Below are positions 1-64,000 of a stretch of 64,000 bases of DNA, piece after piece. This stretch comes from Paragordius varius (lineage: Eukaryota > Animalia > Nematomorpha). A program made the translations under genes and the position numbers. Numbering within the stretch: position 1 is the first letter of the stretch; each line of letters opens with the position of its first letter. The DNA lies in the NCBI GenBank assembly GCA_964247055.1, contig OZ176053.1, forward strand, positions 2,356,001 through 2,420,000, in the 5' to 3' direction. The notes under the pieces are model-generated. The model ran no database searches. It was not told the origin of the DNA and saw only the letters and a list, made by a program, of their open reading frames with translations.

Positions 1-238
1 CTAATTACAAATTAAGAATTTATATAAACCTCGCCTTATAGCCATAAAGTAATCGAATCAATTAACTAAAACGCTTAAAAAATAAAAAATTCCAATACAT
101 ACCCTTTATAAATATAAATATATATATATATATATATATCAACCCATTCTTTATTTTCGAGAAAAATCTTAATAATATTTAAAATAATTTAAAAAAAATT
201 GCAACTATTATTGAGAGATGTCGTTTATGTTACCATAC

Positions 239-474
239 TTTGAAAATTATTGAGGCCCAATTTATCGTATGGTTTACTCTTTAATATTGTACTACTATTT
301 GATTCCGTATCAGTTATGTCAATCAGAAAAGCTCCTAATTTTGGTTTATTGGATTCATCCGCCACGCCTTCCTTACATGAAAAAAGTGGAGAAATAGAAA
401 TATTTATAATCGTATTTTAAATTATTAATGTAAAAAATGGTAGAATAAAATTTATAATAATAAGCAAAAACTCT

Positions 475-532
<58 letters not shown>

Positions 533-3046
533 ATAGTTCTAATTCACCCTAAAATAAATTATATGTTTTTTAAGATAAAAAATTACTTATTTTATATTTT
601 TGATATAAAAAATTCTGATTAATATTAATATAACTGAAAAAACAATAAACTATGTCGTAAAACTATATTTCATATTAATGATGAGTTATATTAGCCCAAA
701 AACACATAATTTATTTTTAAGGTGAATTTGAATTGTTATAGGGTGATTTTGCAATGTAAATGGTATATATATATATATGCCCTAAAAAGATATTTTTTCT
801 TCCTATAATAGCAAATATTACACCGGACAATTTTAAATTAAGCTCTTATTAAAAATTAATTAACGATAATATAGCCATAATTAACACAATCTATGAATAT
901 TTCAAAGTTTATTATATATTTTGTATTCTAAATATATTTTCATGATTGCATGCATATTTTGAAGCATAAACATATTAATATATATGTGAATCTATCAATC
1001 TGATTTATAATTGTCACAAAAAATATTTTTTATAAATTTGTCTCACCTTTGGTTCGCATAACAGTGCAAAAGTTAAAAAGAGATTTGATGAAGGTCCATT
1101 AAAAACCCAAGATTTCTTTCCAATTAACTTGTATCCAATAATATTGGTCGAGTTTGTTGGGTCTCGTAAAATAGTGGCTTTAGTTTGTAGGTTAGCTAGA
1201 TCTAAATTTTTCCTACAAAATTTTATAAAAATATTTTCTTGTTTTTACATTTTTTAGGTAAAAAATGTTTTAGTGATATTATAAATAAACAAATAAATTA
1301 TTTTGGCTTATTTTTTTGGGTTTAAGAAAAAGGAATTGAGATGTAAATTGGACACTTGCTTTTAAACTTTAAATTTTTAATAATTTAAAATATTGAACAT
1401 TAAGGATAAATATAATAAGGCATAAGTTTCGTAATTCAAGTCCTACTGTAAAAATATGCAAAATATTTTTTTTGTATAAATTATCTGACCCAATCTTTCT
1501 ACAATGATTTATAGGATTTAAAATGTTAAATTATATTTTTTCAAATTTTTTTTGAAAAAATGAAATAATAAATAAATGAATTACAAATTTTCTTCATTGA
1601 GTGCGATAGCAGGGCAATATTTTCCATTGGCTATACCAGTTTGACATTCAGAACGAATCGTTTCATCTCTAATTCTGGACATTGTCTAGAATCAATCAAT
1701 TATATACACACCATTTAAAACTCAAATTCACCCTTGAACAATTCACCTTAAAAATAAATTATGAATTTTTGGGCTAATATAAGTTTACATTAATATGAAA
1801 TATATCTTTATAACGTAGTATTTTTTTAGTATTATTTTAATTTTAAACAAAATTTTATTTTTTAAAAAAATAAAAAAATATAGGTAATTATCTTAAAAAA
1901 TGCATAATTTATTTTAGCGTTATGAATTGTTTAAGGGTGACTTTGAACTTATGGTATAACAAAGGTTTTTAAATTAACTTTTTTTATATTATTTTATAAA
2001 TTTGGTATTTTTATCATCAAATTATCGGATTTTTAAATTTCAAAAACATTAAAAAGTTGAATTAATCTTTTAGGGTTAGCTATAGAAAAAAAGTTAAAGA
2101 AATAAATTGTTATAAAAAAAATTAAAGTGAGTCAACGGTTTAAAATCGTCAAAATTGACTAAAAAAGACTATATAACACTATCTATTGATTAAATAATAA
2201 ATGCATAATTGATATAAAGTTATCTCATTAATATTTGTAACAATATAAAAAAATGGCTAAATTTAGGCTCGAAATAGTGATAGTTAAGAAAATATTTAAA
2301 GGGATACAAAAAATATTTATTTATTTATAATATTAATACAAATTTCATAGCTGTTTGGCATATTCGCAGATATTTATAAATAATCATTTTTTTTTAGAAA
2401 TAATTAAGTTCGGCCATAAAAAAAGCATTTTTAGGGACATGAGACCCGTAGGCCGCAAGGCATATTAAAATCATTGTGTAATATTTGGGAACATAATTAA
2501 ATTTTTTGGATATTCGTATGCAATATAACTTACTTGTGTTGCCGAATGATAATTAGCTATAGTTGCCCCAAATGATGAATTTCGTGATATCTCTTCCATA
2601 ACTTGAGCAAAATTCGAAATGGGTAAATTACATCCACCTAAAAAATTGTCAAACTAATAAAACCATATTCAGCTTGAATAGGTAAACTTAAAATGGATGT
2701 TATGTTTTGATCATGGCCGTCCCATTCGTAAAATATGGATTGACCCTCTTCTATTTCAGGATATAGCAGGGAATCCTGATATATGAAATAAAAACTATAC
2801 TTGATCCAAATTCCCCTGAAATAAGATTTGTAAAAATGAATCTCGGTATGCCTTTTTCTTTTTTACGAAATATGGACGCTTAACATCCACTTCGGTATCA
2901 ATATATTTATATCTTAAAGGTATTTTTTCATCTGGATCTGGAATCAATTTGGGTATATAGTTAAATAGAGCAACAGATTTGCTAAAATATTTTTTTCTAA
3001 TGGCAAAACTCGTATTTGTAAATAAACCATGTGAAATTTTATTCAT
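239..3046 (-). CDS. ACAD9: Diverged acyl-CoA dehydrogenase 9-like protein (ACAD9/VLCAD family), 5' part; gene continues beyond window start
   Basis: Exons 3046-2801, 2775-2664, 2637-2534, 1685-1585, 1212-1047, 371-239, all GT-AG and phase-compatible (end of the last exon is uncertain). Spliced protein has a basic presequence-like N-terminus, then SFLQILFQGNLDQDSLLYPEI, LPIQAEYGGCNL..FAQVMEEIS, IANGKYCPAIALNE, YKLIGKKSWVFNG..NLFLTFA and KLGAFLID..KPYDKLGL, collinear with the recalled ACAD9 motifs VPEEYGGLG, LASGEHIAAFCLTE, LNGSKVWITNG and KPEDKLGI. Confidence 0.78.
478..528. repeat. (TA)n microsatellite
   Basis: Uninterrupted AT dinucleotide run directly abutting a MITE end. Confidence 0.95.
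529..763. mobile_element. ~235-bp hairpin MITE flanked by (TA)n, copy 1
   Basis: Inverted arms aattcaccctaaaataaattat / ataatttatttttaaggtgaatt with (TA)n on both sides. Related copies at 1711-1954 and 38179-38403, partial copy at ~51310-51430. Confidence 0.7.
1711..1954. mobile_element. Hairpin MITE, copy 2 (ACAD9 intron)
   Basis: ccatttaaaactcaaattcaccc ... gggtgactttgaacttatgg inverted ends in TA context; same family as 529-763. Confidence 0.65.
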
Positions 3047-4521
3047 GAAGTCGCATAATCAAATGATCGAAGCAAAATTATTATTTTTTTTTTAAATTTC
3101 TTGTTTGGGTTTAGACTATTTAAAATAACTTATACTTTATTCAAACATGAAAACTGATCTTTTGTATTTTTAATTATTTGGCGAAAATTATATTTTGGGT
3201 TTCATACTCTAACTTACAATTAAACTACGGTTTTAAAAGTTGTTTTGGTTAAAATTTAATTATCAGTTTTCCTATTTTATTTTTACAGTTTTTTATTTTT
3301 TGGCGTTGGTATGGCTCCAAAACCAGATTTAACAACTTGTGCGCTTTTAGTATAGTTTAATATCCTATAATTTCAAATTAAATATCTTAAAAATCATTTA
3401 GTTATTTAATTATATGCTTTCCATAAGGTGACCAGATTTTTTGAAGGAAAAAGCGGGACAAATCTGAGAAGGGGGGGGCTTATTGGGGGGTACAACCAAG
3501 AATTTTTATACAAAAAATTTATTGTAACATTTATTTATTTTTAACACAAATACATTATAAATATATAAAATTTGTACCTCACAGGTTGTTTGTACGTTAT
3601 TCAATGAAGTGCCGAACAAAGGGTGTGATTGTAATATTCTAGAAAAAAATAATAAAGACGAAATCATCGCACTGGGTGATGCAAGAAGCGGCACAAAAAA
3701 TATTTTTAACAATTTAACGAATAATCCTAATTAAAACATTATTGGCATATACACATCGCTATTCAAACAGCTATTGATTTGTTACACCTGAATGTGGAAA
3801 ATATAGATGTTAAAATGCTTGAATATTGTAAAACTGTTGGTTAGCTCTTTTGCCAGCGATTCAAATATTTATAAAAATGTGATCTCCTAGAATCCTATTT
3901 TTTATCACAGGACAAAGGTCAAAATTCCAAGTCAAAAAAGGTTAAAAAATAATTTTATCTCATTAACTAATCGCAATATTATAAAGCATCCAGAAAAACA
4001 AGGCTAAATGAAAAGCCAGAATATAAAAATGTTTTATACAAACAGAAACAATTATTTGCAAGACAAGACGGTGCACAATGACACTTTTTTATGAAGTCTC
4101 ATTATTAAATAATTATATTGAATGAAAACTTATATTATGAACAACAGAAAAATATACGTAGGATAGAAATGGTTAAAATAATCATTTTTAAACAAATTAT
4201 GTTCCATACAATAATATTTAAATTCTAGAATTTGCATTATCTTTACCTGAACCACCGCTATTGAACGCGTTTTTCCACAGTAAATTAAGTAAGGACACGG
4301 AATCAAAATTAAATGTTGAATAAAAGCCATTTTATGTGTTCAAATATAATTTGACAAATTATGAAGACTTTTACAATATTTTAAGTAATTTTGTTTATTT
4401 TTTAACACAAAACGTTAAAGAAAATATTTTATTCTTTGGTATATTTTTTGTTTGAGTGAATGCGTTTTAGCAGAATTGTCATCATTTTTTAAAATATTGT
4501 AGAAGTCTTCACAAGAATTTG

Positions 4522-5937
4522 TCAAATTATGTTTGACCGATAAAACGGCCTTTTAAATTTGATTTTTACGATGTCCACACCTGATTTACTGAAAACGCGC
4601 TCAGTAGCAGCGTTGGTTCCATGTAGAGATAGTGCGAATTCCACAATTTTTAAAATATTATTGTATGTAATATAGTTGGCTTCAAAATGATGAAATATTC
4701 CAACCATTTCTTTTCTACTGTATATTTTTCTTTTGTCCATAATTTAATTTCATTATTAATATATCTTTTAACTAATGATACTTCAGAAAAAAGATCATTT
4801 TCTGAAAGATTACTTTTTGAGAATTGGGAGCAGATATAATCAAATGATTTTTGAACATCGCACCAATTGAATTCTGATTTTAATGTTATCCAATGAAAAT
4901 GATCAATTTCATTAAATTGCGTCGTCCAGTCTTCCAAATAATCTTTACAGTTTGTATAAAACATTTTTATGTGCTACAGGATATCTTGGCGATTTATTAA
5001 GCCTTGTTTTTCTAAATTATTTATTATATTGCGGATGGTTAATGGTATTAAATTATTTTCTAACCGTTCTTGACATTGGAATTTTAGGTTCCTAACTTCA
5101 TTGGCTACTTCGATTGCCGAAATTTTGTCACCTTCTATAAATTTAGTAACATTTTGAAAGAGAGAAGCTTGATTATGTAAGAATTCTAACCATTTTTGAA
5201 GAATCACTTTCAACAAACCTTTTGAATTTGTAGGACATTTGTGCTGTGATAAAAAAAATTTAAAGGATCATACATTTTTAAAATTTTTTTTGATAGCTGG
5301 CATAACAGCTAACCAACGAGTTTTACAATATCCAAGCATTTTTTGATATTGAACTTCTGCATTTTCACAGAATTCTAAGCGTTTCAACACGTACCGTGTA
5401 TATATAAAAATAGGAATATATTTTAACAACTACATTTTCCACATCTAGGGGTAACAAATCAGCAGCTGTTTCAATAGCGTTGTGTATTGTATGCGCTACA
5501 CACCCAACGCCAATAATGTTTTGATTAAGATTATCTGTTAATTTATGAATCCTTGCTTTTCCACCAAAGTTCGTATTGGTGTTGTCAGCGCAACATGCGA
5601 TAATTTTGTATTTTAAATTATTTTTTTCTAGTATGCATTATTGAAGTAAATATTATTTTGGAATTTTTACCGGGTAGGGAAATTAAATCTAAAATTTTAA
5701 TTACTCCGGTTTTTGAATCAAAATATCTTATCAAAGTGGGAAATAATTTTGTTTAATGGTGATTTGATGCATCAGAGTATAGGGATAAGAACTTATTTTT
5801 TAGCAAATCTTTTTTCAGAAGATGCATGTGGCGAAAGGACATTGCACACAATGGCTTCAGCCTTTGTACGGGCACATGTAAATTTTTTATGGAATTACGT
5901 ACGAGTAACCTGTGAGGTACAGTCCATAGATTTAAAG
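4522..5937 (-). pseudogene. Disrupted hAT-Blackjack transposase, part downstream of the nested insertion (N-terminal part at 9105-9234)
   Basis: HNHSFRS (ending ~9105) rejoins MDCTS..KFTCARTKAEAIVCNVL (from ~5930), then SDASNH, ADNTNTNFGG, GCVAHTIHNA (CxxH), RWLAVMPAI and GTNAATERVFS. Multiple stops and frameshifts. Confidence 0.88.
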
Positions 5938-6223
5938 CAGGGGTGTCCAACACAAATGGCTTGTAGAGCCACCTTCTTGACCTCAAAATTCCAAAGAGCC
6001 ACTTTTTATTTATATATATATATCAAGACATTGGTAACAAATAAATTAGTAATATTAACATATATATGTGTGCTAATTTTCATATCTAAAAGAAAATAAA
6101 CAGTAATAATAATGCTTTGCTAATTAAATTATATCAATGTGTTAAAAAAAGATAAAAATACATGGATATGGTAAACTTATTGCAATTCGATAGTATTACT
6201 AGAGTAGACTGTGGCGAATTTAA

Positions 6224-6802
6224 CACTTGGATACAACATATTCATTTTAGTCCTTCGATTCAAATTGGGGTAGTTAAATACCCCAGGCCTGTTTAAAATT
6301 TAATTCTTTAAAAAATATGGAAGGAATCGAAACCACAAAATTTTGCATTTATATGACAATAATAAACGGAAATATATAAAAAACTTTATTCAAAAATACT
6401 TGATATTAGTTATTTTAAGCTAAAACCGAAAGGTAAAAATTTAGTCAACCTGACATGTGTGCAATGGTAAAATTGAAAAATAATACAAAATAAACCGCTT
6501 TCTCTATTTCTACCAATGTTGGATGTAATTTAAATAAAAAATTAGCTTTAATTTTACCCTTAAAAATAAATGAGGACGATATTTTGCAAAAAGTTTATAA
6601 AATAAAAATGGCGTCGAAGTAGTTTGACATGGAACCTTTTTTTCAAAACAAAATTTTATTTAGATATTTTAGCATATTTATATAATTTTTATTAGGATAG
6701 AGGCATAAATTTAAATTGGGACCGTTTCCTACAGTAGTTTTTTAAATATTCTAATTCAAATTTAGTCTGGGGTATTTAGATACCCCAATTTGAATTAAAG
6801 TG
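6224..6802 (+). mobile_element. TTAA-flanked (piggyBac-like) MITE, copy 1
   Basis: TTAA|CACTT ... AAGTG|TTAA, with subterminal inverted ttcaaattggggta / taccccaatttgaa; five copies in the window. Confidence 0.8.
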
Positions 6803-6899
6803 TTAATCGCCAAAATGTAACCTTTTTTTATCTAATAAAAATAAAAGAATATTTTTCATTGCGTAATTAAATTTTTAATGGGATATTTGTTTATTAATT

Positions 6900-7725
6900 T
6901 TTTTGCTTAATATATTCAGACCTATATCAATATTTGATACAGCACATCTCAATTCATTTTCCAAGTTTTCAATAGTTAATAAAGAACATGAAAATATTTT
7001 GTGTAATTCATTTTAGAAAAAAAAAACTCTTACAAAGATAGGTGGACCCAAAAGCACAAATTAATCTTTGTGCAAAAATTCTTAAATTAGGAAATTTATC
7101 AAACGTTATATATTTTTTATAAAATATTAATTCATTATTGGACTCCAAATCTATAATTCCATTTGTAAATTAGAAGCGTTGATAGCTTCAACGTAGAATG
7201 GACAACAAAATAAATTAAATATTTTACATATTTTGTCATGTCCCCGTATCGATTATTAAAAGCTTTTGATAATATGATAATTTGATCTGCATATTTTGAG
7301 AAATCGTTAGTTTTACCTGTCTATTCAATTCTGGAGTTCAGCATTTTTTTTTAAATGGCATTCAAATAACGTCAATTTTTTACAAAATGCTTTAATATGG
7401 TTATTCGCATCAACAATTAAATTATCTTGCTTTTGCAAGGATTCATTTAATTGATTTAGTTCTTCATTGGTTAATTACTCTACCAAATAATTATTCTGCA
7501 ATAGAAAAATATTTATATCTTTTAATAAATAATAAAACCTTTTTAGACATTTTCCTCGACTAAGCCACCTTACATTTGAAAAAATGTAAGATCTCCATAT
7601 TCTGTAAACTGCCTATGCTTCAAAGCATGAGATTTTATAAAATTAACTACTTAATAACAACGGTCATAACATTGTCCATAGTCAGAGCATGTGCGCAGAG
7701 ATTTTCACGGTGAATCATGCAATGC

Positions 7726-7778
<53 letters not shown>

Positions 7779-8500
7779 TCAATAATAATACCATCGGATT
7801 CCATCTTATTTAAGAATAATTTCACGGTTCCCGTGTTTTTTCCCATCACAGCTGGGGCACCATCTGTTGTCAAACAAGATAGAGCCCTCGTATAATTTAT
7901 TGTCCTCAATACATTTTAAAATTGCATGAAACATATCATCTCCCTTAGTTGTATTTTTCATCGGAAGTAAGCCTAACATATTTTCTGTTATATTAAAAAA
8001 TTCATCTATCCCTCGAATAAGAACTACCAATTGTGATATTATATATGTGCTTTCATCAAATGACAAGGAAAACGCCACAAAATTTTGAATTCTTTCTTTT
8101 AGGGAAAGTTGAATATCTTATGCGATGTCTGTAATTCGTCGATACATAGTATTGCGCGAAATTATACTGGATATTAATTCAACTTTATCAGGCAAAACAC
8201 ATTTTATAATTTCCAGTACGCATTCCTTTACAAACTCACCATCAGTATAAACGTGCCATTACTATCGGAAAAGGTTGCGTGAATGAAATTGTTGGTTGGA
8301 GATTATTAATATTTTTTAAAGATTTTAATTTTATTATTTTCATTTCTGTAGTCATATTAATAAAATCCAAATGCATGGTATTGGCATGTCTTTTTAAATT
8401 ATATTCGGGAAACCCGTTTGTAGTAAATTTGCAAATACTCCGCTTTGTTGAAAATTTGAGTAAACCCATATTTCAATTCCCAGTCGGGATTGTATTTTCT
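6900..8500 (-). pseudogene. Disrupted SPIN/Buster-type hAT transposase
   Basis: WELKYGF, EYNLKRH, SLSFDEST..QLVVLIRG, TTDGAPAVMG, HCMIHRENLC and NQLNESLQ..IKAFCKKL motifs, broken by frameshifts and a (TA)n expansion. Confidence 0.88.
7728..7776. repeat. (TA)n microsatellite inside transposase remnant
   Basis: Pure AT run just before the HCMIH motif. Confidence 0.95.
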
Positions 8501-8527
8501 AATTACTTTTTTAGATTTTGCATATTG

Positions 8528-8850
8528 AAAGCTAAATATATTATTTTAAAAACCTATTTTTTTGCAAGTAATTTAATGTTTCAATGGACCCAAATTATAA
8601 TTCCCAGTATTGGTAGGAAAGCTAAATAAAATATTTTAAATACCTATTTTTTGCAAATAATTTAATTTTTCAATGGACCTTAAATATAATTCCCAGTATT
8701 GGTATGAAAGCTAAATAAATTATTTTAAATACCTATTTTTGGCAAATATTTCAATGTTTTAATGGACCCAAATTATAATTCCCAGTATTGGTAGGAAAGC
8801 TAAATAAATTATTTTAAATACCTATTTTTTGCAAGTAATTTAATGTTTTA
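8528..8850. repeat. ~89-bp tandem repeat, about 3.6 units
   Basis: aaagctaaata starts at 8528, 8618, 8707 and 8796; units share aatggacccaaattataattcccagtattgg. Confidence 0.9.
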
Positions 8851-10299
8851 ATTATATGAAAGTTATCATCTTGAAGTTGGAAATAACATGCAGGAAAAAA
8901 TGTGTTTTATAAATGATTAAATCAATGCTATGATAGATATTTATACTAAAGAATTTTATTAAAAGTTTATAAAAATAATTTAAATGTCAAAATAAAAATG
9001 CATAATTTACATATAATTTAAAAAAATAATTTTTTTTTCAAAATTTTCAAAGAGCCACTCAAAATTTTTAATGAGCCACTCAAAAACCCTGTTGGACACC
9101 CCTGATCTAAAGGAATGATTGTGATTAACGGCGTGAAAAGATAACACGCCCTCAGCTAGTGCCAAATTCTTTTCTTCCTCTCCAAAAGCGGTTTTTCGAA
9201 AAAAATCGCTCATTTTGTAAGATGATGCCGCCATAACTAAACATTTTTTATGTTTCTGTGTTTCTATATGCTTTGTAATATCATGCTTGCCGCCATGTGC
9301 TAGGGTGAATTCCCCCTCGCATATAAGACATTTAACAGATGATTCATTCTTTGTTTTTTTAATAAAAGGAAAATTTCATTAATTCATCGTTTTTTATTAC
9401 AACCTCTTTTTGTGCGCATATTTATAAACTACTATTAGTATAACAAATATTATATTACCTTAATTTTCTGGAATAAACGTGTAAGGTACCGATTTATGGT
9501 ATCAATTTGTCTTTTAATCTAGAGATTTGTGGTATTAACTTGGATTTTTGATAATAATGACAGTAGTAGTAGGAAGGAAAGTGTATAATCATATGATATA
9601 AATTCGAAAAAAAAATATTTTTTATTCAAAAATAAAAAATTTAATTTAAAATTTATATAGATTTTAAAGATGTTTAATAATAAAAAAATTAAACGGATAA
9701 AAAAAATTTATTTCTATTTAAAAATTTTTTTTATATAATCGTGAAAAAGCGGGACGTCTGGTCACCTTAGCTTTCCATAAAAACTTTTAGGTATATTATA
9801 CAATTTCTTTTTGAAAAATATAAAATTGTTAAATCCTCATCTCAAACCTTTTGCCCCCGTTTATTTCTCTAATTTTTTTAATCTCTGATGCAATTGGTAA
9901 ATGAATGCATATTTTGGTTAGAAAATGTAAATAATTAACTTAAGTTTAAAGTTTTTGTTTACCAACAAAAACTTGATATATTTTAAATTAAATATGACCT
10001 GTTGGTTTCTATCGTGTTTTGGAGCTTTCCCAATTTTAGACGTTAAAAATATGATCCTTTTTAAATGTTAATTTTTTAAGTTTTGCCTAAAACAATTTAA
10101 TCTTAAGATTAGCTCTATATAAAACTATGCCAATCTGTCATTCAGGGCAAAAAATATCATTAACTGCTATAAAAATTTATAAAATTTTACAATCACAAAT
10201 AGGATACATTTAAAATATTTTCACTCAATCTCAGCATCGTTGCTCTTATATTTTGGGAGAAATCTATCTTAAAGGGTAAAAAATTTGGGAATTTAGTAG

Positions 10300-11480
10300 T
10301 TTACATCTAAAAATCACAATGCGTCCAAAATGGGGAAGTATTAAAAAATACCTGTGAATATATATTCTGATAGGAAAATGTATTAGTGGTCCTTTTGGTT
10401 TTTGCCCTTACGAGTTATAATAAGTTATTAATACTTTTGTCTAAATGTTCCATATCAGGAAATGGCAGAATTTAGGCATATTTTTTAAAAAAATTTTTGG
10501 TGAAAGCTAGAGACTTCATTTCAAAAAATATCACTAAAATATATTCTAAACTACAAAAATGCAAAACAGTATTCTCAAAAAACTTAATTTTTGATGTGGG
10601 ATCCAAAAAAACCCAATTATGCTCTTTAAAATATGCTAGTTTTCTTAAAATAAACGCAAAAATGTAGGGATTGTGGATAAAATTAAATATATGCAAATTT
10701 TGAGAACAAATAAAAATATTATTAAAAAATACACACTTTGTTAAAATATAATTCCGAAGTTTTTACATACTTTAACATGATGGAAACGGTTTAAGCGCTT
10801 AGAAATGCTACAAAAACACTTTTTATATAAAAATAGATGATGCTGACCATTTCTATCGCTTAAGATTTTCAATTTATGTGTTCGTTTGCCTAAATACTTT
10901 GGGTATTTAAAAAATCACAATTTTTATAACATTTTTAAAATACCGATATTTAATAGAAATTCTGGGCTGATAGAAATGTTAAGCATCATCGAATCATATA
11001 GAAAAGGTGTTTGTAGAGGTCTTAAAGCGTTTTTACCGTTTTCATCATGCCTCAGTAGTTTGAACTACGCTTGAACAAAATTATGCTAAAAATTTTTAAA
11101 AAATATTTTTAATTGATATAGAAACTTAGCATATTTAAATTTTTATTGAGTGCTATCGGCATTTGCGTTTATTTTAAGAGGACTCGCCCATTTTAGAAGC
11201 GCAAATTTGGAATTTTCAGAGCCCGCATCCAAAAACTAATTGTTTATAAATAATGTTTTGCTTTAGATATGTAGTTTTTGATATATTTTAGTAAAATATT
11301 TTTGAATTACGCCTTTAGCTCGCTAAAAAAATATAATTAAAAAATGCATTTTGCCATTTTCATGGTGCAATTACCACAAAAGTATTAATAACTTTCTTAA
11401 ATCACTCGTAAAGGTCAAAATCAAAATAACCAAAATAATTCTTATACATTTCACTATCAGAATATATGTATATCATGATT
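10300..11480. repeat. Imperfect foldback built from a dispersed AT-rich modular repeat family
   Basis: ~10400-10740 pairs with ~11120-11470 (ttcttaaaataaacgcaaa / tttgcgtttattttaaga) around a central hairpin (ggaaacggtt / taccgttttc). Same modules occur at 27640-32500, 48560-48900 and 59340-59760. Boundaries approximate. Confidence 0.6.
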
Positions 11481-12322
11481 ATGGTCCTAGATTTTGGACG
11501 CAAATATATTTTGTTTCGGGTGCTTTTGATTTTACAGTGAAATAATAAGTTACCACTTTTGTGATAATTGCTTCACATCAAAAAATAGCAAAAATGCGAT
11601 TATATGTTAAGTTGATGGAAACTGAAAGCTTCATTCCAAAAAAAAGTTGTTATATTAAATTTTGAAACAGGGCTAAAATGTTTAATTTTTTAAACTAAAC
11701 AGGAAAATGACAATAAAAATCGAATATTCCGAAAAATGGATATTTTTCCTATATTTAATTTATAGGTATTTTTCGTATACGAAGCATAGCAAAACGGTAT
11801 AAAAATTTAAGGATATTATAAATACGCTTTTCTGACCATTTCTATCGCCTGAAAAATTTGAATGAAGACACTCTATCCTCGAAATTTTTAAATATTAAAT
11901 GTCGTTTTCACAAAAATCTACTTAAATTTAATGACGAACAAACGCTTAACTTAATTTTTGAGGGCATGGAAATAGAAATTACGGAAATTCATGTAAACCA
12001 ATTTCCAACACGGGGAAAAGAAATCTAATCTCATCATGTAGAATCACATTCTTAAAAAACGCATAAGCCTGCATATTCTATTTAAACACTTTTTTATAAG
12101 TTCTGCAAGCAAACTTTACGGGCCGCATCATATATCAATCTTTAGGACTAGCTGCTTATTATATATATAAGTATGATTGTGCATATTCACATTATCTCCA
12201 AAATTAAAAATGGCAGTTTACAATTAACCATAAATTATGAAAGTAGTAATATATCTTAATAAATGAAATTAATAATGTCTGTTTGGGTAGATGTTTGATG
12301 TGCTAAATATAGATTAAATTAG

Positions 12323-12588
12323 TGTAGTAAATCAAGAAACCGTAAAACAATAAGATATATTGAATATAAAATGCAAAAACTAAACTACATACAGTTTGCG
12401 ATGTTTATATACTTTTTGTGAATACAATATTTACATGTTAAGCCAAGGTAAAATAACGTGTGCAAGTTAAATACAAAATTGATACAATAGTTTAACTCAT
12501 ATATAAAAGGTCATCAAAATGTATTCAAATCTAATATATAAATTGGTCTCGTCTAAGGTTAACTAACTTGATGTATTCTAATCTATCA
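12323..12588 (-). repeat. 3' LTR (266 bp)
   Basis: Direct repeat of 16386-16650; about five differences by eye. Confidence 0.95.
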
Positions 12589-12601
12589 TATCTCCTTATC
12601 C
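12589..12601 (-). other. Polypurine tract
   Basis: GGATAAGGAGATA immediately before the 3' LTR TG; overlaps the pol stop codon. Confidence 0.75.
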
Positions 12602-15600
12602 AAATCCGAGCCGATCTGGTGCTTTTCTTTCCCTAAGAGGATATATCCTTTCAGGTTCTTTCTCAGTTGTCTTTTCCGTTCTTATTTCAACCTGGGTGTC
12701 TTTCTCGTTTTCTTTTTCTTTGCTTGGTTCCTCCCCCACCTCCCGATTATTGGTTGTCATCTCTTCATCTGTTTGGTTTATCGTTACATTATCCTCCTCC
12801 TCAACGCCGTTCTCGACTCCTGTCGGCCGTAATTGATCCGCATGCTTGCGAAGTGTTCGATTTCCATCTTTAACCGTGTACGAGAGTACCCCTGTTCTCT
12901 CCAAAATTATACCTTTTCTCCACCCTGAATTGATTTCATTCTTTATGTACACTTCTTCGTCCGGTCTAAAAGTTTGATTAGGAATTATGTCGTCCTCTAA
13001 TTGTTGTGCGGGTGTTTCCCTAACCCAAGAGAAGGGGGTATTAATCTGTCTTTTCAGAAATAAATTATACGGGCACTCTTTTGTGGCGCTATGTACGGCG
13101 GAGCGATAACCCCATAACACTTGGTTTATTTTTTTGTCAGGAGTCAGCTTGGAATCCGTTAACGATTTATAGTTTGCTTTTAAGGTGTAAATGACCCGTT
13201 CCATTAGCCCATTTGTTCGTGGATGATAGGGGGCGCTAGTGACATGTTTGATGTTTGCTCGTTGCAAGGTATCTTTAATATCTTTCGATGCAAAATATGA
13301 TGCATTATCGGTAACTATCATTCGGGGAAACCCGTACCTTACACACCAAATTTCCAACCAATGTATTATGTTTGCAGAGTTAACAGTTCTTAGCAATTCG
13401 ACTTCAACCCATCTGGAGCTACTATCGATAGCTACTAACCAATACAACCCATCTATAGGACCGGCAATATCAAGATGTATCCTTTCCCAGATACTCGTAT
13501 TAAAATTCCATTTGTACGTTGGATAACTTTTTATGTTATTCCGGTTTAACTGACACCCCATACAAGATCTCACATAACTTTCAATATCTTGGTTTATACC
13601 TGGCCAATAAACCCTTGCCTTGGCAGACTCTTTCATTACATTAGCCCCCGAATGTCCAACATGCAAAAATTTTAACGTTTCATTTCGCAACGCCTTGGGT
13701 ATAAACAGACGATCGCCCCAATACAACAAACCATATGATTCTTGTATTTCGTTTCTTATACTCAATACCGAATTTAGAATTGGAGCTGACCAATCATTAT
13801 GATGTAGAGCCGATTTTAATGCCATCAAAAACTCATCCTGTAAAGTATTTTCTTTCATTCGCTGTACGCTTAAGTTGTCAGTTGTTAGAAAGTTGATTTG
13901 CCTGGGTTGCTCTTCAACTTCCTCAGTCTGTTCTTCATACGGTAGACGAGATAACCAATCCGCTAAATTTTCCGAACCATTAATATATTGTATAGTAAAA
14001 TTATAATCGGCTGTTCTGAGTATCCATCTTACTAATCTACTATTGTTAATATTACTTAGATCTCTCTTAAAACCAAACAACTTGATCAGGGGTTTATGAT
14101 CGGTTAGTAATACGAACTTTCTGCCATACACAAACATTTTAAATTTTTCTAGCGCATATAAAATTGCCCTTGCTTCTTTTTCAATTACCGAGAAATGTTG
14201 TTCTGCCTTCGCACATTTTCGAGACGCAAAAGCTATCGGCCGTTTTCCCTCACGTGTCATATGTGATAAAACTGCTCCGAATCCGTCATTAGATGCATCT
14301 GTTTCCAACACTAACGGAAGGTTCGGGTTAAACGGTATTAGACATAAGGCATTACTCACCAACAGTTTAGCTTTATCAAAAACCCTCTCTTCTTTTGTCG
14401 ACCAACATCATTTCTTAGAACCTGTAAGCGCATGTAAGTCCGCGATTGTAGCATGCAAAGACGGAATAAAACGAGCGTGAAAATTTAACATTCCCAAAAA
14501 AGACCGAAGTGATGTTTTATTGGTAGGTGTAGGACAATTCAAAATTGCTTTTACTTTTTCGTTATCAGGTTTAATTCCTTTGTCTGAAATTATATATCCT
14601 AAGTATGACACTGAGGAACGAGCTAATTGGATTTTATCCTTTTTTAATTTCAAACCCACAGCAGCTAATTTGTTCAACACTTTTTTCTAAATTATCCTTA
14701 TGCTCCATTACCGTTGTTCCACTAACAATTACATCATCTAAGTAAACCGCTGTACCTGGACAATCTTTTAATAACTCATCCATAATTTGTTGAAATATCG
14801 TGGGTGCACTAGATATTCCAAATGGCAGTCTCTTAAATCAAAAAAGGCCTATATGTGAACTAAACGTGAGTAAATGTTGATAATCTTGGTGTATCGGCAT
14901 TTGCCAGTAAGCTTCTTTTAGATCTAAGGTCGTAAAAACTTTTCCTTGCCCGATTTTAAACACTAACTGATCAAATGTTGGAATCAGATGATCTACAGGA
15001 ACCAGACTTGGGTTTAAAGTAACTCTAAAATCACCACATATGGGAATATCGTTATCATTCTTTTTAACTATTACCAATGGAGTTACCCAGTCAATTCGTG
15101 TTTGCGAGGGGTTTATGGACTCTATAATACCCAGACTTTCAAGCCTCTTTAATTTACTCTCCACCTTAGACTGAAGCGGAATAGGTACCCTCCTGGCCGC
15201 AAATCTTTTGGGGATACTCCCTTTTTTGAGAAACAACTTGATGGGTGATCCCTTGTAACACCCCATACCCTCACAAAACAAATCCTTAAATTTATTCAAT
15301 TCCACGTAATTAACATTTTTTACACATACAGGCTCTGGAAATCTGCATTCAAAACTTTTCATCCATGGTAACCCAAAAATGTTACCCCAATCATCCCTAG
15401 TAACCATACATTCCAACTGTTTGACCATACCATTCCATTTCACATCTACAACACATTGTCCCATCACCTCTACACCTTGCTGGTTGAACCCAACTATTGG
15501 ACCCGCGGGAGCTAAGGTCGGCCTCCCAATCTCCATCCACGTGCTCTTCCCAATCAATGATATTTGAGCTCCGGTATCGTACAACATCCTCACCCAATGG

Positions 15601-16345
15601 CCATTCAGACTTGCTTGCGTTCGGGCTTCATTATTATTATTGTTACCATTCAGTATGTTAACGCGCCGGCAACACCTGCCAAAATGACCACGTCCTTTGC
15701 ATCGGTAACACTCCTTGTTTGAAGCGGGACACCAGTTGATCGCATGCGCGTATCCACATTTTCCACATTTTTTTCTTATCATCATAACCTGCCTATTGTC
15801 GGGACCCTGATCAATCAAACAGCTGTCCGCCTTTTCGTACGCCATTGCCATTTCTACCACCATCTCCAACGTAACCGGTTTCCCATCAACCATTGCATCT
15901 GGAAATTTTGTGAACAGATCTATTTCCAATCTTTTGAGTTGTAACCCTCCAACAAACCCATCTCTGATTCTTAGCATTGCATCTTGCCCAAAGTTGCACC
16001 GGGTAGCACATTCCTTTACTCGAATCAAAAAATCCATCACTGATTCCGTGGCTTCCCTCCGGAGTTGCGTAAACTGGAACCTGGCTGCAAACACATTGTA
16101 TGTCGGAGCAAATATTTTTTTCCCAGCTGCTACCAAAGCATCTCAGCCCACTTCCTCTAACAGTACGGGATAAAAGAATTTCTTCAACTTTGGAATATGG
16201 GATAGACCAATGTAGGCCAATAGTAAGTTCTTTTTGTTTCGTCATCTTCTGGAATTAATTTCACTTTTAACATTCTCTTTATATAATCGATATAATCATC
16301 AAAGCTAGTTGCGGGATCATAAACTTCCAGACTTAATTTCTCCAT
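12596..16345 (-). pseudogene. gag-pol (Gag, protease, RT, RNase H, integrase) with 3 in-frame stops and 2 frameshifts
   Basis: Start MEKLSLE at 16345; protease YDTGAQISL; RT LDLKEAYWQ, LPFG and YLDD; RNase H ETDAS..TDHKPL; integrase HVGH..CMGC, HLDIAGP, VTDNA, GLMER. TGA at 16143-16145, 14838-14840 and 14408-14410; frameshifts in A-runs at ~16231-16235 and ~14681-14686. Confidence 0.93.
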
Positions 16346-16372
16346 GCGCGAATGTAATGAGGTAAAAAAATT

Positions 16373-16383
16373 CGACCGCGCCA
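16373..16383 (-). other. Primer binding site (tRNA-Ser-like)
   Basis: TGGCGCGGTCG starts 2 nt after the 5' LTR; resembles Ser-type Gypsy PBS (TGGCGCAGTCG). The tRNA identity is an inference. Confidence 0.7.
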
Positions 16384-16385
16384 AA

Positions 16386-16650
16386 TGTAGTAAATCAAGA
16401 AACCGTAAAACAATAAGATTTATTGAGATAAAATACAAAAACTAAACTACATACAGTTTGCGATGTTTATATACTTTTTGTGAATACAATATTTACATGT
16501 TAAGCCAAGGTAAAATAACGTGTGCAGGTTAAATACAAAATTGATACAATAGTTTAACTCATATATAAAAGGTCATCAAAATGTATTCAAATCTAATATA
16601 TAAATTGGTCTCGTCTAAGGTTAACTAACTTGATGTATTCTAATCTATCA
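16386..16650 (-). repeat. 5' LTR (265 bp)
   Basis: Direct repeat of 12323-12588. Confidence 0.95.
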
Positions 16651-17762
16651 ATCAGCTACCTTAGTTGACCAATCAATAAATTTCCTATCAAATGAATTTG
16701 CAATCAGAAATCAAATTTATTTTTTATATGTATTTTTTAAAAATCCGTTAATGGGCCAATTATTAAATAATTTTTTTTATTTATAAACCATAAAAATTAT
16801 GTCCAACAAGGTAATATACCACGATATGAGCAGTAGTATAAATATCACAGATATATTATAAATCTCAATTAGCTACAAACTAAAAAAATATAGTTGTATA
16901 ATCAAAAATTAGACTTAATCTGGTCGATAACAAATTATTAATAATTGCTTCATAAATAAGAACTATATAGCAACGTGTATGGATATAATTTTTAATTTTA
17001 TTAAAACGCTGAGACTTCTTATTACTTCAGCTTTATGTTGAGTTTTATTTTTTAATTGCTCATTCAATCGATAAACATCATTGTATATTTTTCTAGATAC
17101 AGGAACTTAAGATCTATTAAAAGCGTTAAAATAAGGACTTTAAAACTGCAACTAAAATCCATAAAAAACCTAAATAGAGCAAATAAACTAGTTAAAAATA
17201 TAAATTCGTATATAATTTTTCTATCATTAACCTATGAGTATTGACTAATTAACATCACTTGTCTGATACTGAATTTGTTAAAAAAGGATCGCTAATTACT
17301 TAATTTCCTTAATAATTATTATCAAATGGCTGGTATTTATCTCACTACTATAAAATAGCTGACTAATATGGGGCCTATTTATGCGGCTGTTTATAATGTT
17401 TTTTATGTATGTTTGATCAAGTTAAATCTAAAAAACAACATCCAATTTTTATTTCTCCACCAAGCAGCCTAAAACTAGTTTATTCTAAGCTACCCAATAT
17501 ACGCATATAAACTGATAAAATTAATTTTATATTATATGATGTATGAAATTATTAATCATACCATCATACCCAAACATTAAATCAATATTTACAAAATAAA
17601 AATTGGCACCTTACAACATTTACAGGTGGGACAAATATATATAATGAGTAATATTAACTAACACAAAATTTATCAATTAAAGGTTGTTTTTTTAAGCTCA
17701 AATATCTTTTCCAAATTTTTAATTCATTTATAAGAAAAAAAAGTATAATTAAACACTATCAA

Positions 17763-19141
17763 ATGGCATATGATTCATCTTATAGAACACTGTGTTGCAA
17801 TGTCAAAACTGCATCCTTTGGATTCTTTATCTATTCTTTGGTACTTTTATAATCCATCCAATTTTTTTTATATATTTAATAATTATACATGTCAACATAG
17901 TTTTAATTTAATTTTATCATTGTAATACTTGCTTATCTCTTAAAAGCTATAAAAAATTTTATGATGATTTAAATAGATAGCAAATGCAATAGCTTTTGTA
18001 GTTTTAGTATGGGCTTCCATTGCATTTTCACCCAGTGATAAAGTAACAACTCTAACACCAGTAGTGTCAACTATAAGCACAGATGATTTTGTCATTTTTG
18101 GTGACAAAAATGAAAGCGAATGGGATAATATAAACTACATTAATACCACTTCATGGAAGGGATTTATTAAGAACGGACTTACTTCAGGTATAATTTGAAC
18201 ATAAATTTTCAGCAAAATGGAATACTTTTATGGATTTTTTTTTGAATCTTTTGTAGCAAAATTCTATTTTAATTGGTTATTACCTTAATTTCAAACATTT
18301 TTAATTTATTTAATCAACCACCATAACATTTGTTGTTAGATGCGCAAAATTGAATTTATAAATAATTGGTTATTATCTAAATTTTTTTTATATATTTTTA
18401 TTAATATCTATAGTTGTTTTAACTTTTTTGTACGATATGCAAAAATTTTTTAAGGCATTGGAAAATATGTGCATAACTTTACAGTCCAATATTAATTATA
18501 ATTATAATCCATTATATTATAAATCTAGTGCTCGTAAGTATGGCTTGTATGACAGCAACCGGAATCATTACTTCTCTCATTGGAATATACGCTATTTTTC
18601 GAGTAATTTTTTCTATCATTTTACTTGGCTTTTAATGGTGAAAATGCATAATAATATTCTTACTAAGTGGAAAACAAAATAATTTTGAGACAAGGTCTCA
18701 CACGTCATTTTGCTAAGAGAATATGGAAAGCTTTTACAAATTTTTAAGGCAGAAAATGTTTTATATATGCTAAAATTTAGAAAAAGTAAATCTCAATAGT
18801 TGATAAACTATGCTTTTAAACCTGAAGCGTAGTGTAGCGTGAAAAATAATTTGCTTCTAACAAAACCCCATATTTTCAATATTAAGGGCAAATTACCAGA
18901 TAAATATTTACATCAAGATAATAAAAATATTTAAGGGCTTACTTAAGCTGATAAGTTTATAAAATCAACATGCATATTTATCAATTTTTCTATGTGTTTT
19001 TCAATTTTTTTATAGCAAAAACCAAACTTGCTAATACCTCATTTATGTATGATGGGAATTAATACCGTTATGGCAATATCGGGTTTCATGAACCCACTCT
19101 TTCTTTTACAGGTATGTCTGTACAATTGAATGTTATAAATG

Positions 19142-19173
<32 letters not shown>

Positions 19174-19523
19174 CTATATATATCTTTCATATTAATTTTA
19201 TTTACGCCTTGTCTATAGGGAACAGGCACGAAATTTGAAGCGTTTGGAACATACGTCAGTTTTGTCTTTGGCATGATTATACAGGTAATATATTTGCTAC
19301 GTAAATTTTACGACTTCATAATTTTGTGAAAAAATAATTTTTTTAGCTGTTTGCATCAAAATAAAATTTAATAAATTTTAATGTTTAAAAACAAGTGTAT
19401 TTTTGGTTTAGTAGTAATTTAAATTTCCATATATCCTTCTAGATTTACTTTATCAGTGTGGTCGCTAGATGCTTCAAATATTTCAAGGATTTAGAATTCA
19501 ATAAACAATCCTCAAATATATAA
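17763..19523 (+). CDS. Four-transmembrane LAPTM4/Mtp-like (DUF7027-type) membrane protein, 201 aa
   Basis: Six GT-AG exons 17763-17840, 17977-18187, 18529-18602, 19016-19111, 19219-19284, 19443-19523 join in frame. Motifs LCCNVKTAS, IGIYAIFRQKPNLLIPHL and IYFISVVARCFKYF; four hydrophobic segments; N-glycosylation sequons NES and NTT in loop 1. Confidence 0.8.
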
Positions 19524-21127
19524 ATTAATTTTTATTAAATCATGTTTATTTTAACCTATATATATATATATACCATAGTTGTAAACTTATAATAAATTAT
19601 ATAATGTAGATATTAAAATTATATTATCGTATCTCTCAAGCAACTTTACAGTATTAGGGAAACCAAAAATATATCTCTTTAAAGATTTTCAAATCTTTGA
19701 CAGGCAACTATTTTAAACCCTAAATTCAGCTACATTTTTTTGTAAAATAGCTTTTTTATAAAAAAAATTAATTCACTCAAAATCTTTTTACATAATACGT
19801 CTAAATCAAAATATAATAATCATATTAGTGATTTTCAAGATAATAAGACTATCTCTGGAACTATGCTCTTGAGTTAGTGACATTGGTTTTATAGGGGTAT
19901 CCGATTAAATTGCGACTTATAAGCAATATGATGCAAAACACATGACACAAGCCGATTATTTACTACACCATTTACATACAATTTTGAATTAATAAATCCA
20001 CTTACTTTAATAAATAAAGTAGTTATCTAAAAAATGGAAAGTATGAGCGATCTTGACATTGATATTAATTTTTCGTTATTAAAATAGGTTAATCCTGATT
20101 TGCATTAATAATTTTCTACCTTCAGAGCATTTAAAAAATATTTTAATATCCTGGCATATCATTGTTTCGATTAAGTTACGGCGACGCGTCACCGAACATA
20201 GTAAGTATATCTTAAATATAAATTTACCATTTAAAATAAAAATTTGTTGATAAAAATATTATTTTTACTTAGTTTAGATTGATTAAGTGTATATTTAAAC
20301 AAAAGGGACGTATAAATTTGAAATTATTATGTTTTAGGATTGATTTTAATAATCTGCATGATAATATTGCAAAAAAGCTAATTGGTATTTTTAAATATTT
20401 TATTTTTATATACAGTAGCGTATGGCATAAAACAAAATTAGTCCATAAAAGGAAAAAAGAATGTTTTTTTTAAAAAAAGGCTTAGTTGAATAGACACATA
20501 TCCATAAATTCCCCTTGTTTTTTTAAAGAAAACATTTTTTTATTCTTTTATGGCTAATAATGTTTAACACATACGCTACTGTATATTGATTTCCATACAA
20601 TAGATGTTTAAACTTAAATTTTATTATATCAAATCACACCCAAGCAAAGTCTGTTTTATGTTAAAGTAGACAAAATTAGAGCAATGGGCGTAAAACCACC
20701 ATATTATTTACCATTACAATTACATGCTATTACAATATGCTTTTTTCTTAGAGTGTAAGTAGCCTAGGTTTTCCATAATAATAAAATTATTATTTAAAAA
20801 AGCCAAGCATTTTAAAGATAGTTTAGCAATTATCTTTGAAACACCTTTCACCAAAGATAAGGCCGCACTTTTTTGCGCGGAACTTTTTAACCCTTATAAA
20901 TTATTACATTGCGAGCAGTATATGAGTGCTAATATAATATATCTATAATATTTAATTTATTTTGTGTTCAATTTTATAAAAAACGGCATAATGTTAACAA
21001 AAATAAAATAGCCATTTGTGCAGTTAAAAGTCTGATCGAGCAGATTATTTGATGATATAATATACAAAAGTTTTACAATTATTACTAAGTAATTATAGCA
21101 CAACTTAAAACGCATGTGATCATTTAA

Positions 21128-21640
21128 CACTTGGATACAACGCATTCATTTTTTGATTCAAATTGGGGTAGTTAGATACCCCAAGCTTGTTTAAATATAA
21201 ATATGGAATAATTATAAGCATGGCTAAAGTTTGCACTTATGTAAATTAATGAACCGAAATATAATATAAAAATATTCAAATATTATTTGATACTACTTAT
21301 TCAAGGGTAAAACTAAAAGTAAAAATTTAGCCAAGAAGACATGTGTGCCAAAGAAAAATACAAAAATAATGCGAAATATACAACTTTCCTGTTTTAATCA
21401 ATGTTAATTATGATTTTAATAAAAAGATAAACTTGATTTAAGGCTTAGAATCAATTTTACACGATATTAAAAATGGAGTCCAAGTAGTTTTATAAGGAAC
21501 TATTTTTCCAAAACTAAATTAGATATTTTGGTTTATTATAATTTTTATTAGGACAGAGGCATTAAAATTGGAACCGTTTTTGAGTAGTTTTTTAAATATC
21601 AATTCTGGGGTATTTTGATACACCTATTCGAATCGAAGTG
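21128..21640 (+). mobile_element. TTAA MITE, copy 2
   Basis: TTAA|CACTTGGATACAAC ... AATCGAAGTG; right TTAA degraded. Confidence 0.75.
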
Positions 21641-22037
21641 TTTTTGTACACGTCCATCTACACGTAATTGTCCCCAAAAACCATATTTATTATTCAATAT
21701 TTTTGAACACCACCACAGTTTTTATAATGAAAAATAGATTGTAACAGAATTAAATTTATTATATCTCTCTAAATTCAATATTTTAATTAGTTATATATGG
21801 CCTAGGGATTAACTGATTCTACTTTTCCATAAAACATATATAATTATAGCATGAATATATTTTGCACGAAATCACAGTAAAGCTCAACTTGTTAATTAAT
21901 ATACATTTATATATATAGATTAAATGTCATAGACAAATATGTAGATAGCAATGTAAACAAATTTACTTAATTTGGAATAAAGTTGCATAATTTATATAAA
22001 ACATAAATTTTAGGGTAGTTTTAAGGCACGCGTATGT

Positions 22038-23012
22038 TTATTTACCAGTCAAGGTATGACCGATCTTTTGTGCAGCGTGTTCAACAGATTTAGCTGCACT
22101 TTCAAGCCCTTCCTTCAAAACATGGGCACCCTCAGCCAAATTTTCAGTGAATGTATGCATCCCATGCGTTCCATGATGCGTACTACCCTTGTTAATGGCG
22201 GTTCCAGTTTGGTTGTAGGCGTGTTTAGCTCCTTCGTGTACGTTATGACCGGCATTTCGCACCTCTTCAGACACAGTATTTGCTCCTTTAGCTCCAGCAT
22301 GACGTATATCCTCACCAACCTGTTGGGCTCCGTGTTTAACATTATCAAAGGTGTTTTGGCCTTCATGGATAACTTTGTCACTGCCATATTTAACGTGTTG
22401 GCCGGCTTGATCAACACCGTGTTTCACATTTTGCCCAAACTGGTTAGCGCCTTCCTTAACGTTTTCATAGGCGTGTTGTCCTTCATGTTTAACCTTGTCG
22501 GCTCCGTACTTGATGTTTTGACCAGCTTGATCTATACCATGCTTAACGTTTTGACTAGCTTGATTGAATCCATGTTCAGCTTCACCTGCAACTTTGTTAA
22601 CGCCATGTTTGACATTCTCGTAAGCTTGATTAGTGCCCTGTTTAACGTTTTCGTAGGCTTGGTTTGTGCCATGACGAACATTTTCAGCCGTTTGATTCAA
22701 AGCATGCTTCCCTTCATTCATTGCGGCGTTCACATTGTGTTTGACTTCGTTTGCACCTTGTTGAACTCCGCGATTTATATCATTGGCTGCATTGCTGAAT
22801 CCTTGCTTAATCTCTTGTCCGGCTTGTTTAATAGTTTCCATATTAATGTTTTTTTCACTTGGTTTAGGATCTCGAGGTGGTGTAACTTTTTTTGACCAAA
22901 AGAAATAACGATCACTTGTTTTATCGGTATTGGTAGTAGAAGAGGTGTCTTTACTAGCAAAACGTAAAGAATTATTAGCCAATACAAAAGGTCGAATATA
23001 GTAACGAATCAT
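22038..23012 (-). CDS. LEA-like 11-mer-repeat hydrophilic protein with predicted mitochondrial presequence, 324 aa, intronless
   Basis: First ATG at 23012 (the track's 23042 start is a TTG). N-terminus MIRYYIRPFVLANNSLRFAS is Arg-rich with no acidic residues. Body is 11-mer repeats (TNQAYENVKQG, VDQAGQHVKYG) rich in G/A/N/Q/H/K/E, with no Cys and a 120-nt internal duplication. Confidence 0.82.
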   Translation of the reverse strand: MIRYYIRPFVLANNSLRFASKDTSSTTNTDKTSDRYFFWSKKVTPPRDPKPSEKNINMETIKQAGQEIKQGFSNAANDINRGVQQGANEVKHNVNAAMNEGKHALNQTAENVRHGTNQAYENVKQGTNQAYENVKHGVNKVAGEAEHGFNQASQNVKHGIDQAGQNIKYGADKVKHEGQHAYENVKEGANQFGQNVKHGVDQAGQHVKYGSDKVIHEGQNTFDNVKHGAQQVGEDIRHAGAKGANTVSEEVRNAGHNVHEGAKHAYNQTGTAINKGSTHHGTHGMHTFTENLAEGAHVLKEGLESAAKSVEHAAQKIGHTLTGK

Positions 23013-25984
23013 TTTTTCTTTCTTTAAACTAAAAATGGCCAAGGTTATATTGGGCCAAAAATTGGGATATTAAATATACGAATACAAATTTTATGCAAAT
23101 AATTAATTTAAACGGTTAAAAATAGATTATATATATTATATATGATGAATAATGTGTTTTATTAGCTGAATGAACGCCTACCCTACTTTGTACTAGCAAA
23201 TTATGACTTGCAAAAATTTTAATATAAAAATATATCATGCATTTTTTTAAACCAATTGTACAAATATATGACCCATTAAAATTAATAAATGGATAATATA
23301 TGTAAAAACTTTAAAATTTACCTTTATTTCGTAGAGGTTACAGGAATTTATGTCAAAATAATTAATAATGAAAAAAAAAGATTTGTATTTTTATTTAAAA
23401 TGGTTATTGTTTGTTTTTGGTTTGTTATATTTTTTTGTTTTTTTGTATCTGCTCTCTATTGACAATCTGTTTTGTCGCAATTACATATATAAAAATTGCT
23501 TTTAGCGTATAGTCGAAGCGATATATACGTTAACTTATTATTGGGAGAAATATATGTATTGTGTATATCTTCTCTATGTTTTTGGCCCGAAAAAAAATCA
23601 ATAAAGATATGGCGGTGGTTAAAAATTATTGAGACAAATCTCAAATTATCATTATACTAGTTTTGCAGGTAAAACATTTGCAACAAATGCATAGTTTTTT
23701 ACCTTTGGTAAAAATTGGCACGAATTGCATTATAGTATGTGATATTTTCCGTAATAACGGACTATATTACCTTTTTCAGCCAAATTTGTATAAAGTATAT
23801 GCATATACTATATATATAGATATGTTAAATTGATAATTTATTGGCATAATATTGCATATATTGGTTTATTTAAGGCTAATAGTTTGTTTGTACATCCAAT
23901 TTTTTAGATCGTAAAATAATACACATAAATTGGCAATAGTTAATATAATGTTATAATAATATACATTGTATCAAATTGGAATTGTATACCACAAATTTGG
24001 GTTAAAATTATTTCTACCTATTGAATTCATTGAAAATAACTTCTCACCTAAATATTATTGCCCTACTGTTTTATACAAACTCATGGGAAATTTTGCTGGC
24101 AAAAATCTCATTGTTTTTAGATTGTGTTGCTGATAAAGCTATTAAATTATTTAGTAAGTTGTACAGATATCGATCATTATGGTTAAACTTTGAATTAAAC
24201 ATTATAAAATTTATAAAAATCACAGGCGTTAGAGATTACATATATACAAAAATAAATTTTAAAATTGAGGTTGATTACATTTGCTAAGCAAATATATCAG
24301 AATAATGTAGTAAGGATTATCATTAAAAAAATAAAATAATCTTAAAAATGACGTATATTTTGTACATGCTGTCCTGTCCGTGTGATACAGTCAACACCAT
24401 CATTAGTGAATTGATGTTATATGTTTTCTGTAATGAAAACAATAAAAAACGGTCTACCAACACGATTTTTTATGGATTAATGGAAAAGCGCCAGACTAAA
24501 TATTTGGCTTTTTTACGGGAAGAATGTAAACCATGATTCGATCAAACCTGATACAAGATTTTTGAGTAAAATGCTTAAAAGTCATTTTTTATGGTGCCAT
24601 GTTAAACAGATAGTTTGCACAACCCATTTATACGAACCCGCGAACCTAGGAATCCATAAGATCAAGGAGGTTTTTAAGAGCTTAAAGCCACTTTATTTGC
24701 ATATGGTATTTTGCAGAGGTAAAACCCTACACAGCGGGTAAATTAACTTTAACACTTGACATAACCTTTGTTTTAATACTGATAATTTTTTAAATATCCT
24801 CTTGAATTTTTGCAAAAAATATTAATTTACGTGGGCAGCGGGTAATTATAACGGCTAATCTAAAAATAAAAGCCGGCTATGTTGGGTGTATTCGCAAAAC
24901 ATAATATATTAGAAAAATGGGCAACATTTTTTTAGCAAATTCTCTTGAGCCATTTATCCTAGTGATGCCTACCAAAAATTTTAAAGGGCCGAAAAAATAT
25001 TTTTTTCGTCTCAAGAGCTATGATAAAAATTAAAATAATAAAGCTGTACGACATTTTTTCAGATATTTATACTCCAAACTTGTACATAAAAAAATTTAAT
25101 AAATAATTCAAAGCCATAAAGAAGCACTTTAGGGCCGCGGTTTAAGTACCATTGTTATATATATATATTATATACATATATTTATGTTTATTAACTTTTT
25201 TATTTTATAGATTACCTTAATTTAGATTTTCAATGGTCGATAGTTGATAAACATCCCATCGATTCCTTCAAATAAATTAACGGAAGATAGGACTCAGATC
25301 TAGATGCGATTGATAAGAAAGTTAGGTTCAATAAAAAGTGTTGTTGGTTGAATCCATCCTGTTTTAACTTCATTATTCTAATTTTCATTAGGCCTATTTA
25401 GCAACTAAGTACACATTGGTTCCCATCGAAAAAGGACTACAATGCTCTACAACAGGGGTGTACAATATAAATGACATCGCGGGCCGCATTAGAAATATGT
25501 ATCGGCATTATCGAATATTTTGTTAGATTTTAACATAAATAAGACTGTAATGCCAATTCAATATAACGATTTTTCTAGTTTGTTGCCGATTCGATGAACA
25601 CATTTTGAAACTTTGTTTAATAAACAATTTTACCAAGATTTTTGGAGCATAATTATGCCAAGTTTTTTTACGGGCAACACATAATGTTACGGAAAACCGC
25701 ATATGGCTCTCTGGACTTGTGCTGGACACCACTGCCCTAATACATACCACAAAAATATTAAAATTGCATCGTGATGAATTGAGAATATATGGCCGAAACC
25801 CCGTCGTCAATTATTAGAGTTATCTAGGTTAGCAGACATTAGAAAAATGTCAAATAAACAATAAATATCTATATAACTGGCAGTCCAATAAATAATTGTT
25901 GATTAATATTTGATTCCATCGTCGCATTCTATTCATTTATAACGTATTATTTATTTTATTTCAAATCTTCATAAGATAGATATA

Positions 25985-27255
25985 CACTGTGTGCAAAAAA
26001 GAGGGTCATTTTAATTTAACGAAAAATTTTTTTTTTCATGAGATAGCTAATGACCAGTGTATTCATTTGCCGCAAAAATTTTTATTTGTTGACAACCTAG
26101 TTTTTAAAATAATGAGAGAAGATCGAAATCGGGCAAAAAGTGAAAATTAAGGATAATTAAGGGTAATTCAAAAAATAATGATAAAATTTGAAATATTATG
26201 GGTTGTTATCATTTAAGGAGATATTTTCAATATATAAATAGCCTAAAATCTATGGTTAGGGTTTCTATAAAATTTCAGCTCAAAAGATGGCGTTTTTCTT
26301 TTATCACACTTAAAAGACAAAATAAATTTAATGAAACTATATAAAAATAATTTTTTTAATTATCTACTACCTATCACTATTAAAATCTTAATATATTTTA
26401 TTCAGTAAAATAAACTTCGATATCAAAATAAAACCAAAAATATTTTTTTTTATTTTTTGTTTGTCATCTGGTTTATGAGTGTATAAAAAATTTATACTGT
26501 TTTATTTTGGATTCTTACATGATTAGGAATTATTAAATATATAATTTATGCACAGTATGATTGAAAATTGGAATATCAACCAAAAGATTGTACGAATCCC
26601 AATACAAATATTAATTTGTCATAAAACAGACTTGTTAGAAGAAATTGTAAGGATTTTTTGGTTGATATTCCACTATTTTCAAATCCTATTTTGCACAAAT
26701 TTTATACTTAATAATTCCTAATCATGTGGGAATCCAAAATAAAACAGTATAAATTTTTTATACACTCATAAACCAGTTGACAAAAAAATGCAAAAATAAA
26801 AAACAATATTTTTGGTTTTATTTTGATATAGAAGTTTATTTTACTGAATAAAATATGAATGTTAAGATTTTAATAGTGAGTTTAGGTAGTAAATAATTAA
26901 AAAAAATTATTTTAATATAGTTTCATTAAATTTATTTTGACTTTTAAGTGTGACAAAAGAAAAACGTCATCTTTTGACCTGAAATTTTATAGAAACCCTA
27001 ACTATATGATTTTAGGCTATTTTTATATTGAAAATATCTCCTAAAATGATAATAAATCATAATATTTTAAGTTTTATCATTATTTTTTATATTTCCTTAT
27101 TTATCCTTAATTTTCACTTTTTGCCCGATTTCGATTTTCTCTCAATATTTTAAAAACTAGGTTGTAAACAAATAAAAATTTTTGCGACAAATGAATACGC
27201 TGGTCATAAGCTATCTCATATAAAAAAAATTTTTCGTTATTTTTTGCACACAGTG
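25985..27255. mobile_element. 1271-bp foldback (long-TIR) element with TA target duplication, Tc1/mariner-like ends
   Basis: TA|CACTGTGTGCAAAA ... TTTTGCACACAGTG|TA; arms of ~600 bp are reverse complements along their length, with a ~70-bp spacer at ~26585-26655; no ORF. Confidence 0.88.
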
Positions 27256-28022
27256 TATATATATGTTCTAGTAAATAATCATATCAGGATTCTAAAGGTG
27301 CTTTTGGTATTGGATTTTTTGAGTAATATAAGAAAGTTATTACCAGATGTATTAACCGCTTCATTTTAGAAAATGGCAAAATTTAAATATATTTTACTAA
27401 ATTTGATAGCTAATTGCCTCATTCCAAAATATATGAGTATGTTTTATCAGATAATACTTAAAAAAGCAAAACAATTGTATAATTTTAATATTTTATAGTT
27501 TTCTTAAAATAAACGAAGAAGATTAAGGTTGCAGAATAAGAATCTTAAATACATGCTAGAAAGTGACATCAAAAGAAATTTGTCAAAAATGCATATTTTC
27601 TATTAAAATTTGAAATTTGGCAAATGAAGATTACTTCAATTTTGAGCATTATAGAAACGGTATAAAAACGTTTTAAGATATTAAAATTTTTTTTTCTAAT
27701 ATTCGTTATGCTAAACATCACCCTTAGCTTTTGAGCTAAATAATTTCGTTTTTATTTATGTTAATTATAAAATTTTGCTGTTTTACGCAGGTTCCCAAAT
27801 TTAAAAGCAAACGAATTTTTAACTAAATTCTGAGGTGATTGAAATGTTTAGCATCATGGAATCAGATAGGTAATGTTTTTATAATATTTTAAAGCGTTAT
27901 ACCGTTTCTATCATGCCTCAAAATAGTGTGAAACACGTACGCTCCAATAAAATTTTGCGATTCTAATTTTTGAAATTTTTTCAAAAATTTTTTTTTTCAA
28001 TGTCGTTATTTAGCATTTAAAG

Positions 28023-28268
28023 CAGGTGTCCATCACCCTGCCCTCCAATATATTTTTGCATCCCACGAGTAATCTCATTTTTTACATAATTTATACAGAA
28101 TTGATTTTCTCAAAAAAATACGATTAAGTTTTTCCGATTAATGAGAAAGAAATATCAAAAATTGTTATAAATAGAAGTTTTTACATGCCCATAATTTTGC
28201 GAATGCGGCCCATAAGATTTTTCGACCCAAAAATGCGCCCGCGCAGTCATTTGTGTTGGACACCCCTG
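28023..28268. mobile_element. hAT (Buster-type) MITE
   Basis: CAGGTGTCCA ... TTGGACACCCCTG with perfect TSD ATTTAAAG (28015-28022 / 28269-28276). Confidence 0.85.
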
Positions 28269-29099
28269 ATTTAAAGATGCTTGTCGCGCAACCTGGGAAT
28301 TAATGTTTATTTATCGTACAAAACCAATTTGATATTTCAAAACACTTTTTCCATAAAATTAAAAATGCTATTTCTTTCTCTTCAAATTATAAGTTAAAAG
28401 ACTTGTTGGTCGACAAATTTAAGTTATATATAAGTTGTTAGTAATAAAAAATGGAAAAACAAAACTTGTTAAATAAAAAATCTGTGGTGGTCGCAGCATT
28501 ATAAAATATATAAAAAAATGTTGTAACTTAAAATAATTTAATGCCTTTCCACCATGCTTAAAAATACGATAAAACTCACTTTGTTAAAATTTTTCTATAA
28601 ATTAGATTTTAACAAAATTATGCATTTTCGGGAAAAATCGTTTGATGTCAAAAGTTTAAACATATGTTTATTATACAATCTCTGCATTTTTGCGTTTATT
28701 TTAAGACAACTTTCCCCATCCAAAAATTTAAGACTTTCAAGGCCCACATCTAAAACCAAATTCCTTTAAATATATAGTTTCTAAATATTTTAGGATATTT
28801 TCTGAAATGAAGAACTTTGACCATTTTTTACCAAAATGTGCGCATATTTTGCCATTTTTTAATATGGAGCAGCTATCACAAATGTGCTAATATTCTTACA
28901 TGAATTACTAGGCCCCAACTAAAATCGCCATGATAATCATGGTACTTATATCGGAATAAAATTTTATCAGGATATTTTTTAACCCATAATGTGCTCAATA
29001 ACAAGAAAAATGTATAATTTTGATAAGGCTTATGGTTTTGGGGCTTACAACTGATATCTGAAATATTTTCTTATTAATGTGCGCAAAAAATCTGATAAA

Positions 29100-31580
29100 A
29101 TATATATACTCTGATAGTAAAACGTATTTAATTTACCATAGTGCTTTGATTTTAGCCCTTACGTGAGATTTGAGAAGTCATTACACTTTTGTGATAACTG
29201 CCTATATAAATGGTATTTTGACAAATAATTTTTGGTAAAAGCTAAATGTTTTTTTCCAAAATTATCATTGAAAATTATATGATATACTATAAAAAAATAA
29301 AACAATACTTTTAAAAAATTTACAGTTCTAAATGCAAGCTGTAGTAACTCCTCCAAAATCAAAATATTATTGCGCACGTATTGTTAAATTAATTTTTAAA
29401 TGTTCATTCCATAAAAAATCGCTAAAATGTATCCTCGACTACATATAAAAGCAAAACCTGGTTTATAAAAAATAAATTTTAAGAGTGGACGAAAGTTCCA
29501 TTTTTTTGCCCTTCTAAAATGATATTGTCCTCTTAAATAAAAGCAAAAATGCCTAAATTGCATAATAGAAATTTTAAATATATGCATTTATATCAAAAAA
29601 TATTTTTAACACTTTATTACCTTTTACTTTTTAAAGCTAGTTTACATTTTGGGGTAGTTTTATATCCCAGAGCTCAAATAAACTATAGGTTAATGGTTAT
29701 TTTAGTTGAATAATTATTAAACATTACATCTATTAGATAAATAAGCCTATATCTTATACAGTTAGGTAACTTCTAGAGTATAAAATTGGAAACAAACAGC
29801 TGATAATAAAATTAAAATATAGGTTTTTGCTGGTAAATTATAGTTTGGAAGCTTTTTAAACTTAATTATCCACATTTTACAACCATAATATAAACTTTTT
29901 TTCCTGTTGCATAAGCGATTTTAAAAAACTATGGAAAAAATGGCGGCAAAAAAGTTTGAGATGAGGTTTTTTTTACAATGCATTCATTAAATTTTTTTTC
30001 CATGATGCACCTAAAAGGCTAAAGAATGCATATTTTTTCGGCTTAAATCCTTAAATACTTTTTAAGATATTCATTCAAATTACTCTGGGATATAAAACTA
30101 CCCCAAAGTTAATTGTTAAGAAATGCTTCACAAAATTCAATTTTAATCAAATTTTTGAAGGGTACTTGAGACTATTTATTTCTAGGTATGGGAGAAACTG
30201 TATAGGACCGCTTAAAGATTTTAAAAATACTTTTTTATATACGTGTTCTGAACATTGTCGCTTCAGAATTTTAATTCAAAGGTTTCTCTTTCTAATTTTG
30301 GTGAATTTAAAAAACACTATTTATATTTAACATAAATTGACGTACGATTAATTGAATTAAAATTTTGAGATGATAATGGTCAGCATCATTAATTATATTA
30401 AAAAAATGTTTTCAAAATCTTAGAGCGTTAACAGTTTCGATGATGCCTCAAAGCAGTATGAAGTACGCTAATTTTGCCAAAAATTAAATTTTGAAAAAAA
30501 TATGCTTTTTTAATACTCCACTACCTTTTGGGGTAATATTCCAGAGCGAATTGAATGAATATAAAGTATTTATAGTATTAAGCCGAATTTAACAATATGC
30601 TTTCTTGAGTCTTTTAGACGCATTATGCAAATTTTTAAATGTAAAAGTGTAAAAAAACCCTCACTCAAACTTTTTTGCCTCCATTTTTTCTATGGATTTT
30701 TTTTAAATCGCCTATGCAACAGACAAATAAATGTATATTATGGCTACAAAGAGTATATAATCAACTTAAATGTTTCAGGCTACATTTCCAGCAAAAACTT
30801 GATATATGTTGATATCAGCTGTTTGTTTAATTGTTTTTGCAGCTGTCCCAATTTTAGACTTTAAAACACAAAACTGTAAAAAATATCTAATTTATAGCTA
30901 ATGCACAAGAACAATGTTTAATAATTAATTTTAACTCAAATATCTTTCATAACTGTTGTTTTTACAAGATTAAGCCCTGGGATATAAAACTACCCCAAAA
31001 GAAAAAAGGACAAAAAGTGTAAAAATGTGTTAAAAATATTTTTAATTGATATCAAAATTTACCCTATATTTATATTTTTTATTGCGGAATCTCGGCATTT
31101 TTGTGTTTATATAAAGACATCCATTTTAGAAGGGCAAAAAATTCGGGATTTTTGAAGCTTACATCTAAGAATTAATTTTTTAAAAATATTGTTTTGCTTT
31201 TTATACGTAGTTTATGAGATATTGTAGTGATATTTTTTATTTTTTACTGCACAATCTCGGCATTTTTGTGTTTATATACAGAGAACTGACTTTTTTTAGG
31301 CGCAAACAATTAGGGACTTTCGGAGCCCACATCTAAAACTAAATTTTAAAAATATTGTTTTCCTTATATGTAGTTTATGATATATTTTAGCGTTATTTTT
31401 TAAAAAAAAATATTTAACTTCAACTAAAAAAAATTTATTTTAAAAAGTGCGCAAATATATTCTATTTATAAATATAGAGCATTAGTGACAAAAGTGTGAG
31501 TAACTTTAAATCACCCATAAGGACCAAAACCAAAAGCGCCATGATATTCCGATGCCTTCATGTCATATACTTTATCAGGA
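29100..31580. repeat. ~2.5-kb imperfect foldback of the modular AT-rich repeat family
   Basis: Paired landmarks: ttttgcccttctaaaatg (~29500) / cattttagaagggcaaaa (~31125); ggggtagttttatatcccag (~29650) / ctgggatataaaactacccc (~30980); gtttgagatgagg (~29955) / cctcactcaaac (~30660). Boundaries approximate. Confidence 0.65.
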
Positions 31581-32582
31581 TATTCTTTTGCCACTGTGTA
31601 TATGCTAAATTTTAAACTAATTAAATAAAGATGAGCGGTGTTTTATGATATTTTAAAGGAAACGGTATAAAACACTTTAAGGCATCACATACACTTTTTT
31701 ATATCATTTAATGATTTTGAATATTTTTAACACTCAAATTAATTAGTTCGTTTGTATCAATAAAATTAATTTTTGTAAAAAAACAATTTACATGTAACAT
31801 AAGATTGAGGACCAGCAAATTTACTAAAATTCTGAGGTGATAAAAATGTTCAGCACGATCGATTTTTATAAAAGTGTTTTTGTAAAAAAAGCTTCTATAC
31901 CGTTTCTATCATGCCTCCAAATAGTGTAAAGTACCCCTCATTCAACAAAATTTTGCCATAAATTTTAATGCATTTATGTTTTTTAATGACAAAATTTAGC
32001 ATTTAAAATTTTCAGAATATTTGCGTTATATTCAATATATTTCCCAGTTTGAAGGGCAAAAAGGTTTGCGTCCTTCGGAGGCCACATATAAAAGTTAAAA
32101 TATCAAAAAATATTGTTTTGCCTTTTAAATATAGTATATCATATATTTTAATAATATTTTTTTAGATAAAGCATTTAACATTTACCAAAAAACATAACTA
32201 TGCGCTATTTTTGCAATTTTACGATGTCGAATATTTACCATAAAAATGAATAACCTTCTGATATCACTCGTAAACCTTAAAACCAAAAGCACATAAGAAA
32301 TTCTGATATATTCTATCATAATGTTTATATTTTATCAGGATAATTTTAATACTCAAAATTTTGGACTCAATGTAAAGTATCTTATATATTTTATTATTTG
32401 TAAAATAACTTGTTAGTTTTTACCATAAAATTTATTCGGCAAAATGTGCGCAAATTTGCGATTTGATATGGAGAAATTAAAGTCTTTTTTATATTAACTC
32501 GTAGGGCCCAAAATGTAATACTCCATAAGAATCCTGTTATATTTATTCATCATAATAATTATATTTCGACAGGATATTTTAA

Positions 32583-33132
32583 CACTTAGATACAACAAAT
32601 TTTCAGTCCTTCGATTTATATTGGGGTAGTTAGACACCCCAGGCTTGTTTGAAATTAAATATTTTAAAAAATATGGAAAAAATTGAAACCACGGCAAAAG
32701 TTAACACTTATATAACATTAATGAAACGAAATATAAAAAATTTTTATAAAAAACTTATTATTACTTATTGAGAAGTAACTCAAAGGAAAAAATATAAACA
32801 TGACATGTGTGCAAAAGCCAAATATAAAAATGCAAAATATACCACTTTTTCTGGTTATATAAATGTTAAATATAATTTAAGTAAAAAAGTAAACTTAATT
32901 TTAGGCTTATCAAACACGATATTTTGCACAAATGTTGTAAAATTAAAATGGCATCCAAGTTTGATACGAAACTTTTTTTCCAATACTAAATTTTATTTAA
33001 TATTTTGGCTATTTATAAAAAATTTTTAGGATTTTAAATATATATTGGAACCGTTTTTTTTCGGAAATTATATTAAAATATTAACTTAAATATTGCCTGG
33101 GGTATTTAGGTATCACAATTTGAATCGAAGTG
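32583..33132 (+). mobile_element. TTAA MITE, copy 3
   Basis: TTAA|CACTTAGATACAAC ... AATCGAAGTG|TTAA, both TSDs intact. Confidence 0.82.
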
Positions 33133-33373
33133 TTAATACCCCCCGATTTCGCACGCATTGGTATTTTATGGAGTAATTTTTAAAATATTTTATAATAATC
33201 ATGCCTCGTTAAAAAACGATATTGTCTAAAACTTTAAAATATAAGTGCAATAAAGGCGATAAAACTAATTTATGAAATAATTTAATAAATAAATAATACT
33301 TTAATTTATTTTTCTTTCATACGAGTTATATCTGTTTTTTGCACATTCATTGGCAAGTACTTTTAAAATTTAA

Positions 33374-33922
33374 ATGGATCAAGTCATACAAGGTTTTCGA
33401 AACGCCGCTCAAAAGATTGGTGGAGCAGGCTCGGATATAACACAGGGAATATCAGGCGGAGCTACTGCAACCTATGATGCCGCTGCTCAATCCGTTGATC
33501 AAGCAAAACAAGAAGTCAAAAACAAAGTATGTATACTTATTACATAAATTTTATAATTTAATTTTTTACCCCATTTTCATTTTTTACTTATCCAGGTTGT
33601 GGCTGTAGGTGAAGGTGCTCAACACATTGTAGGCGATGCGGTTGGTCAAGTTGAACAAGGATTCACACAAGTTGGACAAGGGGCCCAAAATTTGGCTCAT
33701 GGGGTCGCTCGCGGAGCAACGAATGCCTATACCCATGTTCAGCAAGGCGTTAAACAAAAAGTTGACGTTGTTGCTGAAAATGTTAATGCTGTCGCATCTA
33801 ATGCCAAACATGGCGTCGAAGAGGTCGGTCTGCATGCTGGCGATAAAGTTAAGGGAGGCACGGAAGGAATAATTAATGTACTTCGGAGAATTAGTGATAT
33901 CATCCCACATCATAAATCTTAA
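33374..33922 (+). CDS. Second LEA-like repeat protein, 159 aa, no targeting peptide, two exons
   Basis: Exon 1 33374-33526 (MDQVIQGFRNAA...EVKNK), 69-nt GTATGT..CCAG phase-0 intron, exon 2 33596-33922. G/A/V/Q-rich with no Cys or Trp. Shares QGF.NAA, KHGVEEVG and GDKVK-like motifs with the 22038-23012 protein. Confidence 0.82.
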
Positions 33923-35057
33923 TTTATATTTATTTTATATTACCATTATGATACTCATCAATATACTAAATTGTACAAAAACACTATGTAGTATTCATAG
34001 TACCTTACAAACATTTAAAATGTTTAATCTATTTCAATTCATCACTTTACATCTCAGGGACATGTATAAATTAATGTAATATTTATTGTAACTCTAGTCA
34101 ATTTATCCAATTGCAATCATTTATATTAAAATAAATATAATTTAACCAATCAATCGCTCCAACTAAAAATCAATATTAATTTGATATTATGCACAGTGAA
34201 AAAACTGGGTTATTTGTTTAAGAACCTATAATGAAATAAGCCACTCTTTGCAGTAACGCTATTTAATTTTAAGATATCACATTGTAAAAAAATACAAACG
34301 ACATTTTTACCCAATAATTAATTATATATTATATGGGTTTACTTTTTAGCAATCTTGTAATATAAATCACTATTTAGAGCCAAAGTCTTTTTAAGATGTT
34401 TATACAAACAATAAAAGATAATTAATATATCATTATATTAACCTAATCAAGCGTTAAATCTATGTGCACATTGTTAAAGGCGGATTTGCATATACATAGT
34501 TATGGCGAATTGTGTTAAAACGATTAATTTTTTCAATTAACAATAATTCGATGAATGATTAAAAAGAAACCAGATCAATTATCTCATGTTATATAAAACT
34601 TAATGATATTATACGGACAAAACGTAAAAATATAAAGACACATATTTTTTATAAAATACTACTTTTAAATCTTGATTTTTTGATTATAACTCATTCTAAT
34701 AATCTCCAAAGTATAAAATAGAGATGTACATGGGTAGCACAATTAATAACATATACGATCGTTACTAAATGATTTTAATAGGATTATTTAAGGTTTGAAA
34801 AAGTATGGTTGTCTAAAAAAATATTTTGTACTTATATTTTTACGTTGACCGTATTATTTCAATTTTTACCGTAACTTAAATCAATATGTTTGCCACCAAC
34901 ACAAAGATATCAAAACCATTTAAACCAATATGTTTGGTTAGTTTTTACCTTAGTGCATAATATATTTCTTAGGTTACATAATCTTAGATATCGGTCACAA
35001 CTAATTTAGCCAAATTTTTTGTATCATAAATCTTTTGAAATTTAGAGATTTAGATAC

Positions 35058-35088
<31 letters not shown>

Positions 35089-35435
35089 TTAAATAATTTA
35101 TTACAAGGATCGTTTGATTGTATTGAATAATTACATGCCCTTTAACACGGTTTATGTGCAAATTTACATGTAGCGCTCTCATCAGATTATTAATTCATTA
35201 GATTTCTACTTTCTGTATAATAATACAGTGTAGATCAAACTGAAACTACACAATTTACACAATTAACACAAGCGCAGCGATAGAAAAAGACACCCCATGT
35301 ATTGAAATAAACCCATCACCATAAATTCAATGATGTAATTTGATGTGCAAAACACGATTAAATAAAGCGTAGAATATAGTGTATAGTAAAGTGGTGTGTT
35401 ATATCAGATCAATCATGTAAGTGACTTCATATCGG

Positions 35436-37229
35436 CTATAAATTTTGATAGTACTCAACTAGAATTTTCCAAGCTTCCGGTTCCATAAAACCATCAGGCG
35501 GTTGAGTGCCTGTCCGTGCAAATTGTCGCATTTTAGTTCCACTGATAAATTCAAAATCACCGGCTCGTTTTGGTTCAAAGAAGGCCATACATTGATTAAC
35601 TTTATCGTAGGCGGCTACTTTGAATGGAATGATTTCAACATTGGTAAGTCCTGGGGCCATTTGTAAAACCTTTGTGATGATTTAATAAGTAATAAACATT
35701 TATTATGATAAATGGCGAAAACGTATCAATTGCAAAATTATTACATTTTAACAAAAATTATATTTACGGAGCAATTAAAAAATGGCGAATTTGTGGGAGA
35801 GTATGGCTAATTTTATCAGTATTTTATATTTTTTCGTTTAAATAAAATTTTAATGGATGAATTATTTTTTTACAATCTTTTACAGTTCCCGGGAAAAAAC
35901 GCTTAAATATACTTTTAAAATAATTTTACACATTTGGATCTTTTAAGTTTTTAAAATTCAAAAAAGACTTTATCCATAAATTAAACATGTTAATCACTGT
36001 TTAGTAGTTTTATCATTTGAAATAATTTTTTTAACAAAAAAAATTTCTCTCAAAAACCTTTTGTCCGTATGTGGGATCATATATATCTTTTCCAGTTTCT
36101 GGATGACACATACCAGCTGGATCTCGGCCCACAATATAAAAATTGACTCCTGCAGAGGTGCGTGCTTTAGCGTGCCATTGGACCTAAAATTGGCAGAAAT
36201 ATAAAATAAAAATTGTTGCAAAACATAGTTAAGTTAAATGTCATAAAAATTGGAACTAATTTATATACATAAAACTTTAATACCTAAATGATAAATATAA
36301 AAGGGACAACAGTATTTTTTTCAAATCTGGCTGGATGTTTTAATTATAACTCGTCGTTTTAGCTACCGAAATAGGGATTAAACTTTTTAATTATCCTTAA
36401 TTTTCTTTTTTTGCCCAATTTTGATTTTCCCTTAATATTTCAAAGATCACCAAATAAAAATTTTTGCGGCAAATAAATTCGCTGGTCATAAGCTATATCA
36501 TGAAAAAATTTTTTTTATTAAATATATTGCACACAGTGTACTATCAATAAGATATTTGAATTGTAATTAAATCGGTAAGTTCAAGGTTTTAAAAAAGTAT
36601 GCCTGTAATTTTTAAGTTTTATGTATAATTTTAATTTTGGGGCAAAATATGGGTTTTTTTTAAATCTAAATATATTACGTTTTTTAACCTTTTTCGCCTT
36701 TATAAACTTTACAATTTATTAGTCATCATATATATAAAATAATGAGATATAAATATTTAAAGAGGATATCTTATTGTTAAAAAATGTCATAAAACCTTTG
36801 AAATTATATGTAGAAAAATACTTACAGTAAAAACTGAAATTATACGGACAAAAGGTTAAAATATAAAGACAAATATTAATTTGCAAAAGACAACCATACT
36901 TTTTATATCTTAATTTTTCTCTATATAACTTATTTAGTTACAATTGCAGGATGTATAATTGAATTTTTACTAATATACATATCAATTATCTATTTTGCGA
37001 TTTCAAATAATGAGTTATATTGAAATAAATCATATTTAAAGAGTGTGGTTGTCTTTTAGAAAAAAAACATTTGTCCATATATTTTTAGGTTTTGTCCGTA
37101 TAATTTTAATTTTTACTGTAATTATTCAAATAATTAAAATATTTCCTCGTTGAAAATATGTATGTTAGTTTACTTAAGCGCACCATAAAAAAATATCATA
37201 AAACAATATTTTTATCAATTCAACTAATT

Positions 37230-37261
<32 letters not shown>

Positions 37262-37573
37262 ACATATAGCAAAATAGACAAAAAGTATGATTAAATCTAA
37301 AAAGAATTCTCTATTTCAAGTACAATTATGATTCAAAATTAAAGAAATATATATGGGTACTTCAGTGGGACCGGCATACATCATAGGGGAAGGGAATATG
37401 GCTAAAACTGTCGTTTTTGGATCAATCACTTGTGAGTTAAGAACCGCTAAATGCTGTTTAATTCGGTAATGTAAATTCACATCATCATCTTTGGTCCAAC
37501 CACCTTAATAAATCATCATAAACAAAACTAAATTTGTTTTTAAATTCATTTGATTCATTTTTATTTTTTAAAA

Positions 37574-37616
<43 letters not shown>

Positions 37617-38144
37617 GAATTTTTCTTAACTAAATTTCTCTTTTGTAACAAATTAATGATACAATAAACATCTATGATTAAAACTCGTGTTTAAAAACTA
37701 AATTTGGTTTAATTTAAATAAATATTGTGAGGGAAATAAATCTGACCATAATTTTGAGTTAAAATTTGTTCAATTTAAGGCGGTTTTTTACGGACCATAT
37801 AAAAATTAATTAATTAACTAAATTTAGTTTGGACAAAGGACAACACAATAATACCATTTCTTTTTATCAAAGGTAGATTTAAAAACTGTAAAACACAAAA
37901 TTTTTTAGTATATACAATAAAAAAATCTAATATCATATACTTATAAAACAAGCACACAATTAATTTACGATTATAGATATAGGGTGTTAAATTGTTTTTA
38001 AATCTTGAACATAAATAACCATTAAAGCAAATTTTTCAATAATACGTAAAAATTCATAATCAAACTGTTGAATTATTAATTTTTATGAGATAATCTTCAC
38101 ACAATTTAAACTTATTTTCTCTTCAAAACACTACCAATATAAAT

Positions 38145-38178
<34 letters not shown>

Positions 38179-41100
38179 CTATTTACAATTCAAATTCACC
38201 CTAAAAACAATCATGTGTTTTCGGGATAATATAGGTCATTAATATGAAATATATTTTTACGACATATAATTTATTATTTTTTCAGATTTATACAATGTTA
38301 AACAGAATTTCATTATAAAATAAAATTAATTTTTAACCTTAAAAAGCATAAATTATTTTAGGGTGAATTTGAATTGTAAATGGTAAATTTGAATTGTAAA
38401 TGGTATATATATATTAGAAAAATACCCAAGGGATGGAGAAGTAAAATAGGGTTAGTGTACCCATTTAGTTTTAATTGCTTTTTCGTTTCATTCATTAACA
38501 AAGCGTGTCCGTTGTGAATCGGGTTTCGGAGTTGAAATGCAAATATGGCATCAGCCTTAAAACGCACAGTAAAAAATATTTTTTTTTAATTTTATAAAGA
38601 GTTAATTTAATTTAAAATTGGAACAATGGACATTCTTTGAGTTTTTATACTTAGTAAAATAAACTTTAATTATTAATTCATTTACTAATTTTTTGAATAT
38701 AAAAATTCATATGAAACTTAAACTTAAATTTTATTTAAAACAGTATTTTACAAATTTAATGCTTAAAATGTATATTACATATAATATATAAATATATATT
38801 TGAAAAAATTTTTAAACGGCTAAATTTTTATAAAAAAATATTTTTATATTAAAATTTTGCAAGGTAAAGAGACCTCCTATAAATCATTGCATGTAAATAC
38901 CTAGTACATATGTATTTTTTCGCATATATAAAAAACATTTTTTTCTTAAATTCTTAAGGTAAAAACACTTAAACAATATAATATATGTCCCGTGGCTCAT
39001 TTTAAACAAAAAAAGGTTTATTTGCTTTAATTGTATACATATATATCTATTATATAATTCATTGGGAGCATTGTACGCAAAAACATCCATTTACACAGAC
39101 AAAAACTATATTATAAAATAAAATACAAAAATTTGGATAATATCCAAAAAATGAGTTGATAAAAAATACGGAGTATATGCTAAAAAATTTTTGTCAATGT
39201 GCCATGTTAAACAAAAACCATCAAAACAACAGCTCTAAACAAATACTGAAATAAATTCACTAAATGAAGAAAAAAAGCAGAGTTAAAAAACGACAGATGC
39301 TTCTCGCATTTTAACAATTTTTTGTGGCAAAATTTATTATATGGTGGATAAACTTAATCAGAGAATAAAAATAATTTAATTCAAAGATAAAAATATACAA
39401 AACAGAAATATTTTTGACATGGATAGTGTTAAAATCAAAAATAAAAAAAAAACTAAATTAAAAGCAACCTTCATTTCTTTAAATTTTTGTTTAAGTTCCT
39501 TGGGTGTAAGTCTATACTGATCTAATCCATCGTCCCATTTAATGCGATCAAAAACTTCCAATTCGCCACCAATTAACCAATCTCCACTCTCATAAATCAT
39601 CTATCAAATAAAAAAGGTTAAAAAAAGTTTAAACGTAATACTAAAATGGATATTGATTAAAACTGTGAAAGTTTAGCAATAAAGTAATTAAAAAACAATT
39701 TCGGCCACATCTAGAATGGGTAAACTTTGTCAAACGTAAAAACGTTTTAGGTTCCAATTCTGTTTTGACCGCTTTTCGGTTCCTGGTTTGAATTGAAATA
39801 AAATTTAAGGATTACGTCATTCAATTTAAGCCATAAAGACTAAAATTTCAATCAATTTTTTCCATTAAAATTACAGGAAAAACATAATTTGATCCCCTAA
39901 ATAAGCAAAAAAGTGATTCAATTCTTAAAAATTTAATTTCCATAAAAATCAAAATTATAAAGGAAACTCACTTTGATATATGGGTGTTGTTGACATGTTA
40001 TACCAAATTGTTTACCACACCTGACCTCTTTGGGGTGGGCAAAAAATTCGGGAGAATCCAAAACAGCTATAATTTTACCCTGATAAGTTAATGTAATGCC
40101 ATTTTTATCCGTTAATTGGTGTTGTAATTCATCTTTCCGCTCAGTGCTCACAGGTAAAACAATGGGTATGGATTGATTTATAACGCAATCTAAGATTTAT
40201 ATGTATATATAAAATTAATTGCATCTTAAAGGTTTTCGGATATTCTAGTATATTATGTTTCCCTCCGGATAATACATTATTATTAGCTATATTGGCCTAT
40301 AAATTGCTTAATAAAAAATGTGATTAATTTTATTTTCCCATTTTGCTTCATTAACTAACTAAAACGAATTCTAAAAAGGAATATAATTGACAACAACCCT
40401 TTTAATTAATTTTCATTTTCGATTCTCTAATGTAATATAAAAATTGTTGCAAAAAAATAAAATTATTAATAATTAAAAATATGGCGCATGATTAAAAATT
40501 TGGAATAAATGTATGAAATATACCATCTAGCAGTGATCCAAAAAAGAGACATTGTAAAAATTGTTTTTCCCTCATAAATCCGGACAAAGGATGAGCCCAT
40601 CCTTCAGAAAGTACTTGAACCCATTGTAAATCCAACTAATTTATAAGATATAACATGAAATTAAAAAAAAAACGAAATCAAAAGGACAAACCGTTCAACT
40701 ATAAAAAAGTCATTATTATATTATTATTAAGAAATGGCTACTGATCATTTACAATATAAACCCATAATTTTGAATTACATAATTTTGTATATTAATTTAC
40801 CCATAACGATGAGTTATGTTAAACTAAATCAAGATTATTATAAAAAGTTAATGGCTAAAAAGGTGTTTGTCTTTTAGTTTTGTCCATATAACGTCAAATT
40901 TTTACTTTAGTTATTTCAAGGCTTGGTAACAATTTGGCCATATCCATTTTTTGGGCATATACCTCTGGATCAACAAACAACTCTTTTATGTAATGTGATG
41001 CCGATTTAGGGATAATATTCTATATAATATATGAAAAAAAATTAAGAAGATGTTTTAAATTATTAGTTTATGGATGTGGAATATGGATCTAAAGATTTTC

Positions 41101-41971
41101 TATACGTTTAAACGCTAAATATAATTTTCGATATGTATATTATTTTTACAGGTTCGATTTATTTATACAGCGAAAATACTTTTACACACTTTTTCAATAG
41201 GGTATATTGTATCATTTGAATAAATTTCATAAAAACATAAACATTACATACTTAATTTTTAAATAAGCATTAATAAAATGATTTTACACCAGATGTAATT
41301 ACCTCCTCGACCAACATTTCAATCATGAGATTAAGACTATCTCGCACAGTTTCCTCGCCGGCTTTTATGGTTAAATGAGGATATAGTGGCTTTTCATAAG
41401 CCGAATCAATGCCCGTGAAACCTTTCAAATGACCAGCCCGAGCTTTTTTGTACAAGCCTTTAACGTCTCGTTTCTCACAAATTTCTAGCGGTGTATCGAC
41501 AAAGCATTCAAAGAAGGCCAAGTTTTGTTCTTCAAAAATTTTTCTGGCATAGGCACGATCCTAATATTTATGGTTACAATATTGTGTTTACCTTTTCAAA
41601 AGGGCTAATGAAAGCCGTGATAACAATTATCCCACCATCAGCAAAAAGTTTGGAAACTTCTGAAATTCTACGGATGTTTTCTTCTCTATCCTGATTGGAA
41701 AAACCCAAATCTTTGTTTAAACCTTGTCTAATGTTATCACCGTCAAGGACATAGGCTGAATAACCCTTTGAACATAAATACTCTTCCAAAGCAAATGCCA
41801 ACGTTGATTTACCAGAACCGGAATAACCTATAATATAAATTTAGTGGATAAACCTGTCAGCCATATACAACATCCACGAAATTTTCCTCTAAGTCCCATA
41901 ATTTGTCCACGTTTATCCCGATCAACATTGTGATCATGTCCATAGAGGGCAAGACCTTTGGTATTATCATC
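35436..41971 (-). CDS. PAPSS: Bifunctional PAPS synthase (APS kinase plus ATP sulfurylase); start exon not located
   Basis: Exons 41971-41854, 41827-41592, 41560-41303, 41019-40906, 40635-40524, 40189-39972, 39600-39469, 38555-38426, 37503-37361, 36183-36058, 35669-35436 give 606 aa plus stop. Motifs: P-loop [61 protein letters not shown]. Confidence 0.97.
36385..36538. mobile_element. Solo right-arm fragment of the 25985-27255 foldback family in a PAPSS intron
   Basis: atccttaatttt..ttgccc..gctggtcataagctat..ttgcacacagtg|TA matches ~27100-27257. Confidence 0.75.
38179..38403. mobile_element. Hairpin MITE in (TA)n, copy 3 (PAPSS intron)
   Basis: ctatttacaattcaaattcaccc ... gggtgaatttgaattgtaaatgg, with (TA)n on both sides and a duplicated terminal segment. 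Confidence 0.7.
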
Positions 41972-44009
41972 CTACACATTATAATGATAAAAAACCATAA
42001 GAGCTTTATATTTCATAGCACAATACGTATGTGTGTTAGGTGAAAAAAATAAAATGTTTAAAGGTATTAATTACAAGTAAAACTGGGTATATTTATATTG
42101 TGAAACCAGAGAGCGCTAGTTAAATTTCCACACGTGTTTACTTAAGCAAAAATGCGATATCAGTAGTTTTTTTACCATAGCCAAATTTTTTTGTTTACAT
42201 TTGGGTGGGGTTAGTAAATAAAACATTGACGCAAATATAATGTTTGTTAATCGTTTCCGTACAATTTTTTAATCACATATCTTTTATAACTACGCAAAAC
42301 ACCATTTTTATATCGTTATCTTTTATTATTTAGGCAAGTATAGTGATGTAATTAGATGTAAAATTTAATTGCATTTTTTTATTTACTTCAGTTATTTATC
42401 TCTAATATTAAAACGGTTATAGATTGACTTAAATTACATATTTAGATAGTCAAAAATGTGTCAGTATACCGCCACCGGTAAATTATATCAAGTAATGCTG
42501 TAGTTGAAGTCCGTGCTCCCAAATATTTTCTGTGACTATGATTGATTTTAACAATAAGTAGCAAATTTTTTACATACATGTATGTGTAAAATGCATGAAA
42601 ATATTCTGTGGCATAATATTTGTACATACAATCGCGTATTATGCTTATAATAAGTCTTGTTTTCGGTTTAAATATACAACTCTCTTACAATGGATAAACG
42701 GTACATGATTAAAAGATATACTACCTCAACTTTTGGCTAAAACAAAACCATATTTTTACAAAATTAACATTTTTAGATGTGGTCTCCGAAATCTCAAATT
42801 TTTGGCCTCCACCAATTTAATTAACTTTAAAGCAAAAAACCTGAAATTTCACTATAATTTTAGTAAAATTAATGTTTCTTTAACAAATTTTCTGAATAAG
42901 TCTACATAATTGAGAATCACCTAAAAATATTGTTTTATTGTTTTTGCTATTTATGTTGGAAATCTATAAAAATATTTATTAATTGCCATATGGCAGCCCG
43001 TCGGATTTTTCGAGTCGCACAAACCAATGTAGGACACCCCTAGTTTAAAGTATTATTCTCACCCTTTACTGAACAAATTGTGGTTATAAATTAAAGTTTT
43101 GAATCAACACATGAATATTAAAAATTAAATATAAATATTTTACCAATTTATATCTATCAGCGTAACACTTAATTACCTCTTAGGCTAATTATCTACCATA
43201 GACGATTTGAATTTTATTTAGGATATGGAAACAAATTTATAAATAGGAAATTGGCTTTTTAGACGCATTAAAAAAACTTAACCTCAAAGTATGGCTACAT
43301 TCGAATGAATCGCTTAAAATAGTGGCATATAAATAGCTTATATTTAAAATCCGATAATTGATATTAAAATTATCTGTTTATTGCGAATTATCTAAATCTT
43401 AGACTTAACAATAACCTTTATATCAAATATATAAAATCAAGTTCGTAATGATAAACCTATTCCAGTCAAAAGCATATTTTTTTTAAAAAAAGCAACAAAA
43501 GCAACAATTTTTTAACCAAAAACAACATTTTTTCCAAGCAAACACAACATTTTTTAACCAAACGTAATATTTTTCATTCAAACGGAACGATAAATGTTGC
43601 GTTTGGTTGAAAAATGTCGCGTTTGATTAAAAATATGTTGCTTTTTACCGAAAAATGACATATTTAGTTAAAACATATTTATATTTCAATAAATTTTTAT
43701 TTATTTACATTATATTTATATAAAATCTTTCATTTGAAACAAATTATAATTGAACACACGATAAAAAGAATATGCAAGTTTCGAAACTCAAAATAAGTTC
43801 CGTTTTCAATAATTTTAAAAAATGTATATGTGTGTGTATGTAAAATCTATTCAAAATATGATTTTCCAATCGGTCAAAATGTAGCTGTTCTTTCGATTAA
43901 AAGTATTTTTACTATTTTTATATATTTCCATTGATTCCCTAATAATTCTATTCTTGTGATGGTTAATAAGGGATACGATGTATATCATTAAAATTAATTG
44001 AGTGCCCAT

Positions 44010-44722
44010 TAGGGTTGTGCATTTGACTGCTTTTTCAAAAAAGTCCGGTCAGACCCAGTCAGATAATGGTCATGACCACGGTCATGAACACCTTTTACTT
44101 AAGTAAGTATCATGCGATATTGGATTGTCTAAAAAATGTTCGAATTACACTTGTGTTTCACTAATAATGTCATGTTTTTCTTAAAAGTTATTATACATGT
44201 TTTTGATATTTATTATTTACAAATATTTTCAATCAAATTTAATCAAGAATTTTGTTTTCGCATGTTGTGGCATTCTGAATCTTCAAATACATAGCTTTTA
44301 ATACTGGATATTTCAAATTAAATTTTACTTAGTTTGTTTTACACCTTCTTTCACCATTGAAATATCCAATTGTAAAATAATTTTTCATTTTATTGGCTCA
44401 CATATATGGAATAATTCCATATTTTGCAAAGTGCTTGATTGTTTTGTTTTTCGAAATAACTGGATATGCTTAAATGCTAATGTTATAAGGATGCATGTTT
44501 AACAATTTTTAATATTGTTAAATAAGCATATTTAATATTTAATTTATATTTTTTAAAAAATATATTAAAAAACAATAAAATCTTACTATCTCTCTGAAAA
44601 AAATGAATAGCAATTTTTTAGAAAACAGTTGTTTTTTTTGAATGACCATGGTCAAAAAAAATAGTCACTGACCTGATGACCCGGTCAATTGACCGGGTCA
44701 TGACTTGGTCAGCACAACCCTA
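44010..44722. mobile_element. Non-autonomous hAT element, 713 bp
   Basis: TIRs TAGGGTTGTGC / GCACAACCCTA; perfect TSD GTGCCCAT (44002-44009 / 44723-44730); clustered subterminal GGTCA/TGACC motifs. Confidence 0.9.
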
Positions 44723-46445
44723 GTGCCCATATACCAAAGTGTTTTGGCGATAGAATTATTTTTTATGTAAAGTTTTTAGGCAAGCATGGCCCTTTATTCA
44801 TGTAATAATTTTGCTACGTGTTTGACCATTATAGAACTTTCCACATTCTCATTAAACCATATAAATTCCAGGCCAATTGAATGTCTTTTTTTATTTTATT
44901 AAAATCTTATTTTATCTTTTTACCGGGGAGAGACCCGTTTTAATATTTAATACACATAAAATTTTTGTTATTTTACTAGTTAAATATGGAATATACGGTA
45001 ACGATAAATTCATATTTGAAGCTTTAGGAAAATATTCCCAATTAATTTACATATAAAGAATCAAAAGGTAAAAAAAAGTATGCATGTACACATTTGCGCT
45101 CGATATAACAGGTTTTCTATTAAAAACATTGAGGGTTTAACGTTATTACACTATAAAATTGCACTAAAACTCCATTTATCAATGATTTTTAAATTAATTT
45201 TTTCATATTTTGTGTTGAATATATAATGGAAGGAAATTATATACGGTGAACTAGTAGGAACAAATATATTTACGGCTAAATTATAAGTAATTATATTGAT
45301 TTAAAATAAATTTTAAAATTATTGGTACTGTAAAATAGCTAACTTTATAATGTTAATTTCATTTTTTTCGCACGCTATAATAATCAATGTTTTAGCTTTT
45401 GTAATAATATTATACTAAATTTTTCATTTTTGATTTAAAAAAAAACGCTTGAAAATTTAAAATTTGAAACATGTGTGTGTATATATATTTACTATATATT
45501 TTATTTCATCGATAAATTTATCCTGGCTTTTAGCTTATATAATAGGCAACCTCAACCATGTGTATGTGATAATAAAATGTATATATACTAATGAGAGTTA
45601 TTATTGGTCATTTTGGAAGTTTAATTGACTAAAGCGGTATCTATTCACATGTTTCTTAATATGTATTAGATTTTAATTATTAATAAGTTACATTAAAATG
45701 TTTGCAAATATAAGATTTCATTGTAAACAGGCGCTATTGTATCTGTTACCTTAATTTGTGTTAAATATAAACTAATAAAGTCAAATAAGCATACATATCA
45801 TGAGTCATGCAAATTAAAATTCACTTTAACCAAATTAAATACAAAATCATTTTATTTCGCGTTATTGCATTAATCTATAATTATAACTCAACAAGGGCCC
45901 CTTATTGATCAAAATATGATTTAGCAAATTAGTATATAATTAGTTTAATTATTATTTTCGATTTTTATTTTGAGAGTTCGTATCGATAGGTATATTTTGC
46001 AAAGAAAAATATCGAAGAGTTGCTCCAAAATCCTATTTTCATCATTATTATTAATGCGTGTGCACACATCTTATTACATATTTTACATGCAATTTGTGGT
46101 TAGATCTCTGACTATTTATTATAAAAAATCATATTTTTCTCTTAAATGTTTCAAAAGGCATAATAGAGCATACATGTTGATATATTTTTTACTCATCTTT
46201 TCATCTTTTTCTAACAACATTACTATTTAGTTAAACATTATGTGTTATAGCTGCTAGAAGAAAAATCAAATATATATACATATCATCTATATCCAATAGG
46301 AAATCAATGTATGATTATTATATTCGATAGTGTTATCATAACTAATCAAAATTTAATTATAATTTTTACAAATTTTAAGAATTTCTTTTTACATAAATGT
46401 ATTATCCATAGCATTTTATAAGACACTTCATCGCCAAATTCCTGT

Positions 46446-49400
46446 ATGTTTTCCCCTGTTGTTACAAACATTTGCTTCTTTATAACGCTTGATATCTTTT
46501 TTACGATTCTTGGGATCCTAAAGGGACAGACCGAATTTATAGGTGATATAATTATTTTTAATTTTTACTAAATTTTGAATAAAATATTTTTGATTGCTTT
46601 AGATTTTAACACCAACACATTGATTCAATTTGAATCGCTAACATGTCAAAATGAAATCGCACATCTAGTTTGTCCATTTAACACCAGTATTCTTATTACC
46701 TTAGCACTGTATGGGGTCCCTTCTGGCCGTAGAATCAAAAAAAGTTATATAAGTTTTCCATATCATCCCAAAGATATATTTCAAAGATCTAAAAAAAGTG
46801 AATGTCCCATAACCCAGTCTCAACTTACAAAAAATAAAAATAGGGCTGGGAAAAACGCACCTAGAAGTCTAATAAGTCGCGGTCACCAATCAAGGTTTTG
46901 CCTTTCAACTTCAACTCTACAAGTATATCACTATATTCAAATTTCTTTATTTAATATTTCGATTTAAACAAATATGAAATCGATTTTCAAATAGTTTAGG
47001 TTACTTGTATGATAAAATCTTCATCACCTTTTTATAAAATTTAATAGTTAACTTTTTATCCATTGATTCAAATTGATAGGATGATAAAGACAACAAATAT
47101 GATTTATTTAATAAAAAACCAATATATTGAAATAAAATGTTTACTTTATAGAGTTCTAACAGTTTACACTTCATAGTTTAGCGGTTATGTTTTCTGACTT
47201 CATGTGGTTTAATAACCTTATCAAAAATTAACAGTTAAATATTTTAAAAATTTCACTTTAACACATTATGGTATTTTCGAAAATTTCAATAACTCCTTCA
47301 ACTATACGAATCAATTTCATACATTTTATCTTTCAAAAAATTTTGTCGCTGGTTTTTTCAATTTTTTCGAAAAAAATGTTTCTGGCTCAGTTCTATAGAA
47401 TTTTCCCGGTCATACCATACTTTTTAATCGAATTTTCCAATTTTTATTCCACCATCTCGAATCTTAAAGCCGATTGTTTAATGTCTAAATTACACGAAAG
47501 TATATAGATAAAAAATTGTTTTATTCTATTTTTCTTTAAATTATATATGATTCTTATAAATTAGTTAGGAAAAATGATTTAAATTTTTATAAGAAGAAAA
47601 TAATGTATAATTTTTTTGTTTGGAAACTGAATTTCAAAAGTCGTTTTTAAAAATTTTATTTGGTTTTAAATTAAAAATTAAATCATGCGGCAAAACCTAA
47701 AAATACAATGACAAATAATTTTTTTCCCATACTTGATTTTTCTATATAAATTATAAATTACAGTTATATACTTTAACTGTGTTATAATCATTTTCAAGTT
47801 TGAAAAGAATTTGTCTTTATGCTTTTGTGTTTTGTCCTTATAAATTCGATTTTTACTAAAACTATTCAAAAAGAATACTTTTCGGTTAAAATCAGTAAAC
47901 ATACCGCATCCATTAGACCAATCGAAAAAAAAAATTAAATTTCAACAGTTTATAAAAATTCGATATATATATATATATTCTAATAAGTCATATTTTTTAG
48001 AATGTTATTAATGTGTGCCAAGATAAACGGGAATGCTTTATCCCAGCTAGAGACGATATTTTTGGGAATCCTTGTTCGGACACGCAAAATCCCAAATACT
48101 TAGCCATTAAATTTAAATGTCAGCCAAGTAAGATTAATTTTGCTATATAGAAATAATGTAATTGCATTTCACCCTTTATATCCATATATAATATGTATAT
48201 TATAGAAACATTTTCTGACATCATCGTGTGTGAAGACAATACGAAAGCATTGGAATGTACAAATTCGAATCCCCATAGCATTATGATTTTCCTGGCATCC
48301 TTTGGCATGTATTATTTGAATAACAAGGAACTTCGAATGCCTAAAAGCAGTGTCTGCTCACTGTTAACCTTTAACTTTGATAATGGTTTAAATTATTAAC
48401 TTATATTTGATTTCATTTTTATTGCTTTTTTCTTTTTATATATTACAGCTTCATTGTATATGCGTAAAAATTATGGGTTAGTTTTTCAACCCCACAGCTT
48501 AAAGTATTAGTAAAATATCGTTTTTAATAACTTACTTCTCATTCAGAAAAAAATATATAATTTTAACAGTTTTGACTTCTAGAGACCCAAATTTAGATAG
48601 CTCCGAAACACGATTAATACAAACAGCTGATATTAAAATTAATGAATATAAAAATAAATTTAGTTAATTAATTTGAAAGCTTTTTAAATTTTATTAATTT
48701 TTTAACCACAATATACATTTATCCTGTTGTACGCGATCTAAAAAAAATAAAGAATGGCGGCGAAAAGTTTGAGATGAGTATTTTTTTTATATTTTATATA
48801 TTTAAAAAAAATTTGTACCATGCGTTTATGAGGCTAAAGAAAGCATGCTTTCACATTTGGCCCAATGGTAAAATTATTTTTAAGGTATTTAAATTTTTGG
48901 TAGCATAAAACTACCCCACAAGGCGAGGAAGTGTTAATATTTAGCCCATTATTGACAACTTGCATGCACTTTAAAATTTATTGTAAACAACGTGCATAAA
49001 AATGCATCAATAGTTGTCATTAAATATTGCAGGTTAACATTAATATTTAAAGCATGAATCTTCAACATGCGGTTGTGAGATTTTATGACCTGAAGTAATT
49101 TGGATAATTATCAAATACGATAAAATTATTCTATTTTGTCCTATCTTTTAAGTCTACTAAAATATCTCATAATAACACTATAATTTTGGCCCTACGAGCC
49201 ATTTAAATATTACAAAAAAGCGTTAAAAATACCATTTCTTCGATTTCCACGTTCAACAATAGCTCCAAATGCTATATCTGGCATCATTTAATGAAAAATC
49301 TTCTTCATACTGTAGTTTGTGATAGTTTACAACCGACAGATCTGGTCCGTAAAAACTGTTTTGGCAAAGATTCTTGCCTCCTTTCAGCTCAAAAAGATTT

Positions 49401-50956
49401 ATTCGAATCCCTCTGCCCTAAATATCATTCCTCTACTGCGATCAGTTACATACATGTCGTATATACTTGTGGTAATATTTCTTTTTCGCTATATATTTAA
49501 ATTATTATCCCCAATAACGAAATAATTTTGTTTGCGTTTATATTTACAATGAAAGTTCCAAATTCAATTCTACTGCCATTGTTTGTGAGACCACGAAGCT
49601 TGATCACAAAATCAGAAACAGTAGGAGCTGATTCTATTACCCATGCAAGTGAAATAGTTTCGAAAAGTCCCATTTTACCTTCACATGGTATATTTTGAAC
49701 CCTACTTTGTTATATGTGCTTCGTATTTTTATATTAGTATCAGATATTTGTTCAATCCTTTTTTAATCAGTTTTTTATTTATTTCCAAAGAATGGAATAT
49801 ATAACTTAAAATAATTTTTATATTATTAGATATGACCAGTATGTCAAACATACCAATTACCAATTCAACAAGTCGGGTAAAAACACCTAATATTTTTACC
49901 CAATCCTCCAAAGCGGATATGGAAAAATCGCAAGCAAAAAACGAGTCTGTGATATTCCAAGGCCCAAAAGTCATATCTATGCAAGATCAAGAAGTTAAAA
50001 TAGAAAATTTCTATTTTGACACGTATAAAGGGACCAAAAGTTTGCATTTAAATTATAATTGTATTATAATATTGAAATAAATGTGTAAATTTACTTATAA
50101 ATATAATTCTAAAGGTATGGCAACGCATTTCTTACTTATCTTCATATTCATAATCTGTTTTGGACTTTTTATCCTATTGATCTATTTGATATTACACATT
50201 TTTCATTGCCAAACGTGGCATGGATTAACTAAACGATCATCATCCACCCCAGATTCAATTAGGAAATGCTGTTTTGGTGTACCATCATTCACAGACATTT
50301 TGGGCAACTTTAATCCCATAAAAAGTGCAAACAACTCCAAGTATCAAACATTATCCAATACATCAACAAAATCTTCGAATAGCGAAAGCAGTTTCAATAA
50401 TATTGGGCACAAAAATTGTAAAGACCCCTGTCAATATAATTATCAGCATACTCATGCTTTAGTTAACTCTTCTTTCACATCGCAATCTACCCTTGAAGCT
50501 ACGAGCTATAAAAATAAAAATAATTACAATCCCTGCGTATTAAACACATCAAATGTATATGACGTTTACCAAAAAGATGCATTTGTCATCAAAAATAGTA
50601 GTAGCGTTGATGATGGACGAAATGAACAATTTACAATTAATACTGGGACAAATTCATTCATGAATAAATTGTGGTCACGTTTAACATCCAAAGTCCGTGG
50701 TAACAATCAAAATCAAAATACTAATGTAAATATCCAAGAAAACAGTTTTATCGACCAAGGGCCAATTACAGCTCATGTTAATAGGAACAAAAATATTCTG
50801 TCAACCCAATCAGTAAGTTATAATAAATGGGATCATAATTATGATAGTTTTTATCGGTGTAGACCGTATTTGCTTCTCCAACAAATACAGAATCAACAGA
50901 GGCAAAGGCAAATGCAGGGAGCTCATCACCCACAAAATTTTGATGCACATATCTAA
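46446..50956 (+). CDS. EVA1C: EVA-1/EVA1C-like single-pass receptor with two SUEL (Gal_lectin) domains, ~687 aa
   Basis: Exons 46446-46542, 46603-46922, 48001-48127, 48206-48385, 49316-49471, 49556-49687, 49830-50039, 50115-50956. Hydrophobic leader; SUEL1 TCQNE..LVCP..ALYG..CLS..LQ..CQDKREC..FGNPC..KYLAIKFKCQP; SUEL2 VCED..LEC..ASFG..CFGKDSC..LCP..YIHVVYTCVP; TM FLLIFIFIICFGLFILLIYLIL; long low-complexity tail. Confidence 0.88.
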
Positions 50957-52189
50957 AAAAATGTTTTCTGCCAAATGTAGTGCAATTATTTTTGAATTTT
51001 TTGTGATAATATACACCATAATAAATTATTTTCATGAATTTTATTAAATTTAAACAAAATGTAATATATTTTAATTTATATGTTACATATTATCATAAAT
51101 ATCATTTGCATATTTAATGAATTAATTCGCGAATCCAAAATTTGTTTGATGTGATACAAATGTGCGCGCTATGTATTACTGTTTAATAAATCATAACTTA
51201 AAACTTTAACTATGTTTGACAAAAATTAATTCAAAACAAAATAATTTATCGACTATTGCTTGATTCAAAATTACCAACCTTGGAAAAAAGTTTATGACAT
51301 ATTCATTATAGCATTTATACTTTCAATTCACCCTCGAAAATTTAAAATTTACCTTTGAACAATTCAATTTTACCCCAAAATATATTTTGGTTTTTGGATT
51401 AATCAAACTCATTCTTATAATATTAGTTTATCATTTTTTTCTGTATTATGTTACAGTATTGCACATTTATGTTGGCCATTTCACATATATTTGGCCAATT
51501 GTTAATACAGTAGTTTATCAGTAAAAACAACAAATGGTTAAAATTAAACAATTTTTCCTATCTCATAACACATTGTAGTATAGACAAATACACTCTTTGC
51601 CCTATGACTATATTGATACTTAAATTTTTTTTATTGTGAATTTTTAAAATTAAACGAATTTTTGCTTATTTTAATATTAATTTATTTTTAGATTTAATTT
51701 TGATAATTTTTATTTTTTACCCAATTTAAAATATAGATAAATTTCCCTACTATAAAATGATTTCAAAATTTTGGCACACGTTGTTTCTGTTTCTGTATTC
51801 TATTTTCTTTTTTATTTTCAAATTTTTATTGCATTCCTTTTTTGTAATTAAGCAAGCCTTTCACCCAAACTTCCATATATATATTCTTTTCATTGGTACC
51901 CTGCATAATTTTATATAGCTCATTCCCATTTCAAATCAACATTATAAATTTCGACCTGTTTTTTATAGCATAATTCAAATTTTATTCCTATTTTTTTGAA
52001 AAAAATACATAATATTTAAACATAAATTCAAAGGATAACAACTAATGCTAAAAAACGTAAATTATCCGATGAAAATCGCTCCTTTATTTGTGGTTTTAAA
52101 TAAAAATGTTGTTACATGCCATATATGTAAGGACAACATAATTATAAAAAATACATTATTGAAAGACATTTTTTAATCCATCACCAGAT

Positions 52190-52993
52190 AATCATGAGGA
52201 AAGAAACGGAAAATATAATAATAAGGAATTATACTGGAAAGAAAGATCTTTATGTCCATAGCTTCCTCCCAGATATTTTCATTCTCCCAGATATTTTCCA
52301 ACATAAAACGATTAATGAAGATAATATGGAATTTACCGCGGAGATTAATTTAATAATAGGCAATCATTTAACAATTTTATCTAATGAGATGAAATTCAGA
52401 ATTTAAGAATAAAGAAATATTAAAAATTATTTGAAACTCGTTGAAAATCCATGGCTTATGGATATATCCTATTAAGCAACTTCAGCATTTCGGTTTTATC
52501 CGGCGCATATCCTTGAAAAATTCGTATAAACATGATTCCAATTTGGAGGCTATATTCAAGGAGAATCGTAGAGAAGAAAGATATGCAGAGTTATGGCAAG
52601 ATGTGCCAAATAACTATGATATATAAAAATTAGCTCAAGTTATCCTAACTCTTTTCCCCTCAACTTACACGTTTGAGACGGCATATTCATAAATGAAATA
52701 TGTCAAGAATACATACAGAATCGCTTAACCGATGCTCATATGGACGATGTGTTAAGACTGGCCGGTCATGAGGCGAAAAATTTGTCAAAAATTATTGGTT
52801 AATATCAAAATATATGTTATGGTGCAAATAGATTTAATTGCGATCTGCAAAAAATTCATTGTGCTTATTTAGAGTATAAATATGTGCATATGTGTCAAAT
52901 AGCTATGTAATATTTGAAATTATAAGGTTCATGGCCCTAGAAAAAAAAATATATTTTATTTGGCCCGTCAAATTTTTTTGGTGAGTACCACTG
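52190..52993 (+). pseudogene. Truncated Buster/SPIN-type hAT relic (transposase C-terminus plus right TIR)
   Basis: LTLFPSTYTFETAYS*MKYVKNTYR..RLTDAHMDDVLRLA dimerisation motif; ends GAGTACCACTG followed by CTCTACTC. Left end not found. Confidence 0.75.
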
Positions 52994-53564
52994 CTCTACT
53001 CTATTACCAATTGGTCAACAATATACATTAACCAGCATAGATGTGCATAATTTAAACATAATTTTATTGTTAAATAATTTTAGAAAAAATATATAATCTA
53101 CATTTATGGATAATTTTAAACGTTCAAGTGTAATTTAAAATGTGGGACAACGGTATATATATTTAATAAAAATTAAGCGTTTATACATGTGAATATTGCG
53201 ACTTTTAAAATACATCTTTTTTGAATAGCATCAAAATATTGAGAGAAAAACCATATTAGAGGATTTACCCAAACAATAACCAAAATCATAAATAGCGAAA
53301 ATGGGAGAACTTTATGCGCATTATAATAAACAACCAAATAAATTAAATAGTTAATATTTAATTAATACAATTTTAATTAAAGGTTGTGATGATAATGAAA
53401 TATGTAAAGTATAATGAAATATTATATAAGATAAAACTGTTTTTGAATTTAACCGCTTTAATTCGTTAATAAAAATTAATATTTATATGAACTCCAAAAC
53501 GTAAGCGGAACTCTATGATAAGAGGTTAGTATTAAAAATATAAAATCTATTAACATAATGTTAA

Positions 53565-54949
53565 TCTATATATTTATAAAAATGAAAAATGGTGGCTTTG
53601 TGATCTGTTTCCGGAAAACCGGTAGACCCATTCAAATCTAAATGTCGAAAATGAATGCCCCGACAATAGCGCCTTTTTTAGATTAGGTCCCCAGTGCCCG
53701 TGAAACGGTTTTTTTAGACAATTTTCCGGAAAACGTGTTGGACCATTCGATTTCAAATATATTTTTTAATTATTTTTAATTGCGCCGAACATAGTCGGCT
53801 CGCTTTTTTAATTTAGCTTTTTATCCGCTCCCCCCGTAAAATGCCACTTTTTTTAAAAAAATTAAGTCCACAAAATTATTTTTTTGAATCTATTTTTCGT
53901 CCAAGGTATGAGACCGTAAAAATTCAATAAGGATTCCAGGTATTGCCGTAAAAAGGCAAAAATTTTAGTCAGGCGTTCTTTGAAGATAGCTGCTGGGTAA
54001 GGATATACCCGCTAAAAACTGACCCGTCATATCGAAATAGCGTGCTCTTAGGGCTAAATTTCAGAAAACCTATCAGGCCATATGAGTTCAATAACTGCTT
54101 AAAATATTACCGTGGCGTTAATTAGGCCCTTCACGCCCTGAAAAATGCGCCACCATACAATGATTTTTTTTGAGGCAATTTTTCCAAAAACTAATGAGAG
54201 CATATGGAATCAATCATGATACCAGGTATTCGTAAAAAGGCAAAAATTCAGGCGCTTTTGGTATCAGCGTCTGGGTAGGAAGCTACCCGCCAAAAACTGC
54301 GCCACTATATAGAAATTACGTTGTTTTGGAGCTATTTTGAAAAAACTTATGCCATATGACCAAATTTAAAGTTCGAAATATACCCGTAACTAAGTAAAAA
54401 TTAAGGTCAGGTCTTTTTTATTAGCCACTAATTTGGGGCCTTCATGCCCTAAAAATACGTCATCATATAACAATTATTTAGTGTTGAAGTATTTTTTCGA
54501 ATAACCAATGAGACGATGGTCTCAAAAATAATTCCAAATATTTTCCCTATAAAAGCAAAAAATTTAACTCAGCGCTTTTTCTATATAGGCCTATGGGTAG
54601 GGGTCTACCGGTTTAAAACAGAGACGACATACAAAAATGGCGTGGCTTTGAAGATAATTTTTAAAAAACTTAAGAAGCCACACGAGTTCAATAGCTTTGT
54701 ATATTACCCATAAAAAGGGAAAAATTATAGTATAGCGGTTTTCTCCGTTAGCCGTCAATTTGGGGCCTTTACACCAGTAAACAATATTAGTATGAATGCA
54801 ACGTTTAGAAAATCCTATGAGATCATAGCTATTAAATAATGTTTCGAAATAATCCACATATATGGATCATTTTATTAATCCCTTTTTTCGAATAGCCCCT
54901 TAGAAGTCCGAAGGATTTCTCGGGTTGTGTAGCAGCACGAGATTACTAG
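53565..54949 (+). mobile_element. Non-autonomous Helitron, 1385 bp
   Basis: A|TCTATATATTTATAAAAA 5' end; imperfect 3' hairpin CTCGGGTTG..CAGCACGAG, then CTAG|T; no TSD; three diverged ~300-bp internal units; a second copy starts at 62101. Confidence 0.82.
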
Positions 54950-55061
54950 TAGTATATATATAAGTAAAATAGAGTTTTTCTTAATTAAATATAATAACGA
55001 TTTTATCTTATGGTAAGGGATGGTTATGTTGTGGTACAATTCCATACAAAAATTTGTTTTA

Positions 55062-55277
55062 CCGGACTAAATTTTGATAGCATTTTACAGTATTAATTTT
55101 AATGGTTGCTTATTTCTCACTATAGTTGGGGATTTTGGAACAGACTTATGGAAAAAACAACAAAATGTTGAATAAACAATTTTCCCCCTTTGCCATACAC
55201 TACTGTGTGCGAAATGCAACTATATTGTAAAAATAATCAACCATTAAAATGCATACTGTAATGCTTATTAAATTCCG
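55062..55277. repeat. Small hairpin (probable MITE)
   Basis: tagcattttacagtattaattttaatggttg pairs with caaccattaaaatgcatactgtaatgct. Confidence 0.55.
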
Positions 55278-55833
55278 ATTTTATTCAAGAATTTCGTTTT
55301 TACACAGAGCTTTGAAAAATCATAATGAAAGGTGTTTTAGCTAAATTGTTTTGTATTAAAAATTAAAAAAGCTATATTTGTAACATCTTTCACAAATTGT
55401 AACACCTCTTTAATGGCAACAAGATTTATTTTCTAGAGCGATTATATCTTGAAAAGTATTTAACGTATTAGGCCTAATTAAAAATATGCGTAATTTAGCT
55501 AAGGCGCGAATAATACGTTTTTTTAAAAAAAGTAAAATTGTTAAAAAATCCTTATCTCAAATTATTACACCGTTGTTTTTTTCTTTATTTTTTTTAAATC
55601 GATAGGATTGGCACATAAATGTATATTATGGTTAAAAAATGTAAATAAGTAACTGTAAGCATTTAATTTATTTTTACTAGCAAAAACTTGTTGATAAAAA
55701 GCTCATAATATGTCATCGCGGATAAAATAATGAATGGTCATGAAGTGTTAAATTAAATATGCATTTGGGAAAAAACGGTGTCATAATCTGTCATATATTA
55801 TTAAAAAAATCCGGCTTGTTGCGTTTACCTTAA

Positions 55834-56363
55834 CACTTGGATACAACGCTTTCATTTCAGTCCTTTGATTTAAATTGGGGTAGTTAGATACCCCAGGCTT
55901 GTTTATTATTTTAAAAAATATGGAATAAATAAAAACCATGGCAGAGGTTTCCATTTATATAACTTTAATAAACCGAAATATTATAAAATGTTCATTCAAA
56001 TATATTTGATATGCCTTAAAGGTAAAAATTTAGCCAACATGACATGTGCGCATAAAAATACAAAAATAATGCAAAATATACCACTTTTGTTTCTATCAAT
56101 GTTAAATGTGATTTTATTATAAAAGTTAAGTTAATTTTAGGGAATCAAATAAATACGAAATTTTGCAAAGTAAAAATGGCGTCCAAGTAGTTTGATACGG
56201 AACTTTTTTTTCCAAAACTAATTTTATTTAGATATTTTCGCTTATATATATAATATTTATTAAAGAATAAATTTAAATTGGAACCATTTCTTTCAGTAGA
56301 TTTCTAAATTATTAATTTAAATATTGTCTAGGATATTTAGATACCCCAATTTGAATCGAAGTG
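55834..56363 (+). mobile_element. TTAA MITE, copy 4
   Basis: TTAA|CACTTGGATACAAC ... AATCGAAGTG. Confidence 0.78.
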
Positions 56364-56586
56364 TCATTTAAGAAGGAGCCAATTTGAAAGACTAGAGCCC
56401 TTATCTAAATTTTTTTACAAAAATATTGTTTATTTGATTTTCAAAATATATAAAGAGAATGTAATTTAGCATAATATGCATTTTTGCAAAGCTGGTAATT
56501 AGAAGTGTAAATAACCTTTTTAACCCATAAGCCCGGAAATAGTGACAATGATAATCCTTAATATTTCTATATTACAGATTTTGTTT

Positions 56587-56895
56587 TTATTGTAATAATA
56601 TTCGTACCCTCTGCGATTTTTTTGGTATGCAAAGATTGCAATAATAGTATCTGATATAAAATGACTCGTACAAAGCCGAAAATAATATTGAGATTAATGA
56701 TACATAAATTGAAAAAAGGTCTTTCATGGTAATCTGTGCTTGTCGCAAATATAACAGTAACATTATATTTTGGAACCAGTTTTTAATAAAATCCTCCCAA
56801 GTTTTTTTATAAATAAGTAATATAAATACATCTCTTATTCCCCATATGTAAAAAGTTTTTGTCAGCTCTAAAGCGAATGTATTGATAAAAAGCAT
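56587..56895 (-). CDS. Candidate first exon of an unidentified hydrophobic (possibly MFS/SLC46-like) protein
   Basis: Open for over 100 codons in very AT-rich DNA; ATG at 56895; hydrophobic stretches; IYKKTWED weakly resembles SLC46 VYRRIWEE; possible donor AGG|GTACGA near 56606. Downstream exons not resolved. Confidence 0.35.
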   Translation of the reverse strand: MLFINTFALELTKTFYIWGIRDVFILLIYKKTWEDFIKNWFQNIMLLLYLRQAQITMKDLFSIYVSLISILFSALYESFYIRYYYCNLCIPKKSQRVRILLQ

Positions 56896-56919
56896 TTTGG
56901 TAGATTTGAAAATAGTATT

Positions 56920-59900
56920 ATGGTTCAACAAGATATGCGTGACATATATTTTAATTGGTTTGATTATTTACTTAAACCAACTGAAATTGATTTATACCTT
57001 AAAAGCCAATCAAGTTAAAAGTTTATCATATTTTAGTCCATTCCATAAAAATTATATTTAATCAAGCCCTTAAACTTATTGTAATTAAGATACCTGAAAA
57101 GGAGCCAAATTTTATTCCAAGTATATTTTAAATAATGTTAGGTGATTTTGAGAGAAATGACGCAAAATATTTAAATTATTACGTGTTAATCAACAAAATC
57201 CTATGCATTCGAAATTGGGATATAAAATATCTAATCAATAAGTTATTACTCTTATTATTTAAGTGTTTCACCCATATTTATATACTCGTTAGTTGACTTT
57301 CTTACATTATACTCTGACAAAAATTTATTTGATTTACCAAAGATAAATCAGATATCGGAACCAACTTCCTTATTTTTTGCCATATATTGTAATGTTTTGT
57401 AAGTTTTTTCCCATGATAATGTTTATTAGATTCATACAATTGATAATTCAAGATAGCTTCCCAAAGAAAGATGATCGAATATATTCATTTCCAATGTAAT
57501 ATAATTTTTTTTTAAAAAAATTACTTTTTAATCTTATTTTTACTCCTTAGCCCTGAACAGTTGGATCAAACCTTACATGCAAACCTAAACAAAAAATTTA
57601 TTGATCAAGTATGCTTTTATTGCATAATAATTTATGACAAATAGGTTTTTAAACAAAAACATTTAACCAAAAATGTGCTAATGTTTAAGTTAAGAAACCA
57701 ATCTCTAGTTTTTTATATATCAATTTTATCAATATAATTTAGCTAATTTTACGCAAAGAATGTATTGTGACATGGTTGGAAAATGCATTGGATTACCTTT
57801 CCACCTCCATTACATCAAATGACAGTGATAAACAAATTATTATATCACGTCCGGATATTGGATATTTCAAAATTTTTGACACTTATATTTACAAGAATTT
57901 TGTCGCTTGCCGTCATGATAAATCGGAACTATATAATTTTACTTCAGTTATAACTGATTCAAATTTTGTTACAAGTTTGGACCTTGCGACAATTATTCAA
58001 AATATTAATGTCATCCTAGCAAAATACTATTTTTATGCTAATAATCTTGACAAATGCAAAGCATATTTGCTACAAATCAAGGAAAATAACTTTGTTACTG
58101 ATCTAAAGGAAAATAAAAAGAAGGTGTGATCATTAAATTATTGCACTTTATACCAGGGGGTATCCAACACAAAGGCTACGCCCACCGTATTTTGGAATCA
58201 AAACTTCCGACGGGCCTCATTTACAAAATATATGGGAATTAACAAAAAATTTAAGATTACACTAAAGACCCTGTAAAAATAACTGTTATATTTTACAATG
58301 GTTGTTAGTTTATCTCCAAAATTCGTAATGACTTATTTAGAAAATTTGTTGAAAAAAAATGAATTTTACCTAGATTTTGTAATATTTTTTATTTAAAATT
58401 TATTGCTGGCGGCAAAAATGTTTTGGTAGTCCGAATGTTGGCCACCCCTGCCCTATACTAAAAATTTAAACATTATTTTGAGAGTTTTTAAAATTTTATT
58501 TGCCCTCAGGAATATGCACTTTATTGGATAAATTTTATTTTTTACTGATTGTTTTACCATAATTAAGTTTTTTTAAAAAAAATAATTTTTATTTTAAATA
58601 ATATGATATATATTGAAAAATATTTTTTATGCCGATTTTAACAAAAAATTTTGACATTTAATATAAAATTTATTATTTGTTATTACTAACTGTAAAATTA
58701 CTGTAAAATTATTAATTTTTTTTATTATATTATTGAATGCTTTATTAGAGATATATTTTATATTATTTAATATTAAAATGAATAGGAAAATGATACAGTT
58801 TTTGGGTTTCCGCTAAATTCGATTGACTCGTCAGAATTTTTAGGGTATTGTTTAGCTTGTGGCATCAACGATATAGAATATAAACCTTCATCAAAATTTT
58901 TACTGAATCACTCACCATTATACAGCAATAATATAAATTTTGCGACACTTACGTCCCAAGTATAAAATATATAAATAGTTTTTAAATTTAATTTAATTTT
59001 TTAAGCTTTTTTGAAATATGTATTTTATAAAATAATAATAGGAATGGGTTGACATACTGGAAAAAGATTTGTTATTTAGCATTGGAAATAACGATAATGA
59101 AACCAAATTTAATTTGGAAACTTATAATTATGGATTGTCGATTTGTTTGGATGAAAATGTTACCACAAATTCCACCGTATTGCCGCAAGATGAGTAGTAT
59201 TTAATTTTTTATTTGTCCAAAACTTTTATAATCCATTTATTTTATTGGTCAATATATATTAATTTCTAATTTTTTTATATAACACTTTACGAACTTATGG
59301 GGTCATCTTATATCCTAGAGCTTTTTAAAATTTGTATTCTCAAAAAATATTTATTAAGTCGAATTTAAAATGTTTGCTCTAAAAAATAAAATCAGTTGTA
59401 TATTCTCATCTTAAACTTTTTCACCGCCATTTTTTTTTAATTTTAATCGGTATTACAAGGCAAGTAAATGCATAAATAGACTAAATGCATATTATGATCA
59501 TTAATCTTAATAAGTTTTCAGCTTATATTTTACCAGCAAAAACTTTCTTGATTTTAAAATCAGCTGTATTTTACAATGTGTTTTTTTTGTCCGAATTTCA
59601 GACTCTGGAAGTTAAAGCTGTAAAAAAATTTAAGCTTTTTTTCATCTATGTTTAATATTTAAATTTTAACTAAAATAACTTTCAAAACAGTAGTCTTTTT
59701 ACACGATTGAGCTTTGGGATATATAAATACCTCAAAATGCCATCGCAGACAAAAAAGTGAAAAGGTCATAAAGTGTTAATATATATGAAATGTCCAGTAT
59801 ATTTATATATATATATATATATATATTAAAGTTTTAATTTGGAAATACTTAAATAATATATATTATGTAGTTTTATTATAATGCATAGATTTTCCCCACT

Positions 59901-60038
59901 GTGCAATGAAAAAATTAAAATTTTGTACACTCTCAAATGTACTTTAAATAATACGGATTTGAAAACAACTACGACATCCTCTATGGATTGGTTTTTACAG
60001 GAACCTTATATTGAAAAGACAACCTATCTTTTTAAGGT

Positions 60039-60102
<64 letters not shown>

Positions 60103-63100
60103 CTAAAAGTGTTTTTTATAAAAAAAAATTTTTTAATTTTGGGCAAGTATGATTAAAATAATATGTGATTATAGAAATCCAATTATATATATATAGAAAT
60201 ATATATATGTTTTACAATTTATAAATTAATAATTTTATCCGACACCGAAATTTATTACTTTAAGATAACTTACTTATAATCGTCTTATTACATTAAATTT
60301 TGAAAAATAAAGATTCCCCTATTTTAAACTGCTTGTTATAGTTAAATTTTCCCATCAAAAAATAATTTAAAAAAGAACATGTTTATGGTTTTTAGATCAT
60401 TAATAATATAATGGACACTTTGATTGAAACACAAAAATATCAGCTCATTATATCTTTGCTTACGAAGATGAAAAGTTCTATCATGCATTTATTATCAAAT
60501 GTTTGGTTGTTATTACATAAGATATCGCCGCCTAAACATCAACAAATAAACTCTGAATACCAGGAACATTTACAAAAATTTATTGATAAATTCACCAAAT
60601 TGAAATCAGTCGATTCAAATACAATTGAACCGTTTAAAATTAATCATTTTATGGTGGAGATCGGCGATTTCATTTATAAACTTATAAATCAAATTTTATT
60701 GCTACCAAAATATGAACAAGATTTACAAATGGATTCTGCTATGATAGCCTCTGAAGATAAATCATTCACATCAGGTTTTTACAGTTAAAAATATTTTGAA
60801 ATTATATATTATTTCATATGTTTCTGAAATATTTTTGTTTGTTGAAACTTATAGATTTTTAGGGTTTGAGATTGGGAATAGAGATGTTGTACATTGTAAC
60901 GCATGATTAAATTTAAGAATTATAAGATTATAGATTAGGGGCTAATACATTACGTGCAATTTAGTGATCCATAATTTGCAAAAATATGCTTAAAAATCTT
61001 AGTAAAATCGATTTTTCACAAACAATTTTTTTGGATAAAAGTCTATCTAATTGGCAATGAAGTAGAAAAAAATATTATATTTTGTGTTTCCATTTTGCAG
61101 TCATGTTCGAAATCTAATAAAATATTTATTAATGACCATATATATTTCTAATGAGACTCCCCCCCCCCCCCCCCAGAATTTTTGAGTTAGAATTGCGGCC
61201 CCAAAACCATTTGTTTTCGATACCCATTTTGAAAGACAAAGGAACAGAGTGTTTTTATAAAAAAATATAGGGTTAATTTGTCATTGTTTAATTTTTGATT
61301 CATGTTTTAATACTTATATTTCCTTAAATAACCCTTAAATTCAATAATTTGCGCATATATAAAAACAGTTGTTTATATATTACAATCATGTTGTTTTCTC
61401 CCTCCGTTTTAGATAACATTTCAGTTATGCAATTGAAATATCAACTTATAAATTCCCAACAACCTAATGTTATAAAGGATATCATATTAAAGTTAACTAA
61501 TACATACCATTGTGATTACAATGAATTGATAGCTAATCCTGACTTACTTAATGTAAAATGTTTAACATTACATTTTTATTATCCTCAAAATATATATATA
61601 ATTTTATACATGTATACAGAAAATTTTAGAGTTTAATTTTGAATATAATATAAACACATAAAGTTTAAAGATAAAATTTATTTTTTTTGTGAAATATTAG
61701 ATTTTTCTAGGATTATTTTGAAGTATTTTGCAATATGAAATTATTTTTAGCTTAAAACTTTTCTATTTACAGTATTACACTTCGATTTTTGGTTATATTA
61801 AGCAATATTTTACCAAATATCAAATTTATGAATGATATTATTAAGATTTTTAATAATAATGAATTAAAGTTTTTGCAATATTGATTAGAACAATATTCCG
61901 CAATATTTGTTGAGTACTTTATTAACGTTACCAGCTGGTATTCGGCGTTCATATCTCCATCTTTTATTAGCCAAAGCTCGGTTATATCTACATAGTCAGG
62001 TAATGAAATTTTTATTTTTTAAAAAAATTTTATAATTACATATAATTTTTTTAGAAAATATAATATTCCATTGCAGTATTAATTTACTGTATATTCTGTA
62101 TCTATATATTTATAAAAATAGAAAATGCTGGCTTTGTGATCTGTTTCCGGAAAACCGGTAGACCCATTCAAATCCAAACATTGAAAAAATATAATTATTA
62201 ATGAATGCCCCAATAGCTTCGCGCTTTTTTTAAATTAGGCCCCCAGTTCGGGCCCACTCCGTGTATAAAACGGGTTTTTTTGAAAACATAAATCCACAAA
62301 AATCGTGTCTTTGAGACATTTTTCCGGAGAACGTGTTGGACCATTTAATTTCAAATATGATTTTTGTTTACTTATTTTCGATTGCGCCGAACATAGCCGA
62401 GTCACTTTTTTTAATTTCGGCCCTTTTTACCCGCTACCCCCGTAATATGCCATTTTTTCAAAAAAACAAAATCAACAAAAATAATTTTTTGAATCTATTT
62501 TTCCTTCAGGTAAACAATATATTAGTATGAATGCACCGTTTTAAAATTCTCATGAGATCATAGCTATTAAAAAATGTTTCGAAGTAATCCACATATGTGG
62601 ATCATTTCATTGTCCCTTTTTTCAAATAAGTTTGAATTTTTTAAATAATTATGATATTTATAATACCGTTAACATTAAGTTTTATGTTTTACAACAAAAC
62701 ATTTGTCTTTTAGCCATAGTAATATATTTTAATATATTTATTTTGTATATAATGTTAGGCTAGTTTCATTTTTATAAATTATGGTTGTTTGTTCGATTCA
62801 TAACTTAAATGCTAATAAACTATATAAAATTGATATATACCTTTAAAATTCCTCATAATATAAAAATAAAGTTAAGACTTGGGCACAGCTCAGTGCTTAG
62901 ATTCAAATTGGGGTAGTTGGATACCCTAGACTTGTTTAAAATTAATTATATCAAAAAGTATGGAATAAATTGAAACCATAACATTATTAAACCGAAATAT
63001 AAACTTTAATCAAAATACTTGATATTACTTATTCAAAGGTAAAACCCAAAGGTAATAATGTAACCAACATGACATGGGTATATAACCTAAATATAAAATA

Positions 63101-63957
63101 TTGCAAAATATACCATTTTTTTCTGTTTATATTAATGTTAATAATTTTAATAAAAAATAAACTTAATTTTAGCCTTAGAATCAAATATGCACTATATTTT
63201 GCAAAAATATTGTAAAAAATGGCTTCGAAGTAGTTTGAAAATAAATTTTATTTAGATATTGTGGCTTATTATATAATTTCCAGGATAGTAGCATAAAAAT
63301 AGCTACCGTTTCTTTCTGTAGTTTTTAAAAATATCAACTTTAATATTGTCTGCGGTATTAGATACCCCAATTCGAATCGAAGTGGTAATGAAAAATGCAT
63401 TAAGTGGAAAAAAATTATTAAGTGTTATTATTCTGACTCAAAAAACTATCGAAATATCGTGGAATAATCATGAATTAATTACACAGAAGATTAATAATTA
63501 AATTGAATTTTTAAAATAAATTGTCAACATGTTTGAACGCTTTAAATACTAGGAGGGTTTTAACACATTAATTACCTATATAGTTAAATAAAATTCAATT
63601 TTTACTCAAAATCTTAAATTATTCTTTCGTATTTTACCCTAATATTAATAGATATGAAATTAATCAACCATATTGATTAAAAATTATATATATATATAAT
63701 ATCTCATAGGATTTTGAAACTAGCCTTACCCTACTACAAGCCTGTGAACAGGAGTTAGTAACGTTTCAGGAAACTTATAAAGCTGCAAATAGTCAGAAAG
63801 ATGTGTCACAAGTACACACGGATCCCTTGTTAATTAGTTCTTCACGCCTTTGTAAACTTATTCGATGGGAAATTTTGCTGAATCATATCCAAAAACAATT
63901 GTTAACGTGCGAAAATATGGATAATACCAACCAAAAATGTACTATATTAACTTCCAA
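56920..63957 (+). CDS. INTS8: Integrator complex subunit 8, 5' part; continues beyond window end
   Basis: Exons 56920-57013, 57037-57120, 57142-57241, 57264-57398, 57430-57495, 57551-57608, 57743-58123, 58786-58959, 59042-59193, 59889-60036, 60396-60774, 61413-61552, 61889-61999, 63710-63957. Motifs NWFDYLL, NWDIKYL, IIQDSFP, FLGYCLAC, QLKYQLI, LLLAKA and DFETSLTLLQAC are collinear with recalled human INTS8 CWFEFLL, KWDLDIL, IVQSSFP, LAGYCQAC, QLEHQLI, ILMAKG and DFSHAKQLFAAC. Confidence 0.88.
58154..58450. mobile_element. hAT (Buster-type) MITE in INTS8 intron
   Basis: CAGGGGGTATCCAACA ... TGTTGGCCACCCCTG; degenerate TSD CTTTATAC / CCCTATAC. Confidence 0.75.
60042..60102. repeat. (TA)n microsatellite just after an INTS8 donor site
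   Basis: AT run with one G interruption. Confidence 0.95.
62101..62629 (+). mobile_element. Internally deleted, 3'-truncated copy of the 53565 Helitron
   Basis: Same A|TCTATATATTTATAAAAA start and ggctttgtgatctgtttccggaaaaccggtagacccattcaaatc block; jumps to the 3' region and lacks the hairpin and CTAG. Confidence 0.8.
62900..63384 (+). mobile_element. TTAA MITE, copy 5 (5'-truncated)
   Basis: attcaaattgggtagttggataccc ... gataccccaattcgaatcgaagtg. Confidence 0.72.
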
Positions 63958-64000
63958 GTATGCAGTTTATTAAATTTATTTTTTGATTTTGGGTTAGTTT

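Follow-up and report, generated by a model that had tools for sequence, protein, structure and literature searches.

Ancestral major-class (U2-type) introns have probably shrunk to 21-31 nt in this genome, forming a minority class that housekeeping genes carry only in about their first 500 nt, with downstream introns that are long and often bear repeats. In the 64-kb window, meaning the whole stretch of DNA that was analysed, nine predicted introns of 21-31 nt open three genes, a PAPS synthase gene (PAPSS), an ACAD9-like gene and an INTS8-like gene, and all later introns of these genes measure 55-1,710 nt. The original prediction had named eight GT..AG segments of 21, 22, 23, 25, 26, 26, 31 and 31 nt, four of them with GTT donors. 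All eight were present at exactly these lengths, with GTT donors in four, and a ninth micro-intron that had been overlooked was recognized in PAPSS (41995-41972; 24 nt, GTT donor). The gene models and their predicted micro-introns are listed below.

237..3046, minus strand: acyl-CoA dehydrogenase (ACAD9-like) gene, 5' part; later introns of 848, 372 and 675 nt
2776..2800, minus strand: ACAD9-like intron 1, 25 nt, phase 0, GTA donor
2638..2663, minus strand: ACAD9-like intron 2, 26 nt, phase 1, GTT donor
35436..42016, minus strand: PAPS synthase gene, complete; 613 aa, 11 introns
41972..41995, minus strand: PAPSS intron 1, 24 nt, phase 0, GTT donor
41828..41853, minus strand: PAPSS intron 2, 26 nt, phase 1, GTT donor; lies within the P-loop
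41561..41591, minus strand: PAPSS intron 3, 31 nt, phase 0
56920..63958, plus strand: INTS8-like gene, with a frame of 757 codons open across 13 introns and running towards the window end; later introns of 55-1710 nt
57014..57036, plus strand: INTS8-like intron 1, 23 nt, phase 1, GTT donor
57121..57141, plus strand: INTS8-like intron 2, 21 nt, phase 1, contains an in-frame stop
57242..57263, plus strand: INTS8-like intron 3, 22 nt, phase 2, GTT donor
57399..57429, plus strand: INTS8-like intron 4, 31 nt, phase 2, GTAAGT donor

The micro-introns account for 9 of the 42 introns mapped in six genes of this one window. The median of all 42 is 214 nt, and no mapped intron falls between 31 and 55 nt. 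GT..AG ends are found in all nine micro-introns, and these ends, the reading frame and the PAPSS positions suggest that the nine segments are major-class (U2-type) spliceosomal introns. A minor-class (U12-type) assignment was rejected, as none of the nine carries a GTATCC or ATATCC donor. Both micro-introns of 3n length contain an in-frame stop. GC content inside the micro-introns is 14.5% vs 30-39% in the coding DNA of these genes. The region is AT-rich and repeat-rich in general, and the GC content of the window, near 27%, equals the 26.93% of Gordionus, an agreement that is not diagnostic. GTT donors are enriched in the micro-introns (5/9 vs 6/33 in the others; Fisher p=0.04), a G at donor position +5 occurs in one of nine micro-introns and in nine of the 33 other introns, and the splice motifs are reduced to GTa and AG. 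An A is present at -9 in six and at -7 in six of the nine micro-introns, a small sample with an AT-rich background.

PAPSS is the solid case among the three micro-intron genes. Its product is 47% identical to P0151 over nearly the full length and matches Pfam exon by exon, and its introns measure, in order, 24, 26, 31, 283, 270, 334, 371, 913, 922, 1177 and 388 nt. If the PAPSS segments are kept, the frame is shifted or an in-frame stop is present; without the 26- and 31-nt segments, the protein runs gap-free along human PAPSS1 and Pfam. The exons around intron 2 are contiguous on human PAPSS1 (1x6v residue 58, then 61), and those around intron 3 correspond to Pfam APS_kinase positions 10-86, then 88-152. 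Intron 1 has an in-frame stop at its acceptor, and no ATG lies ahead of the conserved motif. The original prediction had asked whether such introns arose by shrinkage or gain, and comparison of the PAPSS positions with a dragonfly and two other loci gives shrinkage as the answer for this gene. The codon and phase of intron 2 are matched in the dragonfly (1548 nt) and in an insect-like locus (107 nt), the site of intron 3 is common to the dragonfly (400 nt) and locus L001, and a phase-0 acceptor of dragonfly PAPSS lies within one codon of the intron 1 site. Intron 4 also agrees with the dragonfly in codon and phase. Because dragonfly introns sit at matching codons and phases (the 24-nt one within a codon), the PAPSS micro-introns are interpreted as shrunken ancestral introns. 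Recent gain of the introner type was rejected for PAPSS, its intron positions being ancestral rather than novel. The PAPSS exon matches reach at most 69% identity at near-full coverage, and a metagenome scan returned distant APS kinases only. Four DNA runs contain 77-89% of the words of the PAPSS stretch, which speaks for the reading, though these runs may be the source from which the assembly was made. Run X5, with a share of 0.35 close to the exon fraction of 0.43 in 39300-42100, is possibly RNA.

The two ACAD9-like micro-introns (25 and 26 nt) are predicted from frame restoration and from presumed agreement with human ACAD9. The identity of the gene was approached through exon 1047-1211, which matched Pfam Acyl-CoA_dh_M (E=0.0035) and returned ten weak PDB matches, all ten to acyl-CoA dehydrogenases, ACAD9 included. 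If intron 1 is kept, a stop follows 3 nt past its donor. We take the position of intron 1 to be that of human ACAD9 intron 1, and the phase-1 site of intron 2, after EY-G, presumably also resembles human ACAD9; a literature search for human ACAD9 intron positions gave no confirmation.

For the four INTS8-like micro-introns (23, 21, 22 and 31 nt), frame restoration, a null test and presumed resemblance to human INTS8 make up the basis of the prediction. Retention of any of the six INTS8-like and ACAD9-like segments introduces a stop 1-52 nt past the donor. The name INTS8 is putative and reflects a resemblance, as the model shows motifs that we take to be those of the human INTS8 N-terminus (WF-x-LL, W-D-x-x-x-L and Q-x-SFP-x-K). 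Database searches were performed exon by exon; Pfam, PDB, Atlas and single-sequence fold searches gave no match supporting the name, and the N-terminal exons of the INTS8-like and ACAD9-like genes, searched one at a time, matched nothing with any tool. A codon-usage score did not set the INTS8-like exons apart from non-coding DNA. An open chain with four micro-introns like that of the INTS8-like gene arose from none of 1708 non-coding ATGs of the window and in none of 20,000 composition-matched simulations. The repeat scan and the non-coding null masked 38763-38805, a range also omitted from the Rfam searches. It is unlikely that these four were partly mis-called and that the real micro-introns number fewer than nine. 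The 31-nt segment (57399-57429) contains ATGs that share the frame of the following exon, one of which could be the start; a 28-nt alternative to intron 3 at 57265-57292 is equally open; no tool returned a homologue for exons 1-4; and a relaxed scan turns up three introns chained by chance over 441 nt. Against this, the strict chain was never produced by chance, the model restores the motifs presumed for human INTS8, and intron 3 stays below 30 nt under either solution.

All nine micro-introns are the first introns of their genes and lie less than 480 nt from the ATG. The probability of such first-in-order placement is about 8e-7, calculated post hoc, and in each of the three genes micro-introns give way to long ones about 480-510 nt from the ATG. 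Even when the long introns are taken by themselves, length increases with position (rho 0.41, p=0.02). Three further genes served as controls.

17763..19523, plus strand: LAPTM-like gene, introns of 136, 341, 413, 107 and 158 nt; Pfam did not confirm the name
33375..33922, plus strand: LEA-like gene, one intron of 69 nt
46447..50956, plus strand: EVA1C-like gene, introns of 60, 1078, 78, 900, 84, 142 and 75 nt

The EVA1C-like gene gave two SUEL lectin matches and a weak FAM176 match, and the LEA query gave no database match. As had been stated, none of the three contains a micro-intron, their shortest introns being 60 nt (EVA1C-like), 107 nt (LAPTM-like) and 69 nt (LEA-like). The proposed 5' bias thus holds in three genes but is not universal, since five of the 14 introns located less than 500 nt from an ATG measure 60-1078 nt, all of them in the control genes. 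The claim that micro-introns stand beside long repeat-containing introns was borne out: the longest intron (1710 nt) is 60% repeat and six other long introns are 28-58% repeat, with many long introns lacking any. Gypsy Pol sequences in the window showed matches of 31-39% that were spread over unrelated animals.

Comparison with known systems indicates which parts of this pattern have precedent. In a survey of 51 animal genomes (September 2026), myxobolids and a dicyemid were the only animals with introns below 30 nt; short introns dominate there, and the manner of their recognition was left open (PMC13644364). The same source provides the precedent for U2-type splicing of 22-27-nt animal introns. 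The precedents cited in the original prediction (ciliates, nucleomorphs and dicyemids) omit these myxobolid myxozoans (PMC13644364) as well as the 5'-clustered microintrons of flukes (PMC6530080). Myxobolids (Henneguya, Thelohanellus, Myxobolus) share with the present genes 21-31-nt GT-AG introns at ancestral positions, a donor of GT plus A/T, a weak A-rich patch before the AG and short introns that adjoin short introns, whereas tiny introns are the majority class there (median 22-27 nt) and 9 of 42 here, at gene starts only (PMC13644364). The main text of that paper does not report 5' confinement. Dicyemids are similar in their median of 27 nt, with two thirds below 30 nt, and in a conserved exon-intron structure (PMC6543705, citing Ogino et al. 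2010), but their miniaturisation is genome-wide, and no mix of tiny 5' introns with kilobase, repeat-filled 3' introns is reported for them. Genome-wide miniaturisation of the myxobolid or dicyemid type was rejected for the present window, where the median over 42 introns of six genes is not below 30 nt. In flukes (Opisthorchis felineus and other flatworms), microintrons likewise form a minority class in adjacent, 5'-enriched clusters beside kilobase introns, a clustering that was ascribed to intron definition; unlike here, their modes of 37 and 90 nt exceed 30 nt, and their splice sites are reportedly closer to consensus (PMC6530080), against the enrichment of GTT donors in the present genes. 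Ciliates have comparable AU-rich tiny introns with a sharply looped lariat (15-16 nt in Stentor, PMC9505925; about 25 nt in Paramecium, PMC5014332), but they are unicellular, every intron is tiny, and altered branching factors have been proposed. Our literature search found no report of sub-30-nt introns combined with 5' clustering, nor of such introns in hairworms; the word "intron" is absent from two nematomorph genome papers and from one on Chordodes.

We suggest that recognition of the micro-introns takes place across the intron, by intron definition, and that the spliceosome is an essentially conventional one that uses minimal signals, namely a GTA or GTT donor, a T-rich stretch followed by a TAG acceptor and an A, probably the branch point, some 7-9 nt upstream of the intron end, which would leave a lariat loop of about 13-20 nt. 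The branch-point signal comes from nine AT-rich sequences, and the sample is six genes. The adapted spliceosome that had been proposed is a hypothesis: U2 and U2AF are conserved in the myxobolids, which splice introns of this size (PMC13644364), and an Rfam search found no snRNA in the window, which also holds no splicing factor gene. With chances that we consider evenly balanced, deletion bias may push introns to a size floor at which only those of the cap-proximal zone can stay, because U1 recruitment helped by the cap, together with slow transcription early in the gene, tolerates weak, tightly spaced sites, and because repeat insertions near promoters are purged; downstream introns would enlarge by insertion.

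The introns may also be real and their pattern purely mutational, with deletion bias and repeat exclusion near promoters acting under an ordinary spliceosome and position having no splicing effect. This is a serious possibility, although we place it below even chances. The gradual rise of length with position among long introns, the location of repeats in long downstream introns and the retention of U2 and U2AF in myxobolids are all in keeping with it, but many downstream introns are free of repeats and still none is below 55 nt, the switch occurs at a similar distance in all three genes, and sizes between 31 and 55 nt are empty. That the genome belongs to a myxobolid myxozoan (or a dicyemid), so that small size would be an already published phenomenon, is improbable. 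AT-rich DNA and reduced GTa/AG signals resemble the published myxobolid ones, and neither the searches with PAPSS exons, Gypsy Pol sequences and metagenomes nor a tree pointed to a close relative, yet the median of 214 nt stands against 22-27 nt in myxobolids and 27 nt in Dicyema, and the PAPSS protein is 60% identical to that of a bat and does not sit on a long branch. Insertions made in assembly, or lesions of pseudogenes, are very hard to reconcile with GT..AG ends in 9/9 segments, three segments at ancestral sites and genes that are otherwise intact, even though the DNA runs with the highest word share may be the assembly's own source.

Shrunken ancestral introns near gene starts therefore remain our preferred reading. 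More tentatively, and with the balance somewhat against it, the horsehair worm may be a third animal lineage that splices 21-31-nt introns, confined to a cap-proximal zone of about 500 nt and with transcript position setting the minimum length. If so, a single spliceosome would handle introns smaller than the usual animal minimum close to the cap and would operate in its ordinary mode downstream. Tiny and kilobase introns would be sorted within one transcript by distance from the start, and such transcripts would provide an internal control for testing cap proximity against minimum length. With a minimum intron setting above 20 nt, gene finders would cut such genes short at the N-terminus or put that part out of frame. 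If confirmed, a lineage with a repeat-rich genome would uncouple the minimal intron from genome compaction.

Models built by script gave six intron-bearing genes in the window, with 42 mapped introns:

2800-2776 and 2663-2638 (micro-introns), minus strand, ACAD9-like gene (partial)
17763-19523, plus strand, LAPTM-like gene
33375-33922, plus strand, LEA-like gene
35436-42016, minus strand, PAPS synthase gene (PAPSS)
46447-50956, plus strand, EVA1C-like gene
57014-57036, 57121-57141, 57242-57263 and 57399-57429 (micro-introns), plus strand, INTS8-like gene (partial)

Nine of the 42 introns measure only 21, 22, 23, 24, 25, 26, 26, 31 and 31 nt, and all nine have GT..AG termini. The next-shortest mapped intron is 55 nt and the median is 214 nt (n=42). 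Eight of these micro-introns had been named in the original prediction, and the window sequence contains them at exactly the lengths claimed; the ninth, PAPSS intron 1 (41995-41972, minus strand, 24 nt), is an addition to that list. When retained, each of the six INTS8-like and ACAD9-like segments leads to a stop within 1-52 nt, while those of PAPSS either cause a frameshift or include an in-frame stop; both segments of 3n length (21 and 24 nt) carry such a stop. The description of the long introns as TE-filled applies to some of them only: seven carry 28-60% repeat, but many have no repeat detectable within the window.

A Ty3/Gypsy retrotransposon lies at about 12320-16650 (minus strand), and its near-identical terminal repeats (~265 bp) indicate a recent insertion; its pol is in pieces, with top protein matches of 31-39% identity only. 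Two LEA-like repeat proteins face apart at 22038-23012 (minus) and 33375-33922 (plus). The former is intronless and His-rich with a presequence-like start, and a homologue search with its protein found none.

PAPSS is the firm case among the three genes with micro-introns. The spliced model yields an intact protein of 613 aa. On human PAPSS1 (1x6v), the exon upstream of the 26-nt segment reaches residue 58 and the following exon resumes at residue 61 with its second residue, so the gap is exactly the two residues made by the splice. The 31-nt segment separates Pfam APS_kinase matches at 10-86 and 88-152. The dragonfly Ladona fulva has PAPSS introns at window codons 47 (phase 1, 1548 nt), 126 (phase 0, 400 nt) and 212 (phase 0), and a phase-0 acceptor at most one codon from the site of PAPSS intron 1. 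At codon 47, an insect-like locus carries an intron of 107 nt, and L001, a further locus used for comparison, has an acceptor just ahead of codon 126. The comparison with other animals proposed for separating shrinkage from gain thus came out, for PAPSS, in favor of shrinkage. From these common sites we infer that PAPSS introns 1-3 are ancestral introns that have been shortened; gain is ruled out by the positions common to Ladona fulva and the other loci. Confidence is slightly lower for intron 1 than for introns 2 and 3, as its donor was taken as the nearest solution; the exon upstream of it has only 7 codons. The PAPSS exon at 41303-41560 (minus strand) lacks the dragonfly's intron at codon 172 (phase 1), a difference that we interpret as intron loss adjoining the shrunken introns.

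Four sequencing runs contain 77-89% of the words of the PAPSS stretch 39300-42100; none is recorded as RNA, and with this share they must include intron DNA. Run X5, which carries another organism label, contains 0.35 of these words, near the exon fraction of 0.43, and is a candidate RNA run or relative. RNA-labelled runs under the same species label contain almost none, and that label may cover different species.

The six ACAD9-like and INTS8-like micro-introns are well supported, less directly than those of PAPSS. Membership of the ACAD family comes from the matches of a downstream exon. We take the two ACAD9-like micro-introns to coincide with human ACAD9 intron 1 and with the phase-1 intron after EEY-G. 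The protein encoded at 1585-1685 (minus strand) has LNEE at what is presumably the FAD-binding LTEP motif, where it is strongly diverged, and the product may serve as a complex I assembly factor that lacks catalytic activity. The INTS8-like frame is open over 757 codons with 13 introns, and its start with four micro-introns removes the fewest bases among the solutions. No comparable open chain arose from 1708 non-coding ATGs in the window or in 20,000 simulations; a relaxed scan found one chance chain, of 441 nt. Also counting against this start, intron 3 has an alternative 28-nt solution and intron 4 (31 nt) contains in-frame ATGs. Database and fold searches of single exons returned no gene name, and the INTS8 label is our assumption from a resemblance to motifs of the human INTS8 N-terminus. 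Head-to-head with this start, ATGs 25 nt apart, is a 114-codon ORF (56587-56931, minus strand) with no convincing Pfam match, which may be a chance ORF or a divergent gene.

In agreement with the early placement originally predicted, the micro-introns are the first two, three or four introns in all three genes, 21-479 nt from the ATG, and all later introns in these genes are 55-1710 nt. The joint probability of this first-intron placement is ~8e-7, calculated post hoc. The long introns by themselves likewise become longer with position (rho 0.41, p=0.02). The 5' rule holds for the genes with micro-introns but does not extend to the other three: introns in the first 500 nt from the ATG measure 60-1078 nt in the LAPTM-like, LEA-like and EVA1C-like genes, a difference that may stem from gene class or from transcription starts lying farther away.

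GTT donors are commoner in the micro-introns (5/9) than in the other introns (6/33; p=0.04), and +5 G is rare in both. Micro-intron acceptors are mostly TAG, positions -9 and -7 often have A, and U12-like signals are absent from all nine. At the 42 donors, the exon ends in G 21 times, in A 16 times and in T 5 times. The 64-kb window holds no feature found to bear on a change in the spliceosome.

Most likely, the micro-introns are ordinary U2-type introns, predicted to be defined across the intron with a putative branch A at -7 to -9, and deletion would have worn them down to a floor near 21 nt. Cap-proximal assistance might determine where this floor can be reached; this is speculative, and we consider it about evenly balanced against a purely mutational account of the placement. 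A further proposal, that introns below the usual animal minimum are spliced only in a cap-proximal zone, is tentative and rather doubtful.

Myxobolids and dicyemids already provide examples of introns in this size range (PMC13644364, PMC6543705), and flukes provide 5'-clustered microintrons, with sizes of 37 and 90 nt (PMC6530080). The reduced splice motifs of myxobolids, which keep conventional U2 and U2AF (PMC13644364), resemble the micro-intron signals of the window. Searches with sequences from the window turned up no close relative. A myxobolid or dicyemid genome is disfavoured by the median mapped intron of 214 nt. The GC content of the window (~27%) matches the 26.93% of Gordionus, a match that is not diagnostic. 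A literature search, mostly outside subscription papers, found no report combining this size with 5' clustering, nor of nematomorph micro-introns. We regard the micro-introns as real, in the sense of predicted introns, with a size and a 5' clustering that are each known separately.

Follow-up and report, generated by a model that had tools for sequence, protein, structure and literature searches.

Two head-to-head orphan genes of Paragordius varius predicted to encode long 11/3 amphipathic helices

Amphipathic helices of the 11/3 type place eleven residues on three turns, and their signature, a hydrophobic moment that peaks at 98-99 degrees, is found in group-3 LEA proteins, apolipoproteins, synucleins and perilipins. 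In aqueous solution these helices usually lack a fold, and they take it up on dehydration or when lying flat against a lipid or protein surface. For the group-3 LEA proteins, the class consensus of Dure assigns apolar residues to positions 1, 2, 5 and 9, acidic or amide residues to 3, 7 and 11, and basic residues to 6 and 8 (quoted in PMC4326354). The same study reports a GRAVY of -0.94 for the tardigrade protein RvLEAM, and describes MAHS as a long mitochondrial targeting peptide joined to a hydrophilic mature part (PMC4326354). A literature search for LEA proteins in Nematomorpha found nothing relevant.

Here we describe two neighbouring genes, A and B, in a window of 64,000 nucleotides of Paragordius varius DNA (contig OZ176053.1; all coordinates are those of the window, and the features are collected in the table). 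We lean, if only slightly, towards a joint reading in which both are real, lineage-restricted protein-coding genes whose products form long 11/3 helices, bind surfaces and go back to an old duplication. The gene models of the preliminary description stand: the genes are arranged head-to-head with facing 5' ends, A on the minus and B on the plus strand, and 10,361 bp lie between their start codons. Gene A is intronless, and its frame runs uninterrupted from the first ATG at 23012 to the stop codon at 22038-22040, giving 324 amino acids. Gene B, by comparison, has one intron; the splice is needed because exon 2 by itself offers no ATG in frame. The two exons of gene B were taken separately in every search, fold and script, and results are given per exon. 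Both frames look coding. The GC content at codon positions 1/2/3 is 0.58/0.36/0.32 in gene A, 0.63/0.45/0.28 in exon 1 of gene B and 0.63-0.73/0.37-0.45/0.28 over both of its exons; a conserved PAPSS exon within the window, used for comparison, has 0.54/0.38/0.30.

Table 1. Features of the locus, in window coordinates
Feature	Position	Strand	Basis and remarks
Gene A, coding sequence	22038..23012	minus	ORF list and translation; 324 codons + stop, intronless
Gene A, residues 56-324: about 24 degenerate 11-residue repeats	22041..22847	minus	Register display, autocorrelation
Gene A, residues 1-55: presequence-like N-terminus, then Ser/Thr/Pro-rich linker	22848..23012	minus	Composition, hydrophobic moment
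Unique part of the spacer, adjoining the 5' end of gene A	23013..25938		A single 52-bp match in the rest of the genome; small ORFs; GC 0.19-0.34
Foldback (hairpin) non-coding transposon, 1,271 bp	25985..27255		Inverted-repeat arms 86-97% complementary
Older dispersed-repeat block	27265..33140		67-77% identity to DNA adjoining foldback copies on other contigs
Gene B, exon 1	33374..33526	plus	51 codons, from ATG
Gene B, intron	33527..33595	plus	69 nt, GTATGT...pyrimidine tract...CAG, GT-AG, phase 0; read from sequence
Gene B, exon 2	33596..33922	plus	108 codons + stop; Val/Gly/Ala-rich 11-residue periodic helix

The 10.4-kb spacer had been described as free of any recognisable gene, and the checks for genes agree: no ORF exceeds 95 amino acids, Pfam matches are lacking (small ORFs included), and neither an Rfam family nor a tRNA was found. 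Dispersed repeats with matches in the rest of the genome account for at least 5,113 of its 10,331 bases. The foldback transposon ends in CACTGTG...CACAGTG with TA on either side, and more than 40 copies with 83-90% identity are spread over many contigs, each matching both strands. The older block contains internal direct and inverted repeats and ends about 230 bp upstream of the gene B ATG. The upstream regions of A and B have no more 10-mers in common than random pieces do and yield no joint promoter motif; a scan of the window for heat-shock elements found none. The spacer is thus, for at least half of its length, transposon and repeat DNA of later insertion, and it is no common regulatory region. 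A and B are no bidirectional-promoter pair, and with the repeat block removed they would lie about 3 kb apart. The host genome as a whole is very AT-rich.

The two proteins differ at their N-termini. Residues 1-21 of protein A include four basic and no acidic residues (net charge +4, pI 11.0) and have a hydrophobic moment of 0.45 at 100 degrees; the arrangement R-F / A-S is compatible with an Arg -2 site, with the arginine two positions ahead of a putative cleavage site. AlphaFold2 predicts no structure for the N-terminal 55 residues (pLDDT 42-52). By its composition and cleavage-like motif, this segment resembles a mitochondrial presequence. By inspection, protein A has no secretion signal peptide, its hydrophobic core being just five residues long, and protein B has no signal-peptide-like hydrophobic core. 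Of the difference in targeting that was proposed earlier, what stands is a presequence-like N-terminus, present in A only.

Behind the linker, protein A is built of repeats with the core N-V-K-H-G-x-N-Q-A-x-E, most of the regular ones having a single His and a single Lys at constant positions. Its autocorrelation peaks at lags of 11, 40, 33 and 22 residues, and a higher-order repeat spans 40 residues. The hydrophobic moment of the whole domain is 0.397 at 98.2 degrees versus 0.076 at 100 degrees, and the amphipathic phase persists across 269 residues. AlphaFold2 places helices at 58-204, 211-278 and 283-322, with low confidence (pLDDT 61.5). Protein A is very hydrophilic, and its GRAVY of -1.0 is close to the value reported for RvLEAM. 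Protein B is shorter and more apolar, has no targeting signal and is mildly hydrophilic (GRAVY -0.51 for exon 1 and -0.16 for exon 2); AlphaFold2 predicts a single helix at residues 2-102 of exon 2, with a mean pLDDT of 89.6. The moment is highest at 99 degrees in each exon of B, so that the maxima of both proteins fall at 98-99 degrees. That A and B are long 11/3 amphipathic helices composed of degenerate 11-residue repeats is supported by these data.

The preliminary description called the proteins LEA-like. This holds for their physical type, amphipathic helices of 11-residue repeats as in group 3, but it does not extend to family membership, and the mild hydrophilicity of B departs from it as well. 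No Pfam family threshold is reached by protein A, B exon 1 or B exon 2, and none of the three matches LEA_4 (PF02987) at E <= 1; a genome-wide search with the PF02987 profile also found no match, but control genomes likewise had none. Below their cut-offs, protein A scores 36.6 bits with Apolipoprotein (PF01442; cut-off 90), 27.7 bits with ApoLp-III (PF07464; cut-off 36.3), 33.4 bits over one stretch with YtxH (PF12732; cut-off 37.5) and 10.5 bits with Synuclein (PF01387; E 0.72, cut-off 23.3). Of the perilipin profile (PF03036), B exon 1 alone matches a portion, the 11-mer region, again below the cut-off (E 0.075, 12.5 bits, cut-off 33), and a PAT domain is absent. Neighbours in the Atlas (0.76-0.81), taken as leads, are At4g13230/LEA for protein A, and phasin, CsmB and synuclein (the last at 0.76) for protein B. 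Measured against the Dure consensus, residues 56-176 of protein A agree at 64-66% of the constrained positions (shuffle maximum 0.44-0.48). The fit is 3 of 11 at position 7, which is His, and 0 of 11 at position 8, which is Gly. The fit of protein B is 55-67%, most of the basic positions being occupied by other residues.

Searches for relatives agree with the earlier remark that the sequence is unfamiliar, as neither protein has a detectable relative elsewhere in the protein searches. Among 1.84 billion proteins no orthologue was found, only scattered and unrelated 11-mer repeat proteins. A word-index search with protein A and B exon 2 gave no match, a PDB sequence search gave nothing significant, and looking up the exact sequence of A among public assemblies returned no record. 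A full HMMER search with protein A yielded 143 weak matches; judged by their sequences, Pfam assignments and cluster names, they are convergent repeat proteins, and we rejected them as relatives.

More demanding is the question of whether A and B are paralogues, as the preliminary description held. Its three motif pairs are all present: residues 68-76 of A pair with 4-12 of B exon 1, and residues 225-233 and 169-175 of A with 70-78 and 80-86, respectively, of B exon 2. Aligned by Smith-Waterman, A and B exon 2 score 113; plain shuffles average 43-45 (z 8.3-10.7) and in 1000 trials never reach it. When the shuffles keep the 11-mer phase, the mean rises to 81-92, z falls to 2.1-3.5 and 7-30 of 1000 reach 113; B exon 1 against A is left with z 0.8. 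This drop indicates that the similarity between A and B is real but consists mainly of a common repeat pattern. Composition-shuffled controls, which had been named as a refuting check, are thus clearly surpassed in their plain form and only narrowly, or for exon 1 hardly at all, in the phase-keeping form. BLASTP of A against B gives 2e-7. In the genome-wide paralogue search that had been proposed (110 Mb, E <= 10), A and B are each other's sole non-self match, a weak one with E 0.055 and 1.25 and three candidates scored, and a joint A/B profile finds A and B only, with no third member. Other comparisons do not single B out: phmmer gives 25.0 bits for B exon 2 against A and practically the same, 24.9 bits, for an unrelated repeat protein, among the 143 unrelated repeat proteins 17-23 equal or exceed B in their fit to the A repeat profile, hhalign of the repeat units gives a probability of 43.7%, and permissive blastn between the two gene regions returns AT-rich noise only. 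Because A and B are mutual sole non-self matches in a 110-Mb genome and lie 10 kb apart, a local duplication is probable, and the two genes probably arose by an old, inverted one. The claim of paralogy thus stands as an inference, favoured by the genome-wide matches and the plain shuffles and limited by the phase-keeping shuffles and the equally close unrelated proteins. Two other candidates were discarded during this search. A cluster on contig 9, found genome-wide with the Apolipoprotein profile that also finds A, is a short-period satellite with a Lys/Cys-rich translation and no gene family, and a Lys-rich ORF on contig 1, considered as a paralogue, is unrelated.

Several other explanations have to be weighed against the joint reading. 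That A, B or both are non-genes, i.e. frames left open by a decayed coding-like tandem repeat, we hold to be highly improbable. The want of any homologue would suit this explanation, as would the long antisense ORF over gene A (22056-22895, plus strand), which is also open, and the detectable 33-nt tandem unit. However, the codon-position GC matches that of real exons in the proposed frames only, the antisense ORF showing a pattern inverted relative to gene A. Moreover, the DNA repeats (just 2.2 copies, 75-79%; TRF) are too diverged to have held a frame of 324 codons open by chance, the probability of such a stop-free run at local composition being about 5e-10; gene B needs, and has, a canonical intron; and an amphipathic phase is kept over the whole repeat domain of A. 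It is less far-fetched, if still unlikely, that A and B are unrelated, having evolved 11-residue repeats separately and become neighbours by chance, with no pair or module to explain. The loss of most of the similarity under phase-keeping shuffles points in this direction, as do the indifferent hhalign value, the lack of any similarity at the DNA level that stands out, and the unrelated repeat proteins of bacteria, phages, fungi and protists whose match to A equals or exceeds that of B. Against it are the mutual genome-wide matches without a third member, a chance of about 2e-4 that random placement would bring two such genes within 12 kb, and collinear details beyond periodicity: the motif Q-G-F-x-N-A-A opens the repeat domain in both proteins, and the run N-x-K-H-G-V-acidic...D-K-V has the same order in both.

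Another explanation, which we regard as a possible but doubtful one, accepts the genes and contests their role. In this case A and B would be exchangeable lipid-surface proteins of storage or transport, of the apolipophorin-III, perilipin or phasin type, with no part in stress or dormancy, and the N-terminus of A would be no import signal. Apolipoprotein, ApoLp-III and, for exon 1 of B, the perilipin 11-mer region are the best Pfam leads; the Atlas neighbours of B point the same way, its weakly apolar face rich in Val, Gly and Ala is like that of the perilipin-4 helix (PMC5889406), and a canonical LEA_4 match is missing from A and B alike. On the other hand, each of these Pfam matches stays below the family cut-off, protein A has neither a secretion signal nor a PAT domain, and its GRAVY and its agreement with the Dure consensus are more LEA-like than apolipoprotein-like.

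Returning to the joint reading, what the two proteins might do can be outlined conditionally. Since protein A is very hydrophilic, has fixed His and Lys residues and begins with an import-signal-like segment, it could act as a surface-binding shield in the matrix or on the inner membrane, akin to mitochondrial group-3 LEA proteins; its import into mitochondria would be putative. Protein B, given its lack of a signal and its more apolar Val/Gly/Ala-rich face, may form a cytosolic coat on membranes or lipid droplets. Read in this way, both surface binding and any protective role are deduced from sequence features. The fullest version, in which A and B make up a lineage-specific two-compartment protective system, i.e. 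a His-bearing mitochondrial LEA-like shield and a cytosolic membrane or lipid-droplet coat, active in a dormant or freeze- or drought-exposed stage such as the encysted larva and independent in origin of the LEA_4 families of plants and animals, CAHS and MAHS, seems to us quite unlikely. If the proteins were expressed and protective, they would add another independent origin of the 11-residue amphipathic shield to those of LEA, CAHS/MAHS and synuclein-like proteins, and the fixed helix His could make surface binding dependent on pH or metal ions. At the least, the locus offers orphan repeat proteins whose physical type is readable from periodicity alone, and it teaches that phase-preserving controls are needed before paralogy is claimed between repeat proteins.

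Among described systems, A and B share with the group-3 LEA proteins, tardigrade RvLEAM included (PMC4326354), the contiguous 11-residue repeats and long predicted helices, the apolar residues at class positions 1, 5 and 9 and the amide or acidic ones at 3 and 11; in addition, the presequence-like N-terminal segment of A recalls the mitochondrial members. They differ from this group in that the A repeats have Lys-His-Gly in place of Lys-Glu-Lys as the motif core and one basic residue per repeat, in the absence of an LEA_4 match and in the much lower hydrophilicity of B. An 11/3 periodicity over a very long stretch is likewise known from apolipoproteins A and E, apolipophorin-III, alpha-synuclein and the perilipins (PMC5889406, PMC6164224), and the weakly apolar Gly/Ala/Val-rich face, the sub-threshold profile matches and the Atlas neighbours of B agree with such exchangeable lipid-surface proteins. 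However, A and B lack a signal peptide, a PAT domain and a synuclein-type acidic tail, and A has the fixed-position His. The tardigrade CAHS and MAHS proteins (PMC4326354) provide the idea of lineage-restricted, helix-forming hydrophilic proteins in different compartments, but no sequence relationship was found, and both are without 11-mer repeats; moreover, their expression, heat solubility and protective effect have been measured, whereas A and B are known from sequence alone. Finally, repeats of the form x-x-K-x-G-x-x-Q-x-G-x also occur in secreted proteins of the fungi Gymnopilus and Serendipita, phage tape-measure proteins, a BON-domain protein and metagenome proteins, which are 18-44% identical to A over the repeat region and in some cases, such as P0039 and P0126, have His at the same place. 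These proteins belong to different kingdoms and differ in their N- and C-terminal domains; their resemblance, confined to the repeat, is best read as convergence.

Gene A, an intronless ORF on the minus strand, and gene B, a two-exon gene on the plus strand, stand out as coding sequences in a very AT-rich region. Outside genes and transposons, the GC content of the window (contig 4, 2,356,001-2,420,000; the genome comprises 110.6 Mb in 44 contigs) is 0.21-0.31, and the only GC peaks within 21-35 kb are genes A and B (0.43-0.47). At local composition, 324 codons without a stop have a chance of about 5e-10. Exon 2 of gene B lacks an in-frame ATG, so gene B can only be read through a splice. By codon position (1/2/3), GC amounts to 0.58/0.36/0.32 for gene A, 0.63/0.45/0.28 for B exon 1 and 0.73/0.37/0.29 for B exon 2; as reference, the conserved PAPSS exon in this window has 0.54/0.38/0.30. 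The 5' ends face each other, 10,361 bp from ATG to ATG. The gene pair, its head-to-head layout and the one intron of gene B, as noticed in the preliminary description, are thereby confirmed from the sequence. The ORF antisense to gene A was rejected as an overlapping gene, since its codon-position GC (0.33/0.34/0.63) is the inverse of that of real exons; such mirror ORFs are the usual artefact opposite sense frames poor in Leu and Ser, as here.

Features of the window, in order of position
Feature	Position	Strand	Details
LTR retrotransposon	12596-16136	minus	two long ORFs, 432 and 588 aa
Gene A ORF, uninterrupted	first ATG 23012, stop 22038-22040	minus	324 aa
ORF antisense to gene A	22056-22895	plus	279 codons
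Foldback transposon, non-coding	25,985-27,255		1,271 bp; arms 86-97% complementary
Block of older repeats	27,265-33,140		5.9 kb; pieces adjoin foldback copies on other contigs, 67-77% identity
Gene B exon 1	33374-33526	plus	51 codons from an ATG
Gene B intron	33527-33595	plus	69 nt; GTATGT, pyrimidine tract, CAG; phase 0
Gene B exon 2	33596-33922	plus	108 codons and TAA
PAPSS exon	35436-35660	minus	conserved
ORF	50081-50956	plus	291 aa; N-terminal hydrophobic segment, remainder Asn/Ser/Gln-rich

Protein A consists, at residues 56-324, of some 24 degenerate repeats of 11 residues, whose core is N-V-K-H-G-x-N-Q-A-x-E; autocorrelation peaks at lags 11, 40, 33 and 22. The repeats are old at the DNA level, where Tandem Repeats Finder detects only 2.2 copies of a 33-nt unit (75-79%). 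An 11/3 amphipathic helix is recognized by a hydrophobic moment that remains coherent at 360 x 3/11 degrees across hundreds of residues. For the entire 269-residue domain, the moment is 0.397 at 98.2 degrees versus 0.076 at 100 degrees; in gene B, whose exons were searched, folded and scored as separate sequences, the maximum lies at 99 degrees in both exons. AlphaFold2 models made without alignment predict helices at residues 58-204, 211-278 and 283-322 of A (mean pLDDT 61.5), none at residues 1-57, and a single helix at 2-102 of B exon 2 (mean pLDDT 89.6). Val, Gly and Ala are abundant in B.

An exact look-up of protein A in public assemblies returned no record, and word-index searches with gene A and with B exon 2 returned no relative. 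A full HMMER scan with gene A (1.84 billion representatives, E <= 1e-3) yielded 143 matches of 18-44% identity, restricted to the repeats. On inspection this set is mixed: it includes a phage tape-measure protein, a BON-domain protein, a protist transcript, secreted proteins of the fungi Gymnopilus and Serendipita with a C-terminal domain of their own, and metagenome proteins carrying unrelated globular domains. Some foreign repeat proteins (P0039, P0126) even have His at the same repeat position. The matches were rejected as orthologs of gene A, because similarity is confined to the repeats while the other domains differ, which argues for convergence on one repeat type. Judged by these searches, A and B are orphans within the data covered, which held no genomes of close relatives. 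The 291-aa ORF downstream is possibly another orphan gene.

Is the likeness of A to B of the same convergent kind, or does it reflect common descent? BLASTP of gene A gives 2e-7 against B exon 2 and 0.003 against exon 1, and Smith-Waterman alignments of A with B reach z 8.3-10.7 against plain shuffles. When each residue is held in its 11-mer phase during shuffling, z is 2.1-3.5, and 0.8 for exon 1. Against gene A, phmmer gives level scores to B exon 2 (25.0 bits) and to an unrelated repeat protein (24.9 bits); of the 143 foreign proteins, 17-23 equal or exceed gene B in their fit to the gene A repeat profile, and hhalign of the repeat units gives 43.7%. On the side of descent, both proteins carry the motif Q-G-F-x-N-A-A at the start of the repeat domain and the run N-x-K-H-G-V-acidic...D-K-V in the same order. 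Furthermore, in six-frame searches of the 110 Mb genome (E <= 10), the only non-self match of gene A is B exon 2 (E 0.055, 34% identity), and that of B exon 2 is gene A (E 1.25). The chance of two mutually best, albeit weak, matches falling within 12 kb in 110 Mb is about 2e-4. We therefore regard the paralogy of A and B, as read from these comparisons, as fairly likely.

It counts against descent that the genome-wide paralogue search scored only three candidates. In its favor, a joint A/B profile found no third member in the whole genome, and besides gene A the Apolipoprotein profile picked up a satellite and an unrelated Lys-rich ORF, with no further gene of the A/B type. The short-period satellite (L005, contig 9, 4606000-4615999) exceeds 30 kb, its array running from about 4,606,969 to 4,639,733; hundreds of codons are open in several frames, Lys/Cys-rich on one strand and Ser/Phe/Tyr-rich on the other. 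It was rejected as a set of Apolipoprotein-type genes, its profile matches being false ones with in-frame TGA. The ORF (L007, contig 1, 13686000-13688500; 886-1845, minus) encodes 319 aa with a Lys-rich helical C-terminal half; it matches the profile weakly and is unrelated to A and B.

All ORFs of the spacer are 95 aa or shorter, the ten longest match no Pfam family, and neither an Rfam family nor a tRNA was found in it; its description as free of recognizable genes holds. Repeats that also occur elsewhere in the genome account for at least 5,113 of its 10,331 bases, all inside 25,939-33,140. The clearest of them, the foldback transposon, ends in CACTGTG...CACAGTG with TA flanking either side, and has more than 40 genome copies (83-90% identity), every one matching on both strands. 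A piece of the older block (about 32,576-33,140) lies on two contigs within about 260 bp after the foldback, which suggests nested insertions or else one larger composite element whose middle varies. Repeats stop about 230 bp from the ATG of gene B; without the repeat block, the distance between A and B would come to some 3 kb. An old local duplication, whose copies transposons later separated, is the probable origin of the pair. The LTR retrotransposon beyond gene A has a GC content of 0.36-0.40, far above the surrounding 0.25; by eye, its order is gag, protease, reverse transcriptase, then RNase H and integrase.

The preliminary description also proposed a two-compartment, co-regulated protection system, which we treat as a bare hypothesis. 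The upstream regions of A and B have nine ten-mers in common (random pieces: mean 6, maximum 25), and no heat-shock element was found within the window; therefore nothing indicates a shared promoter. Residues 1-21 of A include four basic and no acidic ones (pI 11.0; moment 0.45 at 100 degrees), and an R-F / A-S arrangement is compatible with an Arg -2 processing site. A signal peptide was rejected, as the hydrophobic core of these residues is too short. The balance tips slightly towards an N-terminus suited to mitochondrial import. In B, the repeats begin directly at the protein start.

The 11/3 amphipathic helix is established for group-3 LEA proteins, exchangeable apolipoproteins, alpha-synuclein and perilipins (PMC5889406, PMC6164224). 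All Pfam matches of gene A are below the curated cut-offs: Apolipoprotein (36.6 bits; cut-off 90), YtxH (33.4; 37.5) and ApoLp-III (27.7; 36.3). For gene B, the sole match is between exon 1 and the 11-mer region of the perilipin profile (12.5 bits). ESM Atlas neighbors, all at only 0.76-0.81, are At4g13230/LEA for A and Rv1893, phasin, CsmB and synuclein for B, and serve as leads, not evidence; a PDB search gave no significant match. A and B therefore share the physical type of these families and belong to none. As a statement on physical type, the label "LEA-like" is fair, above all for gene A; it does not extend to family membership, as neither A nor the exons of B match LEA_4. With a GRAVY of -1.0, A equals LEA proteins in hydrophilicity; B does not (-0.51 for exon 1 and -0.16 for exon 2). 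Measured by the Dure class consensus for group-3 LEA motifs (quoted in PMC4326354), clean-register repeats of A match at 64-66% of constrained positions (shuffle maximum 0.44-0.48), with a good fit at positions 1, 3, 5, 6, 9 and 11. At position 7, however, A has His where the consensus is acidic or amide, and at position 8 Gly where it is basic (0/11 fit); in the regular repeats, His recurs every 11 or 22 residues. The Lys-Glu-Lys core of LEA proteins is thus replaced by Lys-His-Gly.

Follow-up and report, generated by a model that had tools for sequence, protein, structure and literature searches.

Candidate spliceosomal micro-introns of 21 to 31 nt at the 5' end of a gene in Paragordius varius

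It has long been believed that animals lack introns shorter than 30 nt. A locus of Paragordius varius raises the question of whether four consecutive segments of 21–31 nt, each breaking an otherwise open reading frame, are introns at the beginning of a protein-coding gene. Two further questions are attached to it, namely which protein the gene encodes and whether the in-frame stop codon in the only segment of 3n length reflects selection by NMD.

The window is the whole stretch of 64,000 nt that was analyzed (G000:C4:2356001-2420000), taken from an assembly of 110.5 Mb in 44 contigs. The GC content of the window is about 25% overall, with the exception of an island at 12–16 kb. This island, the only GC-richer one in the window (36–40% GC), is occupied by a Ty3/gypsy-type retroelement at 12599-16142 on the reverse strand. 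One ORF of this element carries RT_RNaseH, Integrase_H2C2 and rve domains, and the ORF upstream of it carries an aspartyl protease domain. Rfam detected no RNA genes in the window.

Gene model and tests of the four junctions

The initial annotation placed four consecutive micro-introns of 23, 21, 22 and 31 nt within 57014-57429, followed by introns climbing to 55, 134 and 662 nt. The coordinates and lengths of the micro-introns proved to be exact, and the climb in length was confirmed from the sequence. The exons decode under the standard genetic code. The features of the gene model are listed below.

56920-57013, forward strand: exon 1, with an ATG at 56920 and an open frame that reaches back to 56872; the WFDY motif of the N-terminus lies in this exon
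57014-57036, forward strand: micro-intron 1, 23 nt, GT-AG, phase 1, 17% GC; retention leads to a TAA at 57016
57037-57120, forward strand: exon 2, 84 nt
57121-57141, forward strand: micro-intron 2, 21 nt, GT-AG, phase 1, 14% GC; in-frame TAA at 57129-57131
57142-57241, forward strand: exon 3, 100 nt
57242-57263, forward strand: micro-intron 3, 22 nt, GT-AG, phase 2; retention leads to a first stop, TGA, at 57294, 31 nt past the intron
57264-57398, forward strand: exon 4, 135 nt
57399-57429, forward strand: micro-intron 4, 31 nt, GTAAGT donor, phase 2; retention leads to a TAA at 57400
57430-57495, forward strand: exon 5, 66 nt
57496-57550, forward strand: intron 5, 55 nt, 13% GC
57551-57608, forward strand: exon 6, 58 nt
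57609-57742, forward strand: intron 6, 134 nt
57743-58123, forward strand: exon 7, 127 codons, predicted to be all-helical; relatives not detected
58124-58785, forward strand: intron 7, 662 nt, of which about 300 nt (roughly 58146-58455) are a dispersed repeat
58786-58959, forward strand: exon 8, 58 codons
58960-59041, forward strand: tentative intron 8, 82 nt, placed by frame continuity only
59042-59191, forward strand: tentative exon 9, placed by frame continuity
60396-60785, 61328-61633, 63710-63970 and beyond the window: candidate later exons, possible only

Introns 1 to 7 all begin with GT and end with AG, and their phases are 1, 1, 2, 2, 2, 0 and 0 in order. When the seven introns were excised, the eight exons joined into 1092 nt, corresponding to 364 codons with zero stops. 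Intron length increases toward the 3' end of the gene. The four micro-introns have the same make-up as the two in PAPSS described below, in which GT is followed by A or T, the body is T/A-rich and the end is TAG or AAG. Each of their sequences is unique within the window, their GC content is 14–26% compared to 25–33% in the exons, and micro-intron 2 is the only one of 3n length among introns 1 to 4.

The repeat of about 300 bp in intron 7 (58146-58455) has at least 156 candidate copies in the genome of P. varius itself. The 40 copies that were scored showed 67–78% identity and were located on contigs C1–C7. The repeat probably represents an ancient element, of MITE- or SINE-like type, by which intron 7 is lengthened, and it conforms to a pattern in which the 3' introns are laden with repeats.

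To examine each junction, every GT...AG pair of 15–60 nt was listed whose removal left an open frame from one flanking exon to the next. At each of the four junctions, the noted micro-intron was the sole short GT-AG solution of this enumeration. The only other solutions were two longer segments of 53 and 58 nt, which used a later AG and lost part of the next exon. No exon of the gene has a detectable homologue, so the support for these junctions comes from the open frame and the splice signals, unlike that for the junctions of PAPSS described below.

The longest frame that allows up to four GT-AG introns of 18–35 nt was then computed by dynamic programming in the 751-nt region. With 0, 1, 2, 3 and 4 introns, the frame reached 69, 90, 130, 158 and 180 codons, respectively. 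Dinucleotide-preserving shuffles of the region (n = 300) with four introns gave 65 ± 17 codons with a maximum of 137, and none of the 300 reached 180 codons. Among genomic windows of the same size, 180 codons or more were reached in 30 of 754. Most of these 30 were long unspliced frames (transposons and long exons) or likely genes, and a handful, including PAPSS, reached 180 codons only via micro-introns. A codon-usage model scored the exons of the locus at about zero and did not separate them from background.

A homology-backed control for introns of this size was provided by the PAPSS gene in the same window, where two micro-introns interrupt the APS-kinase domain.

41828-41853, reverse strand: PAPSS micro-intron, 26 nt, within the P-loop region of the APS-kinase domain
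41561-41591, reverse strand: PAPSS micro-intron, 31 nt, within the APS-kinase domain

The three PAPSS exons that flank these two introns were searched separately against the sequences of solved structures. They matched human PAPSS1 (1x6v_B) at residues 32-58 (E = 6.5e-7), 61-136 (E = 1.5e-29) and 138-225 (E = 3e-26), and positions 59, 60 and 137 of PAPSS1 were covered by the split codon and unaligned end residues. Excision of both micro-introns neither gained nor lost a residue compared to human PAPSS1. Since these junctions are residue-exact, introns of such size are real in the P. varius genome.

An identical 23-nt candidate micro-intron was also seen twice in another region of the same contig (G000:C4:5000001-5200000), at 24652-24674 on the forward strand and at 9311-9333 on the reverse strand of that region. 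The two copies are 15 kb apart, and their inverted arrangement suggests an inverted gene duplicate.

Identity of the gene product

The gene had been assigned to INTS8, a subunit of the Integrator complex. This assignment was not borne out by searches made exon by exon, in which no exon matched the Pfam profile TPR_INTS8 or the solved Integrator chains, and a fold search with exon 7 gave no match. Pfam gave no relevant match to the exons, and TPR_INTS8 (PF25756, 488 positions) was absent at E-values up to 1. When the same profile was scanned exon-wise over the whole genome, nothing was found at E-values up to 10. Since an exon-wise scan is weak, the missing TPR_INTS8 match is compatible with a divergent INTS8. 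Furthermore, seven exon pieces of the gene were compared to the Protein Data Bank sequences at E-values up to 10, and zero Integrator chains were returned.

Exon 7 was searched with phmmer against 1.84 billion representative proteins, and no credible relative was obtained. Its sole match, P0001, is a tandem-repeat protein in which one weak stretch of 40 residues was matched five times, and it was judged to be spurious. In the ESM Atlas, exon 7 fell into generic TPR clusters at 0.80. AlphaFold predicted an all-helical model of five helices with a pLDDT of 62.6, and Foldseek found no match to this model with an E-value below 0.5. With an Atlas recognition of 2573 and five predicted helices, exon 7 looks like part of a real protein. 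The supposed C-terminal piece downstream of the window fell into haspin-kinase-like clusters of the Atlas at 0.87 with low recognition; therefore, it is also uncertain how far the gene reaches in the 3' direction.

Several features of the predicted protein resemble INTS8. Several motifs may occur in the same order as in human INTS8. The prediction is all-helical and weakly TPR-like, and the gene is long and has many exons. The N-terminal WFEF motif of INTS8 recruits PP2A (PMC8091971), and a similar motif composed of W, F, an acidic and an aromatic residue, WFDY, is found at residues 13-16 in exon 1, although it has little weight as four residues only. The candidate differs from INTS8 in that a sequence, profile or fold match was obtained for no exon.

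Among the other Integrator subunits, INTS2 was found in the genome (G000:C5:8352968-8355925) and INTS5_C was not. Since INTS2 is encoded, the Integrator complex exists in this genome. The INTS2 match lies in one open frame of 1131 aa that is apparently intronless, in contrast to the intron-rich candidate INTS8 gene.

Two alternative explanations were weighed against these results, one for the introns and one for the identity of the gene. If the locus were a degenerate pseudogene or a frame left open by chance, or if the assembly carried small insertions here, the four segments would not be introns. The lack of a homologue for every exon and the indistinct codon usage agree with such an origin. 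It would, however, have to produce four separate frame breaks, each with a single short GT-AG segment to bridge it, a frame length that the shuffles never attained, 364 codons that stay open through seven introns, and introns identical in appearance to the homology-backed ones of PAPSS, 15 kb away. Such an origin is therefore quite improbable, and the four segments are very probably genuine spliceosomal GT-AG micro-introns near the start of a gene that encodes a protein, as judged from the sequence.

The second alternative is that the gene encodes a different, lineage-specific helical-repeat protein rather than INTS8. The weakness of exon-wise searches for a divergent, AT-biased protein, the presence of INTS2 and the resemblance of WFDY to WFEF speak against it. 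It is favored by the absence of TPR_INTS8 matches in the exons and in the genome-wide exon-wise scan, by the seven exon pieces without an Integrator chain even at the most permissive threshold, by the lack of relatives of exon 7 in the very large protein set, and by the Atlas clusters, which were generic TPR for exon 7 and haspin-kinase-like for the supposed C-terminal piece. A lineage-specific protein thus has about an even chance of being the product, and the identification as INTS8 is tentative, with a probability slightly below one half.

In the explanation that we propose, the four segments of 23, 21, 22 and 31 nt would be U2-type (GT-AG) spliceosomal introns that interrupt the first approximately 160 codons of a real, fast-evolving helical-repeat protein gene. 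They would be members of a genome-wide class of micro-introns that is clustered at the 5' ends of genes and coexists with ordinary introns and with long, repeat-laden ones. Splicing would proceed by intron definition, in which the 5' and 3' splice sites would have to be recognized together with the branch point across so short an intron. Any micro-intron left in the transcript would cause a premature stop, and NMD could remove such a transcript.

In-frame stops in 3n introns and NMD

The initial annotation pointed out that the only 3n intron, which is 21 nt long, carries an in-frame TAA, and it read this as a Paramecium-like NMD signature. The TAA was confirmed at the position given above, in phase 1. 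The signature was not supported, because it consists of a single intron for which the chance expectation of an in-frame stop is 0.48.

Retention of any one of the four micro-introns resulted in a premature stop. It lay within the intron itself in the case of micro-introns 1, 2 and 4, whereas for micro-intron 3 it was located 31 nt downstream. A profile search of the genome detected core NMD factors, namely UPF1_Zn_bind at two loci and Upf2, and UPF3 was not detected in the genome. Since retention gives a premature stop and UPF1 and UPF2 are encoded, NMD could act on the retained forms. However, a premature stop is near-automatic at 25% GC and is therefore no evidence of selection. The two UPF1 zinc-knuckle loci (C1:5917851-5918458 and C1:5941468-5942484) share one strand, with 24 kb between them, and are possibly a tandem duplicate; one of the two matches contains an in-frame TAA.

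Six micro-introns of the window supplied the base composition for estimating the chance expectation. An in-frame stop occurred in 48% of simulated 21-nt phase-1 introns, and when the six micro-introns themselves were read in three phases, a stop was found in 10 of the 18 combinations. Two properties of the introns also affect how stops in 3n introns are to be read. A stopless 3n intron reads as coding sequence and is therefore hidden from open-frame reading, so every 3n intron found in this way has a stop. In addition, the micro-introns mostly end in TAG, and a phase-0 3n intron with this end closes on an in-frame stop by construction. A third candidate micro-intron of PAPSS is of this kind (41972-41995, reverse strand, 24 nt, 3n length, phase 0), its sole in-frame stop being the acceptor TAG. 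Thus, an in-frame stop in a 3n intron can be a product of intron structure and not of selection.

A wider scan for 3n introns covered 284 kb in all, that is, the window plus 220 kb. The counts of GT-AG candidates flanked by open frames were flat from 12 to 90 nt and showed no peak at 20–31 nt. The counts remained flat under all of the filters tried, which were 40-codon flanks, tight frame closure, AT-rich composition and consensus ends. Because of these flat counts, the 284-kb scan had no power on the question of 3n depletion. A chain search returned real clusters mixed with spurious ones inside transposons. Within the window, (TA)n microsatellites at 59800-59830 and 60040-60110 were open in several frames and inflated the scans, and they were filtered out.

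The Pfam table of the Ras family for the whole genome implied many more introns of about 19–31 nt. Three stop-free matches in this table were longer than the profile span, by 8 codons (C3:8184099-8184332), 9 codons (C2:7965188-7965373) and 21 codons (C5:8097580-8097987). These extra segments may represent 3n micro-introns that lack a stop, or they may be true insertions in the proteins.

The remaining alternative to a chance origin of the stop is that selection keeps the in-frame TAA in the 3n micro-intron so that the retained form stays visible to NMD, as in Paramecium. In Paramecium, TAA encodes glutamine and TGA is the sole terminator, in contrast to the TAA seen here; since TAA is a sense codon there, the parallel with a TAA-bearing intron is loose. 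The likeness lies in introns of about 25 nt and in the fact that the ribosome would otherwise have no means of noticing that a 3n intron had been retained (PMC5014332), and also in the in-frame stop of the 21-nt intron. The depletion of 3n introns and the excess of stops were established in ciliates from thousands of introns (PMC5014332), compared to one intron at chance expectation here. Thus, the TAA in the 21-nt intron, the two NMD factors and the ciliate precedent favor selection, and they are set against a sample of one, stops in more than half of the intron-by-phase combinations anyway, an open-frame ascertainment that conceals stopless 3n introns, the closure of phase-0 3n introns on their own TAG, as at 41972-41995, and the three stop-free Ras-family matches that are possibly stopless 3n introns. 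Selection for NMD visibility is accordingly a minority possibility, with roughly one chance in three in our estimation.

The broader claim would be that the genome, which belongs to neither a myxozoan nor a dicyemid, contains a distinct 5' class of introns of 21–31 nt beside kilobase introns and that NMD selection purges the stopless 3n members of this class in a ciliate-like manner. This combination is rather unlikely. If it were true, P. varius would be the first animal with introns shorter than 30 nt in which such an NMD-policed class is seen, and error-prone splicing of these introns would be indicated. Selection by NMD is a hypothesis that a single locus cannot support.

Comparison with other short-intron animals

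Among 51 animal genomes, introns shorter than 30 nt were reported only in myxobolid myxozoans, with medians of 22–27 nt, and in Dicyema japonicum (Hadjez et al. 2026, PMC13644364). The P. varius locus resembles these animals in its GT-AG introns of less than 30 nt, which are comparable to those medians, and in its reduced splice-site motifs, with little beyond GTa ... AG. Moreover, short introns cluster beside other short ones in both, and validation came from conserved positions in conserved genes, as with PAPSS here (PMC13644364). The difference is that myxobolids and Dicyema have compact genomes in which almost every intron is tiny, whereas introns of 134 and 662 nt, the latter with a dispersed repeat, follow the micro-introns in P. 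varius.

The position of the micro-introns is more similar to that in neodermatan flatworms. In Gyrodactylus salaris (about 32 nt) and in tapeworms, intron lengths are bimodal, and introns of the short mode predominate at positions 1 and 2 of the gene (PMC4040987). As in P. varius, the short mode exists beside introns of many kilobases and shows the same 5' polarity. However, the short mode of these flatworms is about 32–36 nt compared to 21–31 nt here, and their micro-introns occupy one or two positions compared to four consecutive ones here (PMC4040987). The locus therefore joins two patterns, namely the intron lengths of myxobolids and Dicyema and the intron position and coexistence with long introns of flatworms.

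A further genome with tiny introns that are confined to the 5' ends of genes and lie beside long introns would help to reveal what determines the minimum size of an intron that can be spliced, and it would also help to show why intron length depends on the position in the gene. We infer that gene finders that accept no intron below 30–40 nt would break such genes at their first exons. These broken first exons could in turn lower the apparent completeness of the gene sets in such genomes.
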